Positions 1 through 64,000 of a DNA stretch of 64,000 bases are shown piece by piece. The position numbers and the translations under genes were made by a program. How positions within the stretch are numbered: position 1 is the first letter of the stretch; the number at the start of each line of letters is the position of its first letter. The notes beneath the pieces were generated by a model that worked only from the letters and a program-made list of their open reading frames with translations, ran no database searches and had not been told where the DNA came from. The stretch lies in assembly GCA_963829055.1 (NCBI GenBank), contig CAWHHI010000005.1, positions 224,001 to 288,000 on the forward strand. The letters are read 5' to 3'. Source of the stretch: an uncultured Gemmatimonadaceae bacterium (lineage in GTDB: Bacteria > Gemmatimonadota > Gemmatimonadetes > Gemmatimonadales > Gemmatimonadaceae).

Positions 1-1684
<1,684 letters not shown>

Positions 1685-1704
1685 TCAGCGCCCGGTTCCC
1701 GTGC

Positions 1705-2013
1705 TCAGGACAGCACGGCCAGAACGTCGCTCTCGCGGAGGATGAGAAGCGCCTCGCCGTCGATCGTGACTTCAGTGCCGCTGTATTTCCCGTACAGAAC
1801 CTTGTCGCCGACCTTCACTTCCATCGGCACGCGCTTGCCGTCGTCGAATCGGCCTGGGCCGGCAGCGACGATCTCGCCCTGCTGCGGCTTTTCCTTCGCG
1901 GTGTCGGGGATGAACAGTCCGCCGCGCGTCTGCTCGTTGCCTTCGAGTGACCGGACGACGACACGGTCCGCGAGCGGACCAACGTTGATGGATGTCGCGC
2001 TCTTGGTGGCCAT
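1705..2013 (-). CDS. groES: Co-chaperonin GroES
   Basis: PLADRVVVR...[24 protein letters not shown]...[15 protein letters not shown]...[11 protein letters not shown]; directly upstream of groEL. Confidence 0.98.
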
Positions 2014-2074
2014 GGGTCGTGCGCCTCGCTGCTAGGTGGGACCGGGCGCAGGCAGATTGAACAGCGCCCAGCAG

Positions 2075-2128
2075 TCATTGACCAGTTGGATAATGAAGCA
2101 TACCTGTTTTCATCCAGTTGGTCAATGA
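2075..2128. promoter_or_regulatory. Paired operator-like inverted repeat overlapping the groESL promoter
   Basis: 17-bp arms TCATTGACCAGTTGGAT (2075-2091) and ATCCAGTTGGTCAATGA (2112-2128), 2 mismatches; each centred on CCAGTTGG. Confidence 0.6.
2097..2125 (-). promoter_or_regulatory. Sigma70-type promoter of groESL
   Basis: Minus strand TTGACC-N17-TATGCT, about 85 bp upstream of the groES ATG. Confidence 0.7.
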
Positions 2129-2204
2129 GCCGTTGACCGTGCCCACAGGGTGTGCTACGTTTCGCGCTCGATCCGTCCGGCAACCACTCGAGATTCGGTG
2201 TCGT

Positions 2205-2414
2205 ATGCGTTCTCGTCGCATGACTGCTGCCAACAGGCGGAACTCGATCGCGGGCCGCTGGCGTCCGTGGCTCTGGGACAGTGTGCCCGACGACATGGCC
2301 GCGAATGATGCGCCGTCCGAGGCCCCGATCGACGGGCCTTCGCGCGAGCAGATTTCGCTCTGGGCCGACGACGCCGCGTTAGGTCCGAGCGGCCCGCAGC
2401 TGCGACTGGAGTAG
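2205..2414 (+). CDS. Small hypothetical protein (about 69 aa)
   Basis: MRSRRMTAANRRNSIAGRWRPWLWDSVP...; fills the gap divergent from groES and is followed by a perfect hairpin; no recognisable family. Confidence 0.35.
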   Translation: MRSRRMTAANRRNSIAGRWRPWLWDSVPDDMAANDAPSEAPIDGPSREQISLWADDAALGPSGPQLRLE

Positions 2415-2421
2415 CGCACGG

Positions 2422-2451
2422 CGTGGGACCGCGGCGCGCCGCGGTCCCACG
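2422..2451. terminator. Perfect 30-bp palindrome, probable bidirectional terminator
   Basis: CGTGGGACCGCGGCGCGCCGCGGTCCCACG between convergent gene ends (2414 and 2470). Confidence 0.65.
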
Positions 2452-2469
2452 TGTTGGTGATCCGTTCTC

Positions 2470-3870
2470 CTACTGCAGCGACGTCGTCGTTCCCTGCGCA
2501 CTCGCCAGCGCGACGCGGGCGAGGTGATACGACGTCCGCGCATCGATCACGAGATCGCGTGCCGAGTTGAGGGACATCGACGCGGTGATGACGTCGGCGT
2601 TGCCGCTCACGCCCTGACGGAACCGCTCGCGCGCCTGCGCGACTTCCTGCTCCGCCAGCACGAGCCGCGCCTGTGCCGCCGCGACTTCCTCGCGCGCCGA
2701 CGCGACGCTGATCATCGCCGATCTCACATCCGTCTCTACCTGACGCCGGGTGTCGAGCGCCTGGACCTCGGCCTCTCGCTGGCGCGCACGCTCCTCCGCC
2801 AGCCGCGACTCGGTGCGCAGTCCGTCGAAGATCGGGAGCGACACCTGCACGCCGTACGAATACGTGCCTAACAGGCGATCGGTCTCTTTTCCGTTCGAGC
2901 CGTGGTCCGCGTAGAGCGACACAGCAGGCAGACGCTCGGCGGCCGCCGCGCGAGCATGCATCCGCGCGCCCTCACTCTGAGTGCGCGCCGCCTTGAAGTC
3001 TGCGCGCGATGCGAGCGCCGTCCGAAGGATCTCATCCTCGCGCCCCATCGCGTCGTTCGGCGACGGTGCGCGGAGTGAATCGGCAATCACGAGTGGTGCG
3101 CCGTCGGCGAGCGCCAGCTCGTGACGCAGTTGCAGCACACCGCGGTCGCGGTCTCCTCGTGTCGCGATGAGGCGCGCGCGTGCGTCGGCGAGCTGCGACT
3201 GGGCGCGCGTCACGTCGAGCGAAATCCCGACGCCGGCCTTGAGCTGCTGCTGCGCGATATCGAGCAGCTCCGCGGCGAGCGACGAATCTGCCTCGCGCGC
3301 CGCGATGCGCGCCTCGGCGCGAAGTACACGCAGATACGCGTTCGCCCCACGCTCGGCCGCGGTCTCCGCCGCGGCATCGGCGCGGTAGTGCACGGCGTCA
3401 GCGTCGGTCGCCGTCGCGCGCCAGTTGAACACGGATGGGACGTTGATCAGCTGTTGTGTGATACGCGCGCGCACGTCGATGCTGCGCACGGGACCGCGCA
3501 CCTCACCGTCGGGATCGAGCGGCGAGCCCCCGGGCGCGCTCGGAAAGTCCATCCCGAGCGATGCGGTGTTGAAGCTGCGCGTGCCGACCTGCGCGCTCGT
3601 CGAGAGGTTGGGCAGGAGCTCGGAGCGGCGCTGCGCCACGCGAGCGTCTGCCTGCGATGACCGCTCGCGCGCGGCCGCGGTGGATGCGCTACGCTCGGAC
3701 GCGATCCGTGCGGCGCCCCCGAGGGTTAGCGCGGTGGGCGTGCCCTGCGCTTCGACTGTGGTCCACGTTGCGAGCAGGCAACCCGTCGCGACGAGTGCGA
3801 CGAAGCAGACACGCGCGCCAGTGCGTCGCGGCGACGATGTGTCGGAGACGGCAGATGCTATGGAGATCAT
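2470..3870 (-). CDS. TolC/OEP-family outer membrane efflux protein
   Basis: C-terminal part of ORF 2470..4845; likely start MISIASAVS at 3870; signal peptide ending VEAQ, two OEP repeats (ELLPNLS..., ERLPAVSL...GVQVSLPIFDG, RERFRQGVS). Confidence 0.88.
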   Translation of the reverse strand: MISIASAVSDTSSPRRTGARVCFVALVATGCLLATWTTVEAQGTPTALTLGGAARIASERSASTAAARERSSQADARVAQRRSELLPNLSTSAQVGTRSFNTASLGMDFPSAPGGSPLDPDGEVRGPVRSIDVRARITQQLINVPSVFNWRATATDADAVHYRADAAAETAAERGANAYLRVLRAEARIAAREADSSLAAELLDIAQQQLKAGVGISLDVTRAQSQLADARARLIATRGDRDRGVLQLRHELALADGAPLVIADSLRAPSPNDAMGREDEILRTALASRADFKAARTQSEGARMHARAAAAERLPAVSLYADHGSNGKETDRLLGTYSYGVQVSLPIFDGLRTESRLAEERARQREAEVQALDTRRQVETDVRSAMISVASAREEVAAAQARLVLAEQEVAQARERFRQGVSGNADVITASMSLNSARDLVIDARTSYHLARVALASAQGTTTSLQ

Positions 3871-3918
3871 TGTAGTGGTCGTGTGAAGGTCGAGTGAGCG
3901 GATCACGGCGGGGAGAAA

Positions 3919-3934
3919 AGCAACGCCGAGGCCA
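3919..3934 (-). promoter_or_regulatory. Sigma54 (-24/-12) promoter of the TolC gene
   Basis: Minus strand TGGCCTCGGCGTTGCT: GG-N10-GC, about 50 bp before the ATG. Confidence 0.7.
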
Positions 3935-4032
3935 CGCGCGTCGCCCTGGTGCCTGACGTGTAACGCGCTGTGGATCCATGCGTTACAGGCTGGACGCGAC
4001 ACGCCGCGATGAACGTCGGGATACGAGTCGCA

Positions 4033-4066
4033 TTGCGCTATGTCGCGAGATCGCGAGATGCCGCAA
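4033..4066. promoter_or_regulatory. Upstream activator sequence (two 16-bp dyads), copy 1
   Basis: Minus strand TTGCGGCATCTCGCGA-TC-TCGCGACATAGCGCAA, 98 bp upstream of the -24/-12 box. Confidence 0.6.
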
Positions 4067-4104
4067 CGCGGTTGGCGCGAGCGAGCGTTAGGCGCGCCAA
4101 TGAA

Positions 4105-4141
4105 AACGGGGGTCAGAGTCGAATCGACTCTGACCCCCGTT
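4105..4141. repeat. REP-like perfect hairpin, possible terminator after the ABC permease
   Basis: AACGGGGGTCAGAGTCGA-A-TCGACTCTGACCCCCGTT (18-bp arms). Confidence 0.6.
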
Positions 4142-4226
4142 CGCGCCTTTCGCAGTTCACTCAGCGTCACCCAGCCACCAGCACGACCACCCAGCAACCA
4201 GCTTGCGGTTTCGCCGTTATGGAGTG

Positions 4227-5381
4227 TCAGGCAATGACTCGTTTGAATCTCCTCGTGGCCATGAACAATGTCCCCACCGACATCACCGTCAGTGTCAGGT
4301 ACTGCGGCCAGAGCTCTGCGACGCCGATGCCCTTCAGGAACACGCCGCGTACGATCTCCAGGAAGTAGCGGATCGGGTTGATCACCGTCAGCCACTGGAA
4401 GACCTTCGGCATGCTCTCGATCGGCGACATGAACCCCGAGAGCATCACCGCCGGCAACGCTACCAGAATCAGCAGCATGAACGCTTCCTGCTGCGTCCTG
4501 GACACCGTCGAGATGAGCAGGCCTAACGCCAACGCGGCGAGAATGTACAGGAGCGCCGCCAGCAACAGTGCCAGGAACGAGCCCTTCATTGGCACGCCGA
4601 ACTGGAACACCGTGAGCCCCGTGTACAGCAGCAGATGGAACAGCCCGATCAGCAGGACCGGAATCGTCTTGCCTAACATGAGCTCCGTCGGCGTGATCGG
4701 GCTGACGAGCAACTGATCGAGCGTCCCGATCTCTCGCTCGCGCACGACCGCCATAGCCGTCAGCATGAGGCAGATCATCAGGATCTGAATGCCCATGATG
4801 GCCGGGACGTTGAAGAACTTGCTCTCGAGGCTCGGATTGAACCACGCCCGCGAGCGCAGCTCCACGCCGCCCACCATCCGAATGCCGACCATCTTCGCGC
4901 CGAATCGCCCCGCGATCTGACTCGAGTACGACTGCGCGACCGTCGCCTGACTCGCGTCGGATCCGTCGAACAGCGCCTGCACCTTCGCGCCGCGACCGCT
5001 CCGCATGTCCGCCGCGAAACCCGGCGGAATCGTCAACCCCATCTGCACGTCACCCTTCGCCAGCGCCGCGACGACATCCTCGGCCCGATCCGCCCGCTTC
5101 GTGACGACGAAGTACCCGGTGGAACCATACGCGTCGATCAGCGCACGCGACTCCGCCGTCTGGTCGTGATCGACGACCATCATCGAGACGTCCTTCACGT
5201 CCGTCGTTGCCGCGTAGCCGAGCATGATCATCTGCAGGACGGGAGAGACGAAGATGATCGGGCGCGACTTCGGATCGCGGACCACCTGTTTCAGCTCCTT
5301 CCGCACCATCTGCCGCAGCCGGCCCCACGAGAACCACCGGCGAGCCGGAGCGGGAGCCGGCTTTTCGTTGGCCCGCGTCAT
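4227..5381 (-). CDS. ABC-2 type transporter permease (YbhR-like)
   Basis: Start MTRANEK at 5381 overlaps the upstream stop; RKELKQVVRD, REREIGTLDQLLVSP, LSGFMSPIESMP, NPIRYF. Confidence 0.92.
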   Translation of the reverse strand: MTRANEKPAPAPARRWFSWGRLRQMVRKELKQVVRDPKSRPIIFVSPVLQMIMLGYAATTDVKDVSMMVVDHDQTAESRALIDAYGSTGYFVVTKRADRAEDVVAALAKGDVQMGLTIPPGFAADMRSGRGAKVQALFDGSDASQATVAQSYSSQIAGRFGAKMVGIRMVGGVELRSRAWFNPSLESKFFNVPAIMGIQILMICLMLTAMAVVREREIGTLDQLLVSPITPTELMLGKTIPVLLIGLFHLLLYTGLTVFQFGVPMKGSFLALLLAALLYILAALALGLLISTVSRTQQEAFMLLILVALPAVMLSGFMSPIESMPKVFQWLTVINPIRYFLEIVRGVFLKGIGVAELWPQYLTLTVMSVGTLFMATRRFKRVIA

Positions 5382-6592
5382 GTGAGCTCCTTTTTGAAAT
5401 TCCTGATGCTGAGAGCGACGGTACCCGCCGCGTAGATCGAGAGGCCGAGGATCGCGGGCCACAGCACGTCGAGACCGTTGCCCTTGAGGAACACGCCGCG
5501 CGTGAACGAGACGTAGTAGCGCGCCGGCACCACGCGCGAGATCCACTGCAGCGCGGTCGGCATGTTGGTCAGCGTGTACATGAAGCCGGAGAACAACAGC
5601 GCCGGCATGTACGTCGCGAAGATCGCCGCCTGGCTCGCCAGCAGCTGCGACTTGAGCGACGTCGACAACAGCGTCCCGAGGCCGAGCACGCCGATGAGGA
5701 ACACCGTCGTACCTAACGCGAACGTCAGCAGATTGCCGCGGAACGGCACCTCGAACACGAACACGCCGACGATCAGCGCCATCGCGACGTCGATCAGTCC
5801 GATCACGAGGTATGGAAGCAGCTTTCCGAGAATGACCTCGGTCCGGCTCACGGGCGTCGCGGCGAGCTGCTCCATCGTTCCGCGCTCCCACTCACGCGCC
5901 ACGGTCAGCGACGTCAGCATGGCCGAGATGATCGACATGATCACGGCGATGAGTCCGGGGACGATCATCGCGCGACTGTCGAGCGTCTCGTTGTACCACA
6001 CGCGGCCTTCCGCCTGCACGGGCGCCGGGGGCGCCTTGGCGACGACCAACGCGTTCTGCGAGTACGTCCGCGCGATCGCGTCGGCGTAGCCGCGCGCCAC
6101 GTTAGCTGTCTTCGCATCGCTGCCGTCGAGCAACAACTCCACCGGCGCCGCGCGACCGCCCTTGAGATCCACCGAGAATCGCTCGGGAATCACGATCACG
6201 ACCCGCACCTTGGCCAGGTCGATCAGCTGCTCCACATCTTCGGCCGTCGCCGGCGTGTACTTCACCGTGAAGTAGCTCGACCCCGCGAACGCCGCCGTGA
6301 GCGCTCGGCTTTCCGGCGTGTGATCGCGGTCCACGATCGCGGTGGTGATGTGCTGGACGTCGGTGGTGATGGCGTATCCGAACAGGATCAGCATGATGAG
6401 CGGCAGCACGAACGCGAGGCCGAGACTGCGCGCGTCGCGACGGAGCTGGATCGCTTCCTTGCGCGCGATCGCCCAGAGACGGGTGATGCTGAACGACTTC
6501 GGCGCGTGCGCTTGCATCGTTTCCCACTCCGCGGTTCTGCTCGCGGGGCGCGCGGGCACCGGGAAGTCGTCGGTGATCGATATCAATGTCAT
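5378..6592 (-). CDS. ABC-2 type transporter permease (YbhS-like)
   Basis: IARKEAIQLRRD, VAREWERGTMEQLAATP, PARYY; start at 6592 (ATGA overlap) or 6517. Confidence 0.92.
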   Translation of the reverse strand: MTLISITDDFPVPARPASRTAEWETMQAHAPKSFSITRLWAIARKEAIQLRRDARSLGLAFVLPLIMLILFGYAITTDVQHITTAIVDRDHTPESRALTAAFAGSSYFTVKYTPATAEDVEQLIDLAKVRVVIVIPERFSVDLKGGRAAPVELLLDGSDAKTANVARGYADAIARTYSQNALVVAKAPPAPVQAEGRVWYNETLDSRAMIVPGLIAVIMSIISAMLTSLTVAREWERGTMEQLAATPVSRTEVILGKLLPYLVIGLIDVAMALIVGVFVFEVPFRGNLLTFALGTTVFLIGVLGLGTLLSTSLKSQLLASQAAIFATYMPALLFSGFMYTLTNMPTALQWISRVVPARYYVSFTRGVFLKGNGLDVLWPAILGLSIYAAGTVALSIRNFKKELT

Positions 6593-7552
6593 GAGATCAT
6601 CGCTCCGCCCGCATGCCTGACGCGGGACACGAACACGTCCTCCAGTGAGGCAGGCACGATCTCGATCGATCGGCATCGGAGGCCCGCCGCTTCTATGCGT
6701 TCACGAATGACAGTTGTCGCCTGTGCTGCTTCCTTCACCACCACGCGTAGGGCTCGGCCGAACAGGCTCGCGTCGACGATGCCGTCGGCACCCGTCAGCG
6801 TCGCTAACGGCACGCGGGGCGTTCTCGGTCTCCACGCGCAGCACGACTTCCGTCATGCTGGCGCGCATCTCGCCCGGCGTACCTAACGCGATCAGCTTGC
6901 CGCGGTTCATGAGCGCGAGCCGGTCACAGTACTCGGCTTCTTCCATGTAGTGCGTGCTGACGAACACCGTCGTGCCACCGGTCGACAGCTCGCGGATGAC
7001 CTCCCAGAACGCGCGGCGGGCGAGCGGGTCCACGCCCGACGTCGGCTCGTCCAGGAACAGCACCGGCGGTTCGTGCAGAACGGCGCAGCCGAGTGCGAGT
7101 CGCTGCTTCCAGCCTAACGGGAGATCGCCAGTCGAGCGGTTGACGTGATCGGCGAGTCCCGACATCGCGAGGACCCACGCACGACGTCGCTGGAAGCGCT
7201 CGCCGGTGACCTCACGAAGGCCCGCGGCGAACTCGATGTTTTCATCGACCGTCAGGTCGTGGTACAGCGAGAACAACTGCGACATGTAGCCGATCGCGTG
7301 CTTGATGCGGTCGCCGTCCGTCGAGACGTCGAGCCCGACGACGTGGCCCGTGCCGGCGGTCGGACGCACCAGCCCGGTCAGCATCTTGATCGTCGTCGTC
7401 TTGCCGGCGCCGTTAGGCCCGAGGAAGCCGAAGACCTCGCCGCGCCCAACGGTGAACGTCACGGCATCCACGGCGGTGAAGGCGCCGTAGCGGCGCGTCA
7501 GGCCGTCCACAGCGACGGCCATGTTGTTCGAGTGAGTTGGCTCAGTTGGCAT
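6589..7552 (-). CDS. ABC transporter ATP-binding protein (YbhF-like), apparent +1 frameshift near 6806
   Basis: Walker A GPNGAGKT, signature-like LPLGWKQ, LFLDEPT, STHY; C-terminus continues in ORF 6589..6813 (SLEDVF). Confidence 0.88.
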
Positions 7553-8502
7553 TGTCGTCACCGCTGGACAGATCTATGAAGACATCCTCGAGCGACGGCT
7601 CGAGCGCCTGCATGCTGTGCACGGCGATGCCACCCCGCTCGAGTACGCCGCGAAGCTCGGTTTCCTGCCCCTGGGAGCCGAGGGTGAGGTGCAACGATTG
7701 GCCGAACATGGCCGCGCTGCGGACGCCCGACTGGGCGCGCATCAGGTCCATCGCCAGCCGTGGCGAGTCGGAATGGATCGCGATCGTGCGGCCGCGTAAG
7801 CGATCCTGCAGCGCAATCGGCGTGTCGAGCGCCGCGAGCTTCCCCTTGTTGAGCAGCGCCACGCGGTCGCAGCGCTCGGCCTCATCGAGATACGCCGTCG
7901 ACACGATCGCCGTCATGCCGTTGGCGACCATCTCGTGCACGATCAGCCACAGCTCGCGGCGCGAGATCGGGTCGACGCCGAACGTCGGCTCGTCCAGCAG
8001 CAGGACCTCCGGCTCGTGGATCAGCGCGCAGCATAACGAGAGCTTCTGCTTCATTCCCCCGGAGAGCGCGGACGCGAGTCGACCCTCGAACTGGCCGAGC
8101 TGCGAGAACGCGAACAGACGCTCGAGCCGCTTCGCGCGGGCCTTGCGCGGTACGCCGTACAGGTCCGCGTAGAACTCGAATGTTCTCGCGAACCGTGAGA
8201 TCGCCGTACAGGCCGAAGCGCTGCGACATGTAGGCGATGCGGTGCTTCACGCCTTCCGGATCCTTCACGACGCTGGTGCCCACGACCGTCGCATCGCCGC
8301 CCGTCGGACGGAGCACGCCGGCGAGGATGCGGAGCGTGGTCGTCTTGCCGGAACCGTCAGGCCCGACGATCCCGAACAGCTCCCCCGCCGCGACGTCGAA
8401 CGACAGCGCGTCGAGCGCCGTCAGATCGCCGAACGTTCGTGTGAGTCCCGTGACGGACACGGCAGGCGCTCCCGCACGTGTCGTCCGATCGTTGCGCTGC
8501 AT
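7542..8502 (-). CDS. ABC transporter ATP-binding protein (YbhF-like), apparent +1 frameshift near 8180
   Basis: GPDGSGKTT in ORF 7882..8502; LSGGMKQKL and LLLDEPTFGVDP in the frame of ORF 7542..8054. Confidence 0.88.
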
Positions 8503-8512
8503 GGTCGGATCC

Positions 8513-9527
8513 TCAGTGGCTCGACGCGACGACCGGCATCTCGAACCGCACGTCGGCCGGGAGCCCGGGCTTGAGATCGACGTTGGTGTCGCCAGCGACT
8601 CGGACGCGCACTTCGTACACGAGCTTCACGCGATCCTTCGTGGACTGCACGTTGCGCGGCGTGAACTCCGCGACACTCGCGATGTACGAGATCGAGCCCG
8701 TGTAATGCTTGTCGGGGTTGGCGTCGCCGGTGATGGAGGCGGGTTGGCCGAGCTTGAGACTGCCGACCTCGTCCCCGGGGATGTAGACGCGGACCCAGCG
8801 GTCGTCGAAGTTGCGGATCGTCAGCACGGGCGCGCCTGGAGACACGGCTTCGCCCGGTTCACGAATGCCTAACGGTGATCGTGCCCGAGAACGGCGCGGT
8901 GAGCTCGGTCTGCCTGAGCATTGCGTCAATGCGCTGGACGGTGGCCGTCGCCTGCGCGAGTGCGGCGCGCTGGGCGGCGATGCGCTCGCTGCGGGGGCCG
9001 ATCTCGAGGAGCTGCAGGTCTTCCTTCGCCTTGGCAACTTCGCCCTGCGATACGCTGAGCTCCGTGCGCTGGTGATCGAACGCCTGACGACTCACGAGCG
9101 ACTGCTCGGCCAGCGGCTCCAGGCGGGTGACGTCGCGCTGCGCCGCGTCGCGCTTCTCGGTCGCGACGGCGAGTACGGCGCGGGCGTGAGCGATCTCTTC
9201 ACGCCGAGCGCCCGCGAGCAACTCGGACAAACCTGCCTGCGCGGCGGCGACCTGTGCGCGCGTGATGTCCCGCTGTGCGATGAGCTCCGACTGTTCGAGG
9301 CTCGCGAGGCGGGTACCGGCGGCGACCTGGTCGCCTTCGCGCACCGTCAGGTGCTCGAGGCGGCCGGAAAGCTGAAAGCCGAGTTCAGCCTGTGTAGCCT
9401 CGACGGTGCCCGAGGCGAGGATGACGGCGCCGTCACGGTCGGCGGCCGAAGTGGTGCGGTATATGGCGAATGCGCCGATCGCGGAAAGAACGACGCCGCC
9501 AATGATGATGCGCGGTGTTTTCTGCAT
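8513..9527 (-). CDS. HlyD/YbhG-family membrane fusion protein, apparent +1 frameshift near 8865
   Basis: MQKTPRIII TM anchor, SGTVEA, V.EGD.V..G, coiled coil, APFSG; C-terminus AEFTPRNVQS...RVKLVY...LKPGLPADV in ORF 8513..9037. Confidence 0.88.
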
Positions 9528-9589
9528 GGGTGTGGTTCCGAAGAGAGTGCGTGCCTGACTGGGCGCTGGTGTCGTGCGCCGAGAAGGAA

Positions 9590-9605
9590 GGCAACGCCGG
9601 GACCA
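9590..9605 (-). promoter_or_regulatory. Sigma54 (-24/-12) promoter of the HlyD-ABC operon
   Basis: Minus strand TGGTCCCGGCGTTGCC: GG-N10-GC. Confidence 0.7.
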
Positions 9606-9708
9606 CACCACGATCGAGCGTCGTCGCGATCGCGTAAGCGATTGTGCCGCTGCGGAATGGCTCGCGGATCCGGACCACGGAAATTCAGTGTGACTAGCCT
9701 GCTCCGCA

Positions 9709-9742
9709 TCGCGGAATCTCGCAAGGTCGCGGAATCTCGCGA
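9709..9742. promoter_or_regulatory. Upstream activator sequence, copy 2
   Basis: TCGCGGAATCTCGCAA-GG-TCGCGGAATCTCGCGA, 103 bp upstream of the -24/-12 box. Confidence 0.6.
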
Positions 9743-9747
9743 CCGGT

Positions 9748-9875
9748 TGTCATTCCGAGCGGTTGTCATTCCGAGCGAGCGTCAGGCGAGTCGAGGAATC
9801 GCGATCTCCCGATAGAGGGCCCTCTACCGGGACGTCCGATCCCGACTCCGCCTCGCGACTTCGCTCGGAATGACA
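9748..9875. repeat. Palindromic REP/MITE-like element (TGTCATTCCGAGC...GCTCGGAATGACA family)
   Basis: Terminal inverted repeat with a duplicated left end; core GTCGAGGAATCGCGATC.TCCCGATAGAGGG..CTCTACC also present, inverted, at 46558-46695. Confidence 0.75.
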
Positions 9876-9880
9876 GCCGG

Positions 9881-11546
<1,666 letters not shown>

Positions 11547-11547
11547 G

Positions 11548-13134
11548 TCACGAGCTCAGCTTGGCGATCCCGTGCTTCTCCATGCGCGAGCGGAGCGTGC
11601 TCGCGTTGATACCGAGCAGCGCCGCGGCGCCTCCCGGCCCGTGAATCCGGCCAGCAGCAACGTCCAGGGCGCGGCGGATTTGCGTCTGCTCGTGCTCGTC
11701 GAGCGTCACGATGCGCTCGTCGGTCACCGGCACGGCTTCCGGTACCGGCCGGTCGCCGCCGAGCGCGGTCGCGACGTCGACGACAGGCCCGCGAGCCAGA
11801 ACGCACGCCCGCTCGAGAACATTCTGAAGCTCGCGGATGTTGCCCGGCCACGCGTACTCCACGAGCGCGTGCATGCCGCTCGGCGTCACGCCGTGGAGGG
11901 GCTTCGCGAGCTTGCGCTGGAAGTGCGCCAGGAAGTGCCTAACGAGGAGCGGAATGTCTTCCGGTCGCTCGCGCAGCGGCGGAACGCGAATCGGGAACAC
12001 GTTGAGGCGGTAGTACAGATCCGAGCGGAACCGCGCGTCGGCCATCTCGACGTCCAGGTCTCGATTGGTGGCCGCGACGAGACGTGCGTCCACGCTGATC
12101 GCTCGCCCGCCACCGACACGCTCGAACTCCTGCTCCTGGAGGACACGAAGCAGCTTCACCTGCGTGTCGAGTGGCAGCTCGCCGACTTCGTCCATGAACA
12201 GCGTGCCCTTGTCGGCAAGCTCGAACCGTCCGATCCGCCGCTGCAGCGCCCCGGTGAACGCGCCGCGTTCGTGCCCGAACAGCTCACTCTCGACCATGCC
12301 CTGCGGGATCGCACCGCAATTCACCTTGATCATCGGCCGACCGGCGCGCGGGCTGAGCTCGTGGATCGCTCGCGCGATCAGCTCCTTCCCTGTCCCGGTC
12401 TCGCCCGTCAGCAGCACGGTCGTGTCTACGGCGGCGACCTGCTTCACCTTTCGCAACACGGCGCGAAGCGCGGGACTCTGTCCGACGATCTCCTCGAATC
12501 CGCGCTCGCTTCGGATCTCTTCCTGGAGATACGCGTTCTCGACCTGCAGGCGCTCCTTGTAGCGCTCCAGCTGTGCGAACAGGTGCGCGCTCTTGATGGC
12601 CATCCCCGCCTGATCGGCGAAGATGCCTAACAGCTCGAACTCCTGCGGGTCGAAGGGCCTGCGGCCGATCATCCCCATCACCCCCATCAGCTCACCGCGA
12701 AACTCGAGTGGCTGAGCACCGGCCGCGACGACTCCGGCATCGCGATAGAACTGCACGAGATCCGGCGCCGCATACCCGACGACGTCTCTCGGCAAGTCGT
12801 TCGTCAGGAACGGCTTTCGTTCACGAGCGACCTTCGTCGGAGGTGAGGGGGTGTCGAGCGACAGCGCGTGGTGATCGCGGAAGCTGCCGCGCATGTCCCC
12901 GGCGTCCGCGTGAAGGTGCAGCCGCTTCACGCCGGGTGCGGCCGTCGTCTGCGAGGTGCCCGTCGCACGGCACACGTCGCATTCGTCGTCGGTCTGATAC
13001 AGAAACACGCGCACGAACGACGCGCCCGTATGCTGCGCGAGCGACGAGGCGATCGAGTTGAGGAGTACCGGAAGCTCCGACGTCACGGCCATGTCGCGCG
13101 TGACGCGGCGCAGCATCTCGAGGGGCGCGTTCAC
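11548..13134 (-). CDS. GAF + AAA+ sigma54-dependent activator (FhlA-like), paralogue
   Basis: [53 protein letters not shown]. Confidence 0.93.
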
Positions 13135-13170
13135 CTGCGTTCACATACCACGGCTGTCATGAGTTACAGA

Positions 13171-13204
13171 CTGCGAGATCTCCCAATCTCGCGACATACC
13201 ACGA
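13171..13204. promoter_or_regulatory. Upstream activator sequence, copy 3
   Basis: CTGCGAGATCTCCCAA-TC-TCGCGACATACCACGA, 100 bp upstream of the -24/-12 box at 13305. Confidence 0.55.
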
Positions 13205-13304
13205 TCCCACAAGAGTCGAGTCGCGACCGCAGCCACTGACGGTGATCAGGCTAAGTCACGCCGGGACTTGAGGATCTGCAGTGCAGACCGCGCGCACTCC
13301 CAGT

Positions 13305-13320
13305 TGGTCCCGGCGTTGCT
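13305..13320 (+). promoter_or_regulatory. Sigma54 (-24/-12) promoter of the TetR gene
   Basis: TGGTCCCGGCGTTGCT; 15/16 identical to the promoter at 9590-9605. Confidence 0.72.
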
Positions 13321-13419
13321 TTTGACCTCGGCGCGCCTCGGTGGACCGGTGCGCCCACCGAGCCACGGGTGACGACGTGTGCCGCCCGCGCTGCGGGATT
13401 ACGCCTCAACATCGATCTT

Positions 13420-14100
13420 GTGAACGATTCGCTTGCTGTACCCGCCCTGAGGGCATCGCTGCCGGAGGACGAGCGGGCTGACCTCATCATCGCCGCCGCA
13501 CTCGTCGCGTTCGGCGAGAACGGCTACGCCGAGACAAAGCTGGCCGACATCGCGCGGTGTGCCGGCGTGTCGACATCGACCGTGCGTCGGTACTTCCACT
13601 CGAAGGACGAAATCTTCCGCGAGGTTGTGCGGACGACCCTCCTCGGCAGCCTGAGAATGCGCGACGATGCCGCCGTTCCCGCTGATGAGGCTTCGGCGGC
13701 CGATGCCGTCCGGTCCCTCGCGCGACGCTACTGGGCCACGATGGAGCGGCCCGAATTGGCCACCATTTTACGCCTTACTATCGGAGAGCTGCCGCGGTTC
13801 CCGGAGCTCGCCGTGTTTCATGCGACGGAGGCGCTCGAGCGGTTCGTGCGCACGCTCGAGCGCATCATCGAGGGTGGAATAGCGCGCGGTGAGTTGCGTG
13901 CGGTCGACGCACGCGCCACCGCGCGAACGATCCTCGCCACGCTCGCCGCGCACGCGCTCTGGTTTGCCTATCCCGGGATCTACGCCGGCATCACCGGCAC
14001 CGATCGCGAACACGCGGTCGCGACGACGATCGAGACGCTGATTCAGACGCTCGGTCCAGTCGGCTCGGGAAAGCAGCCGGCCGCGTCACATGACGGTTGA
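13420..14100 (+). CDS. TetR/AcrR-family transcriptional regulator
   Basis: IIAAALVAFGENGYAETKLADIARCAGVSTSTVRRYFHSKDEIF; start uncertain (13369 or 13420). Confidence 0.88.
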   Translation: MNDSLAVPALRASLPEDERADLIIAAALVAFGENGYAETKLADIARCAGVSTSTVRRYFHSKDEIFREVVRTTLLGSLRMRDDAAVPADEASAADAVRSLARRYWATMERPELATILRLTIGELPRFPELAVFHATEALERFVRTLERIIEGGIARGELRAVDARATARTILATLAAHALWFAYPGIYAGITGTDREHAVATTIETLIQTLGPVGSGKQPAASHDG

Positions 14101-14338
14101 CTTCCTCTGCCTGACAATGAGCCATGACTGCCCGATATCTGCTCCTTCGCCGCTTCTTCCGCGGTCGCTTCAGTTGTCTTCACTCTCGGTGGGTGCCACG
14201 GTATCGACCGTCGCGGCGCCATGGACCGCGCGGGGACGGTGCCGTCCGCATCGTCGCGCGCCGTTAGGCGACGATGGCGCGCGCTCCATGAGCCTGCCAT
14301 GATACTCGCTCGGGCCGTCCCCTCTTTGCCCAGCGTTC

Positions 14339-16171
14339 ATGTCCTGGTCGTCATCGATATTCGTTGGCATTCTCACCGCCGTCGTCGGATTGTTCGTCAG
14401 CGCATACGTCGCCTACCTCGCCGTCGGCTGGTATCGCATTCCGAGCTTTGAAGCGGGATCGGCGGCGTTCACCGTCCTGTTGGCGATCGCGGGGCTCGTA
14501 GGCGGCTTTCTCATCGGACTCATAACGAGTCGAGTCATTGCCAGCGGCGCGGAACCGGGATTCTTCAAGGCGCTCGGCATCTCACAGGGTATCCTGCTCG
14601 GCGTCGTCGTCGTGGTTGGTGGCACTGCCCGCTTGCTGGCGGACGTACCGCCCGAGTTGAATGGCGAGGTGCTGATGCTCTCCGTAGAGGTGCGTTGGCC
14701 GGCCGGCCACACCGAGTCGCCGGCGACACTCCCGGGCGAGCCGTTCATACGCCTCGGATCAGTGACCCGCGCCTCGAACACGCAGCGCGCGTCGTCGCGT
14801 GGCCCGCTGTACACCCAGGACGCTCACCTCGTCGATGGACGATGGGTCGTGCCGGGGGCGGTCGACATCTTCACTACGCGTGGACGGTTCGTGCTCGATG
14901 TCGTGCTCGACTCGTCGACGAACCATGGGTTTCTCCTCCCCCTCTCCGGCGCGCCCGGCAAGAAGGACCTGGCGTGGACGGAGTGGTACCCGCACGCGCG
15001 GCCCGGCAGCCCGCCGCTGCCTAACGGGTTCACGTACCGCTACCGCGTGCAGCCGCGCAGCCAGCCGGTCCGCGTCGACACGGTCGGCCCCTTCGAGATC
15101 GCGACGATCGCCGGCTACTTCTTCGACCAGGAGATCGAGGGGAAGACGAGACTCGCCACGATGGCCGAGTTCACGATCAAGCACCGAGGGAAGCCGCTCT
15201 CGATCGAGGGCGAGGCGTCGACGTCGGAGAGCGGGACTGCCACACTGAGTCGCGCCGACGACATCGCGGCCGTTGCCGGACCGCAGCCGGCGCTGCTCAT
15301 GCACTTCGTCAACACGTCCAGCTCGGACGTGTGTTTTCTGATCACCGATCAGGCAGGCAGTATCCACTCCGAGGCGGTGCCCGATTGCGTCGGCGCGTTC
15401 AACGCATCGGTGCTCACATCGGACCTCGCGTCCTTCCGCCGCGGCGATGCTCGACGTGTTCCACGCGGGCAGGTCGACCGCGCGACGTTCGCGAACCCGG
15501 GGCTCTTCCTCGTGGGGCGCTCGATCGTCGACACGCGGCACCTCGCGATTCGCCGGTTCGATCTGCCGGAGGATTTTTCGCTCGTGCCCAGCGTGCCGCC
15601 GCTCGGTGTCTCACCCGATGACCGTAGCTTCGCGCGATTCGGCTATGCGCAGCACTCCGACACGAACCCGGTGATCCTCGTGACGGATGTCGTCGCGAAC
15701 GGCACGTACATGCTGCCGATCGACCGTCCGCGCATGCACTTCGCGAATCTCGACGCGCTCGATCCGGCGTGGCTGCTTCACCACTTCGTGTGGCAACATG
15801 TCGCGAATGGCGCGGACTCGCTCGTCGAGCGACCTGGCTTCGTTCCGATTCCCTATCACGGCCGCGTGTACGAGAGCGCCGGGTATCGCTCGTACAAGCT
15901 GGAGCCCGCCAGCGAAGGCCTGCGCACGGCACTCATTGATTTTCTCGTCGCCGAGATGAAAGCCGAGCGCATGCCGGTTGACTCGGGCGCGTACGAATAC
16001 CCGATTACGATCGACGGTCAGACGGTAGACATCGGGTACAGCTCGAGCCCAGGCTACGTGTCAGCGACGCTCAAGAGCGATTCGACCGACATCGAGCTGC
16101 TGAGGACGATCGCCCGCCGGTTCGACGCCGCGCTGGCGACGGGCAAGTACGACGCCCTGTTCGGCAAGTGA
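14339..16171 (+). CDS. Hypothetical membrane protein (3 N-terminal TM helices, large beta-rich domain)
   Basis: 610-aa ORF with GC-rich codon style and a hydrophobic N-terminus; no family recognised. Confidence 0.75.
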   Translation: MSWSSSIFVGILTAVVGLFVSAYVAYLAVGWYRIPSFEAGSAAFTVLLAIAGLVGGFLIGLITSRVIASGAEPGFFKALGISQGILLGVVVVVGGTARLLADVPPELNGEVLMLSVEVRWPAGHTESPATLPGEPFIRLGSVTRASNTQRASSRGPLYTQDAHLVDGRWVVPGAVDIFTTRGRFVLDVVLDSSTNHGFLLPLSGAPGKKDLAWTEWYPHARPGSPPLPNGFTYRYRVQPRSQPVRVDTVGPFEIATIAGYFFDQEIEGKTRLATMAEFTIKHRGKPLSIEGEASTSESGTATLSRADDIAAVAGPQPALLMHFVNTSSSDVCFLITDQAGSIHSEAVPDCVGAFNASVLTSDLASFRRGDARRVPRGQVDRATFANPGLFLVGRSIVDTRHLAIRRFDLPEDFSLVPSVPPLGVSPDDRSFARFGYAQHSDTNPVILVTDVVANGTYMLPIDRPRMHFANLDALDPAWLLHHFVWQHVANGADSLVERPGFVPIPYHGRVYESAGYRSYKLEPASEGLRTALIDFLVAEMKAERMPVDSGAYEYPITIDGQTVDIGYSSSPGYVSATLKSDSTDIELLRTIARRFDAALATGKYDALFGK

Positions 16172-16210
16172 CGCCTAACGTGGCCGCACGCGAGTCCCGA
16201 GAGGCCAGTG

Positions 16211-17530
16211 ATGTGGAATCCCGCTGTAGAGACAATGCCGCGATCCGGGCTCCGAGAGCTCCAACTCGATCGCCTGCGCTGGAGCGTGCGGTGGGCGTAT
16301 GACCGCGTTCCATTTCACAAGCGGCGCCTCGACGCGGCGCGCGTTGCACCGGACGAGATCCGCTCGCTCGACGATCTGCGCCGCCTCCCGTTCATGGTCA
16401 AGGCGGACCTTCGCGACAACTATCCCACAGGGTTATTCGCGGTTCCTCACGAAGAGATCGTCCGCATCCACGCATCGAGCGGCACGAAGGGAAAGCCCAC
16501 GATCGTCGGGTACACGCGCGAGGACATCGAGACGTGGGCGGAAGTGTGTGCGCGCTCGCTCGCCTGCGGCGGCGCGGACGATCGCAGCGTCATTCACATC
16601 GCCTACGGCTACGGCCTGTTCACCGGCGGACTCGGCATCCATTTCGGCTCGGAGCGACTCGGCGCGCTCACGGTGCCGGCGTCCGGCGGCAACACGCTCC
16701 GTCAGCTCACGCTCATGCAGGACCTCGCCGCCACGGTCCTCTGCTGCACGCCGAGCTACGCGCTCAACATCGCCGAGACAATGCGTGAGCGCGGCATCGA
16801 GCGCTCGTCGCTCGCGCTCACGGTCGGCGTGTTCGGGGCCGAGCCGTGGACCGTCGGCATGCGGGAGGAGATCGAGCGCGCGTTAGGCCTCAGGGCGCTC
16901 GACATCTACGGTCTGAGCGAGGTGATGGGACCGGGTGTTTCGATGGAGTCGGCCGACGATCGCGACGGGTTGTTCATCTGGGAGGACCACTTCTACCCTG
17001 AAGTGATCGACCCGGCCTCGGGCGAAGTGCTGCCCTATGGCGACGAGGGAGAGCTGGTGTTCACGACGCTCACCAAGCGCGCATTCCCCGTGCTGCGTTA
17101 TCGAACGGGCGACATCTGCGCGCTCTTCGCCGAGCCGAGTCGCAGTGGGCGGACCATGGTGCGCATGACGAAGGTGAAGGGGCGGACGGACGACATGCTC
17201 ATCGTGCGCGGCGTGAACGTGTTTCCGAGCGAGATCGAGCGCGTGGTGCTGGAGCAGCGCGAGCTCGCGCCGCACTACCAGATTCTCCTGTCGCGTGACG
17301 GCGCGCTCGACCAGCTCGCCGTACACGCCGAGCTCGACGCGGTGGTGTGGGAATCGTTAGGTGCGACCGTCGACTGCGATGGCGCGCGCCACCTGGCCGG
17401 CCGCCTCCGTGACGAGCTGGCGAACGTGCTGGCGATCACCGCTGACGTGGTGCTGCGTCCGCCAGGTGGTATTCCCCGGAGCGAGGGCAAGGCCGTGCGG
17501 GTGGTTGATCGCCGCACCAGCCCGGCATAG
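16211..17530 (+). CDS. paaK: Phenylacetate-CoA ligase
   Basis: RIHASSGTKGKP, YGYGLFTGGLG, CTPSY, GAEPW, DIYGLSE, RYRTGD, GRTDDMLIVRGVNVFPS, EGKAVRVVDRR. Confidence 0.92.
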   Translation: MWNPAVETMPRSGLRELQLDRLRWSVRWAYDRVPFHKRRLDAARVAPDEIRSLDDLRRLPFMVKADLRDNYPTGLFAVPHEEIVRIHASSGTKGKPTIVGYTREDIETWAEVCARSLACGGADDRSVIHIAYGYGLFTGGLGIHFGSERLGALTVPASGGNTLRQLTLMQDLAATVLCCTPSYALNIAETMRERGIERSSLALTVGVFGAEPWTVGMREEIERALGLRALDIYGLSEVMGPGVSMESADDRDGLFIWEDHFYPEVIDPASGEVLPYGDEGELVFTTLTKRAFPVLRYRTGDICALFAEPSRSGRTMVRMTKVKGRTDDMLIVRGVNVFPSEIERVVLEQRELAPHYQILLSRDGALDQLAVHAELDAVVWESLGATVDCDGARHLAGRLRDELANVLAITADVVLRPPGGIPRSEGKAVRVVDRRTSPA

Positions 17531-17720
17531 ATCACTCCGGCAAGCAGCGAGAGCGACATGCCACCGATGGCGGTCGCGATGAGGCGCGCGCGGGGTATGA
17601 CGGGCGGAAGAGCGAGTCGTCTGGGTCTCGTCAGGGGCGGACCTAACGATTGACGCGAGGCTCGCCGCCGGCAGAATGTTATCGTAGACTGGAACCGGCT
17701 CTCAGACCCGGAGGCTCATC

Positions 17721-18758
17721 ATGCGCTCCTCTGCAATCGCTCTCACCGCCGCGCTATTCGCGCCTGGCGTTCTCGCTGCTCAATCGAAGGCGGCGTCTTC
17801 GACGACCCTCGCCCAGTTCGACCCCAAGGAGTGGGCGGTACCGTTCGGCGCCGAGACGCGACCCAGGGACCCGTATGCGGACGGGCAGGGTCGGGTGTGG
17901 TTCGTGGGCCAGAACGGCAATTACGTCGCGTACCTCGACAACAAGACGGGCGACTTCAAGCGCTACGAGATCGCGCCGGGTACCAACCCGCACAATCTCG
18001 TGGTCGAGAAGGGGATGGTCTGGTTCACGGGCAACCGGAACAACCGGATCGTCAAGCTGGACCCCGCGACGGGAAAGCTGACGACGTACATGATCCCGGA
18101 CACCACGGTCCGCGATCCGCACACCATGACGTTCGATCCGAAGACCGGGGTCGCCTGGTTCACGGCCCAGGGCGCGGGTACCGTGGGTCGGTTCGAGCCC
18201 ACGACTGGCAAGTTCCGACTCTGGAAGACCGGCCCTGGCAGTCGCCCGTACGGAATCGTCCTGGATTCAAAGGGGCAGCCGTGGTTCGATCTCTTTGGCA
18301 CGAACAAGATCGGGACGGTCGACCCGCAGACGCTCGAGCTCAAGTCGTACCCACTGCCGAACGATTCCACTCGTCCACGTCGCATCGCGATCACGTCGGA
18401 CGACCGGATTTTCTACGGCGACTATACGCGTGGGTATCTCGGCCACCTCGACCCGAAGACCGGTAAGACGGAGGAGTGGCGCCTTCCGCTCGGCCCGCGC
18501 GCGCTTCCGTACGCGATGACCACGGATGATCGCGACAACATCTGGATCGCGCAGAACGGGTATCCGGGAATCCCGTCGACGTTGGTGGCGTTCGATCCGA
18601 AGACGAACAAGTTCGTCGCCGAGGTGCCGGTGGGGAAACCAGAGAACAACACGATCCGGCACATGACGTTCGACAAGACGACGCGGCAGATCTGGTTCGG
18701 TACGGATCAGGGCGCGATCGGTAAGATTGCGGTCCCGCGTGTCGCCTTCGTACCCTGA
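17721..18758 (+). CDS. Secreted Vgb (virginiamycin B lyase)-like beta-propeller
   Basis: Signal peptide, repeated G.VWF(T/V)...N.I..LDP.TG blades, PH motifs; RBS GGAGG. Confidence 0.82.
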   Translation: MRSSAIALTAALFAPGVLAAQSKAASSTTLAQFDPKEWAVPFGAETRPRDPYADGQGRVWFVGQNGNYVAYLDNKTGDFKRYEIAPGTNPHNLVVEKGMVWFTGNRNNRIVKLDPATGKLTTYMIPDTTVRDPHTMTFDPKTGVAWFTAQGAGTVGRFEPTTGKFRLWKTGPGSRPYGIVLDSKGQPWFDLFGTNKIGTVDPQTLELKSYPLPNDSTRPRRIAITSDDRIFYGDYTRGYLGHLDPKTGKTEEWRLPLGPRALPYAMTTDDRDNIWIAQNGYPGIPSTLVAFDPKTNKFVAEVPVGKPENNTIRHMTFDKTTRQIWFGTDQGAIGKIAVPRVAFVP

Positions 18759-19027
18759 CGAGGCCTTAGGAAGGGGGCCTAGGAAGGAGGACGGCGGCGG
18801 GCGGACGGCGGAGGGCGGGAGAGCGTGGACCCGAGAAGCGTGTCATCCCGAGCGGAGGATTGCTGAGCGGCAGCTAGACTGCCAGAGTCCTCGCGGAGGC
18901 TGCCACTCGATAACGCCGCTCGGATGGCAAATTGTGGATAACTGCCGAGTTGGCCACCAAACGCATGATTGCTGTGTCTGCCATAAAACTTGGCAGATCA
19001 GCAGTTATAGACTAGCCAGCCCCAGCG

Positions 19028-19654
19028 CTACCTACCCCGCTTCGCGCGGTCGAGCTTTGGTGGGCGTTTGCCTCGCCGGAGGGCACCGGCTACCGGGATG
19101 TAGTCGAGCTCGCGGCCCTCGCGTGCACTCCGGAGCAGCAGTCCCCCGCGACTCATGTCGCCGCGGCCGACGAAGTCGGTTGGAAAGAGGAGTCGTGGGC
19201 CCAGTGCGTCGAGCAGGGCGTCCACGTATTTGCCCGTCGCGATGCTCCCGAGCAGAACCACGGTGTCTTCGTCCGACAGGGCGGACGCGAGAGTCGCGAC
19301 GTCGCGCGTGAGTGGGCCGATGTAGCGCTCGTCGCCCGCGGCGATGTCGACCTCACTGAAGCGCTGGAGATCTTCGGCACGAATGCGAGTCTCCGGTGGG
19401 GCGAGCCCGCGGTCCGCGGTGATCACGAGGATCCTCGGTACCGAGTCAGCGGCCGAGGCGAAGGCGCGGGCGTAGGTGAGCTTGCCCCGGAAATAGAGCC
19501 CGCTCAGGAAGCTGAAGACCTCGCCCAGCTCTGCCCCGTCGGGCTCGCGTAGCCTAACGGCCAGTGAGAACTGGGCACGGGGGTTCAGCAGGAGCTGCGC
19601 GCGCCGGCCGTCCGAGCGTGCCGGAGAGAGAAGGAACACCGGCGATCGAGCCAC
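19028..19654 (-). CDS. Hypothetical protein
   Basis: FLLSPA...GEVFSFLSGLYFRGKLTYA...VVLLGSIATGKY...FPTDFVGRGDMSRGGLLLR; probable GTG start at 19654 (ORF open to 19723). Confidence 0.75.
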   Translation of the reverse strand: MARSPVFLLSPARSDGRRAQLLLNPRAQFSLAVRLREPDGAELGEVFSFLSGLYFRGKLTYARAFASAADSVPRILVITADRGLAPPETRIRAEDLQRFSEVDIAAGDERYIGPLTRDVATLASALSDEDTVVLLGSIATGKYVDALLDALGPRLLFPTDFVGRGDMSRGGLLLRSAREGRELDYIPVAGALRRGKRPPKLDRAKRGR

Positions 19655-19726
19655 GAACGCGGAGTCGTGCAAGTCGCATGCGACGTGTGGTGATCGGAGG
19701 TGTTCGCGCGTGTCTGGATGCACAAA

Positions 19727-19751
19727 CGGCCGCGCCCCAGGGGCGCGGCCG
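19727..19751 (-). terminator. Intrinsic terminator after doxX
   Basis: CGGCCGCGCCCC-N-GGGGCGCGGCCG followed by TTTGT on the minus strand. Confidence 0.55.
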
Positions 19752-19783
19752 CATGCATCGAGCAGTGGAGACGTCCGGAGTCG

Positions 19784-20269
19784 TTAGGCGACGCGGCGCT
19801 GTCTCGAGCGCTCCGCCTCCGCTTCAGGCAGCGTTCCGGCAGTCGCCGGACTGCGGCCCGCGAGCACGCTGTCGATCGAGAACCGGCCGGCGCCAGCCGC
19901 GACGAGCGCGGCGCTCGTGGCGAGGAGCAGGAGGGCGAACTCGTATCCCTGCGGCATGAAGAAGCCGTTCTTCAGATGCACCAGGAGAATGGCGCCGAGC
20001 ATGTCGAAGGCCAGCCCGAGCGAGACGAGGCGCGTGAGCAGTCCGATGACGAGCGCGATACCGCCGAAGAATTCGAGCAGGGCGATGAACGGGCCCATCA
20101 CACCAGGCATGGGCACTCCCATCTGACCGAAGGCTCCAGAGACGCCGGCGAATCCGTAGACGAACAACTTCTGTGCGCCGTGGGCGATGAAGATGGCGCC
20201 GGTGACAATGCGCAGCAGTGTGAGTGCGATACTCGCCTGGCGCTCGGTCGTGGTGCGGAAGATCGACAT
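19784..20269 (-). CDS. DoxX-family membrane protein
   Basis: [49 protein letters not shown]. Confidence 0.92.
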
Positions 20270-20333
20270 GGTTAACTCCGTCGGGGTGGGGGAAGCGATC
20301 TATGGTTCGGGTCGATATAAGCGTCATACGGTC

Positions 20334-20349
20334 GAGTGTGATAACACTC
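20334..20349. promoter_or_regulatory. Probable MarR operator upstream of doxX
   Basis: GAGTGTGATAACACTC dyad, same core as 20846-20865. Confidence 0.55.
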
Positions 20350-20368
20350 ATTTATGCAAAAAAAGAGC

Positions 20369-20836
20369 TCATTCGTTCTGTCGCACGATGGTCAGGAGCT
20401 CGATCAACGTTCGAAGCTGCGATTCGTCCAGCGATTTGAACCGGCGTTTGTGCTCGTCCTTCATGGCGACATCGACGTCTGACAGAATCTTCAATCCCGC
20501 TGCCGTGATCCGGGTTCGTACCATTCGACGATCCTCGCTCTCACGGGCCCGAGCGACCAGACCGACCTCTTCCATGCGGTCGAGCAACCGTGTCATGTCC
20601 GGCATCCGCGTCAGCATTCGATCCCGAAGCTCATTCCGGCACAGTCCCACCGGCTCGGCCCCGCGGAGTATGCGTAACACGTTGTACTGGGTTGCTGTTA
20701 CGCCGTAGGGCTTGAGAAACTGCTCGATCTCGTCGGTCAACAGCGAGCTCGTCCTCAGGATATTGAGCTGCGCTTCCTGCTCGAGACTCTCGAATGGCTT
20801 GTTCTGCTTGATTTCGTCGCGGAGTGTCGTGAGCAT
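20369..20836 (-). CDS. MarR-family transcriptional regulator
   Basis: LKPYGVTATQYNVLRILRG...PDMTRLLDRME..GLV.R....DRR....IT..G. Confidence 0.93.
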   Translation of the reverse strand: MLTTLRDEIKQNKPFESLEQEAQLNILRTSSLLTDEIEQFLKPYGVTATQYNVLRILRGAEPVGLCRNELRDRMLTRMPDMTRLLDRMEEVGLVARARESEDRRMVRTRITAAGLKILSDVDVAMKDEHKRRFKSLDESQLRTLIELLTIVRQNE

Positions 20837-20842
20837 GGAGTC

Positions 20843-20870
20843 AATATAGGTGTTATGACACCTATGTCAA
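20843..20870 (-). promoter_or_regulatory. marR promoter with embedded operator (probably leaderless)
   Basis: TTGACA-N16-TATATT, ATG 6 nt downstream; dyad ATAGGTGTTATGACACCTAT at 20846-20865. Confidence 0.62.
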
Positions 20871-20925
20871 TAGCTCAATTCCTCCGCCGCGCGGAAATGC
20901 CCGGCCCATGCGCCGGGCGGGACTG

Positions 20926-21990
20926 TTAGTTGGTGGCAGCCGCCGTTTTGCGGGCCAGATCCGAGAACCCGATCAGACGCTCCTCGTCCTCGTCCCACAA
21001 CGACAGGCGGAGCGTGCGCGCACTCTCCGCGATCGTCAGCACGGTGACATCGTGGAAGAGGGCGTTCTCGTCATGGCAGCGCTTGAGCCGATAGTTCGGC
21101 ACGCGCGGTCCGAGATGATGCACGTGATGCAGTCCGATGCTCCCGGTCATCCACCGCAACACCGCCGGAAGCTTGAAATACGAGCTGCCGCGAATGGCCG
21201 CCGTGGCGTAGTCCCAGTCCTCGTGGTCCTTCCAGTACGCATCCTCGAACTGGTGCTGGACGTAGAACAGCCACACACCCGCAACCGCAGCCAGGTACAT
21301 CGCCGGCAGGTAGACCAGCAATACCGCGCTGACTCCGAGCCACATCGCGAAGCCCACGAACCCGGCGGCGATGGCCGCGTTCGTCACCCACACGTTCGAC
21401 GTCGTCCGGTCGCGCACCCCGTTTTCGGTACCCGGGAAGCGCTGGAGAACGATCATGTGTAGCGGGCCGAGTCCGATGAGCACCGCTGGGTGCCGATACA
21501 ACCGGTAGCGGAACTGGCCCCATGGGGTCCGCGCGAGGTATTCGCGCACGGTGAGCGTCGGGATGTCGCCGTGCCCGCGACGATCGAGGTCGCCGGATGA
21601 CGCGTGATGCTTGGCGTGATCGCGCCGCCAACGGCTGAACGGCGTCATCGTGATGACACCGGTGACCAGTCCGACCGCATCGTTCACGCGCGGCCACTTG
21701 AGAAACGACCGGTGCGCGCAGTCGTGCATGATGATGAACGTGCGCACGAGAAAGCCGGCGGTCGGGATGGCGAGCAAGAGCGTCACCCAGTACGGCAGCG
21801 CCAGCGAGCGGTACATGAGGTAGAACGCCAGGCAGAGCGGCCCGATGGTCGTCACGACCTGTGCGATCGCTCGAAATGTGTTCGCCTGCTCGTAGCGCGC
21901 GACAATGGCCTGCCACTCGGCGCGCGGAGCGATCGATGCGACGGCCGGCCGCTGAGGCCCAGCGACGGTGTTCGTTTGAATCTGAGTCAT
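20926..21990 (-). CDS. des: Membrane-bound fatty acid desaturase (Bacillus Des-like)
   Basis: His boxes HDCAH, HAKHH, HHVHH plus WLFYVQHQFE and VPNYRL; likely start MTQIQTN. Confidence 0.9.
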   Translation of the reverse strand: MTQIQTNTVAGPQRPAVASIAPRAEWQAIVARYEQANTFRAIAQVVTTIGPLCLAFYLMYRSLALPYWVTLLLAIPTAGFLVRTFIIMHDCAHRSFLKWPRVNDAVGLVTGVITMTPFSRWRRDHAKHHASSGDLDRRGHGDIPTLTVREYLARTPWGQFRYRLYRHPAVLIGLGPLHMIVLQRFPGTENGVRDRTTSNVWVTNAAIAAGFVGFAMWLGVSAVLLVYLPAMYLAAVAGVWLFYVQHQFEDAYWKDHEDWDYATAAIRGSSYFKLPAVLRWMTGSIGLHHVHHLGPRVPNYRLKRCHDENALFHDVTVLTIAESARTLRLSLWDEDEERLIGFSDLARKTAAATN

Positions 21991-22160
21991 GGCGTCGACA
22001 TCGTCGCGAGAGTGGAACGGAATGCCCTGTGCCAACCAGCGAGGGCGCTGCATACGCGAAATCGGGCGACTGAAGCCGCACCGAACGCCTAACGGGCCGT
22101 CCGCCGCGACATTGGAGGACCCTCACCAGATGCCAGGCGCGGACAGGCAGGGAGAAAAAA

Positions 22161-22211
22161 ATACTAACATCTCGTATTACTATTGTCAAAAGTAATCATA
22201 CGTCGGATAAT
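22161..22211. promoter_or_regulatory. Back-to-back sigma70 promoters sharing one -35 region, with a dyad operator
   Basis: Minus: TTGACA(22189-22184)-N17-TAGTAT with extended TG; plus: TTGTCA(22183-22188)-N17-GATAAT; ATTACT-N9-AGTAAT at 22176-22196. Confidence 0.62.
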
Positions 22212-22251
22212 TAGACTCCACGTAACCAGGTGGCCCTCCCTGACCGCAGCC

Positions 22252-22479
22252 GTGATTCGCTTTCAACTTTCCTCTGTCCTCAAACAGAGAGGCTGGACCC
22301 CATACCGCCTGTCGCAGGAAACGGGGCTCACCGTTCCCACCGCGTACCGGTTAGCCGACCCCGATATGGAGTTCGGGCGGTTCACCGCGGACACGCTCGA
22401 CCGCCTGTGCGCCGCGCTGGAAGTGCAGCCAGGGCAGTTGCTGGAGTGGGTTCCGGACAAGAAGCGGCGGCGGCCGTAA
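22252..22479 (+). CDS. Small Xre/Cro-C1 (YozG-like) HTH regulator
   Basis: VIRFQLSSVLKQRGWTPYRLSQETGL...TLDRLCAALEVQPGQLLEW. Confidence 0.85.
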   Translation: MIRFQLSSVLKQRGWTPYRLSQETGLTVPTAYRLADPDMEFGRFTADTLDRLCAALEVQPGQLLEWVPDKKRRRP

Positions 22480-22619
22480 CGGCCGTAACCGCAAGCATTG
22501 CATGACGTTCATCGGATGCATTGACCGCCTGGATGATATCTTGCCACTGTCGGCAACACCGGGGCAAGAACCGGCAGCACCACGGTGATTTTCAGGCATC
22601 CCGTTCACGGAGACCCGAC

Positions 22620-22898
22620 ATGGATCATGCGCCAGCACTCGACACGCTCGAACGCCTGTACGTCAGACGCGAGTCGCTCGTGAACGGCGACTCTCATGGC
22701 GCCGGATGGAGTGCCCACGCAGCGATCCTCGACCGCCTCGCCGCCAACCAGCGCGTCGCGCGCTCCATCGGCTGGACTTCGTGCGCCATCGAGCGGATGG
22801 GCGGCGCCGGGCGCTTCCGCGCCTGGGGCGTTCCCCCGGGCGCGAGCAAGCGGCGTCAGATCCCCGACTGGTCCGTGGAATCCGAGCGGTCCGTCTGA
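22620..22898 (+). CDS. Small hypothetical protein
   Basis: RBS GGAG before ATG; MDHAPALDTLERLYVRRE...; intergenic position. Confidence 0.55.
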   Translation: MDHAPALDTLERLYVRRESLVNGDSHGAGWSAHAAILDRLAANQRVARSIGWTSCAIERMGGAGRFRAWGVPPGASKRRQIPDWSVESERSV

Positions 22899-22950
22899 CG
22901 CCGGGCCGACTCAGCCTAACGCTGCCTAACGGCCACGGGCACCCACGCCC

Positions 22951-24534
22951 TCACATCGTGCACAGGGCCGCCGGGCGCGCCACGTCCCCGGCGGGAACGG
23001 CCTTCACCTCGAAGAACTGCACCGTCGGCGGCATCGTCGGCGCGAGCGTGATCGACACCCGCAGCGCGCCGCGATCGCAGGGCATCGTCCACTGGCCACG
23101 CAGCGCGTTCTCGACGATGTCGAACCCCGTACCTGCCCTGCACGGCCCCACATCCGCTGTGAACTTCGCGATCTCCGCCTTCCGACGATCGCGCGAGCGG
23201 TCCAGGAACAGGTTGACCGCGGCGAGGCTATCGGCAAGGCGGTCGTCCCAATGCATAACGAGTCGCGACACGGCCTCTCGGCGTGCCGTCAATACCGCCG
23301 ATGGCTGGACCTTTCGGGGCGTAAGCCCGCCGGTCTTCAGCAGGATGCCGAACGCGTCGTTCGCCGGCCCGCCCCACCCGGTGTACGTGCGGTTACCGAA
23401 TGCGATGATGCCCACCCCGTACTCGGGCAGCCAGCGCATGAGCGACCCGAATCCCGGCAGTCCGCCGCTGTGCGCCACGATGTGCGCGAAGTTGCAGTCA
23501 CCGGAGATGCCGAGGCCGTAGCCGTAGCCGCCGCTGTAGAGCTGCATCGTTCCGTTGGCCGCCCGCGTGACCGTCGCGGGCCGCGGCCGATGGATCTGCT
23601 GCATCTCGCGCACGGACGCGCGCCTAACGGGGCCGGTCTCGGGCCCGTCGTGCGGCGGCCACGCACCGAGGAACATGCCCACGTACGCGCCGAGGTCACG
23701 GGTGGATGTCAGCATGCCGCCCATGGAGCCGAACGCGCCGTCGGGCAACTGCGGCTCGAGCTTCCACTGCTCGTCCTCCCACCGGTACCCCTGCGCGAGG
23801 CGCGACGCCGGCACCGACGCCGGCTCGAGCGTCGTCGACGTCATGCCTAACGGGCGCAGGATGTTCTCGGCGATGTAGCGGCGGTACGGCATGCCCGACG
23901 CGCGGGTGACGATCCGCCCGAGAATCGCGAACCCGTAGTTCGAGTACTCGTAGGCGACACCCGGCGCGTTCGAGAACGGAATGCCGGCCCGCATCATCCG
24001 CGACATCTCCTCGTCCGTCACGGCCAGCTGCTGGTCGCCCCACGGGTTGTCCTCGGGAAAGCCCGTCGCGTGCGACATGAGGTGGCGGATCGTGAGGCGC
24101 GGCGAGTCGCTGGTCGGATAGGCGAGCCCCTTGAGCTCGGGCACCCACCGCTCGGCCAGGTCGTCGAGCGACAGCTTCCCGTCGTCGCGCAGCTTGAGGA
24201 TCGCGAGCGCGGTGAAGCTCTTCGTCATCGACGCGATGCGGAACACAGTGCCGCTGTCCACGGGCGACTTCGCCGCCACGTCGCGGTACCCCGTCACGCC
24301 GACGTGAGCGAGGCGGCCGTCGATGACAATGCCCCAGACAGCGCCCGGGATGTGCTCGCGCTCCGCGTACTCCCGGAAGACCTGGTCGATATCCCCGAAC
24401 GCCGAAGACAGCTTCGTCACGCGGTCAGGGTCGGCAAACTGGGGTCCGGGCGCCCGGGGCGGGGTGCTCGCGACCTGGGCCTGAACGGTTGGCACGGCCG
24501 CAACGAGCATGGCGGCCAGAAATCGTCTCATCAT
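22951..24534 (-). CDS. Serine hydrolase, beta-lactamase class C/AmpC family, secreted
   Basis: Signal peptide, FRIASMTK (SxxK), YEYSN (YxN), HSGG. Confidence 0.92.
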   Translation of the reverse strand: MMRRFLAAMLVAAVPTVQAQVASTPPRAPGPQFADPDRVTKLSSAFGDIDQVFREYAEREHIPGAVWGIVIDGRLAHVGVTGYRDVAAKSPVDSGTVFRIASMTKSFTALAILKLRDDGKLSLDDLAERWVPELKGLAYPTSDSPRLTIRHLMSHATGFPEDNPWGDQQLAVTDEEMSRMMRAGIPFSNAPGVAYEYSNYGFAILGRIVTRASGMPYRRYIAENILRPLGMTSTTLEPASVPASRLAQGYRWEDEQWKLEPQLPDGAFGSMGGMLTSTRDLGAYVGMFLGAWPPHDGPETGPVRRASVREMQQIHRPRPATVTRAANGTMQLYSGGYGYGLGISGDCNFAHIVAHSGGLPGFGSLMRWLPEYGVGIIAFGNRTYTGWGGPANDAFGILLKTGGLTPRKVQPSAVLTARREAVSRLVMHWDDRLADSLAAVNLFLDRSRDRRKAEIAKFTADVGPCRAGTGFDIVENALRGQWTMPCDRGALRVSITLAPTMPPTVQFFEVKAVPAGDVARPAALCTM

Positions 24535-24754
24535 CGTTTATTTATCGAACCTCGCTGGTATCCCGGCGCCGGCGATCCCGGCAACGTTCCCATCATTCCC
24601 TGTTACCGCTTACCCCGCGCGAGCCGTCCTCCATCACACCGCTATCGTCGGCGACGACTGCTCTGCGCATCATGGTGGTGCGTGGCGCATCCCGTCCAGT
24701 CCGGACCGTGTTGGCGGCCGCCAACGATTCGCAAAGCTCTGCGTGAGATACTCG

Positions 24755-25921
24755 ATGGCCGACACACCCGAACAGGAATTCACGACCTGGCGACGTCTGG
24801 CGCTGATCTTCGGCGTCTGGACGGTGGTCGCGCTCATGGCCACGCAGACGTCGGCCTTCGCGGTCACGCGCACGGGTCGCTCGTTCGACTGGACCCCGGT
24901 CTTCACGTCGCAACTCACGAGCTGCCTTCTGTGGGCGGCGTTCACGCCGTTTCTGCTCGCGCTTGGCCGACGGTTCCGGATCGAGCGCGGCGTCTGGCCG
25001 GTGAGCGTCTCGCTGCATCTGGCGGTGGGCGTCGTGTTGACTGTCCTCGACGTCTATTCGTGGAAGCTCGAGGCGCCGTACATCCGGCCCGGCGGCATGA
25101 TTTCCACGACGCCAGTGATCGTGGAAGTGGCCCGGCAACTGGTGCTCGACCTGGGCTGGTACTTCATCATCGTCGCGCTCGCGCACGCCGAGCACTACGC
25201 CGCCGTCTCGCGCGTCGAGACCGTGCGCCGGGCACAACTCCAGTCGCAGCTCGACGCCGCTCGCCTCGACGCGCTGCAATCGCAGCTCCGCCCGCACTTC
25301 CTGTTCAACACGCTGACCACGATCGCCGAGCAGGTGTACGGGGACCCGGCCGGTGCCGACACGATGATCACGCGACTGAGTCGGCTGCTGCGATCGTCGT
25401 TCGTCGACCCCGAGGTGCAGGAGGTCACGCTCCGGCAGGAGCTCGAGCTGCTCCAGTGCTACCTCGACATCGCCCGCGTCAGGTTCCGCGAGCGCCTGAC
25501 GATCGACTTCGACATTCACCCGAACGCACTCGACGCGTTCGTGCCGCGATTCCTCCTGCAGCCGCTCGCGGAGAATGCGTTGCAGCACGGCATCGAGCCG
25601 GCAGAGGCGGGTGGGCGGTTGGAGCTTCTGGTGCGCGCGCATCAGGAGATCATGACGCTCGAGCTTCACGACGACGGCGTCGGCCTCGCTGCCGGAGCGG
25701 TTCGTCATGGCACCGGGCTTCGCAACACCCGGGAGCGGCTCGCCCATCTCTACGGCGACGCCGCGCACCTCGAGATCATGAGTCGGCCTGCCGGTGGAAC
25801 CACGGTTCGCGTCACGCTCCCGTTCCGTCGTGAGCCCGACCCACTGGTCGCCGCGGATGTGGACGTGCGCGTTACGCTGGAAGATGGACAATTCGCACAC
25901 GCGACCGGAGGCCGGCCATGA
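24755..25921 (+). CDS. LytS/YehU-type membrane sensor histidine kinase
   Basis: 4 TM helices, LQSQLRPHFLFNTL, LQPLAENALQHG, DDGVG, GTGL.N.RERL; start MADTPEQ. Confidence 0.9.
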   Translation: MADTPEQEFTTWRRLALIFGVWTVVALMATQTSAFAVTRTGRSFDWTPVFTSQLTSCLLWAAFTPFLLALGRRFRIERGVWPVSVSLHLAVGVVLTVLDVYSWKLEAPYIRPGGMISTTPVIVEVARQLVLDLGWYFIIVALAHAEHYAAVSRVETVRRAQLQSQLDAARLDALQSQLRPHFLFNTLTTIAEQVYGDPAGADTMITRLSRLLRSSFVDPEVQEVTLRQELELLQCYLDIARVRFRERLTIDFDIHPNALDAFVPRFLLQPLAENALQHGIEPAEAGGRLELLVRAHQEIMTLELHDDGVGLAAGAVRHGTGLRNTRERLAHLYGDAAHLEIMSRPAGGTTVRVTLPFRREPDPLVAADVDVRVTLEDGQFAHATGGRP

Positions 25922-26763
25922 GCGCGCCACACACCGCGGGACGTCCACTCCGCGTCCTCATCGTCGATGACGAGCGCCTGCCGCGACAGCGATTGCTGCG
26001 ACTGCTCGAGGAGGTGCCCAACACGGAATGTGTCGGGGAGTGCGCGAACGGGCGCTCCACGGTCGAGGCGATCGAGAGCCTGCTGCCGGACCTCGTGCTG
26101 CTCGACGTGCGCATGCCCGGGATGGGCGGGCTCGAGGTCGCGCGCGCGCTCACTGGCCACGTGCCGTTCGTGATCTTCGTGACGGCGTTCGACGAGTACG
26201 CGCTGAGCGCGTTCGAGGTGCACGCGATCGACTATCTGCTCAAGCCGGTCGAGCGCGAGCGGTTCGTGGCGGCGGTCGAGCGTGCCCGCGTGCTCGTGTC
26301 CAGCACGTCGGCGGCGCAACGCCACGAGCGCTTGCTCGCGCTGCTCAAGGAGGACGCGCAGGCGGATGACGGCGCGGATGCGCGTTCGTCGTTAGGCGAC
26401 CCGACCGCTCCGCCAGTGGCCGGAGACTCGGCGGTGTTCCCGCGTCGGTTTCTGGTGAAGGGCGATGGGCAGATGTACTTCGTGGCCGTGGATGACATCG
26501 ACTGGATCGAGGCGTACGGGAACTACGTGCGCCTGCACGTCGGCAAGGGCGTGCACCTCATCCGCGAGACGCTCGGCAACATTGAGCGAAAGCTCGACCC
26601 GACGCGGTTCGCGCGCGTACACCGCTCGTCGGTCGTGAATCTCGACCGCGTGGCGCGCATGGATCTCTGGGGCGCCGGCGACTACGTGGTGCTGCTGAAG
26701 GACGGGACCAAGCTCAAGCTGAGTCGCTGGTACCGATCGCGGATCGAGGCGCAGACGCGCTGA
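25918..26763 (+). CDS. LytTR-family response regulator
   Basis: VLIVDDE, LLDVRMP, FVTAFDEYA, DYLLKP; LytTR IDWIEA.GNYV, FARVHRSSVVN, LSR.Y. Confidence 0.94.
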   Translation: MSAPHTAGRPLRVLIVDDERLPRQRLLRLLEEVPNTECVGECANGRSTVEAIESLLPDLVLLDVRMPGMGGLEVARALTGHVPFVIFVTAFDEYALSAFEVHAIDYLLKPVERERFVAAVERARVLVSSTSAAQRHERLLALLKEDAQADDGADARSSLGDPTAPPVAGDSAVFPRRFLVKGDGQMYFVAVDDIDWIEAYGNYVRLHVGKGVHLIRETLGNIERKLDPTRFARVHRSSVVNLDRVARMDLWGAGDYVVLLKDGTKLKLSRWYRSRIEAQTR

Positions 26764-26865
26764 ACTCGTCCGTCCGAGAAGTCCCTACGAAAAATCGTCC
26801 GACTCCCTACGCTCCATAGCGAGATGCCGCAATACGATGCGGTGTCCCTAACGATCGAGCGTCCG

Positions 26866-28188
26866 ATGTCCGCTACTCTGCAGCCCGTGCCTTCCAAGGG
26901 TCCCGCGGCGACGACTCATCCGGCGACGGCCGTCGACCCAACGCGCCGCGGTCCGATCCTCCTGGCGTGTGACGGGCCCGGACAGAGCAGCGCGCCGTTG
27001 GTCGCCGCGCGACTCCTCGCCGAACGGCTCGGCCTCGCGCTCGAAGTAGTCACGGTGCTCGAGCCGGAGGCGGCATACGCCGTTGCTCTGGGCGGGCTGC
27101 CGGTTTTCCTTCCCGAAGTCGAGGACGCGCGTCGTGCGCGTCGCATGGACGACGTGCGGAACTACATCGCGCGCTTCTCCGGCGGCGCCGCGCCGTTGCC
27201 GCTGCACGTCCGGTGCGGCGCCATTGCCGATGAGATCGCGACGGTCGCGCGCGAGCGTGCGGCGACGCTCGTCATTGTCGGTGCGTCGCCGCATCAGCGG
27301 CTGAATCGAATCATCGGTGGCGAGCGGGCAGTGCAGCTGCTCCGGCTGTCGGGTTGCCCGGTGCTCTCGGTACCACCCGGCTTCGTGGCGCTACCGAGGA
27401 AGATCGTGGTGGGCGTGGACTTCGGGCCGGCCAGCGTGCGCGCCGCACAGCTCGCGCTCTCGATGCTCGCGGACGGCGGTACGCTGAGCCTCGTGCACGT
27501 GATCTTGCCCGTGCTCGCCGACAGGCTCCTGCGCGACCAGACCGAACACAACGTGATCGATGAAGTGCGCTCGCTCTTCAATCGCCTGCGCGACGAGCTG
27601 CGCGCGTACGTGCCCGAGCGCGCGACGATCGAGACATGCGTGAAGACGGGCGAAGCCGTGGAGGGTATCGTGCTCTCCGCCGCGAGCATGGATGCCGAAG
27701 TCATCGCGGTCGGCACACACGGACCGCGGTTCCTCGAGCGCCTCTTCGTCGGCAGCGTCGCCTCGAGCGTCGTGCACGCCGCGGCGCAGGCCGTCCTGGC
27801 AGTGCCGCCACCTTCGCCGGGCCAGGCGCTGGAGTTCTGGCTGCGCATGACGGGGACGGCATCGACGCAGCGGCGGCGCGAGTGGGGAGACGCGCTGGAC
27901 ACCTTCACGCGGCGGAATTCCGGCCGGCACGTGTCGATCGAGGTGGACGAACCCGCGCTCGGTGCGCAGGTCCTTGGACGTGGCTACGCGCTGAACGGCG
28001 TGACGTACGATCCGCACGATCAGCGGGTCGAGGTCATGGTGGGAGACGCGGCCGAGCCGCTGCGGCATCTCATGCATTCGATCCCGAACGTCGATTCGAT
28101 CGAGATGACCGCAGACGACGACGGGCGCGAGGTGCTCGAGCTGCGGCATGGACGCGGGCACACCCTTGTCCTCGTCGATCCCACGTAG
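26866..28188 (+). CDS. Tandem universal stress protein with a C-terminal DUF5335-like domain
   Basis: Two USP domains (ILLACDG...LVIVG...CPVLSVP; IVVGVDF...IAVGTHG..FLERLFVGSVA); tail W...LD.F.R.N.GR...IEV. Confidence 0.85.
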   Translation: MSATLQPVPSKGPAATTHPATAVDPTRRGPILLACDGPGQSSAPLVAARLLAERLGLALEVVTVLEPEAAYAVALGGLPVFLPEVEDARRARRMDDVRNYIARFSGGAAPLPLHVRCGAIADEIATVARERAATLVIVGASPHQRLNRIIGGERAVQLLRLSGCPVLSVPPGFVALPRKIVVGVDFGPASVRAAQLALSMLADGGTLSLVHVILPVLADRLLRDQTEHNVIDEVRSLFNRLRDELRAYVPERATIETCVKTGEAVEGIVLSAASMDAEVIAVGTHGPRFLERLFVGSVASSVVHAAAQAVLAVPPPSPGQALEFWLRMTGTASTQRRREWGDALDTFTRRNSGRHVSIEVDEPALGAQVLGRGYALNGVTYDPHDQRVEVMVGDAAEPLRHLMHSIPNVDSIEMTADDDGREVLELRHGRGHTLVLVDPT

Positions 28189-30109
28189 CGGCCCCGCCGC
28201 CCTGCATGCGACCGACGCCGGACCGGGCGTCGCAGGCCTACCGCGTATTCCTGGTCGCCAGAGCTGGCGCCGCGCTGCATCGCATCCGATCGTGCGAGCA
28301 GCGTGGCGTCCACTGCTCGCGTTAGGGTTCATCCTCGGCGGCCTCGCTGCGGGGTTGCTCGAATCCGGGGCCGCGTACGATCGGGTAATCTGGTACGCAG
28401 GGCTCGCGATCACCGGCAGCGCAGTCGTCTGGCGCACGCTGCGAGGCGCCGTGCGCGGTCAGTTCGCCTCCGACGTCGTGGCGACGCTGGCCATTGTTGC
28501 CGCCGCGCTTCTCGGCCACCCCGTCGTGGGGCTCGTCATCGTCCTCATGCAAACGGGCGGCGAGGCGCTGGAGCGGTATGCCGAGGGCCGGGCGTCGGAC
28601 GCGGTGCGTGCGCTCGAAGCGGCGGCGCCGAGGGTCGCGCACCGGCTGCGCGGCACCGCGACCCATGACGTGCGCGCCGATGACGTCGCCATCGGCGACC
28701 TGTTGCTCGTTAGGCCCGGCGAGCTCATTCCGTGCGACGCCGTGGTCGTCGACGGCACGTCGCACGTCGACGCGTCCATGTTGACGGGTGAGTCGCTCCC
28801 CATCTCGGCGGCGCGCGACACGCGGCTCATGAGTGGCAGCGCGAATCTCGACGGGCCGCTGACCGTCCGCGCGCTGGCCACCGCGCAGGAGAGTCAGTAC
28901 GCGCGCATCGTCGCGCTCGTCAGGTCGGCGCAGGCGAGCAAAGCTCCACTGCAGCGCGTGGCCGACCGCTATGCCGTGTGGTTCACACCGGTCACGCTGA
29001 TCGTGTGTGCCCTTGCCTACGCCGCGAGCGGAGACTGGCTGCGCGTGCTGGCGGTGTTGGCCGTCGCCACACCCTGCCCGCTCATTCTGGCCACGCCGGT
29101 TGCCGTGATCGGCGGCATCAATCGCGCGGCGCGGCGGCAGATCATCATGCGTCACGGCACGGCGCTCGAGCGGGTGGGTACCGCGACTGTCGCGGTCTTC
29201 GACAAGACCGGGACCATCACCATCGGCCAACCCCGCGTGCGCGAAGTCGTGACGGCGGCCGGCTCCGCGGCCGCTGACGTGCTGCGGCTTGCCGGCGCTG
29301 TCGAGCGTTCGTCCGGGCATCTGCTCGCGCGCACGCTCGTGCATGCCGCAGAGGCGAGTGGCGTGGCGCTCCCGCAGGCAGAGCAGGTCGTCGAAGTGCC
29401 CGGTCGCGGCGTATCGGGAATGGTCGAAGGACACTGCGTCATCGTGGGCGCGAGGTCGTTCGTGCTCGAGCGATCGTCGGGTGGCGAGGCCGCCCTTGCC
29501 GGTTTCGAGCCGGCCGAATCCCAGTTGCGCGCGTACGTCGCGGTGGACGGCGCCGTCGTCGCGACGGTGGAGTACGCCGACGCACTACGCCCGGGCCTGT
29601 CTGACGTCTTCCGCGACCTCACCACGCTCGGCGTTAGGCGCGTGATGCTGTTGTCCGGCGACCACTCGAAGACCACGCGCACCGTCGCCGCGGCCGCGGG
29701 GATCGCCGAGGTGCAGGGAGACCTCCTGCCGGAGGACAAGGTGACGGTGGTGCGCGCGCTCGTGGCGAGCGGCGAGTCCGTGTTGATGGTGGGCGACGGG
29801 ACCAACGACGCTCCGGCGCTGAGTGCCGCGACGGTGGGAATCGCGCTTGCCGGTCACGGCGGCGGCATCACGGCCGAAGCCGCGGACGTCGTCATCCTGG
29901 TCGACGACCTGTCGCGGGTCCCGGAGGCGATGCGCATCAGCCGCCGCACGATGCACATCGCCCGTCAGTGCATCGGCGTCGGGCTCGGGCTGAGCGCCGC
30001 GGGCATGCTCGCCGCGGCGTTCGGCGGACTTCAGCCAACCGCGGGGGCACTGGTGCAGGAGGCGATCGACCTCGCCGTCATCGTCAACGCGCTCCGGGCG
30101 AGTCGTTAG
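28148..30109 (+). CDS. Heavy-metal P1B-type ATPase (P1B-5-like); start uncertain, probably downstream of 28188
   Basis: LTGES, ATPCPLILA, FDKTGT, LSGD, MVGDGTNDAPAL, QEAID. Confidence 0.9.
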   Translation: MDAGTPLSSSIPRSGPAALHATDAGPGVAGLPRIPGRQSWRRAASHPIVRAAWRPLLALGFILGGLAAGLLESGAAYDRVIWYAGLAITGSAVVWRTLRGAVRGQFASDVVATLAIVAAALLGHPVVGLVIVLMQTGGEALERYAEGRASDAVRALEAAAPRVAHRLRGTATHDVRADDVAIGDLLLVRPGELIPCDAVVVDGTSHVDASMLTGESLPISAARDTRLMSGSANLDGPLTVRALATAQESQYARIVALVRSAQASKAPLQRVADRYAVWFTPVTLIVCALAYAASGDWLRVLAVLAVATPCPLILATPVAVIGGINRAARRQIIMRHGTALERVGTATVAVFDKTGTITIGQPRVREVVTAAGSAAADVLRLAGAVERSSGHLLARTLVHAAEASGVALPQAEQVVEVPGRGVSGMVEGHCVIVGARSFVLERSSGGEAALAGFEPAESQLRAYVAVDGAVVATVEYADALRPGLSDVFRDLTTLGVRRVMLLSGDHSKTTRTVAAAAGIAEVQGDLLPEDKVTVVRALVASGESVLMVGDGTNDAPALSAATVGIALAGHGGGITAEAADVVILVDDLSRVPEAMRISRRTMHIARQCIGVGLGLSAAGMLAAAFGGLQPTAGALVQEAIDLAVIVNALRASR

Positions 30110-31175
30110 GCTCCGGCGCCTGTTCACGCGGTGCGATCGCGAACGCCGGGGGGAGCACGACGGGCGGTGCGAGCGCTGGATCGGTCGCGTCGCCGTATTC
30201 GCGGCGGTAGAGCCGAACGAGCTCGAAGAAGTAGGTGATGGCGAGGGGCCCGAGCAGGATGCCCGGCAGGCCGAGCACGCCCACGCCAGCGAACGCGCCG
30301 ACGAGCGTGGTCATGGGATGCAGGTTCGACACGCGGCGGTTCACGAGCGGGCGCATGACGTTGTCGACGTTGCTCGCGACGACGGCGCCGAGCGCGGCCA
30401 GGCCAACGCTCGCGCCGTAGCGGCCCTGCACCGCGAGCGCCACCGCGCCCGGCAGCCAGACGACCGCGCTCCCCAGCACCGGGAACACGGACACGACGGC
30501 GGTCACCACGCCCCAGAACAACGCGTCGGGCAACCCGGTGGCGACGAAGCCTAACGCGACGACGGCGCCCTGAAGGACGCCGGTCAGCGCCGTCCCGAGC
30601 AGCGTCGCCTCGGTCACGTGGCGGAAACGATCGCGGAGGACGTCGGCGCCCGCGGCGGAGAACGGGAGCGTGGACGCGACCGCCTGCCACGCCTCGGTGC
30701 CCGACAGCAGCAGGAAGTACAGGCCGAACAGCGCGACCACCATGTTGAGCGTCCCGCGGACGGCCCCGCCTAACGCCCTGAACGCCTGTGCCGACGCCCA
30801 GGAGACGAGCTCCCCACCCGCCGCGACGACTCGCGTGCCCACGTCGACGCTGCCGATCCGAACCGCCGCGAGTCGCGCCAGGCCGTCGCTCGCCTGCAGC
30901 TGGCGAAGCGCCGCCGGGGCCTGGCCGATGGCGATGACCAGCAGCCACGCGAGAGGTACCAGGATGAGCACGGTCGTCGCGACGACGACGACGGCCGCGG
31001 ACGCACGACGCGGCAGGAATGCGAGCAGCCGGCGGTAGACGGGCGCGACGGCGACGTACAGCACGAGCGCACCGAGAAGTCCCGCCGCGAACGGCAGGAG
31101 GGCAATGGCGATGGCGACCCCCAGCACGACCACGAGCAGCTGTGCGCGATCGCGTGGCGAGTTGAACGCGTTCAT
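30084..31175 (-). CDS. AI-2E (PerM/UPF0118) family transporter
   Basis: Multi-TM; FWG......S.FPVLGS, VDNVMRP, LHP......F.G....G..G.LLGP; start MNAFNSP. Confidence 0.9.
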   Translation of the reverse strand: MNAFNSPRDRAQLLVVVLGVAIAIALLPFAAGLLGALVLYVAVAPVYRRLLAFLPRRASAAVVVVATTVLILVPLAWLLVIAIGQAPAALRQLQASDGLARLAAVRIGSVDVGTRVVAAGGELVSWASAQAFRALGGAVRGTLNMVVALFGLYFLLLSGTEAWQAVASTLPFSAAGADVLRDRFRHVTEATLLGTALTGVLQGAVVALGFVATGLPDALFWGVVTAVVSVFPVLGSAVVWLPGAVALAVQGRYGASVGLAALGAVVASNVDNVMRPLVNRRVSNLHPMTTLVGAFAGVGVLGLPGILLGPLAITYFFELVRLYRREYGDATDPALAPPVVLPPAFAIAPREQAPEPNDSPGAR

Positions 31176-31364
31176 TGGTCGACTCGAGCGAGAGGCCGCG
31201 TTCCGAAGGTGCCGAGAGGTGGTCGTTGCGCCAAGGCGGGGTTCTCCCGACACGCGGTGCGGGATTACCGGATTGTTCGCGCCTCCAATCTCGCCGAGGT
31301 TGAGCGTGGCAACCAGTCGGTCAGCCATCTACCCGAGAGGCGATCAGAGAGACCGGGAGGAGCG

Positions 31365-31733
31365 ATGCGTATCGTGCTGGCCATTCTCATGACGCTCCAC
31401 GCTGTCGCGCATCTCGTCAGCTTCATCGAAGCGTGGCGGCTCATTCCGCAGGGGTTTCCCTACAAGACGACGGTTCTCTCGGGCCACGTCGACCTGGGAG
31501 ACGTCGGAATTCGCGCTGTCGGAGTCGTCTGGCTCGTGGTGGCCGGCGGGTTCCTGCTCGCAGCCATCGGGGCGTTCGCCGCCAGCACGTGGTGGGTGCC
31601 GACTGCGTTGGGCGTTGCGGTGTCGTCGCTCTTACTGACCTCCACCGAGCTGCCGGACGCGCGTGGCGGCGTAGCGATCAACCTCGCGATCGTCGTGGCC
31701 GTGGTGGCGGCGCGTCAGGTGGGATGGGTGTGA
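31365..31733 (+). CDS. Small 4-TM membrane protein
   Basis: RBS GGAGGAG; MRIVLAILMTLHAVAHL...WW.......SS.L......DA..G..IN. Confidence 0.75.
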   Translation: MRIVLAILMTLHAVAHLVSFIEAWRLIPQGFPYKTTVLSGHVDLGDVGIRAVGVVWLVVAGGFLLAAIGAFAASTWWVPTALGVAVSSLLLTSTELPDARGGVAINLAIVVAVVAARQVGWV

Positions 31734-31859
31734 GGCGCGCCGCCGCCTAACGCCACGGACGATGCGACGGACTGCTTCGGCAACGCCCTCAGACGAAGGG
31801 GTGAGCGGATTCGGCGGATCTGGCGGATTGACTCCTCAGGCGCGAACGTTCGGTGTGCA

Positions 31860-31974
31860 TGTCACCGTCACCCGTACGACAGCGAGGGACCTTCGTGAAG
31901 TACTCGTGGCCAGAACCCGCTACAATGACATCACAGAAGGTCCCTCGTGCTCGCTGGCGCTCCTCGGGATGACA
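31860..31974. repeat. Degenerate copy of the GTCAT(T/C)CCGAG REP/MITE-like element
   Basis: GCGAGGGACCTT...AAGGTCCCTCG...CTCGGGATGACA. Confidence 0.6.
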
Positions 31975-31977
31975 CCG

Positions 31978-32322
31978 CTAGTCGGCACGGCGCGGGTGGT
32001 GGCGGATCGCGTCGGTCGCGCGCGCCAGCCGCTCCAGATAGTCGGCCACGGACTCGTGGTCTTCACGCAGCGGGAGCGCGAAATGCGGGTCATCGGGTTG
32101 CGTCGTATGACCACGCGGGCCCTCGTCCACCATGAGATCTCCGCCGTGCGATTCGACCGCCCGCTCGAAGCGCTCGACCGCTTCCACGATCTGCACAATC
32201 TCGTCCGAGCGCTCGGTCCCGCTAAGTCGAATACCGAGCCCCGAGAGGCGACCGGCGTATTCGTTCGAGACGCGCCGTACGTCTTCGCTGTCTCCCGCCG
32301 GACTGTTGTCTGATCGAGCCAT
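31978..32322 (-). CDS. Hypothetical protein
   Basis: RBS GAGGAG; EAVERFERAVESHGGDLMVD...PDDPHFALP.R...E....YLERL. Confidence 0.75.
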   Translation of the reverse strand: MARSDNSPAGDSEDVRRVSNEYAGRLSGLGIRLSGTERSDEIVQIVEAVERFERAVESHGGDLMVDEGPRGHTTQPDDPHFALPLREDHESVADYLERLARATDAIRHHPRRAD

Positions 32323-32355
32323 GGCTGAATTCTCCTCGGAGTTCGGGTGCTGGCC

Positions 32356-33183
32356 TCACGCTGATGCGCGGGCTGCATGCAGATACTCGGCCGTCACGTC
32401 GTCCGCTGGGAAGAAACACTCCAGCGCGATCTCCGCAACCGTGACGTCCACGGGTGTGCCGAACACCGTCGTCGTACCGATGAACGAGAGCACGCCGACA
32501 TCCGTCTCGAGCTGCAGCGGCACGAACACGCGGCTGTCCGCGTGCGCGACCTGTGGCGGCGACGGCCGACGGGACTTCGGTACCGCGTAGTCGTTCAACT
32601 CGGCCAGTAGGGCCGTCATGGTGGCGTCGCCCGTGATCTCGCACTCGCGCTGCAGCCGTTGCAGCAGGTAGGCGCGCCACTGTGCGAGATTGGCGATCCG
32701 CGTCGCCAGGCCTTCTGGGTGAAGGCTGAGCCGCAGCACGTTGACGGGAGGCTCGAGGAGGAACGCGGCCGCGCCGGCGAGCAACGGAGAGAGCGCGCGA
32801 TTCGCGGCCACGAGCGTCCAGTGCCGATCGATGGCCAGCGCCGGATAGGGCTCGTGCGCCTCCAGCACTCGCTCGACGGCGTGACGTACGGCGCCGAGCG
32901 CGGGGTCGTCGAGCGCGCGTTCCGGGAAGACGGGCGCGAAGCCGGCGGCGACGAGCAGGCGATTCCGCTCGCGGAGCGGCACGTCCAACTGTTCGGCCAG
33001 GTGCAGCACCATGTCCCGGCTCGGCTGCGATCGCCCTGATTCGACGAAGCTGAGATGGCGCTGCGACACGCCGGCCTGGAGCGCGAGCGCCAGCTGGCTC
33101 TGATGGCGGCGTCGACGCCAGTCGCGAAGCAGTGCGCCGAGGGACGCGTGAGGCGGGAGATCGGAGCGGACCGCGGTGGCCAT
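32356..33183 (-). CDS. Xre-HTH + MmyB-like ligand-binding transcriptional regulator
   Basis: LLRDWRRRRHQSQL.LAL.AGVSQRHLSFVESGRS.PSR, HEPYPALAIDRHW, NVLRLSLHP, TTTVFGTP.DVT..E.A.E.FFPAD. Confidence 0.92.
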   Translation of the reverse strand: MATAVRSDLPPHASLGALLRDWRRRRHQSQLALALQAGVSQRHLSFVESGRSQPSRDMVLHLAEQLDVPLRERNRLLVAAGFAPVFPERALDDPALGAVRHAVERVLEAHEPYPALAIDRHWTLVAANRALSPLLAGAAAFLLEPPVNVLRLSLHPEGLATRIANLAQWRAYLLQRLQRECEITGDATMTALLAELNDYAVPKSRRPSPPQVAHADSRVFVPLQLETDVGVLSFIGTTTVFGTPVDVTVAEIALECFFPADDVTAEYLHAARASA

Positions 33184-33215
33184 TGCCGGAAAGTATCCGC
33201 GCCCCGGACGCCGGC

Positions 33216-33236
33216 CAATTACCTCGGGCGTAATTG
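33216..33236. promoter_or_regulatory. Dyad operator upstream of the MmyB-like regulator
   Basis: CAATTAC-N7-GTAATTG. Confidence 0.5.
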
Positions 33237-33298
33237 AACGTTGGCGGCGGTCAGGGCATCATGGCTTCATGACGCACTGCCTAACGACCACCACGAGC

Positions 33299-33904
33299 CT
33301 AACGCCGATTCGCCCCGCGGCCGCCGGTCTGAGCGCTCCGCGCCGCGATCAGCGCGTCCACGGACCGCATGAGGTGCTCGCCGACACGCTTGAGCCCGAT
33401 GCACTGCACGCACGCCTTGGCGCCCTCGATCATCATGTAGAACTGATCGGCCGCCAGCTCGGGCTCGGGGAAATCGGCCTCGCGGCAGAGTGTGAGCACG
33501 CGGTCGTGCTCCCGCACGCGGTGCTCATCGATCAAGCGGCGCGCCGGGTGGTCGGGCTCGGGGAGATCCGCCAGTGCGTTGCCTAACGTCGACCCGCGTT
33601 CCTCCATCTCGGCGAACTTCGCAGCCACGCGGCGACTCCAGTCCACGAGCTGCGCCTGCGGGTCACCCGGATGCGCGATGGCGATCGCTTCCCAGTCCTC
33701 CTCCTTCTTCTCGATGATGCCGCGCACCCACTCCGTCACGAGCTCGTCCTTCGACGCGAAGTGACGATACAGGGTCATTTTGTTCGTCCCCGCCGCCTCG
33801 GCCAGCGCTTCCACGCCGACACCCCGAATGCCGACGCGACGAAACAAGTCGTCGGCAGCCTCGAGAATGCGTTGGCGTGGAGGGACGCGGGTGGTGTCGG
33901 TCAT
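33299..33904 (-). CDS. TetR-family transcriptional regulator
   Basis: RQRILEAADDLFRRVGIRGVGVEALAEAAGTNKMTLYRHFASKDELV; divergent from the RND operon. Confidence 0.93.
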   Translation of the reverse strand: MTDTTRVPPRQRILEAADDLFRRVGIRGVGVEALAEAAGTNKMTLYRHFASKDELVTEWVRGIIEKKEEDWEAIAIAHPGDPQAQLVDWSRRVAAKFAEMEERGSTLGNALADLPEPDHPARRLIDEHRVREHDRVLTLCREADFPEPELAADQFYMMIEGAKACVQCIGLKRVGEHLMRSVDALIAARSAQTGGRGANRR

Positions 33905-33943
33905 GACAAAAGCGAGTGCGTCGAATTCGGAGACGACTGTGAC

Positions 33944-33995
33944 TTGACTTGTGTGTTACCGATCGGTAACATGCCCAATGTTACCGATCGGTACC
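33944..33995 (+). promoter_or_regulatory. Sigma70 promoter of the OMP-RND operon with two TetR-type operators
   Basis: TTGACT-N17-TAACAT; perfect palindrome TGTTACCGATCGGTAACA (33954-33971) and TGTTACCGATCGGTACC (33979-33995). Confidence 0.78.
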
Positions 33996-34240
33996 TCGTT
34001 TGGTAAGGTACCCGTGACTGTTCACTTGGTTCGCGGACGTCGCAATGAAGCTCTTCCAAATCAGCACCACGGACCGACCGCGCACCAGATGGGATTCCCC
34101 GATATCGCGCCGCGCGGGCCCCGCGGTCGAGGTCGGGCTCGGCGGCTCCTGACCGCCGCAACCCCGCCGACTCATCAGGATCCAGTCCATCAATGTCCGA
34201 GCGGCGGAGCACCATAGCGTTACAGAGAGGAATCGCTCCT

Positions 34241-34852
34241 ATGTCTACCAACGCCATTTCTACCCCGGCCCGCCTCGCGGCGGTTGCAGCCTTCACTCTT
34301 TCCAGCGCCTTCGGCGCGGCGAACCTCGACGCGCAGGACATGGCCACGCACACCTCGAATGGTTTCGAGCTCAGGCCCTACGCAGGCGCGTACATCCCCA
34401 CCGGCCAGCAGCGCGACGTGCTGAAGGACGCCGTGCTCATTGGCGGGCAAGCGTCATACCGGATCCTTCCCCAGCTCGCGCTCACCGGCACCCTCGGATG
34501 GTCGCCGAGCAAGGACCGTGTTACCCCGGGCGACCAGACGGTCGACCTGTGGCAGTACGACCTCGGCGCCGAGCTCCGCGCGCCGTCATGGCTCACGTCC
34601 GGCGCGTGGGATTTCACGCCGTTCATCGGACTCGGCGGCGGCGGTCGCACGTACAACTACCGCGATCTCGACGTCGACTCGAAGACCAACGTCGCCGGCT
34701 ACGGCACGCTGGGCGGTGAGATCGGGTTCGGCCGCATCGGACTGCGCATCGAGGGACGTGACTACGTCTCGCAGTTCAAGCCGTTCGACGGCGGCGACTC
34801 CAAGACGCGGAACGACGTGACCGTCGCCGCGGGCCTAACGCTGCGCTTCTGA
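34241..34852 (+). CDS. Small outer membrane beta-barrel protein (OmpA/OmpW-like)
   Basis: Signal peptide (LDAQ), alternating beta strands, PFIGLGGG, C-terminal Phe (GLTLRF). Confidence 0.82.
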   Translation: MSTNAISTPARLAAVAAFTLSSAFGAANLDAQDMATHTSNGFELRPYAGAYIPTGQQRDVLKDAVLIGGQASYRILPQLALTGTLGWSPSKDRVTPGDQTVDLWQYDLGAELRAPSWLTSGAWDFTPFIGLGGGGRTYNYRDLDVDSKTNVAGYGTLGGEIGFGRIGLRIEGRDYVSQFKPFDGGDSKTRNDVTVAAGLTLRF

Positions 34853-34933
34853 TCGCCATCACCAACTAACCTGACGCGCGCCGCCGGCCGACGCTTTCAC
34901 CGGCTTCAACCGGCGGCGCGCATGGGAGAACGA

Positions 34934-36134
34934 ATGCCTTTCATGAAAGACACCACCCGCGCGACCATCGGCACCATGCTGGACACCGCCGCGCGCCGTA
35001 CGCTCGCCGCCGGCATCGTCGCGGCAAGCGTCCTGATCGCCGCGTGCAGCAAGCCGACGCCGCCTCCGCAGCCGTCGCAGGTGACCGTCGCGCCAGCCAT
35101 CGGCCGTCAGGTCGCCGACTGGGATGAGTTCAGCGGACACTTCGAACCGGTGAACGCGGTCGACGTCCGGCCGCGCGTGTCGGGCTTCGTGGATCGCGTC
35201 ACGTTCACCGAAGGGTCGATCGTCAAGCGCGGCGATCCATTGTTTTACATCGACGCTCGCCCGTACCAGGCGGAGGTCGAGCGGGCCGAGGCGCAGCTCG
35301 TGCAGGCGAGGACGCGGGCGCAGCTGGCGCAGGGCGAGCAGGAGCGCGCTCAGCGGCTCGTCGCCACGCAGGCGATCTCACGCGAGGAGCTCGACACGCG
35401 CACGAGCGGACGCGCCGAGGGTGACGCGGCCGTGCGTGCGGCGCAAGCCGCGCTGACGACCGCGCGTCTCAATCTCGAGTGGACGGTCGTGCGCGCACCG
35501 ATCTCCGGTCGCATCAGTCGCGCGGCGATCACGGCCGGCAATCTCGTACAGGCCGGTCCGCCAGCGGCGACGCTGCTGACGACGATCGTCTCGCTCGATC
35601 CCATCTACGTCTACTTCGACAGCGACGAGCACTCGTACCTGCAGTACGTGCGCAGCATGCGCGCGGGCTCGTCGAAGCAGTTGCCGGTCTACATCGGTCT
35701 CGACGAACGAGACCGGTTTCCCGCACGAAGGGAAGCTCGACTTCGTCGACAACCGCCTCGACGCCGGCGCTGGCACGATCCGCGTGCGTGCGCTCGTTCC
35801 GAACCCGAACCAGCAGTTCGCGCCAGGCCTGTTCGCGCGCGTTCGGCTCGTGGGCGCGGAGCAGCACGCGGTCACGCTCATTCAGGATCAGGCTGTCGGC
35901 ACCGATCAGGATCGCAAGTTCGTGCTGATTCTCAAGCCGGACAGCAGTGTCGAGTACCGCCCTGTGTCCCTCGGCCGCCTGGTCGACGGTCTTCGCGTCG
36001 TGAACTCCGGCCTCAAGCCGGGCGAGGACGTCGTCATCAACGGCCTGCTGCGCGTTCGACCGGGCATGAAGGTCCTGGCCAAGCGCGCCACTATGGCCGG
36101 CGACTCGGCCACACTCGCGACCGCGACGCCGTAA
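34934..36134 (+). CDS. RND efflux periplasmic adaptor (MexE-like lipoprotein), apparent +1 frameshift near 35703
   Basis: Lipobox LIAAC, WDEFSG, VDVRPRVSG, VRAPISGRI, DPIYVYFD; C-terminus PGLFARV...AVGTDQDRKFV in ORF 35784..36134. Confidence 0.88.
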
Positions 36135-36183
36135 CGCGCCGCCGGTCATAAGCTCTCGCTTACCTCTACTCGGAGTAACTCAC

Positions 36184-39100
36184 GTGCGCTTCTCACGCTT
36201 CTTCATCGACCGCCCGATTTTCGCGGTCGTGTTATCGCTCGTCGTTCTCGCCGCCGGGCTCATCTCGATCTTCGCGCTGCCGGTGAGCGAGTACCCCGAG
36301 GTGGCGCCGCCGACGATCACGGTGCGCGCCGTCTATCCCGGCGCGAACCCGACGGTGCTCGCGCAGACCGTCGGCACGCCGCTCGAGGATGCCATCAACG
36401 GCGTCGAGCAGATGCTCTACATGTCGTCGTCGGCCACCGCCGATGGCGTGTTGAACCTCACCGTCACGTTCGAGATCGGCACCAACGTCGATCTCGCGCA
36501 GGTGCAGGTGCAGAACCGCGTGAGTCAGGCGCTCGCGCGACTTGCCGGAAGAGGTGCGCGCGTTCGGTGTCACGACCGAGAAGCGGTCGCCCGACATCAC
36601 GATGGTCGTGCACCTCGTCTCGCCGGACGGGCGCTACGACCCCGTCTACCTGCGCAACTACGCGTTGCTCAACGTCAGGAACGAGCTCGCGCGTCTCCCG
36701 GGCGCCGGGCAGGTCGTCGTGTTCGGCGCGGGCGACTACGCGATGCGCGTCTGGCTCGACCCGAACAAGGTTGCGGCGCGCAGACTGTCGGCGAGCGACG
36801 TCGTGAACGCGATTCGCGAGCAGAATCTGCAGGTCGCGGCCGGCGTCGTCGGCGCGCCGCCGATGCCGAATCCGCAGGCGTATCAGCTGACCGTCCGCGC
36901 GCGCGGGCGGCTCGTCGACGAGACGGAGTTCGGCAACATCATCGTGAAGACCGGCGAGGACGGCGAGGTCACACGTCTTCGCGACGTCGCGCGCATCGAG
37001 CTCGGCGCCGGCGACTTCGCGCTGCGCGCGCTGCTCAACAACAAGTCGGCGGTCGCGATCGTCGTCTTCCAGGCACCCGGCTCCAACGCGCTCGCGCTCT
37101 CGAGCGGCGTTCGCGAGAAGATGGCCGAGCTCAAGACGCGGTTCCCGCAGGGTGTGGAGTGGGCGGCCGTGTACGACCCGACGGTCTTCGTGCGCGATTC
37201 GATTCACGAAGTCATCCGCACGCTGCTCGAGGCCACGCTCATGGTGGTCCTCGTCGTCGTGCTGTTCCTGCAGACGTGGCGCGCGTCGATCATTCCGCTC
37301 GCCGCCGTCCCGATCTCCATCGTCGGCACGTTCGCGGTGATGCTCGCGGCGGGCTTCTCGATCAACACGCTGTCGCTGTTCGGGCTCGTGCTCGCGATCG
37401 GCATCGTCGTCGACGACGCCATCGTCGTCGTCGAGAACGTCGAACGTCATATCGAGGAAGGGCTGTCGCCGCTCGAGGCGAGCCACAGCGCCATGGAAGA
37501 AGTGAGCGGGCCGATCATCGCGATCGCGCTCGTGCTGTGCGCCGTGTTCGTGCCGGTCGCGTTCATCAGCGGACTGACTGGACAGTTCTACCGGCAGTTC
37601 GCGCTCACGATCGCGTTCTCGACGCTCATCTCGGCGTTCAACTCGCTCACGCTCTCGCCGGCGCTGGCCGCGGTGTTGCTCAAGCCGCGCAACGCAGCCG
37701 GCAGATCGCCCGACGCGCGTGATGAACCGGCTGCTCGGCTGGCTGTTCGTGCCGTTCAACCGCGTGTTCGCCCGAGCGTCCGAGCGCTATCGCAACGTCA
37801 CTGCGCCGCATCATCGGGCGGTCGGCGGTGTCGCTCGCCGTGTACGGCGGCCTCGTCGCGCTCGGCGTGCTCGGCTTCTCGCGCGTGCCGGCCGGCTTCG
37901 TGCCGACGCCAGGACAAGCAGTACCTCGTCGCCATCGCGCAGCTGCCTGACGCGGCGTCGCTCGACCGCACGGAAGCCGTCGTGCGTCGCATGGGCGAGA
38001 TCGCGCTGGCGCAGCCGGGCGTCGAGCACGACGGTGCAGTTCCCCGGTCTGTCGGTGAACGGATTCGCGAACAAGCCTAACGCCGCCGTGATCTTCATCG
38101 GCCTCAAGCCGTTCGAGGAGCGGACGTCGAAGGAGCTGAGCAGCGGCGCGATCGTCGGGGCGCTCAACCAGAAGCTGAGCGTCATCCAGGACGCGTTCGT
38201 CGCCGTCTTCCCGCCGCCGGCCGTGAACGGACTCGGCGCGATCGGCGGATTCAAGCTGCAGCTGGAGGATCGCGCCGGGCTCGGCGATTCCGCGCTCTAC
38301 GCCGCCGCGCAGACGCTGCTCGGCCAAGACGTACCAGACGCCGCAGCTCGCCGGACCGTTCTCGAGCTTCCAGGTGAACGTGCCGCAGCTGTTCGCCGAC
38401 GTCGATCGCGACAAGGCGAAGCAGCTGGACGTTCCGCTGACGGATCTGTTCCAGACGCTCCGCATCTATCTCGGCTCCGCGTACGTGAACGACTTCAACA
38501 AGTTCGGTCGCACGTATCAGGTGATCGCGCAGGCGGACGCGCCGTTCCGCGCGACGGCCGAGAACATCACGCAGCTCAAGGTGCGGAACACGCGCGGCGA
38601 GATGGTGCCGCTCGGCTCGCGTGCTCACCGTGAAGCAGTCGTACGGACCGGACCAGGTCACGCACTACAACGGCTACCCGTCCGCCGACATCAACGGCAG
38701 CGCGGCGCCGGGCGTGAGCTCGGGTGAGGCGGTCGCGACGATGGAGCGGCTCGCGGCGGAGACGCTGCCTAACGGCATCAGCGTGGACTGGACGGAGCTG
38801 ACGTACCAGCAGAAGCTCGCTGGCAACACGGCCATCTTCGTCTTCCCGCTGTGCGTGCTGCTCGTGTTCGTCGTGCTGGCCGCGCAGTACGAGAGCTGGT
38901 CGCTGCCGCTCGTGATCATCCTGATCGTGCCGATGACGCTCTTGTCGGCGATCGCGGGCGTGTGGATCACGCGTGGTGACAACAACGTGTTCACGCAGAT
39001 CGGCCTGCTCGTGCTCGTGGGGCTGGCGTGCAAGAACGCGATATTGATCGTCGAGTTCGCGCGCGATCTCGAGCACCAGGGGCGCGATCGCCTGACCGCG

Positions 39101-39418
39101 GCGCTCGAGGCGAGCCGCATCCGTCTGCGCCCGATTCTCATGACGTCGTTCGCGTTCATCATGGGCGTCGTTCCGCTCGTGATCGCGAAGGGCGCCGGCG
39201 CCGAGATGCGTCGCGTCATGGGCATCGCCGTGTTCTCCGGGATGCTCGGCGTCACGTTCTTCGGCCTGCTGTTCACGCCGGTCTTCTACGTACTCATTCG
39301 CGGTCTCGCCTCGAGAGGCGCAGCAAAGACCGATGCCCCGTCGGATGACGACGTGCGTCCGCTGCGCATTCCCGAGCGCATTCGCGCGGTTGGTGGAGAG
39401 GGAGTGTCCCATGCGTAA
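36184..39418 (+). CDS. HAE1-family RND permease (MexF/OqxB-like), several apparent frameshifts
   Basis: FFIDRPIFA, YPEVAPP, SLFGLVLAIGIVVDDAIVVVENVER, LAAQYESW, KNAILIVEFA, RLRPILMTS; spread over ORFs 36184, 36542, 37719, 38374 and 38621. Confidence 0.88.
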
Positions 39419-40920
39419 TTCGTTGCCCCTGTATCTCATGCTCGCCGCGTTCGCAGCCGCCTGTGTCGGCGCGCCGGCGTATCAACCGCCGAGCGTGCGC
39501 GTGGCGCCGGCGTATAGCGCGGTCGCGCGCGAGTCGGCTCGCCCGAGTGCGGCGGATTCGAGCCGGCCGTCGTCGCGGACTTCGGTGACGGCGATCAGCT
39601 CCCAGTCGGGAACGGACGCCGTCGCCCGGTCCGCGCAGTACAGCACCGCCGTCTCGGCAGCACCATTCTGGCGTGACCTCGGTGATCCGACGCTGACTCG
39701 GCTCATCGAGGAGGCGTTGCGCACGAGCACCGATGTGAGCGCGGCCGAGGCGCGCGTCACGAGCGCGCGGGCGACGCGGCGGGTGTCGTCGTTCGACCTC
39801 GCGCCGACCATCACGGCGGTCGGGAGCGCGATGCGGCAGCGGTCGTCCATCGCGCAGCTGCCGGGCCTAACGAGTCAGCTGCCGCAGCAGACCCTGTACG
39901 ACGTCGGCTTCGACGCGTCGTGGGAACTGGACGTGTTCGGGCGGGTGAACCGCACCGTGAATGCGTACCACACGCTCGCGGTGTCGGCGGAGCATGGCTT
40001 GCGCGACGTGCAGGTGACGCTCGCGGCGGAGGTCGCGCGCACGTACTTCGAGCTGCGTGGGGCCGAGCAGCAGCTCGCTGTCGCGCGGCGCAATTCGGAG
40101 AATCAGCGCCGCACTGTCTCGCTCACTGAAGATCGACTGACTGCTGGGCGCGGCACGGCGTTCGACACGGAGCGGGCGAAGAGCTCGTTGAGTCTGACAC
40201 TCGCCGCGATTCCCATCCTCGAGTCGCGGATCGCGGCCGATCGTAATCGTATCGCGACGCTCGTTGGTCGCGCCGCGGGAACGTTGCCGGCTGAGTGGCT
40301 TCCGGCGGGCGATCTTCCGACGCTGCCGGACACCGTGCGTATTGGATCGCCGACGCAGCTCGTGCGTCAACGTCCGGATGTGTTGAGCGCCGAACGCCAG
40401 CTCGCGGCGCAGTCGCAGTTCGTCGGTGCCGCGCAGTCGGAGTATCTGCCTCGACTTTCTCTCGCCGCGAACGCCGGCTATCTCGCCGACCGCGTTCGAC
40501 TCGCTGAGCCGGAATGGGACGTCGCGCTTCGTGGCGGGTCCGGTGCTGTCGTGGCCGTTGCTCGATCTCGGCCGCGTGAAGGCGCGCGTGGACGTCGCGC
40601 ACGCCAACGAGGACGCGGCGAAGGCGCAGTACAGCGCGACTGTGTTGCGCGCAGTGGAGGAGACGGAGACGTCGCTCGTCACGTACGATCGCGCGCATGC
40701 GCGGTTGGCGTTGCTGAACGAGGCGGTGCGTGCCAGCACGCGCGCGTCCGAGCTCGCGCAGCAGCGGTTCGAGGCGGGGCTCACGGACTTCCTGCAGGTG
40801 CTCGACGCGCAGCGTACGCAGCTCGACGCCGAGAACCAGCTGGCGCAGGCGCACACGGCGGCGGCAACGTCGCTGGTGGCGGTCTACAAGGCGGTGGGAG
40901 GAACCTGGCCGATTCGGTGA
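39411..40920 (+). CDS. NodT/OprN-family outer membrane factor lipoprotein, apparent +1 frameshift near 40487
   Basis: Lipobox FAAAC, FW..LGDP.L, SWELDVFG, RPDV..AE; C-terminus VYKAVGGTW in ORF 40426..40920. Confidence 0.88.
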
Positions 40921-40948
40921 CCGTGTGTCACGCTGACCCGCACTACGC

Positions 40949-41051
40949 AACGCAGAGCGCTCTGAATGCGCAGAAAGACGCAGAAAAGAACTTGAACGAA
41001 TTGCTATTGCTGTTTTCTGCGACGGTCTGCGCGTTCAGAGCGCTCTGCGTT
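40949..41051. repeat. Long imperfect inverted repeat (REP-like, ACGCAGAG...CTCTGCGT type)
   Basis: AACGCAGAGCGCTCTGAATGCGCAGA...TCTGCGCGTTCAGAGCGCTCTGCGTT. Confidence 0.7.
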
Positions 41052-41077
41052 CCGCCGTTCCGAGTCCAGATCGCGAA

Positions 41078-41141
41078 CCCCGAGCGAGTACGGGCTACGA
41101 TGACCATCACAGAAGATCCCTCGCTGACGCTCGGGATGACA
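41078..41141. repeat. Partial GTCAT(T/C)CCGAG-family element
   Basis: CCCGAGCGAG...GATCCCTCGCTGACGCTCGGGATGACA. Confidence 0.55.
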
Positions 41142-41185
41142 TGGGCGCTTCGCTCGGGAACGGAAGACTCGTGAGGAGAGCTGAC

Positions 41186-41635
41186 ATGAGCATGCAGCAC
41201 GTGACGATCGACGACACGCGCGCCTGGTTTCAGGCCGGCGAGCGCGAGGTGTTCATTGGCGGGGTGCTCGACCTCGCGACGACCGCGACCACGCGCGTCA
41301 GGTTTGCACGGTACGGAAGGGGAGCCACACACGAATGGATGGTCACCGTCGACGAGACGTTGATCGTGACGAAGGGCGCGCTCACGGTGCGTACGGCCAC
41401 GAGCACGCAGACGGCGCGGACCGGCGAGGTGATCTCACTCGCGAAGGGAACGCGTGTGGTATACCGGGGCGAGGAGGACGACACGGAAGTGGTGTTCGTG
41501 ACGCACGTGCAGTCGGCGGACGCGCCGCGGTACGTCGATCGCGCGGCCGCGATCGAGGAACCACGCCTAACGCTGGTTCCGGGAACGATCTCCTCCGCGG
41601 GGGCCGGTGTGACACCGCTCCGACGAGGCGCGTAG
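41186..41635 (+). CDS. EutQ-like cupin domain protein
   Basis: RBS GAGGAG; FARYG.G....W.V.VDETLIVTKGALTV......A..GEVI.L.KG..V.Y. Confidence 0.72.
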   Translation: MSMQHVTIDDTRAWFQAGEREVFIGGVLDLATTATTRVRFARYGRGATHEWMVTVDETLIVTKGALTVRTATSTQTARTGEVISLAKGTRVVYRGEEDDTEVVFVTHVQSADAPRYVDRAAAIEEPRLTLVPGTISSAGAGVTPLRRGA

Positions 41636-41645
41636 CCAGCAGAGG

Positions 41646-43920
41646 TCAGCCGAGGTCGGCCGTCCGAAGCAGCTGCGCGTTGACGGCGACAATGATGGTG
41701 CTCAACGACATGAGCACCGCGCCCACCGCTGGCGACAGCACGATGCCCCACGAGGCGAGCACGCCAGCGGCGAGCGGAATCGCAACGACATTGTAGCCGG
41801 CTGCCCACCACAGGTTCTGTACCATCTTGCGGTAGCTCGCGCGCGAGAGCGTGATGATGCGCGGGATGTCACGCGGGTCACTCCGCACGAGTACCACGTC
41901 GCCGGCCTCCACGGCGACGTCGGTGCCGGCGCCGATCGCGATGCCGACATCGGCCGTCACCAGTGCGGGCGCGTCGTTGACGCCGTCGCCGACCATCGCG
42001 ACGCGCTTCCCCGCTCGTTGCAACTCCTCGATCTTCCCCGCCTTCTGCTCCGGCAACACCCCCGCGAACACGGTGTCGATCCCGAGCTCGGCGGCGACGG
42101 CGTCGGCCACCGGCTTCGCATCACCGGTCATCATCGACAACTTCGACTCCCGCGCGATGCAGTGCGCGGACCGCCTCGAGGGACTCCGGCCGGACCACGT
42201 CCGCGACCGCGAAGGCGGCGAGTGCCTGACGAGTAGTCTCACCGATTTCCTCGACGAGGTATACGACGCTCTGGCCGCGCTGGTCCGCGTCGTCTGCACC
42301 GGCGCGCACGGCCGCGTCGGGGTGTACCCCGAGCTCGCGCAGCAGCGCCGGTCCGCCGACGTAGAGCAGGCGGTCCGCGACACGTGCACGCACGCCGCGG
42401 CCAGGCAGCGCCGTGAACTCGCCCGCGCGCGTGTCGCCCAGCTTCCGCTCGGCGGCGGTGCGGACGATGCCGCGCGCGATCGGATGCTCCGAGTCCGCCT
42501 CGAGGGCCGCGGCGAGCCGCAGCGCGTCGTCGGGGTCGACGCCGCTCGCGGTACTGATCGCGGTGACGCCGAATTCTCCACGCGTGAGCGTTCCAGTCTT
42601 GTCGAACACCACCGTGGTCACGGTGCGCGCCTCCTCCAGGCCGCGGCGGTCGCGCACCAACAGTCCGTTCCGCGCGCCCAGCGTGGTCGAGATCGCGATG
42701 ACGAGCGGCACCGCGAGGCCGAGGGCGTGCGGACAGGCGATCACCAGTACCGTCACGAAACGCTCGATGGCGTAGGAGGATGTCGCGCCAACGAGGAGCC
42801 ACGCGATCAGCGTCACGGCACCCGCGGCCAGCGCGACCCAGGTCAGCCAGAACGCCGCGCGGTCGGCCAGCGCCTGCGCGCGCGAGCGCGAGGTCTGCGC
42901 CTGCTTCGACGAGGCGCATGATGCCGGCCAGCGCCGTACGCTCGCCAGTCCCCACGACACGGATGCGGAGCGATCCCGAGCCGTTCGTCGTCCCGGCGAT
43001 CACTGTGTCGTTAGGTTTCTTGTCGACTGGACGCGATTCCCCAGTGAGGACGGCTTCGTTCACCGCGCTCTCACCGGAGAGGACCACGCCATCCACCGGG
43101 ACGCTCGCGCCTGGGCGCGTGAGGATCACGTCGCCCTCGCGCACCGCGTCGATCGGCACGTCCTCGGTCCGCTCGACGCCGGCGTCGGCCGACGACTCGC
43201 GTGGCGGTGTTCGGCAGGAGCTTGGCGAGCTCGCCCAGTGCGCCCTGCGCCTGCGAGATGGACCGCATCTCGAGCCAGTGCCCGAGCAGCATGATCGTCA
43301 CGAGCGTGGCGAGCTCCTCCCAGAGCGGCATGCCGGGATAGCCTAACGTGACGACCGCGCTGAACACGAACGCGACGGAGATCGCGAGCGCGATCAGCGT
43401 CATCATGCCGGGCAGGCGATCCTGGATCTCCCGCCGGGCGCCCTGAACGAACGGCCATCCGCCGTAGACGAAGACCGCGGTCCCGAAGACGGCGGGAATC
43501 CACGTCGCGCCCGGGAACATTGGCGCGTGATAGCCGAACGCCGTCTGCAGCATGTGTCCCCACACCAGCGTGGGGATCGTGAGCAGCAAGCGAGATCCAG
43601 AACTTGTCGCGGAACATGGCGACGCTGTGGCCGGCGTGCTTGTCATGCCCGGCATGACTACCGGCCGCGTGCTCGGCGGCGCCGTGGTGATGACCATGAG
43701 TGGGCGCGGACGCGGCGTGCCCGGGTGACACAGGAGCCGAGTGGTGGTGATGATCATCGTGCGCCGGAGCGGGCGCGTCACGCTGCGCGACCTCCGGATG
43801 TTCCGGGTATCCGGGTTCCGCCGGTGCGCCGGCAGGCGGGTGGTCGTGGTGCGTCTGCGCGCTGTGCGCGTGCGCGCCGTGGTGGCCGTCAGCCTCGGTG
43901 TCGTGCTCGTCGTTCCGCAT
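41646..43920 (-). CDS. copB: Copper-exporting P1B-3 ATPase (CopB-like) with a His-rich N-terminus, about 4 apparent frameshifts
   Basis: His-rich leader, [55 protein letters not shown]...IPLAAG, MSLST; breaks near 43590, 43180, 42903 and 42137. Confidence 0.88.
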
Positions 43921-44173
43921 AGCGTATCGTTGGTCGAAGGCTTCCGTTCGGCAAGAAACAGGCGTCCGTGGCTCCTACCAGCGCCCAGTTGCTTTCATCC
44001 GCGCGTCGCTGCTCGCCTACTGGCGAGAGGGCGCTTCATGACTTCTTCATGGTGGCAATTGCATGGGATTCAGACCCTAACGACCCGCCCTGGCGTCACT
44101 TCCATAGTGCAAGCTGTGCAGCATCCGGTCCGTTCGCATCGCCCGCCCCCGGGGTCTCGGGTATACTTCAAGC

Positions 44174-44869
44174 GTGCCCGGGCTTACCGTCCTTGTGATC
44201 GATGACGAGCCGCAGATCCGACGCGTTCTTCGGAATGCGCTCGCGGCTGACGACACGCGTGTGCTCGAGGCCGGGTCCGGCCGCGAGGGCATCGACCTCG
44301 CCGCCGCCGAGCGTCCCGACCTGATCGTGCTCGACCTGGGACTGCCGGATGGCCCGGGGATCGACGTCTGTCGCGAGATCCGCTCCTGGTCCACGGCCCC
44401 GGTTCTCGTCCTCTCGGCCCGCCACTCGGATCAGGAAAAGGCCTCGCTGCTCGACGCCGGCGCCGACGACTACGTGACCAAGCCGTTCAGCACCGTCGAG
44501 TTTCTCGCGCGTGTCCGGGCGCAGCTGCGTCGTTCCCGGATGATTTCCACGGATGCCGGAGAAACGGGGATCACCGCCGATGACATCACGATCGACCTCG
44601 TGAAGCGCTCCGTCGTCCGGGACGGGACCGCGATCCACCTAACGCCGATCGAGTGGGAGCTGCTCCGCGTGCTGGCGACGCACGCCGGCCGCACGATGAC
44701 GCACGCTCAGCTGTTCGCGCAGGTGTGGGCGCGCTCGCACGGCGACGCCCAGCAGTACCTCCGCGTCCACGTGGCGAGTCTCCGGCGGAAGCTCGAGCGG
44801 GATCCTGTGCGGCCGCGCCTCATCATCACCGAGCCGGGCGTCGGGTACCGCTTCCAGACGACGGTCTAG
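44174..44869 (+). CDS. kdpE: KdpE-like OmpR-family response regulator
   Basis: IDDEPQIRR.L, LDLGLPD, LDAGADDYVTKPF, HLTPIE, QYLRVHV..LRRKLE.DP.RPRLIITEPGVGYRF. Confidence 0.88.
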   Translation: MPGLTVLVIDDEPQIRRVLRNALAADDTRVLEAGSGREGIDLAAAERPDLIVLDLGLPDGPGIDVCREIRSWSTAPVLVLSARHSDQEKASLLDAGADDYVTKPFSTVEFLARVRAQLRRSRMISTDAGETGITADDITIDLVKRSVVRDGTAIHLTPIEWELLRVLATHAGRTMTHAQLFAQVWARSHGDAQQYLRVHVASLRRKLERDPVRPRLIITEPGVGYRFQTTV

Positions 44870-44872
44870 CTC

Positions 44873-46549
44873 GTGCCGCCCTGGCTGCCACGAGCACGAC
44901 AGCTCTTCACCGGCGAGTCCAATCGCGGCGTCCGGCGCGCGTGGCTCCTCTGGTTCGGGGTCCTCGCGCTCGTCACGGTCGCCATGCTGCAGGTGCAGGA
45001 TTCGCTGCACGAGGCCCATGTCGCGCTCGCGTACCTCCTGGTCGTCCTTGGCGCGAGCGCGTCGGGAGGACGCGTCCTCGGCCTAACGCTGGCGGGCGTC
45101 GCCTTCGGGTGCTTCACTTTTTTCTTCGTCCCGCCCTATCACACGTTCACCGTCACCGAGCCGCTCGACTGGCTCGTGCTGGTCGCGTTCCTGGCGACGA
45201 GTGCCGTTGCCGCGCAACTGCTCGCGCGCGCGCAGAACGAAGCCGCGGCGGCCCGGGAGCGCGCCACCGAGGTCGACCGACTGTCGTCGCTCGGTTCGGA
45301 GGCGCTGAACGCCGGACGCGCCGAGGACGCGCTCGTGGCCATTGCCGACGTGATCCGGGGGACACTGGACACGGTCACGTGCGAGATCTACCTGCGCGAT
45401 GAGCCGCGTCACTCGGTCACACTGGCGGCTCGCAGTAGCATCAAGCCCGCCACCGACGCCACGGACACGGGCTCGTTCAGCCTAACGGGCGACCGTGACA
45501 GGCTCCCTGGCCTGCGCCCGCCCGGCATGCCCGGCGGCGCACGGCTCGTCGAGTGGGTTGCCGAGAGCGGGCGTGCGGTCGCGAGGCGCGCGGACGGAAC
45601 GACGCGGTTCGCCGATGCCGGGCTACGCATCGCCGAGCGCGCCGCGTTCGACCCGACGGGCGCGGGCATACTGCTCCTCCCCTTGCAGGTGCGCGGCCGC
45701 ACGGTGGGCGTGCTGTCCATCGAACACGCCGACGCGCTCACGCTCGACGCGCCGCGGCTCCGCTTCCTCGAGGCACTGGCGTACTACGCGGCGTTAGGCG
45801 TCGAGCGCGTGCGGCTCGTCGCCGAAGCGGAGCACGCCGAAGCGCTTCGCCAGGCGGACCGGCTCAAGGACGCGCTCCTCGCCTCTGTGTCGCACGACCT
45901 GCGCACGCCGCTCACCACGATCAAGGCGCTGGCCCACAGCATTGGTGCCGAGGGGGATGAGCGTGCGGTGACCATCGAGCAGGAAGCCGACCGGCTCAAC
46001 CGCTTCGTCGCTGACCTGCTCGACCTGTCGCGGCTCGCGGGCGGCGCGCTCACGGTGACGCCGGAGCTCACGGCCGCCGACGACCTGCTCGGGGCGGCGT
46101 GGCAGCGGGCGTCCGGCGCGTTAGGCGACCGGGTGCTCGAGGTGTCGCTCGACCCGGACGAGCCGCTCCTCGTCGGCCGCTTCGACTTCGTGCACTCGCT
46201 CAGAGTACTGGTCAATCTGATCGAGAACGCGCTCAAGTATTCGCCGGCGACCGAGCCAGTCGAGGTTGCCGCGCGGCGAGTCGGTGACGTGCTCGAATTC
46301 CTCGTCGAGGACCGCGGCGCGGGGATTCCGGACATCGAGCGGGAGCGCATCTTCGAGCCGTTCTATCGTCCGAGCGACAGCCCGCCGGACACGAGCAGCG
46401 CCGGCCTTGGCCTCTCCATCGCTCGCGGCCTGGCCGAGGCGCAGGGGGGGAGTCTCCGCTACGAGCCGCGTGAAGGGGGCGGGAGCCGTTTCATCTTCTC
46501 CGTCCCGGCGGCTGACCTGACGACACTCGAGGTCACTCCAGGGTCGTAG
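44873..46549 (+). CDS. kdpD: KdpD-like sensor kinase lacking the N-terminal KdpD/USP domains
   Basis: DUF4118-type TM bundle (FFFVPPYHTF), GAF, LLASVSHDLRTPLT, NLIENALKYSP, EDRGAG, FEPFYR, GLGL. Confidence 0.82.
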   Translation: MPPWLPRARQLFTGESNRGVRRAWLLWFGVLALVTVAMLQVQDSLHEAHVALAYLLVVLGASASGGRVLGLTLAGVAFGCFTFFFVPPYHTFTVTEPLDWLVLVAFLATSAVAAQLLARAQNEAAAARERATEVDRLSSLGSEALNAGRAEDALVAIADVIRGTLDTVTCEIYLRDEPRHSVTLAARSSIKPATDATDTGSFSLTGDRDRLPGLRPPGMPGGARLVEWVAESGRAVARRADGTTRFADAGLRIAERAAFDPTGAGILLLPLQVRGRTVGVLSIEHADALTLDAPRLRFLEALAYYAALGVERVRLVAEAEHAEALRQADRLKDALLASVSHDLRTPLTTIKALAHSIGAEGDERAVTIEQEADRLNRFVADLLDLSRLAGGALTVTPELTAADDLLGAAWQRASGALGDRVLEVSLDPDEPLLVGRFDFVHSLRVLVNLIENALKYSPATEPVEVAARRVGDVLEFLVEDRGAGIPDIERERIFEPFYRPSDSPPDTSSAGLGLSIARGLAEAQGGSLRYEPREGGGSRFIFSVPAADLTTLEVTPGS

Positions 46550-46557
46550 CGGCGCGT

Positions 46558-46695
46558 TGTCATTCCGAGCGCTCTGTCATTCCGAGTGAGCGAAGCGAGT
46601 CGAGGAATCCCTGGCTTGCAGGGTAGAGAGCCCTCTATCGGGACGATCGCGATTCCTCGACTGCGCGGCCTGACGGCCGCTCCGCTCGGAATGAC
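46558..46695. repeat. Palindromic REP/MITE-like element (TGTCATTCCGAG family)
   Basis: Duplicated left end TGTCATTCCGAG, inner arms GTCGAGGAATC/GATTCCTCGAC, right end GCTCGGAATGAC; homologous to 9748-9875. Confidence 0.75.
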
Positions 46696-46704
46696 CACCG
46701 AAGT

Positions 46705-46722
46705 CTTTGTGAAATCTTTATG
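46705..46722 (+). promoter_or_regulatory. Candidate KdpE-binding direct repeat upstream of kup
   Basis: CTTTGTG-AAAT-CTTTATG (11-bp period, T-rich, OmpR-type spacing). Confidence 0.5.
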
Positions 46723-46832
46723 CCGAACGGCCGCGCCTTTGTGCGGCCTTCACGTCGCGACCGGTAGCGTAGCGTATCTGTCTGCGCGGAGCGTCGTCTT
46801 CGCTCCGCGAGTCTCACTGCGTCGCGATCACC

Positions 46833-46937
46833 ATGTTCAATTGGATTTTGTTCATCGTACTGGTTGTCTGGATTCTCGACTCCGAGGATGACAAGGCCAC
46901 ACCGCGCCGGCGGCTCCGGCTGATCAAGCCCTCGTGA
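46833..46937 (+). CDS. Small hydrophobic peptide (34 aa) coupled to kup
   Basis: MFNWILFIVLVVWILDSEDDKATPRRRLRLIKPS; its TGA overlaps the kup GTG (GTGA). Confidence 0.5.
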   Translation: MFNWILFIVLVVWILDSEDDKATPRRRLRLIKPS

Positions 46938-48928
46938 CCGCTCAGCCAGAACAGCTCGAGCAGGTCGGTCTTCCGCAGAATCCACCAGCCACGACCGCCG
47001 GGCCGGCATCCGGGTCGCAACAGCCAGCGGGTGCGCGCCACCATCGCGAGCTTCACCCGACAGGGCGCCGACTGGCCGTCCTGACGCTCGGCGCGCTCGG
47101 TGTCGTGTACGGCGACATCGGCACGAGCCCGCTGTACGCGCTTCGCGAGTGCTTCAGCAACCTGTACGGTCTCACGCCCTCGCCCACGAACGTGTACGGC
47201 GTGCTGTCGCTCATCATCTGGGCGATCCTGCTCGTCGTCGCGGTCAAGTACATCGTCTTCATCCTCCGCGCCGACAACAACGGCGAGGGAGGCATTCTCG
47301 CGCTCATGGCGCTCGTGCTGCAGCGCGAGCACGGGACGGGCGGGCGACGGCGACGCGCCATCGTCATTGGACTCGGTCTCTTCGGGGCCGCACTGCTGTA
47401 CGGCGACGGGATCATCACGCCCCCGGTCTCGGTGTTCGGCGCCATGGAGGGGCTCCTGGTGGCCGCGCCCGCGTTCGAGAAACTGATCGTCCCGGTCACG
47501 TTCGCGATTCTCTTCACGCTCTTCTTCTTCCAGAAGCGCGGGACCGGTGGCATCGGCGCCGTGTTCGGCCCGGTCGTCCTTCTCTGGTTCGGCACGATCG
47601 CCGTGCTCGGTGGGCGTGAGATCCTTCGTTCGCCGAGGATCCTGCTCGCGCTGAACCCGTGGTACGGCGTGCAGTTCTTCGCGACGCATAACGCGCGTGC
47701 GTTCTTCATTCTCGGCTCTGTCGTGCTCGCCATCACGGGAGCCGAAGCGCTGTACGCGGACCTCGGGCATTTCGGCAAGCGCCCGATCCGGCTCGCGTTC
47801 TTCGCCTTCGTTCTTCCGGCGCTGCTGCTGAACTATTTCGGCCAGGGCGCGCTCATCCTCCGCGTCCCGGCGGCGGCGGAGAATCCGTTCTATCTGCTGG
47901 CGCCCAAGTGGTTCCTGTACCCGCTCCTGGGTATCGCGAACGCCGCGGCGATCGTCGCGTCGCAGGCGCTCATCTCGGGCGCGTACTCGCTCACGCAGCA
48001 GGCCGTCCAGCTCGGCTACATCCCGCGGGTGACGATCGTCCACACGTCCAAGCAGGAGGCGGGGCAGATCTACATCCCCGAGGTCAACAGCGCGCTCATG
48101 ATCGGGTGCCTAACGCTGGTGGTGACGTTCCGCTCGGCCGGCGCGCTGGCGGCGGCGTACGGCATCGCGGTCACGGGCACGATGGTGATCACGACGATCC
48201 TGTTCGCGATCGTCGCCCGCAACCGATGGGGATGGTCGAAGAGAAACGTCGCGCTGCTGACGGCTGGCTTCCTGATCGTCGATCTCGCGTTCTTCGCGGC
48301 GAACGCGGTCAAGATCGTCGCCGGCGGGTGGGTGCCGCTCGCACTGGCGGTCGTGTTCTTCACCCTCATGACGACGTGGAAGGCGGGTCGCGAGCTGCTG
48401 GCGGGGATCCTGCGTCAGGGCGCGCTCCCGATGGAGCTGCTGCTCGACGACCTCAAACGGCGCCGCATTCCTCGCGTGCCCGGTACAGCGGTGTTCATGA
48501 CGTCGGGCACGGACGGCGCGCCAGTGGTGTTGCTGCATCATCTCAAGCACAACAAGGTGCTGCACGAGGAAGTGATCCTGCTCTCGGTTCAATCGGCCGA
48601 GGTGCCCGACGTCGATGACGCCGACCGCGTGCGCGTCCAGTCGTTAGGCCAGGGGTTCTTCCAGGTGATCGCGACGTTCGGCTTCATGGAGACGCCGAAT
48701 GTTCCGGCGGTGCTCGAGCGCGCTCGCGCGTCGGGCATTCGCGCGGCCAGCGCGGAGACGAGCTACGTCCTCGGGCGCGAGCGCCTGCTGCCGTATGGGA
48801 CGTCGCAGATGTCGCGCTGGCGGAAGAAGCTGTTCGTGTTCATGTCGCGGAACGCGCGGTCGGCGACGGAGTTCTTCGGCCTGCCGACGAACCGCGTGGT
48901 GGAGCTCGGCGCGCAGATCGAGTTCTGA
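46934..48928 (+). CDS. kup: KUP/HAK/KT potassium transporter
   Basis: LGALGVVYGDIGTSPLY, ADNNGEGG, YGDGIITP, TGAEALYADLGHFG, GQIYIPEVN, AYGIAVT, NRVVELG.QIE. Confidence 0.97.
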   Translation: MTAQPEQLEQVGLPQNPPATTAGPASGSQQPAGARHHRELHPTGRRLAVLTLGALGVVYGDIGTSPLYALRECFSNLYGLTPSPTNVYGVLSLIIWAILLVVAVKYIVFILRADNNGEGGILALMALVLQREHGTGGRRRRAIVIGLGLFGAALLYGDGIITPPVSVFGAMEGLLVAAPAFEKLIVPVTFAILFTLFFFQKRGTGGIGAVFGPVVLLWFGTIAVLGGREILRSPRILLALNPWYGVQFFATHNARAFFILGSVVLAITGAEALYADLGHFGKRPIRLAFFAFVLPALLLNYFGQGALILRVPAAAENPFYLLAPKWFLYPLLGIANAAAIVASQALISGAYSLTQQAVQLGYIPRVTIVHTSKQEAGQIYIPEVNSALMIGCLTLVVTFRSAGALAAAYGIAVTGTMVITTILFAIVARNRWGWSKRNVALLTAGFLIVDLAFFAANAVKIVAGGWVPLALAVVFFTLMTTWKAGRELLAGILRQGALPMELLLDDLKRRRIPRVPGTAVFMTSGTDGAPVVLLHHLKHNKVLHEEVILLSVQSAEVPDVDDADRVRVQSLGQGFFQVIATFGFMETPNVPAVLERARASGIRAASAETSYVLGRERLLPYGTSQMSRWRKKLFVFMSRNARSATEFFGLPTNRVVELGAQIEF

Positions 48929-48944
48929 TCCGCGCGGCCTGGAG

Positions 48945-49934
48945 TCATCGCCGCGGCCGCCATACCGGGCCTTCGTCTTTAGCGACGTGCCGGGTGATGT
49001 TCACCGGGTTGCTCCCGTCCGCGTTCGCGATGACGATCTCCCAGTTCGTCACGAGTGCGGACTTGGGGTCCGCTGGGTCCGCGCGCGTGTCGAAGAGCTG
49101 TTGGAAGACGATTCGCTTCCCGTCGGGCGACCAGTTCGCTGCTGTGTTCCCGCCGACGGTGTCCGGCGACAGGCGACGTTGCGCAGTCCCGTCGCGGCGA
49201 ATCGAGTACACGGCCAGATCGCCGCGTTGTTGACTCGAGAAGGCGATCGTCTCGCCGTCCGGTGACCATGTCGGCCACCAGGCCGGGGGTGTCGCGGCCA
49301 GCGACGCGACTTCGGCCCCACTCGCGACGTCGACGATGACGAGCGTGAAATCACTGACTCGTTCGGCGATGAGCTGCGTTCCGTCCGGTGACCAGCTCGT
49401 GGGATTCGGTATGTAATCCCGGTTCGCGATCGCGGTCGCCGCGGACCCGTCCGGGGCCATGAGCATCATTCGCCAGCGGCGAGGGTACCCTGGATCGAAG
49501 CCGCCCGGCGCGTTCGCCTGCTCGCCGGAGTAGTACGCAATGTGACGACCGTCAGGGGCCCAGGCAGGGCACGTGTTGAACAACGGACCCTGCGTGATTT
49601 GCGTCTGACTCCCTGCCGCGACGTCGAGTACCAGAATCTGGTCGCGTTTGTCGAGCGTCTCCGCGAACGCGAGTCGTGACCCGTCTGGCGACCATGAGAG
49701 GCAGAATGGGATGTTCTGCGTTTTCGTCAGCAGCGTCACGCGCGTACCCGCGGCATCCGTCAGGTAGATGCCATAGCTCGCGCCGTCGCGATTGCTGGCG
49801 AACGCGATTTCGCCCGTTACCTGGGAGCGCGTACCGGTGGGCCCATCACCGCAGGCGAGGATGGACAGGGTGATGAACAGGGTAGCGAGGGCCACCAGTG
49901 CGGTGGTCCTGGGGGATGTCGGGACCGATTGCAT
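48945..49934 (-). CDS. TolB-like (PD40 repeat) beta-propeller lipoprotein
   Basis: Likely start MQSVPTS; lipobox ILAC, IAFASNRDG, repeated WSPDG. Confidence 0.85.
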   Translation of the reverse strand: MQSVPTSPRTTALVALATLFITLSILACGDGPTGTRSQVTGEIAFASNRDGASYGIYLTDAAGTRVTLLTKTQNIPFCLSWSPDGSRLAFAETLDKRDQILVLDVAAGSQTQITQGPLFNTCPAWAPDGRHIAYYSGEQANAPGGFDPGYPRRWRMMLMAPDGSAATAIANRDYIPNPTSWSPDGTQLIAERVSDFTLVIVDVASGAEVASLAATPPAWWPTWSPDGETIAFSSQQRGDLAVYSIRRDGTAQRRLSPDTVGGNTAANWSPDGKRIVFQQLFDTRADPADPKSALVTNWEIVIANADGSNPVNITRHVAKDEGPVWRPRR

Positions 49935-50195
49935 TGGAGCCAGTCCTGCAAGACGCGCGCTGCGGGTCGGCACTAGCGAGCTGCGGCTCTCGCCGTCTGA
50001 ACAAGGCCTCCACCGTGACCCACCCGTCTCCCGCCGCACCGAGCTTGCCGGCGGCGCCAAGGCGGCCCAATCGTGGCGGCCCGCGGGCCCGGATTGCGGT
50101 AGTCGCACAGCCGGGGCTCGGACGCGTTTGGGAGCGGTGGCCACGCCTAACGTTCTCCGCCGCCGATCCCGCCACCTCGACTCAATGGAGCGACC

Positions 50196-50846
50196 ATGAC
50201 CAGAGTCCAGCTTCGATGCGCCACGCTGACGATCATCGCCCTCACAGCGGCGTGCTCGGACGACCCGGTGAGTCAGAACGCGCAGGCGTCGGTTGCGACG
50301 TCCATGGGCGCCAGCCTCTCGTCGAACAGGGGTAACGGCAACGAAGGCAATGGGGTGGGCAATGGTGGACCGAAGCGCTATATCGCCGTGAAGGACGATT
50401 GCGACCCCACGGACCCAGCGTGGGCGCCAACGGGAGGTTGTCTGCTGAAGGACGGGGCCGTGACGAACGCGGAGTTCTCCGCGTTTCTGACGTCGCCGCT
50501 GTCTCCGACGACGGTGGTCGGTCATCCGGCGTGGCGGAACGAGCCCTCCTACATCAAGATCGAAGCCGGCCAGAGCGTACGCGTGACGAACGAAGGAGGC
50601 CGGCTGCACACCTTCACGGAGGTCGCGGCCTACGGCGGAGGACGCGTCCCACCACTGAGGGTTGGGCTGATCCCCGCCCCGGAGTGCCTCGCGATGGCGC
50701 CAAGCGCCGAGCTCCCGCCAGGCGCTACCCTCACCGTCGACGCGTTGGCCGTTGGCACGCACCGCTTCCAGTGCTGTATCCACTCGTGGATGCGCGCGGC
50801 CATCAAGGTCCTGCCTGACGAGCAGCACGGGCATTCGAAGACCTGA
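50196..50846 (+). CDS. Cupredoxin-like lipoprotein
   Basis: Lipobox LTAAC; N.GG..HTFT and FQCCIHSWM (His...CxxHxxM copper ligand pattern). Confidence 0.72.
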   Translation: MTRVQLRCATLTIIALTAACSDDPVSQNAQASVATSMGASLSSNRGNGNEGNGVGNGGPKRYIAVKDDCDPTDPAWAPTGGCLLKDGAVTNAEFSAFLTSPLSPTTVVGHPAWRNEPSYIKIEAGQSVRVTNEGGRLHTFTEVAAYGGGRVPPLRVGLIPAPECLAMAPSAELPPGATLTVDALAVGTHRFQCCIHSWMRAAIKVLPDEQHGHSKT

Positions 50847-50882
50847 CGGCGCGCTGACCCGATCACCGCGATCGGGTCGCCT

Positions 50883-50920
50883 AACGGTGCGCGCTATCAA
50901 GCGCGCACCGTTTTGTTTGT
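50883..50920 (+). terminator. Intrinsic terminator
   Basis: AACGGTGCGCGCT-ATCA-AGCGCGCACCGTT followed by TTGTTTGT. Confidence 0.72.
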
Positions 50921-51002
50921 AACCAACCAGCGTCTCGTGGATACCTGAAGCGGGCGACGCCGCGCAACGTGTGCCGCCCGACCGTCCCGCATAGGGGCTT
51001 CC

Positions 51003-51722
51003 ATGAGCGCCATCGTCATCCCGCCCACGCCCGTTACGTCTCGGCGCCTCGCGCCGGTCGCGTCGTGGACGCACACTGTCGTCGTCGTATCGGTCTTCGC
51101 GGCGCTCGCACTTGCGGGCGTGCTCGGTCACGCGCATGTGAGCGCGAACCGGGCGAGTGTGGCGTCGCGCCCGAACACCATTCTGATCTATGTCGGGCTG
51201 ATCGCGGCCGAGTGGGCGTTGGTCATGTACGTGCGCCGAGGCGTGCGTCGCACCGGAACGACGCTCGTCGACCTCCTCGGCGGTGGCTTGAGCGAGCGCC
51301 GCAACCTGGTGTCCGACCTCGCGCTCGGCGCCAGCCTGTGGGGCATGTGGGCGCTCATCGAACTGGCGTCTGCCCACTGGTGGGGAGCCTCGAGCGGCGC
51401 GACGGTACGGCCATTTCTCGCCCATCGCCCGGTGGAGGTGGTCACCTGGATCGTACTCTCCATGAGTGCCGGCTTCGCCGAGGAGGTCGTGTTCCGCGGG
51501 TACCTGCAGCGGCAGTTCGCCTCGCTCACGGGAAGCGCGGGAGTCGCGCTCGTTATGCAGGCCGCGCTCTTCGGCGTGTCGCACGGCTATCAGGGCCCCG
51601 GCGCCTGCGCGAGAATCATCGCGTTCGGGTGTCTGTTCGGACTCGTCGCACTCTGGCGGCGACGCTTGCGGCCGGGGATCATCGCACACGCGCTCACCGA
51701 CATCATTGCCGGACTTGCTTGA
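51003..51722 (+). CDS. CPBP (CAAX/Abi) intramembrane metalloprotease
   Basis: EEVVFRGYL, LFGVSHGYQG, IIAHALTD. Confidence 0.9.
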   Translation: MSAIVIPPTPVTSRRLAPVASWTHTVVVVSVFAALALAGVLGHAHVSANRASVASRPNTILIYVGLIAAEWALVMYVRRGVRRTGTTLVDLLGGGLSERRNLVSDLALGASLWGMWALIELASAHWWGASSGATVRPFLAHRPVEVVTWIVLSMSAGFAEEVVFRGYLQRQFASLTGSAGVALVMQAALFGVSHGYQGPGACARIIAFGCLFGLVALWRRRLRPGIIAHALTDIIAGLA

Positions 51723-52204
51723 ACACGGACCTGGACGAGCTGTATCGCAAGTACGCCCCGGACGTCTTCCGCTTCGCGCTCTACCTCTCGGGAGAGCGGA
51801 GCGATGCCGAAGACATCACGTCGGAGACGTTCGTCCGTGTCTGGACGTCGGACACGCCGATCGAGCTCGCCACGGTGCGCGGCTATCTCTTCACGATCGC
51901 GCGTAATCTCTTCCTGCAGAGCCGCCGGAACGCCGCTCGCACTGTCGCTCTCGGCGAAAGCCTTCCGGCGACACGCGCGAGCCCGCACGAGGAGACGGAG
52001 CAGCGGGACGAGCTCACGGCCGTGATGGCGTGCCTCCGCACGCTCCCCGAGATCGACCGCGCGGCAGTCGTCATGCGCGCGGAGTACGACATGCCTTACG
52101 AGGAGATCGCCGCTGCCCTCGGCATCTCCGTATCGGCGGCGAAGGTAAAGGTGCATCGGGCGCGGCTCGCGCTCGCTGGCTTTCGCACAGGAGTCTCCCA
52201 ATGA
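51719..52204 (+). CDS. ECF sigma factor
   Basis: TTG start overlaps the CPBP stop; LYRKYAPDVFRFA...DAEDITSETF...YLFTIARN...YEEIAAALGIS...KVKVHRAR. Confidence 0.9.
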   Translation: MNTDLDELYRKYAPDVFRFALYLSGERSDAEDITSETFVRVWTSDTPIELATVRGYLFTIARNLFLQSRRNAARTVALGESLPATRASPHEETEQRDELTAVMACLRTLPEIDRAAVVMRAEYDMPYEEIAAALGISVSAAKVKVHRARLALAGFRTGVSQ

Positions 52205-52647
52205 CCGAGCAATCGATGCGAGTGTCGCGGGATGTCATCGTCGACCTGCTTCCCCTCTACCTCTCGGGCGAGGCGAGCGGCGACACGCGCTCGCTGGTGG
52301 AACAGTATCTCAGTCGAGACGAGGCCCTGGCGCTGCAGGTGCGGCTGCACCTGACCGACGGCCTCGGCGCCGGCGCAGCGCTGGCGCAGCTCCCACCCGA
52401 GCTCGAGCTGCGTTCGCTCACTCGAACGAGGGCGCTACTGCGCAGGCAGCGGTGGCTCTTCGGTGTCGCGATCGGTCTGTCGCTGCTCACCTTGACGACC
52501 GAGATCTCGTTCGAGGGGAGTCGTGTGACCGGGCTCCGCTTCCTGGTCCGCGACTACCCGCTGGTGTTCGCGCCGATCGCGCTGGCTGCCATCGTGTGCT
52601 GGTTCGCGTATCTGAAGGGGGCGCGGCGGCTGCGGACGCGGTCCTGA
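52201..52647 (+). CDS. Membrane anti-sigma factor (degenerate zf-HC2-like N-terminus, 2 TM)
   Basis: ATGA overlap with the sigma gene; RDVIVDLLPLYLSGEAS.DTR.LVE.YL. Confidence 0.78.
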   Translation: MTEQSMRVSRDVIVDLLPLYLSGEASGDTRSLVEQYLSRDEALALQVRLHLTDGLGAGAALAQLPPELELRSLTRTRALLRRQRWLFGVAIGLSLLTLTTEISFEGSRVTGLRFLVRDYPLVFAPIALAAIVCWFAYLKGARRLRTRS

Positions 52648-53226
52648 GCGTCTGCTCGATCCGAGATGGGTGAGACGGGTGCGACGTTGGCTGCGCTGAA
52701 CAGGAAGCTCGAGCCGCCGCTCAACAGTCCGAAGAGAGCAAGCGCCGCCAGCGCCAGCAAGATCACGATAAGGAGAACGAGCCGGCGCGCGCACCCGACC
52801 GCCGTCGCCAGCCTAACGCTATCCGGCGAGAATGGCGGCTCGATCGACCAGCCGCCACGCGGCTCGATCGGGACGGTCTCGATCTCGCGGATCTCGCCCC
52901 TGCCTCGCACAGGCTCTGGATCGTGCCACACGTCGACGGGGACGGGTTCCGGCTCTGCGCGCGGGATGGGACGTGAGCGAGGCCGGACCGGCGGCTCCAC
53001 GCGTGCGCGAGGAGGAGGCGGCGGCGGGCGGCGGGTTTCGCGTGCGACGCCGTAGCGGGCGCCGCACGTGGAGCACACCGGCCCGTCCAGCCAGAGCCCC
53101 GGCGACGTGGTTCGTGCAGAAGTAGCGTGCGTCGGCCTCGTGGCATGCCTCGCACTCGCCTAACGCGCCCTGCGTCGTGCCACAATTCGGGCAGCGGATG
53201 ATGACATCACTCACGACGTCGCTCAC
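52554..53226 (-). CDS. Double Zn-ribbon protein with Pro/Arg linker and C-terminal TM, apparent +1 frameshift near 53105
   Basis: CPNC...CEAC...CTNH(S)PGLWLDGPVCSTC; joins ORFs 52819..53226 and 52554..53078; GTGA overlap with the phosphatase; 3' end uncertain. Confidence 0.65.
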
Positions 53227-54501
53227 ACTGGTGCTCCGTCGGTGTCCGCTTCACGGCCATCGGGCTCGCCGTCGTCCGAATAGACGTCGCGTACCAGCGC
53301 AGCCGGCACGTGCAGTCGGTGCACCTGTGGCAGCGTACCCGGCACCCACCGCGCGATCGTCGGTACGCGCTCGAACGCCCCGAACGCCTCACGTGGCAGG
53401 CGTCGGGAGAGCGCCACGGTCGTGAGGACCGGGTGAGCCGCGTAGGCCGGGTAGATCTCGTAGCGCTCGTCGACGTGGTCGTGCCCGCGCACCATGTGCG
53501 TCACTGGTCGGCCGAGCTCCGCGCTGAGGTCGCAGAAGGCGGCGAAGTCCTCGTGCCCGAACTCGCTGCCGCGCGACGTGCGGTTCGGCATCTTCTTGCG
53601 CGCCCGCGGATGCGCGCGCGTCCACGTGAAGTCGGTGAGGCAGCGGGGGTCGTTCCAGTCGCCCGTCGCTCGCAGATCGGCGTGCAGGTCGACGAGTGGG
53701 AAGCCGCCGTGGGTGACGAGCAGACCGTCCGGGAAGAAGAGCGCCCGCGGCGCCGACGCGAACAGGCGCACCGCGAGCTTGCCGGTCCGGGTGATCCACT
53801 CGTGGGCGAGGTGTGCGTTCAGAAAGTCGGTGAAGTCGGACGGGCTCACGGTCGCCGTGAAGTGCGCGCCGGTGTAGTGCAGCGCCTCGTCGTGGTTCCC
53901 GGCAACGAGGCAGACGGACCCTGGCGCTTCCACGATCAGCTCGAAGACGCGCAGCAGCACTTCCAGCCCGTAGCCTTCGTCATCGAAGAGGTCGCCGAGG
54001 AACACGACGCGCGGCGCGCCGTCTTCGGTGGGCGCGTCTCGGCGGATGAGTGCGAGCGCCGCCTCGAGGGCGAGGAGGTCGCCGTGCAGGTCACCGATGA
54101 ACCAGAGTGGCGCGTTAGGCTCGAGATCGACGACGCGGATCGCGCGATCGTTCGCGTTGGCGCGGTCCGCGTCGAAGAGCAACCCGGGTCCGCCCTCGTG
54201 GTCGAGCAGCGCCTCGAGTTGTTCCACCGTGGTGCGCATGCGCGCGCGAATCCCGGCGGGGTCTACGGCGTCCCGCACGGCGGACCAGTCGAGATCCTCG
54301 ACGTCGAGCGACTGGCGGGACGGGTGGGACGGCGGGCGCGTCGGGCGGAGTAGCGTCGGTGGTTGCATCGGCGACTGCATCCGATGCCGGCACGTTAGGC
54401 GCCGGGGCGGCGGTCGTGGTGGCGTCCGGCTCGCTGGCGTCCGGTATGACGTCGCTCTGCGACGCACCCGGCGGTGTGCCGCCGTTGGGCTCAGACTGCA
54501 T
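53223..54501 (-). CDS. PPP-family (calcineurin-like) Ser/Thr phosphatase or metallophosphoesterase, apparent frameshift near 54320
   Basis: GDLHGD, FLGDLFDD, GNHD, THGG, DFTW, RGHD; acidic Pro-rich leader in ORF 54115..54501. Confidence 0.8.
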
Positions 54502-54529
54502 CAGACTGCATCAGACGGATCAGACTGCA
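54491..54529. repeat. Short tandem repeat at the kinase/phosphatase junction
   Basis: TCAGACTGCA TCAGACTGCA TCAGACGGA TCAGACTGCA. Confidence 0.7.
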
Positions 54530-55916
54530 CGAACCGTGAGCGGCAACTTGACGATCCCCGCCGCCTTCCGACCGACCGCGATCACGTCGCCGTCGTGGAG
54601 CGGCTGCGGCGCAGCGAGCACGTCGCCGTTCAACAGCGTTTCGTTCGCCGTGCCGGGCGCGGGGGCAACTTGCCAGCGTCTGTCGGGTCGGCGCTCGAGC
54701 ACGCACTGTCGCACGTCCCAGAACTGGGCGTCGCTCCCGAACTGCTGAGCGAGGTGCTTCCCGACCTCCGTCCGCACGCCGATCTCGAGCGCGCGGCCGC
54801 CGTTCCCCACGAGCTGAACGCGATCCGCGATGAGCGGCGCACCTCGCCTGACTCCGGGCTGCCGGCGCTGCCGGTCAGCCGGTTTCGCGGCCGGAGCAGG
54901 TTTGGGCGCCGCGGTCGCCGATGCGCTCGCGGCAGCGCTCGCGCTAGTGCGCGCGGCGCCTGTTGTCGCGGCGGCAGTGCTGCGCACCTCCGAGCGAGGC
55001 CCGCGGCCACTCAGCACCGCCCGCAGCTCGGCCGCCGTCGGGCGGTCTGCCGCGTTAGGCGCGAGGCAGCGGTGCAGCGCGGCGCTCACCTCGGCGTTGG
55101 TCGCGGGCGCCGGCATCGTCCCGGCGAGCACGGGCGGCTTGGCGGAGTACGCGCGCACGAGACTCGCGTACTCCGCCTGGTCCTCGCGCCAGTACGGATG
55201 CGTCCCGGCGAGCAGCTCGTACAGGATCAGCCCGCACGTGAAGACGTCGGACGCCAGGCCCGGCATCGCGCCGCGCGTGAGGTGTTCTGGCGACCGGTAG
55301 TTGTCCGAACCCACGTACCCCTGGTAGCCGTGCCACGGCGCGCGGTGGTCGGCCAGCACCGAGAAGTCCATGTCGATCAGCTTGAGCTGGTAGCCCGAGC
55401 CGATGGACGGATCACGGATCAGGTAGACGTTAGGCGGCTTGAGGTCGGCGTGGACGATCTTCGACTCGTGCAGCGCCGCGATGCCCGCCATGAACACCTT
55501 GGCCCACGTCACGTGCCGCGCCCACACGGCCGGGTCGCGCAACGGCGACGCGCCCGTGCGCTGGTGCACCTCGCGCTCCGCATCGAGCATCTGCTGCAGG
55601 TCGCTGCCGTGCTCCACGAACTCGTAGGCCTGGAAGTAGCACGGCCCGCCCCACACCTCCTCGAACGCGTCGACCAGTCGGACGGCGTAGTGTGCCGCCT
55701 TGCCGTTCGCGCACCCGGCGCGGCGAGCTCCTGCTGGTAGTCGACGAACGATGGATACCAGATGACCGCCGGCGACGGCGACTTGTACTGCTTGAGGAAG
55801 ATCTTCGTCCCGCCCGGGGCCTCGGCGGCGTACGAGATCGCCATCGCCCCCGGCCCGAAGACCTTCGTGACGCGATACCCGCGGATCGCGTCGCCGACCT
55901 TGAGCTTCTTCGCCAC
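54520..55916 (-). CDS. Ser/Thr protein kinase with a C-terminal FHA-like domain, apparent frameshift near 55715
   Basis: FGPGAMAISY, FLKQY, VHADLKPPN, LIDMD (DFG position), SPEH, SDVFTCG, RCL...A.DRP; tail NETLLNG...L.DGDVI.VG; RBS GGGAGG. Confidence 0.85.
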
Positions 55917-55931
55917 GCCCGACCTCCCCCG

Positions 55932-56847
55932 TCAGAGCGCGACCGTCTCGGCTGACTTCGACACGCTCGCGGCGAGCTGCTTGAGCGTCGTGCGGAAGTG
56001 TTCCGGATCGGCGGTGAACTTCTGCAGCGCCTCCTGCGGCGAGAGCCCCTCGTACTCGACGACTTCCCACTCCGACTTGTCGATCTGGCTCAGTCGGTCG
56101 TAGCCCTCGAAGTTCGGCGCGAAGAGGCTGAGGATGATGCGGTTCGCCATGACGACGTTCGCCACGTCCTGCAGGCTGCCGCCCTTCGCTTCCGGGATGG
56201 ACATCGTCTCCTTGAAGGAGGCGTCGGTGAAGACGACCACGACGCGCGCCGCGTCGCTGCGGTAGCGCCACTTGTTAGGCTCCTCGCCCTGCGCGCCCTT
56301 GGGAGAGGCCTCCATGGTCGCGACCTTGTAGAGGGCGTCGAGCAGGGACTCGGGCTCGTCGCCGCCTCCCGCCGCGCGCAGGCTGGCGAGCTGCGCCTTG
56401 AGCGCCACGGCGTCGCGCACGAACGGGTTGTCCTCGATCCACGGCAGACCTTCGGCCTCCGCATGCTCGATGTCGCGATACCCGACGACCTTGCCGCGCC
56501 AGTCCTTCACGGGCGCCGCGTTGTTCGCATCACCTCGGCTCAGCGAGTCGATGAACATCTCGATGTTCTTGCGCAGCGCATCGATGATGGGCGTCATGCT
56601 GCCCGATGACGTCGATCAGGAAGACGATGTCGGCGACGCCCTTGGTCTTGGCGCGCGGTGCGACAGGCGGTGCCGCCGCCACGTCCACTGGCCCGTTCGC
56701 GACGTCGGCCGACGGCGTGACCTCGATGTCAGCCGGAGGCGGCGCAGCGGGTGCGGCGCTCCCGGCGGATGCTGACCCCGACGCAGACCCGGACTCGGTC
56801 GGAGGGGATTCGGGCGAGAGGGGCTCGGTGTGCTCGGATGATTCCAT
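55932..56847 (-). CDS. von Willebrand factor A (vWA) domain protein, apparent +1 frameshift near 56605
   Basis: Low-complexity leader, then DIVFLIDV(S/T)GSM (MIDAS), GYRD, GGGDEPES, WR, VVVVFTDA. Confidence 0.85.
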
Positions 56848-56992
56848 CGCGCGCTCCGCGGTGTTCTGGGTGGTAGGCTCCTTTCACTCTCGTGACGTGG
56901 AGAGGCCCAGACGCACGTTCGTTGCCGCCAGCTCGCGGGACTGCGGTGGTTCGAGCGTCTGGATTTGCGAGCCTGCACCGCAATCAGTGCAA

Positions 56993-57394
56993 TCAGTCCA
57001 GCAGGTCCGCCGGCACCTTGCCGCCGTTCTCCGCCAGCTTCTTCAGCACCTGCTTGTGCAGCCAGATGTTCATGGTGGCGGTGTCGCTCGTGTCGCCGGT
57101 GTACCCGAGCTCGTGTGCGAGCTCACGCCGCTGAGACAGGCTGCTGTCCATCCCGAGGAGCGTCATCAGGTCGACGATCGAGTAACGCCAGTTGACCTTG
57201 TGCGAGTACTTCGAGGCCAGTCCCTCGAGCACGGCCTCCACGTCGACGACGGGCGGCGCGGCGGCAGGGGCCACGGGCGCTGGCGCTGCTGGTTTATTCG
57301 CTGCTGCCGGCGCAGCGGCAGGTGTCGCCGTTGGCGCGGGAGCGTCGTGGCTCCGGCCCATGATCTTGGACATCAGCGTTCCGAAAATGCTCAT
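56993..57394 (-). CDS. DUF3597-family protein
   Basis: MSIFG..MSKI, Ala/Pro linker, VDV..VL, NWR.SIVDLM.LLGMDSSL..R.ELA.ELGY.GD..D.A.MNIWLHK.V..KLA.NGGKVP. Confidence 0.88.
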   Translation of the reverse strand: MSIFGTLMSKIMGRSHDAPAPTATPAAAPAAANKPAAPAPVAPAAAPPVVDVEAVLEGLASKYSHKVNWRYSIVDLMTLLGMDSSLSQRRELAHELGYTGDTSDTATMNIWLHKQVLKKLAENGGKVPADLLD

Positions 57395-57569
57395 ACTGCG
57401 CCTCGTGGTATGGAGTGCGTCGGGTTTGCCTGTGGCAACGTCGTGCGCGAACGGAGCGGACCCTGCTGAGACATCCTTGGGGGCCTAACGACGTTGCACG
57501 AAGGGGGCCATCCGACCACTCGGCCGCAACGGGCATCGAGGCGATGCAGGCACAACAGCAACTGCGCGT

Positions 57570-58841
57570 TCAGGGATAGAGCAGGTAGGGTTTCCGGCTC
57601 TCGCGGAACTCCGCGGCTTCGCGGTCCCACTCGTCCAGGAGGGCCGGCAGCGTGCCGCCTTCGATGGCGAGTCTCACCTTGTCGGAACCCGTTAGGCGGT
57701 CGATCGTCGTGGTCCACGCGAAGTCGCGCGGGTGCTGCTTCCGGATCTCGTCGATCAGGATCAGCGACGTGCGCACCGGCCGGTACGCCTCCTGGTCGGT
57801 GATCACGAAGTGGATGCCGGGGATCGTCTGGCCTTTGAACTTCGCTGCCGTCGGCGCCACCGCCATCGTGATCGCTTCGAAGCGGATGCCGGGGAGCCGC
57901 TTCTCGTTCATCGTCTTCGCGACTTCCGGCGCGTTGAGCCACGACGCCCCGATCTGCTCGAACGGGCGGTCCGTGCCTCTGCCCTCCGTGAGGGTGGTGC
58001 CTTCGAAGTAGACGGTCCCGGGATAACTCGTTAGGGCAGCCAGGGAGCGGAGATTCGGAGACGGGTTCACCCACGGCAGCCCCGTCTGATTGAGCCACTG
58101 CGAGCGCCGCCAGTTCGCCGCGCGGATCACGGTGAGGTCCGCGCCGATGCCGTACTTCTGATTGAACAGCGTGGCGAGCTCGCCCACCGTCATCCCGTGA
58201 CGCGCCGGGATCGGGTACATGCCGACGAACGACTTGAACTTCGGGTCGAGCAGCGCGCCCTCGACGATCTCTCCACCGATCGGATTCGGTCGGTCGAGCA
58301 CGACGAACGGAATCTTCTGTTTCGCGGCGGCCTGCATCGCCAGCGCCATCGTGGAGACGTAGGTCCACGTGCGTCCCCCGACCTCCTGGAGATCGTAGAT
58401 GATCGCGTCCACGTCCTTGAGCATCTCGGGCGTGGGACCGTGATCCTCCGATTTGTAGAGGGAGTAGACCGGGACGCCCGTCTTGGGATCCTTCTCATCT
58501 CCGATGGTCTCCCCGGCGGGCGCGTCGCCGCGGATGCCATGCTCCGCGGCCAGAAGGGCGACGAGCTTGAGGTCTTTGCGCTGCGCGATGAGATCGATAT
58601 CCAGCGTCTTCGACCGGTCGATCCCGCTGTTGTTCGTGATGAGGGCAACGCGCTTTCCGCGCAGCGCCGCAGGGATATCGGCGAGGAAGACCTCGATGCC
58701 GGGTCGCACGACCGCGCCTGCGTCTGGTGATGACGCGCGTGCGACCGACGCCGAGTCCGCGGCGGGGGCCGGCGTGCGCGCGCAGGAGGCGAGCAGCAAC
58801 AAGGCAGGAACAAGGGCGGCAGCAACGGGCGCTTTCATCAT
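57570..58841 (-). CDS. namZ: Exo-beta-N-acetylmuramidase NamZ (DUF1343) lipoprotein
   Basis: Lipobox LASC; V.LITN.SG, EHGIRG, PVYSLY, DLQEVG.R.WTY, LDRPNPIGG, RHGMTVGELA, PSPN, EGRGT.RPFE. Confidence 0.9.
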   Translation of the reverse strand: MMKAPVAAALVPALLLLASCARTPAPAADSASVARASSPDAGAVVRPGIEVFLADIPAALRGKRVALITNNSGIDRSKTLDIDLIAQRKDLKLVALLAAEHGIRGDAPAGETIGDEKDPKTGVPVYSLYKSEDHGPTPEMLKDVDAIIYDLQEVGGRTWTYVSTMALAMQAAAKQKIPFVVLDRPNPIGGEIVEGALLDPKFKSFVGMYPIPARHGMTVGELATLFNQKYGIGADLTVIRAANWRRSQWLNQTGLPWVNPSPNLRSLAALTSYPGTVYFEGTTLTEGRGTDRPFEQIGASWLNAPEVAKTMNEKRLPGIRFEAITMAVAPTAAKFKGQTIPGIHFVITDQEAYRPVRTSLILIDEIRKQHPRDFAWTTTIDRLTGSDKVRLAIEGGTLPALLDEWDREAAEFRESRKPYLLYP

Positions 58842-60235
58842 CTCTCTCGTGGTGATGAGGACAAGGGTGGGTACCACACAACGCTACCACCACGCATCAC
58901 GAACCGCACGCGCTCGATCGCCGCGAGATCAGCGAGCGGGTCGCCGTCGACGGCTACGAGGTCTGCATACGCCCCTGCTTTCACGACGCCGAGACGCGAG
59001 TCTCCGATGAGCCGGGCGGCATTGATCGTGGTACTCTGCAGCACGGCGGCCGGCTGAAGCCCACCCTTCGCATACGCGAACAGCATGTGCTTCGCGGCCG
59101 TGCCGCGAGGACCACCGACGTCGATGTACAGGTCCGAGCCGGCCGCGAGCGTCACGCCTGCGCGGGACGCCGCGCGGACCCGGTTGTACCCGGGGGCGAG
59201 GAGCGCTTCGATGTTGGCGTCCGATGGCCGCTCGGCCGCCGGCACGTGGGCGAGCTGGCGGTCCACAAGCCACCGGTCCCACTCGGTAGGAACGAGGATG
59301 ACGCCACGTCGTCGCATCAGCTCGAACGTGCTGTCTGCCGCACCCCGTCCATGCTCGATGGCATCGACCCCGGCCTCGACTGCACGGCGGATGGCGAGAT
59401 CGGTCGTGGCGTGCGCCGTCACGCGCACGCCCATGAGATGCGCTTCGTCAACGGCAGCACGCATCTCGGCGACGCTCAGATATGTCGCGTTAGGTGATCC
59501 GTTGGAGTAGAGCTTGATGACGTCAGCGCCGTGGATGACGTTCTCCCGTACCGCCTGTCGCGCGTCGTCGGGGCCGCGCACTACGCGGTACTCGTCGTCC
59601 ACCAGGGTGCGGTACCGCGCGTCGATCCCCTCCATCTGCCCGCCCTCTGGTGCGAGGCCCGGCCCGGAGACGTAGAGCCGAGGTCCCGGCAGGCTCCCCT
59701 CGTCGATCGCTCGTTTCAGCGCCACATCCGCGAACCGGCCGCTGTTGCCCAGGTCGCGCAGCGCGGTAAACCCGGCCTCGAGATAGCTGCGGGCGCGCGC
59801 CGCGCCGCGGAGCGCGCGGAGCACGTCGCCCTCGCGCACGAGCTCGCGCACCGCGGTCTGGCCTGACGTCTCGTTGCCGGGGTGCTCCATGAGGAGGTGG
59901 GTGTGCGCGTCGATGAACCCCGGCAGTACCGAGTACCGCGTGAGGTCGATGACGCGCGCGCCGGCGGGGACCGCCAGGTGCTCGCCGACGGCGGCAATCA
60001 GCCCGCCGCGCACCAGGATATCGCGAGCCGGGAGCAACACGCCGCGCTCGCTGTCGAAGAGACGCCCGGCGCGGATGACGACCGTGGAATCGGATGCCTG
60101 AGTGGCGGAGGCACGCGGAGCCTGCGCCGTGACCGGCGAAATCGCCGCGCACGCGAGGGCGAGTACGCCAGCGCGGCGCAATCGCCTGCAGGCCATCGCG
60201 CCGATCACGAAAACGCCTGCCAGGCTCAGTCGCAT
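58838..60235 (-). CDS. Metal-dependent amidohydrolase (Xaa-Pro dipeptidase-like), secreted
   Basis: PGFIDAHTH, GFT..RDLG, GADVIK, VTAHA, IEHG, GSD, ADLVAVDGDP; start uncertain (60235 or 60196). Confidence 0.9.
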   Translation of the reverse strand: MRLSLAGVFVIGAMACRRLRRAGVLALACAAISPVTAQAPRASATQASDSTVVIRAGRLFDSERGVLLPARDILVRGGLIAAVGEHLAVPAGARVIDLTRYSVLPGFIDAHTHLLMEHPGNETSGQTAVRELVREGDVLRALRGAARARSYLEAGFTALRDLGNSGRFADVALKRAIDEGSLPGPRLYVSGPGLAPEGGQMEGIDARYRTLVDDEYRVVRGPDDARQAVRENVIHGADVIKLYSNGSPNATYLSVAEMRAAVDEAHLMGVRVTAHATTDLAIRRAVEAGVDAIEHGRGAADSTFELMRRRGVILVPTEWDRWLVDRQLAHVPAAERPSDANIEALLAPGYNRVRAASRAGVTLAAGSDLYIDVGGPRGTAAKHMLFAYAKGGLQPAAVLQSTTINAARLIGDSRLGVVKAGAYADLVAVDGDPLADLAAIERVRFVMRGGSVVWYPPLSSSPRER

Positions 60236-60372
60236 GTTGTGAGCATCCGGTTGGTCGGACCACCCTCGCGGGCCACTACGTTGATACATATGTTCGTCCC
60301 GCGCAGCGGATATCGATCGCGGTGCGGCGATCGGTGGAGATGGTGGCGCTGCGAGCTCTGGGACCCAGGGCA

Positions 60373-61131
60373 ATGGATCCTAGCGCGCTATACCTCGAGC
60401 ATCTCGATCGGATCAACCGTATCGCGGAAGCACTCTGCACACGCCACGGAGTCCGTGGCGCTGATGCCGAGGATTTCACGTCCGAGGTCCGCCTGCGTTT
60501 GCTGCAGGACGACTACGCGGTCCTTCGAAAGTATCGCGGCGCCAGTTCGATGCCCACGTTTCTGACAGTGGTCATCGGAAACCTGTTCCGCGATTACCGC
60601 ATCAAGCGCTGGGGCAAATGGCGCCCGTCGGCCGAGGCGAAACGGCGTGGCGAGGCGGCGGTTCTCCTGGAGACGGCCGTCTATCGCGACGGCCGTTCGT
60701 TCGACGACGCGTGCCGCCTGCTTCAGGGCAACGGACGGGTCGACGTGGACGCCGGAGAGCTGCGTCGAATCATGGCCGAGCTGCCACGTCGCATCCGGGT
60801 TCGCCAGGACGATGACGCCAGCCTGGACTCCGTCGCCACCACCGAGGAGACCGATGACCTCGTGCTCGAGAACGAGCGCCGGGACCGGTTGCTCGCGGCC
60901 GAGAGTGCACTGAGGCGCGCGCTCACGCGTCTCGATCCCGAGGACCGGCTCATCATCACGATGCACTTCTTCGAAGGAATCTCCATCGCCGACATTGCCC
61001 GTGCGCTCGGGCTGCCGGCGAAGCCCTTGTATCCGCGGATCAAGCGACTGCTCGATGCACTGTCCGGCCAGCTCGTGAGTGAAGGAATAGGGCCTGACTA
61101 CCTCCAAGCCGTGAGAGGGGCACTCGTGTGA
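60373..61131 (+). CDS. ECF-type sigma factor with an inserted central segment
   Basis: LYLEHL..I.RI...DAEDF.SEV.L.L..DDY..LRK...G.WRPSA.A.R.G...L..EDR.I....F.EG.SIA.IAR.L. Confidence 0.85.
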   Translation: MDPSALYLEHLDRINRIAEALCTRHGVRGADAEDFTSEVRLRLLQDDYAVLRKYRGASSMPTFLTVVIGNLFRDYRIKRWGKWRPSAEAKRRGEAAVLLETAVYRDGRSFDDACRLLQGNGRVDVDAGELRRIMAELPRRIRVRQDDDASLDSVATTEETDDLVLENERRDRLLAAESALRRALTRLDPEDRLIITMHFFEGISIADIARALGLPAKPLYPRIKRLLDALSGQLVSEGIGPDYLQAVRGALV

Positions 61132-61240
61132 CGACGGAAATGTTCACTCGCGTCCGTCACTTACTTGTGGGTGCGTCTCACGTCTGTCTCGGGCAGTGCC
61201 CGCGTACGGCGGCGGCAGGCTGAAACACGTCAGGGAGCCA

Positions 61241-62167
61241 ATGCAATCGTCCGAAAACGATATCGATCTCGAGCTGATCGCGGCGCTCATTGACGGCCGT
61301 CTCGCAGGGGCGGAACGCCAGCGTGCGATCGAGCTGGTGAGCTCCTCCGAGGCCGCGCTCGAGATCTATACCGATGCGTTGCGCGTTCAGGCGGACCTTG
61401 CCCCGGAGAAAGTCGTCGCCCTCGTCCCTCGTCGTGAGGCCGGGACTCGCCGGTGGCTCGCAATCGCTCCGTTGGCCGCCGCGGCCGTATTGTTGATCGC
61501 GATCGTTCCGACAGTGAAGGCGCGCCGTGATCAGGCACTATTCTCTTCGACGGCGATGTCGATCGCGCAGCCAGTCATGGGGCGCGCGCAAGTGCCGGGA
61601 GCACTAGGTGCTGGCTGGGAAGAGCGGAACTGGTCGGTGACACGCGGCGCCGCCTCACGCCTGGTCGAGTCCACCGTCGCCTTCCGACTCGGCGTGCGCG
61701 TGGTCGACTTGCAGGTTGCACTGGTGAGAGCGGATACGGTTCCCGCGGTTCGCGTGACAGATGAAATCGTCGAGTCGCTGAAGATGGAGCCGCTTTCCGA
61801 GTCGGTGATGGCGGACTATTCCGCGCTTCGCACGCGGATCACGAGCACTGCGCCGCGAGAGCAGGTCGTCGCAAGTGCGTCCCGATCCGAGGAGGCGATG
61901 GATGCGTTCCTCGGCTCTCGCTGGTTCGACTTCGGGAAGTGGTTCGCCGCCGGGGAGCTCGCGGCTCGCACGCACTCTCCGGATTTCTTTGCGTCGAACA
62001 GAACGACACGATTTCTCGACTGGGCGATCGAGCGCGGAGAGCTCGCGCCGAGTGACGTCGCGTCGCTGCGCCAGATCAGGGGCCTCGCGGCGCAGGGCGT
62101 CTCTGACGGGGACTATGACACGATACAGCAGCTCTTCCTGACGCTCATTCAGCGTCACGGCGGGTAG
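61241..62167 (+). CDS. Putative anti-sigma factor (zf-HC2-like N-terminus, one TM, periplasmic domain)
   Basis: DLELIAALIDGRL...ER....V; TM RRWLAIAPLAAAAVLLIAIV; follows the ECF gene. Confidence 0.7.
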   Translation: MQSSENDIDLELIAALIDGRLAGAERQRAIELVSSSEAALEIYTDALRVQADLAPEKVVALVPRREAGTRRWLAIAPLAAAAVLLIAIVPTVKARRDQALFSSTAMSIAQPVMGRAQVPGALGAGWEERNWSVTRGAASRLVESTVAFRLGVRVVDLQVALVRADTVPAVRVTDEIVESLKMEPLSESVMADYSALRTRITSTAPREQVVASASRSEEAMDAFLGSRWFDFGKWFAAGELAARTHSPDFFASNRTTRFLDWAIERGELAPSDVASLRQIRGLAAQGVSDGDYDTIQQLFLTLIQRHGG

Positions 62168-62203
62168 GCAATTCGACTGCTGTAACCCACGCATGGAGGG
62201 TCC

Positions 62204-64000
62204 ATGCGGGTTGGAAGGTTCGATTCACGTGATCTTCGTGCTGGCCGCGCGCTGGTCGTGCTGCTCTCGACCGCCGCGATCGGTGGCATTGTCGCGTCCG
62301 CGTTCCTCGTACGGCCGACGCCGCGAGGCGGAAACGTCTGGCTGGGTCGCCTCGCCGACGCCGTCGGGGCTCATCGCGTGACGCGAGCCCGCCTCACGAG
62401 CCGATTCACGTACGCGGCCTGCGAGGCGGCGGTGCCTAACGACATGCTGATCGCCGGCCTCGTCTGCGCCGACGCCCGACCTGCCGCCTGGGTCACAGTC
62501 GGGCAAGCTGTCGACGCTCGCAACCGAGATGCGCTCGGCTGGAACAGCCGATTCGACGGACGCCGCCCGCCGGCATGCGTCCGGATCATGGCACATCGTG
62601 TGGGGCGACGCCGACGCGGCAATCCGCGAGTTGGGGGCTGTTGCTCGGATGGATTCGACCAACGCGAACGTACGGAGTGATCTGGCCGCCGCGTTTCTTC
62701 AACGGGCGCAACTCGAGCAGGACCCGCTGTCGATTCTGGACGCCTACGCCGCGATCGACGGCGCGCTCGCGCTCGATCCGCGGCTGCTCGAGGCGCGCTT
62801 CAACCGCGCGCTCGCGCTCGAGTGGCTGTATCTGCGCACTGACGCGACCCAAGCCTGGTTGGACTATCTGAAGCTGGACGCACGCTCGGCGTGGGCGGAC
62901 GAGGCGCGGGCACGATTGCAGGCGCTTCGAACACCGCTCCCGAGTTGGAGCGATGCGCAGGAGCGCCTGCGCCGCGCCGTGCGAACCGGGAATGACACGG
63001 TCGTCGACGAGCTCGTACGGCGGTTTCCTCGGCGTGCGCGCGACGATGTGTGGCGGACCATCACTGCCTGGGCTCACGTCCATCAGGATGGCGCGTCACA
63101 GCCCGACACGCTGCTGCATCGCGCCATGAGCGTCGCGCGATCGGTGGAATCGGTCACGGGGGACGCGCTGCCGGTCGACGTGGTGCGGCCAATCGAACTG
63201 GCGGCGGCGGTGGGCGACCGATCGCGTCTCGACGCGCTGGCGCGCGGTTTGATCGCCTACGAAAACGGACACGGGTTCGCCAACGCTTTCGCCCCCGACT
63301 CCGCCGCGGTCTGGTTAGGCATCGCGCGGAAAGCGTTCGCCGCGAGCGGCAGCCCGGGCGTGTACCTCGTCGCGTACGATTCCGCCATGATCCCCTACTC
63401 CCGCGCCGGGACACGTGGATACGACGAGGCACTCTCGCTGTTTCAAGCGATTCGCGAGACCACGCCCGTGAAGTATCACGTGATCCGTGGGCGTGCGGCT
63501 CGTACGGTGGGACTCATTCACGCCATACGGGCGGACTACGATTCGTCCATCACCGCTTATCAGGCGGCGGTCGTTGAAGGGCGGGGAACCGGAGAACCCG
63601 GCCTCGATCTCCGACCGCGAGGAATTCTCGCGTCCCTCTATGCGGAGATCCGCGGCGAAGACCAGGCCTGGGCAGAGTTGTATGCCGCGTTGCGATCGTT
63701 GCGGGACTACCCCGAGGAGTTGGGCGAAGCACAACGTCTGTTCGTCACCGCCGCTGACCTCAGCCGACGACGATCCCCTGCGGCGGCACTGCTGTTTCAG
63801 GCCGAAGCGGTCCGGCTTGCGCGCCTCGTCGATCGCTCCGGAACGATGGCAGTCACGGCGCTCGCGAAGCAGGCGGAGTTGTTCAGTGACAACGGGATGG
63901 CTGAGAAAGCCTTCGAGAGCGTGCATAACGCGCGTGCTGTCGCGGACAGCATCGTGAGCGACTCGACGCGAGCCCTCATGATCGCCGATGTGGACCTCGT
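62204..64000 (+). CDS. Large TPR-repeat protein, probably with a C-terminal CHAT (caspase-like) domain outside the window; apparent frameshift near 62500
   Basis: After the shift: SDLAAAFLQRA...ALALDP.L.EARFNRALALE.L.L...A..AW.DYL.LD..S.WADEAR.RL; frame stays open to the window end. Confidence 0.7.

What the first reader, a model, noticed from the sequence alone, without database searches (positions are those of the whole stretch)
2378..63319. Highly iterated non-palindromic motif GCCTAACG / CGTTAGGC, about once per kb on both strands
Seen: by eye I count about 70 copies of the core CCTAAC/GTTAGG (about 44 CCTAAC and 26 GTTAGG on the + strand), about 50 of them the exact octamer GCCTAACG or its complement. 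Example core starts: 4087, 4522, 7113, 7412, 8868, 11508, 14263, 15020, 16174, 19553, 22915, 22925, 23623, 26391, 29633, 30550, 33280, 33298, 38076, 45082, 45793, 48109, 52812, 54114, 55054, 57691, 62435. A rough i.i.d. estimate at 68% GC gives only 2-3 octamers in 64 kb over both strands. Established: such dispersed motifs exist as HIP1 (cyanobacteria), DNA uptake sequences (Neisseria, Pasteurellaceae), Chi and KOPS; I do not recognise this sequence as any of them. Inference: a lineage-specific DNA signal for uptake, recombination, modification or nucleoid-protein binding. The weak strand bias argues against a KOPS/Chi-type polar signal.
Basis: partly seen in the sequence, partly recalled or inferred. 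Interest (0 to 1): 0.85.

Follow-up and report, generated by a model that had tools for sequence, protein, structure and literature searches.

The report
Hyper-abundant genome word GCCTAACG
This soil bacterium has written the eight-letter DNA word GCCTAACG about 5,000 times through its genes and spacers against its own codon habits, much like the DNA-uptake tags of Neisseria and Haemophilus; the word is spelled like the recombination core of integron gene cassettes, and what reads it is still unknown.

Summary
The window holds 51 exact octamers against about 1 expected. The genome holds 5,004 (0.64 per kb), split evenly between strands.

The word is imposed at the DNA level:
- Genes hold 23 times more copies than after synonymous-codon shuffling.
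- 48% of all TTA codons lie inside it.
- It supplies 300 of 5,228 stop codons.
- It arises by point substitution in separate lineages of the genus.

It shows no replichore polarity. A word suppresses a second one within about 300 bp, whatever its orientation.

It is patchy in the family: about 42 of 201 genomes are rich. It is also hyper-abundant in unrelated Chthoniobacterales.

It equals the attC core of this order's integrons. Integrase presence does not track it, and no DNA methyltransferase of three families was found in this genus except in one genome.

Best reading: an uptake-sequence-like self tag with an unknown reader. Five candidate readers were tested and rejected.

This scan reported the same word earlier in other genomes. 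I found no paper describing it.

The parts
4086..62441 (.). 51 exact copies of GCCTAACG (34 on +, 17 on -), about 0.8 per kb
   Evidence: One search lists every position; 0.99 expected from shuffles.
2378..63319 (.). 70 copies of the 6-mer core CCTAAC (44 on +, 26 on -); 19 lie outside an exact octamer (variants such as ACCTAACG, GCCTAACA)
   Evidence: genome-wide variant tolerance.
23845..23852 (+). Word kept at the orthologous place in all five congeners aligned
   Evidence: pattern 111111.
33581..33588 (+). Word kept at the orthologous place in all five congeners aligned
   Evidence: pattern 111111.
30549..30556 (+). Word kept in all four congeners that align here
   Evidence: pattern 1?1111.
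23622..23629 (+). Word present only in this genome; congeners read GCCTCACG, GCTTCACG, GCTTGACC, GCGACACA, GCGACACG
   Evidence: (pattern 100000): lineage-specific, by point substitutions.
26390..26397 (-). Word present only in this genome
   Evidence: pattern 100000.
28708..28715 (-). Word present only in this genome; congeners read GCCGAACG, GCCGGACG and the like (common codons)
   Evidence: pattern 100000.
29632..29639 (-). Word present only in this genome
   Evidence: pattern 100000.
30768..30775 (+). Word present only in this genome; congeners read [AG]CCGAG[CG][AG], so at least two substitutions and a Ser-to-Asn change
   Evidence: pattern 1?0000.
34833..34840 (+). Word present only in this genome; three congeners read GCCTGACG, one GCTTGACG, one GGTTGACG
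   Evidence: GCCTGACG is itself 3-4 times its control in word-rich genomes.
22914..22931 (+). Two same-strand words 10 bp apart, a rare exception to the short-range avoidance
   Evidence: Genome-wide only 13 pairs lie under 25 bp apart, against 82.5 expected.
33279..33304 (+). Two same-strand words 18 bp apart, a second rare close pair

Best explanation
GCCTAACG is a genome-wide 'self word'. It is a short double-stranded DNA signal kept at about one copy per 1.5 kb by a process that acts on the DNA itself and overrides codon usage and, in places, protein sequence.

Shown:
- The word is placed wherever it costs least: rare-codon spellings of tolerated peptides, stop codons, and the 3' sides of genes.
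- It is gained by point substitution independently in sister lineages.
- Either orientation serves.
- One copy makes a second copy within about 300 bp nearly worthless.

Inferred: it works like the DNA uptake sequences of Neisseriaceae and Pasteurellaceae. An unidentified DNA-binding component, most simply part of the competence or recombination machinery, would prefer fragments that carry the word. Alleles with a word would then be taken up and recombined more often, and the word would spread by molecular drive and/or selection until each short fragment holds one.

The word is spelled exactly like the R box (core site) of this order's integron attC sites. The integron integrase is neither necessary nor sufficient for the genome-wide spread.
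For: DNA-level imposition:
- 2,987 copies in 5,238 CDS, against 129.5 after synonymous shuffling.
- 1,227 of 2,568 TTA codons lie in the word.
- 1,227 of 5,271 [SPTA]-L-G sites and 826 of 1,781 x-P-N-[VADEG] sites are spelled as the word; the P-N dipeptide is 1.4 times its expectation.
- 172 of 678 TAA stops and 128 of 1,360 TAG stops lie in the word.
- All four stop-free frames and non-coding DNA are used at similar density.

Orientation:
- Strand counts per 50-kb window fit a fair coin (chi-square 152 on 145 df), with no link to GC skew.
- Cumulative strand walks stay within random range on 7 contigs.

Local redundancy:
- Pair correlation is 0.14-0.25 below 100 bp, 0.5 at 150-200 bp and 1.0 beyond 500 bp, for same and opposite orientation alike.
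- Among 13,667 synonymous-compatible slots, the fill rate is 1-5% when another word lies within 100 bp and about 30% at 500-1,500 bp.
- Random choice among the slots gives 165 +/- 12 gaps under 100 bp, against 22 observed.

Turnover:
- 29 of 65 orthologous cells are conserved, against 17-20% for random 8-mers.
- Of 22 sites, 13 are specific to one of three lineages, and the other lineages hold common-codon spellings there.

Placement: convergent spacers hold 1.01 per kb, tandem 0.83 and divergent 0.45; the last gene decile is enriched.

Dialects: G014 and the Chthoniobacterales genome G041 use GCCTAACGA (29 of 44 copies; 82%). G041 tolerates different variants from G000.

Machinery encoded in G000: ComEC, DprA, an HHH_3 protein, a secretin and 5 pilin-like genes.

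Literature (passages read):
- Uptake sequences show the same sharp drop from perfect to singly mismatched copies, and even spacing is reported for them (cited there to Karlin et al.); many lie inside ORFs (65% in H. influenzae) (PMC1939737).
- Their spacing is tied to recombination tracts (PMC2397512).
Against: - No uptake or binding experiment exists, and no receptor was found.
- The one pilin-like candidate tested occurs in 37 of 41 relatives, and word-rich G014 matches it worse than word-poor G007 does.
- Competence genes do not discriminate: ComEC is in 40 of 41 relatives and in 10 of 14 control genomes.
- The redundancy length (about 200-300 bp here, under 100 bp in G041) is much shorter than the roughly 1.1-1.7 kb conversion tracts that match DUS spacing in Neisseria (PMC2397512).
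- Depletion in foreign DNA could not be shown cleanly. The word-free stretches hold ordinary genes and mostly sit at contig ends, so they may be assembly chimeras. No prophage markers were found, and repeats cover only 0.9% of the genome.
- In other genera (g58, g83) the first 18-19 listed copies all lie on one strand. That hints at strand-specific reading there.
- Uptake alone does not explain why two phyla chose the integron core as their word.
Confidence: 0.4

Rival explanations
1. Chromosome-structure signal. An abundant DNA-binding (nucleoid-associated or bridging) protein nucleates at the word, and selection keeps sites evenly sown. This is the reading Xu et al. gave HIP1.
For: - Counts per 10 kb are Poisson-like across the genome (mean 6.43, variance 6.49).
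- Orientation does not matter.
- The exclusion zone of 150-300 bp is the size of a protein-DNA footprint.
- Promoter-only spacers are poorest, at 0.45 per kb.
- The HIP1 abstract argues for selection and nucleoid structure (PMC5861425, abstract read).
Against: - Positions turn over fast between congeners: 13 of 22 sites are lineage-specific.
- The trait is dispensable and patchy, even inside one genus. In g59, G133 has 66 copies while three congeners have 3,479-4,141.
- No candidate protein tracks it. A SWIB/H1-like protein was seen but its distribution was not tested.
Confidence: 0.2
2. Integron-linked function. The words would be double-stranded R boxes read by the integron integrase or a relative, serving as genome-wide landing pads (attG/attI-like) or as decoys.
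For: - In word-poor relatives the few copies sit in cassette arrays: 90-136-bp hairpins GCCTAAC[A]...[C]GTTAGGC every 0.4-1.3 kb, some next to IntI.
- The match covers 8 of 8 letters.
- All 4 Chthoniobacterales genomes tested, and G045, carry IntI.
- R'' = RYYYAAC and R' = GTTRRRY; IntI1 binds the double-stranded R box of attI; attG sites exist in genomes (PMC12901181, passages read).
Against: - IntI over the cut-off occurs in 24 of 41 relatives, including many word-poor ones (G007, G008, G009, G011, G012, G016 and others). It was not found over the cut-off in word-rich G002, G004 and G006, and is in pieces in G014.
- Within genus g59, the poor G133 has two IntI genes over the cut-off while the rich G207 has none. 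G108, from the richest genus g9, also has none.
- The genome word does not tolerate the Y-degeneracy of RYYYAAC: GTCTAACG, GCTTAACG and GCCCAACG are not enriched, yet GCATAACG is enriched 7.7-fold.
- The words are singletons. The 98 inverted core pairs fold no better than random DNA (7 below the control's 5th percentile, against 4.9 expected).
- Nicking or insertion at sites inside genes gives no known positive drive.
Confidence: 0.1
3. Chi-like self marker. A helicase-nuclease (RecBCD, AddAB or AdnAB type) or a defence system would recognise the word and spare or repair DNA that carries it.
For: It is a non-palindromic octamer, abundant in own DNA. Incoming linear DNA that carries such a site would also enjoy a recombination advantage (inference).
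Against: - There is no co-orientation with replication.
- Redundancy is equal for same-strand and opposite-strand neighbours, whereas a one-strand reader predicts same-strand redundancy only.
- A 17- to 49-fold excess and 22% filling of compatible slots are far above what I recall for Chi (recalled, not computed here).
Confidence: 0.07
4. By-product of a site-autonomous mutational process: methylation-linked very-short-patch repair or another biased repair that converts near-matches into the word.
For: Some one-off variants appear below their order-2 Markov expectation (0.4-0.6 times), but that expectation is inflated by the word itself.
Against: - A neighbour within 300 bp suppresses filling 10- to 25-fold. 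A site-autonomous process would not do this.
- No C5 methyltransferase (PF00145) was found in G000 or its 6 congeners. PF01555 was found in none of the 7. PF02384 was found only in G001.
- Gains often need two substitutions and an amino-acid change.
Confidence: 0.03

Closest known systems
DNA uptake sequences: USS of Pasteurellaceae and DUS of Neisseriaceae (DUES)
   Same: - Short non-palindromic word at about 1 per kb on both strands.
- Written inside genes in the cheapest frames.
- Gained by point substitution.
- Sharp fall from perfect to mismatched copies.
- More evenly spaced than chance.
- Lineage-restricted, with dialects.
   Evidence: PMC1939737 and PMC2397512 (passages read); PMC2817400 (abstract in a search listing).
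   Different: - Preferential uptake, the defining property, is untested, and no receptor is known.
- There are no inverted pairs in terminators.
- The redundancy length is a few hundred bp, not kilobases.
- The word equals the integron core.
- The same word occurs in two phyla.
- Some genera show long same-strand runs.
HIP1 (GCGATCGC) of cyanobacteria
   Same: A hyper-abundant octamer, conserved and written into genes, whose function was unknown for a long time and is now argued to be nucleoid structure or a transformation/uptake signal (PMC5861425, PMC13756078 and bioRxiv 10.1101/2024.09.10.611283, abstracts read).
   Different: - HIP1 is a palindrome read by orphan methyltransferases.
- This word is asymmetric.
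- No methyltransferase of PF01555, PF02384 or PF00145 was found in G000. Among its 6 congeners they were found in 0, 1 and 0 genomes.
- D12-class (Dam-like) enzymes were not tested.
Integron recombination sites: attC R''/R' boxes, the attI R box, attG sites
   Same: The letters are the same. GCCTAAC / GTTAGGC fit RYYYAAC / GTTRRRY, and they are the actual arms of the attC sites of this order (PMC12901181, passages read).
   Different: - Genome words are single, unpaired and form no hairpin.
- They lie inside ordinary conserved genes.
- Their variant tolerance differs from the attC degeneracy.
- Integrase presence does not track them.
Chi and KOPS (polar chromosomal octamers)
   Same: Over-represented asymmetric 8-mers read on the chromosome.
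   Different: This genome shows no strand polarity. I recall the density and excess as far higher than for Chi or KOPS (recalled). Redundancy does not depend on orientation.

Membership tests
DNA uptake sequences (DUS/USS) | DNA carrying the word is taken up or transformed preferentially by competent cells | not testable with these tools
   Needs an uptake or transformation competition assay. No cultured strain was handled here.
DNA uptake sequences (DUS/USS) | Hundreds to thousands of copies, about 1 per kb, on both strands equally, far above expectation | tested here: met
   5,004 copies (2,457 and 2,547), 17-49 times low-order Markov expectations. Strand counts fit a fair coin.
DNA uptake sequences (DUS/USS) | Imposed on coding sequence against codon usage and gained by point substitution | tested here: met
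DNA uptake sequences (DUS/USS) | More even spacing than chance; a nearby copy is redundant | tested here: met
   Even spacing of USS is reported in PMC1939737 (passage citing Karlin et al.). The scale here is shorter than in Neisseria (PMC2397512).
DNA uptake sequences (DUS/USS) | Shared by related species, with dialects between lineages | tested here: met
   All 7 genomes of the genus carry it. About 42 of 201 family genomes are rich, by hand tally. The 9-mer dialect GCCTAACGA occurs in G014 and G041.
DNA uptake sequences (DUS/USS) | Under-represented in recently acquired DNA | tested here: inconclusive
   14 word-free 10-kb windows against 1.2 expected. They hold ordinary genes and are mostly at contig ends, and one pair has frameshifted genes at 70-73% GC, which suggests a chimera. 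No prophage markers were found. Repeats give no power.
DNA uptake sequences (DUS/USS) | Competence machinery and a specific receptor (ComP-type minor pilin in Neisseria) | tested here: inconclusive
   ComEC, DprA, an HHH_3 protein, a secretin and pilin-like genes are present, but these are ubiquitous. The pilin-like candidate does not track the word.
HIP1-like iterated palindromes | Palindromic word | tested here: not met
   GCCTAACG differs from its reverse complement CGTTAGGC.
HIP1-like iterated palindromes | Cognate orphan DNA methyltransferases | tested here: not met
   No PF01555, PF02384 or PF00145 match at E <= 1e-12 in G000 (86% complete). Among its 6 congeners: 0, 1 and 0 genomes. D12-class enzymes were not tested.
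Chi / KOPS polar octamers | Strand bias that switches with the replichore | tested here: not met
Integron attC sites | Pair of inverted cores (R''/R') bounding a 55-140-bp imperfect hairpin | tested here: not met
   Only 98 inverted core pairs lie 40-140 bp apart, against 7,103 cores. Their folding energy matches random DNA. About 6-10 are real attC-like sites, mostly near the integrase on contig C20.
Integron attC sites | Core letters RYYYAAC / GTTRRRY | tested here: met
   and PMC12901181 (passages read).
Integron attC sites | Co-occurrence with an integron integrase | tested here: not met
   IntI occurs in many word-poor genomes and was not found in several word-rich ones.

The most novel reading that the evidence does not exclude
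Cells would then preferentially harvest gene cassettes (attC-bearing DNA) from the soil gene pool. This would link natural transformation and integrons at the level of DNA recognition.
Probability: 0.12. Interest if true: 0.92.

Novelty: new variant of a known kind. Interest (0 to 1): 0.72.

Why it matters
Sequence-specific 'self tags' are firmly established in only two bacterial families. For HIP1, the third famous case, function stayed unknown for decades and is only beginning to be elucidated.

This is a fourth case, and it is unusually tractable:
- It is very sharp.
- It is present in two soil phyla.
- It has natural on/off contrasts, even inside one genus.
- It has a quantitative signature: one copy per few hundred bp is enough, and either orientation serves.
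- Its spelling equals the integron core.

Finding its reader would reveal one of three things: a new DNA-uptake specificity system in abundant, poorly studied soil bacteria; a new kind of chromosome-organising protein; or an unexpected tie between integrons and the rest of the genome.

In practice, the word is a marker for binning and for spotting chimeric contigs, and it would probably help in designing transforming DNA for these lineages.

Tried and rejected
Candidate readers, rejected because their distribution does not follow the word:
1. A 300-aa pilin-like protein (G000 C12:400497-401396) matches in 37 of 41 relatives. Word-rich G014 scores 94 bits, word-poor G007 139 bits.
2. Topoisomerase IB (PF01028) is found in 18 of 41. 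It is absent from G014 and present in word-poor G009, G011, G013, G017, G022, G033 and G037.
3. The radical-SAM 'DNA modification/repair' protein TIGR03916 passes its cut-off only in 5 of 7 genomes of the genus. It is in G041 and G044 but not in G014, G042, G043 or G045.
4. A 168-aa protein of unknown family, 71% identical between the phyla, matched in 0 of 5 test genomes.
5. The window ORF 19028-19639(-) of unknown family matches in 15 of 41, including word-poor G009, G029 and G033.

Cross-phylum screen. 1,794 crude genes from the first 2.0 Mb of G041 were compared with the G000 proteome. 577 matched, the best at 80% identity over 66 aa (an HTH_26 protein) and none higher. This gives no sign of a recently transferred reader in that half. 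The other half could not be fetched.

Dialect test. GCCTGACG is only 3-4 times its control in word-rich genomes, so it is a neighbour or fossil of the word and not a second hyper-abundant word.

Reads. All 24 listed runs are kept as contigs. Laying four of them showed 40 of 672 differences. None falls in the 19 words of that stretch, where 0.3 would be expected, so the test has no power. Molecule ends and modifications cannot be seen in contigs.

Mobile DNA:
- No HK97 capsid or Terminase_6N gene was found.
- Repeats cover 0.9% of the genome and hold 33 words against 44 expected.

Other ideas set aside:
- A peptide or RNA motif: all four frames, both gene strands and spacers are used.
- Terminator hairpins: there are no close inverted pairs.
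- A mobile element: only 8 letters are conserved and the flanks are nearly random.

Full report
**1.

The window holds 51 exact GCCTAACG (34 on +, 17 on -), against 0.99 expected from dinucleotide-preserving shuffles. It holds 70 copies of the CCTAAC core (44 and 26), against 5.67 expected.

The window is G000:C5:224001-288000, in a 7.78-Mb assembly of 20 contigs at 66.7% GC. Genome-wide there are 5,004 copies, 2,457 forward and 2,547 reverse. Every contig carries 0.48-0.80 per kb.

Markov expectations of order 0 to 3 are 297, 131, 102 and 258. The word is the top 8-mer against an order-3 model. At order 4 and above the expectation rises to 2,917-5,066. This happens only because the 5- to 7-mers that feed the model consist mostly of the word itself: 5,004 of 7,103 CCTAAC copies sit in the octamer.

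**2. The shape of the word**

The flanks are nearly random. Position -1 prefers C or T, and position +8 avoids G.

Only some one-off variants are enriched against an order-2 expectation:
- Position 1: G>A 17-fold, G>C 9-fold.
- Position 8: G>A 15-fold.
- Position 3: C>A 7.7-fold.
- Position 5: A>G 2-fold.

All other core changes are at or below expectation. The effective motif is R-C-[C/A]-T-A-A-C-R.

The sharp fall from perfect to mismatched copies is also what uptake sequences show. Their excess is 183 and 392 for perfect copies, against 2.0 and 4.8 for singly mismatched ones (PMC1939737, passages read).

**3. It is imposed on the DNA, not on proteins**

I used my own crude gene caller (7,666 calls covering 76.7% of the genome), so gene-based numbers are approximate. 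Words occur in all four stop-free frames:
- 1,326 as xCG-TTA-GGC.
- 938 as xxG-CCT-AAC-G.
- 607 as xGC-CTA-ACG.
- 447 as xxC-GTT-AGG-C.

Density is about equal in called genes and in uncalled DNA, at 0.63 and 0.70 per kb.

In 5,238 confident CDS there are 2,987 words. Shuffling synonymous codons within each gene gives 129.5, and shuffling codon order gives 48-59. Further measures:
- 1,227 of all 2,568 TTA codons lie inside the word.
- 23% of [SPTA]-L-G sites and 46% of x-P-N-[VADEG] sites are spelled as the word.
- The P-N dipeptide is 1.4 times its expectation, so protein sequence has yielded too.
- 172 of 678 TAA stops and 128 of 1,360 TAG stops are the TAA or TAG of the word.

Within genes the word is spread evenly, except for an excess in the last tenth. 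Convergent and tandem spacers hold 1.01 and 0.83 per kb, and divergent (promoter-only) spacers 0.45.

**4. No polarity, but strong local redundancy**

Strand counts per 50-kb window fit a fair coin (chi-square 152 on 145 df). They do not follow GC skew or gene orientation. Cumulative strand walks on seven contigs stay inside the random range.

Counts per 10 kb are Poisson-like, with mean 6.43 and variance 6.49. At short range, however, words avoid each other. The pair correlation is 0.14-0.25 below 100 bp, 0.38-0.50 at 100-200 bp, 0.75 at 200-300 bp, and 1.0 beyond 500 bp. This holds equally for same-strand and opposite-strand pairs.

The avoidance is not an effect of where words can fit. Among 13,667 positions in genes where synonymous changes alone could spell the word, the fraction filled depends on the distance to the nearest other word:

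| Distance to nearest other word | Fraction of slots filled |
|---|---|
| under 100 bp | 1-5% |
| 100-200 bp | 9-12% |
| 200-300 bp | 18% |
| 500-1,500 bp | about 30% |

Random choice among the same slots gives 165 +/- 12 gaps under 100 bp, against 22 observed.

A process that acts on each site alone, such as mutation bias or very-short-patch repair, does not predict this. A reader that needs one word per short stretch of double-stranded DNA, in either orientation, does.

There are no close inverted pairs of the terminator type.

**5. Evolution**

Five congeners are 76-80% identical to this genome across 20 kb of the window. Of 65 aligned cells, 29 keep the word, against 17-20% for random 8-mers.

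Of 22 sites where any of the six genomes has the word:
- 4 are shared by all genomes.
- 13 belong to only one of three lineages: G000 alone (6), G001/G002/G005 (6), G003/G004 (1).

At those sites the other lineages read common-codon spellings such as GCCGAACG, GCCGAGCG or GCCTGACG. Words therefore arise in place by one or two substitutions, in parallel, and are then kept better than average. The neighbour GCCTGACG is 3-4 times its control in the word-rich genomes.

**6. Who has it**

Among 41 relatives, all 7 genomes of the genus hold 2,501-5,112 copies, and G014, from another genus, holds 6,360. Most others hold 6-60, fewer than the reversed-word control of 100-430.

In an even sample of 201 family genomes (77 genera), I tallied the table by hand:
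- About 42 genomes at 5 times the control or more, in 16 genera.
- About 31 between 1 and 5 times.
- About 128 below the control.

One genus (g59) holds three rich genomes (3,479-4,141 copies) and one poor genome (G133, 66 copies). These tallies include the unpublished genomes G013, G060, G061 and G159. No conclusion rests on them.

Of the 80 rows listed, 23 are titled Gemmatimonadaceae, 27 are titled Chthoniobacterales or Verrucomicrobiae/-ia, and 30 are single hits in other taxa.

Four of those Chthoniobacterales genomes hold 2,136-5,186 copies, against controls of 247-357. G045, titled Gemmatimonadaceae, has the same counts as G214 of the family sample. This is my basis for calling the family Gemmatimonadaceae.

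In the first 2.0 Mb of the Chthoniobacterales genome G041:
- The word is 25 times its expectation.
- It is followed by A in 82% of copies, giving the 9-mer dialect GCCTAACGA. G014 shares this, in 29 of 44 copies.
- It tolerates partly different variants.
- Avoidance appears only below 100 bp.
- It is non-polar there too.

**7. The integron lead**

Earlier notes of this scan pointed out that the word is the integron core, and I tested this. In word-poor genomes the few copies form periodic same-strand clusters. These are arrays of 90-136-bp hairpins, GCCTAAC[A]...[C]GTTAGGC, every 0.4-1.3 kb, and some lie next to integrase genes. They are cassette arrays whose R''/R' boxes are the word. This agrees with the consensus RYYYAAC/GTTRRRY (PMC12901181, passages read).

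The integrase does not explain the spread:
- TIGR02249 passes its cut-off in 24 of 41 relatives, including many word-poor ones. It does not pass in word-rich G002, G004 and G006, and is in pieces in G014.
- It is present in all four Chthoniobacterales genomes and in G045.
- In genus g59 the poor G133 has two copies over the cut-off, while the rich G207 has none. G108, from the richest genus, also has none.

The word's variant tolerance also differs from the attC degeneracy. In G000 the 98 inverted core pairs fold no better than random DNA. Only about 6-10 look like attC sites, mostly at C20:173-208 kb beside the integrase at C20:208041-208958.

**8. The search for a reader**

Competence and pilus genes are present in G000: ComEC, DprA, an HHH_3 protein, a secretin and five pilin-like ORFs. 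They are ubiquitous, so they do not discriminate.

Five candidates failed the distribution test (details under Tried and rejected). Comparing half of G041 with G000 gave no protein above 80% identity, so that half shows no sign of a recent shared transfer.

G000 and its six congeners lack DNA methyltransferases of families PF01555 and PF00145 (none in any of the 7). PF02384 was found in only 1 of the 7, whereas word-poor relatives often have several. This weakens a HIP1-like, methylation-dependent reading. D12-class enzymes were not tested.

**9. What stays unexplained**

- The 14 word-free 10-kb windows (1.2 expected) hold ordinary metabolic and housekeeping genes. Both ends of contig C6 are at 70-73% GC with genes broken by frameshifts. 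Most of the others are at contig ends. They look like chimeric or foreign pieces rather than islands, so I could not show the classical 'absent from acquired DNA' criterion.
- In genera g58 and g83 the first 18-19 listed hits lie on one strand. In a 12-kb sample of G132 all large ORFs that I take as genes are on that strand, and the four coding words share one frame, xGC-CTA-ACG. This suggests a sense-strand bias that G000 does not have.

**10. Verdict**

This is a real, DNA-level, orientation-blind, locally saturating genome word. By its statistics it works like an uptake sequence (confidence 0.4). A nucleoid-binding role (0.2) and an integron-linked role (0.1) remain open.

It cannot be filed as a member of the DUS/USS family, because preferential uptake is untested. 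It fails the membership tests for HIP1, Chi/KOPS and attC.

I found no description of it in print. The word's letters give only primer-type hits in the 20 papers listed of 478. No paper combines Gemmatimonad* with 'uptake sequence'. Two further searches gave none among the 10 papers each listed. The same scan has reported the word before in other genomes.

Noticed in passing
G000 contig C6:10,000-55,000 and C6:600,000-623,330 (outside the window): Both ends of contig C6 are at 70-73% GC, against 66.7% for the genome. They hold no word and no core. Their housekeeping genes (chorismate synthase, trp genes, thiolase, sigma-54 activator, permeases) are split into adjacent ORFs as if frameshifted. 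They are probably pieces of another organism joined on by the assembler.
   Followed up: partly
G000 C11:1-40,000; C19:1-10,000 (55% GC); C4:457-471 kb; C4:805-821 kb; C12:298-310 kb: Further word-free stretches of 10-40 kb hold ordinary metabolic genes (isocitrate lyase, glutamine synthetase, IMP dehydrogenase, ThyX, TldD/PmbA and others). No phage or mobile genes were seen. Their origin is unclear: foreign DNA, a chimera, or chance.
   Followed up: partly
G000 genome-wide: Other over-represented words overlap into CTCGGAATGACA (for example CTCGGAAT, 909 against 279 under order 5). TTCCTAAGG-type words occur 41-45 times against 1-2 expected. This is probably a small dispersed repeat family, unrelated to the word.
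   Followed up: no
G000 C20:173,500-209,000: The genome's own integron. The integrase is at C20:208041-208958(-) and scores 265.7 bits, just at the family cut-off. attC-like hairpins lie at about 173524, 183881, 192695, 197206, 205100 and 207858, spaced 3-10 kb apart on the 3' side of the integrase gene. This is an unusual layout.
   Followed up: partly
Genus g1 (G000-G006): Seven large genomes (5.7-7.8 Mb) show no PF01555 and no PF00145 DNA methyltransferase. PF02384 appears only in G001. Smaller word-poor relatives often carry one to six.
   Followed up: partly
G074:C2, G132:C1, G174:C1 (genus g58), G188:C1 (g83), G045:C1:62-81 kb: Runs of 18-21 consecutive words on one strand, unlike G000, G014 and G041. 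In G132:C1:1-12,000 the large ORFs I take as genes are all on that strand, and all four coding words are in the frame xGC-CTA-ACG.
   Followed up: partly
Genus g59: G133 against G075, G175, G207: One genus holds a genome with 66 copies (below its control of 190) and three with 3,479-4,141 copies.
   Followed up: partly
G000 C11:689293-692594(-) and G041 C1:770736-773426(+): A radical-SAM 'DNA modification/repair' gene (TIGR03916; 558 and 586 bits) sits next to its usual partner in both phyla, at 65% and 47% identity. In G000 the partner's C-terminal part looks DUF72-like by eye (no scan was run). Its function is unknown, and it does not track the word.
   Followed up: yes
window 19028-19639 (-): A 203-aa ORF with no Pfam or NCBIfam family is 60-63% identical to proteins of Chthoniobacterales (G041, G043). 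It is found in 15 of 41 relatives.
   Followed up: yes
G000 C11:56171-56539(-): A 122-aa protein has a lysine/alanine-rich, histone-H1-like head and a tail 63% identical to a G041 protein that scans as a SWIB/MDM2 domain. It may be a chromatin-type protein. Its distribution was not tested.
   Followed up: no
G000 C11:82807-83377, C3:78403-78962, C5:150864-151418, C17:120861-121433, C4:771786-772364: A repeat of about 570 bp at 72-75% GC occurs in 4-5 copies. Each copy holds one core and no exact word.
   Followed up: no
G000 C4:822304-825294 and C16:606731-609723; C12:102885-104445 and C16:610123-611679: Two duplicated segments of about 3.0 kb and 1.56 kb hold 0 words and 0 cores. By size they are probably 23S and 16S rRNA genes, but this was not checked with Rfam.
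   Followed up: no
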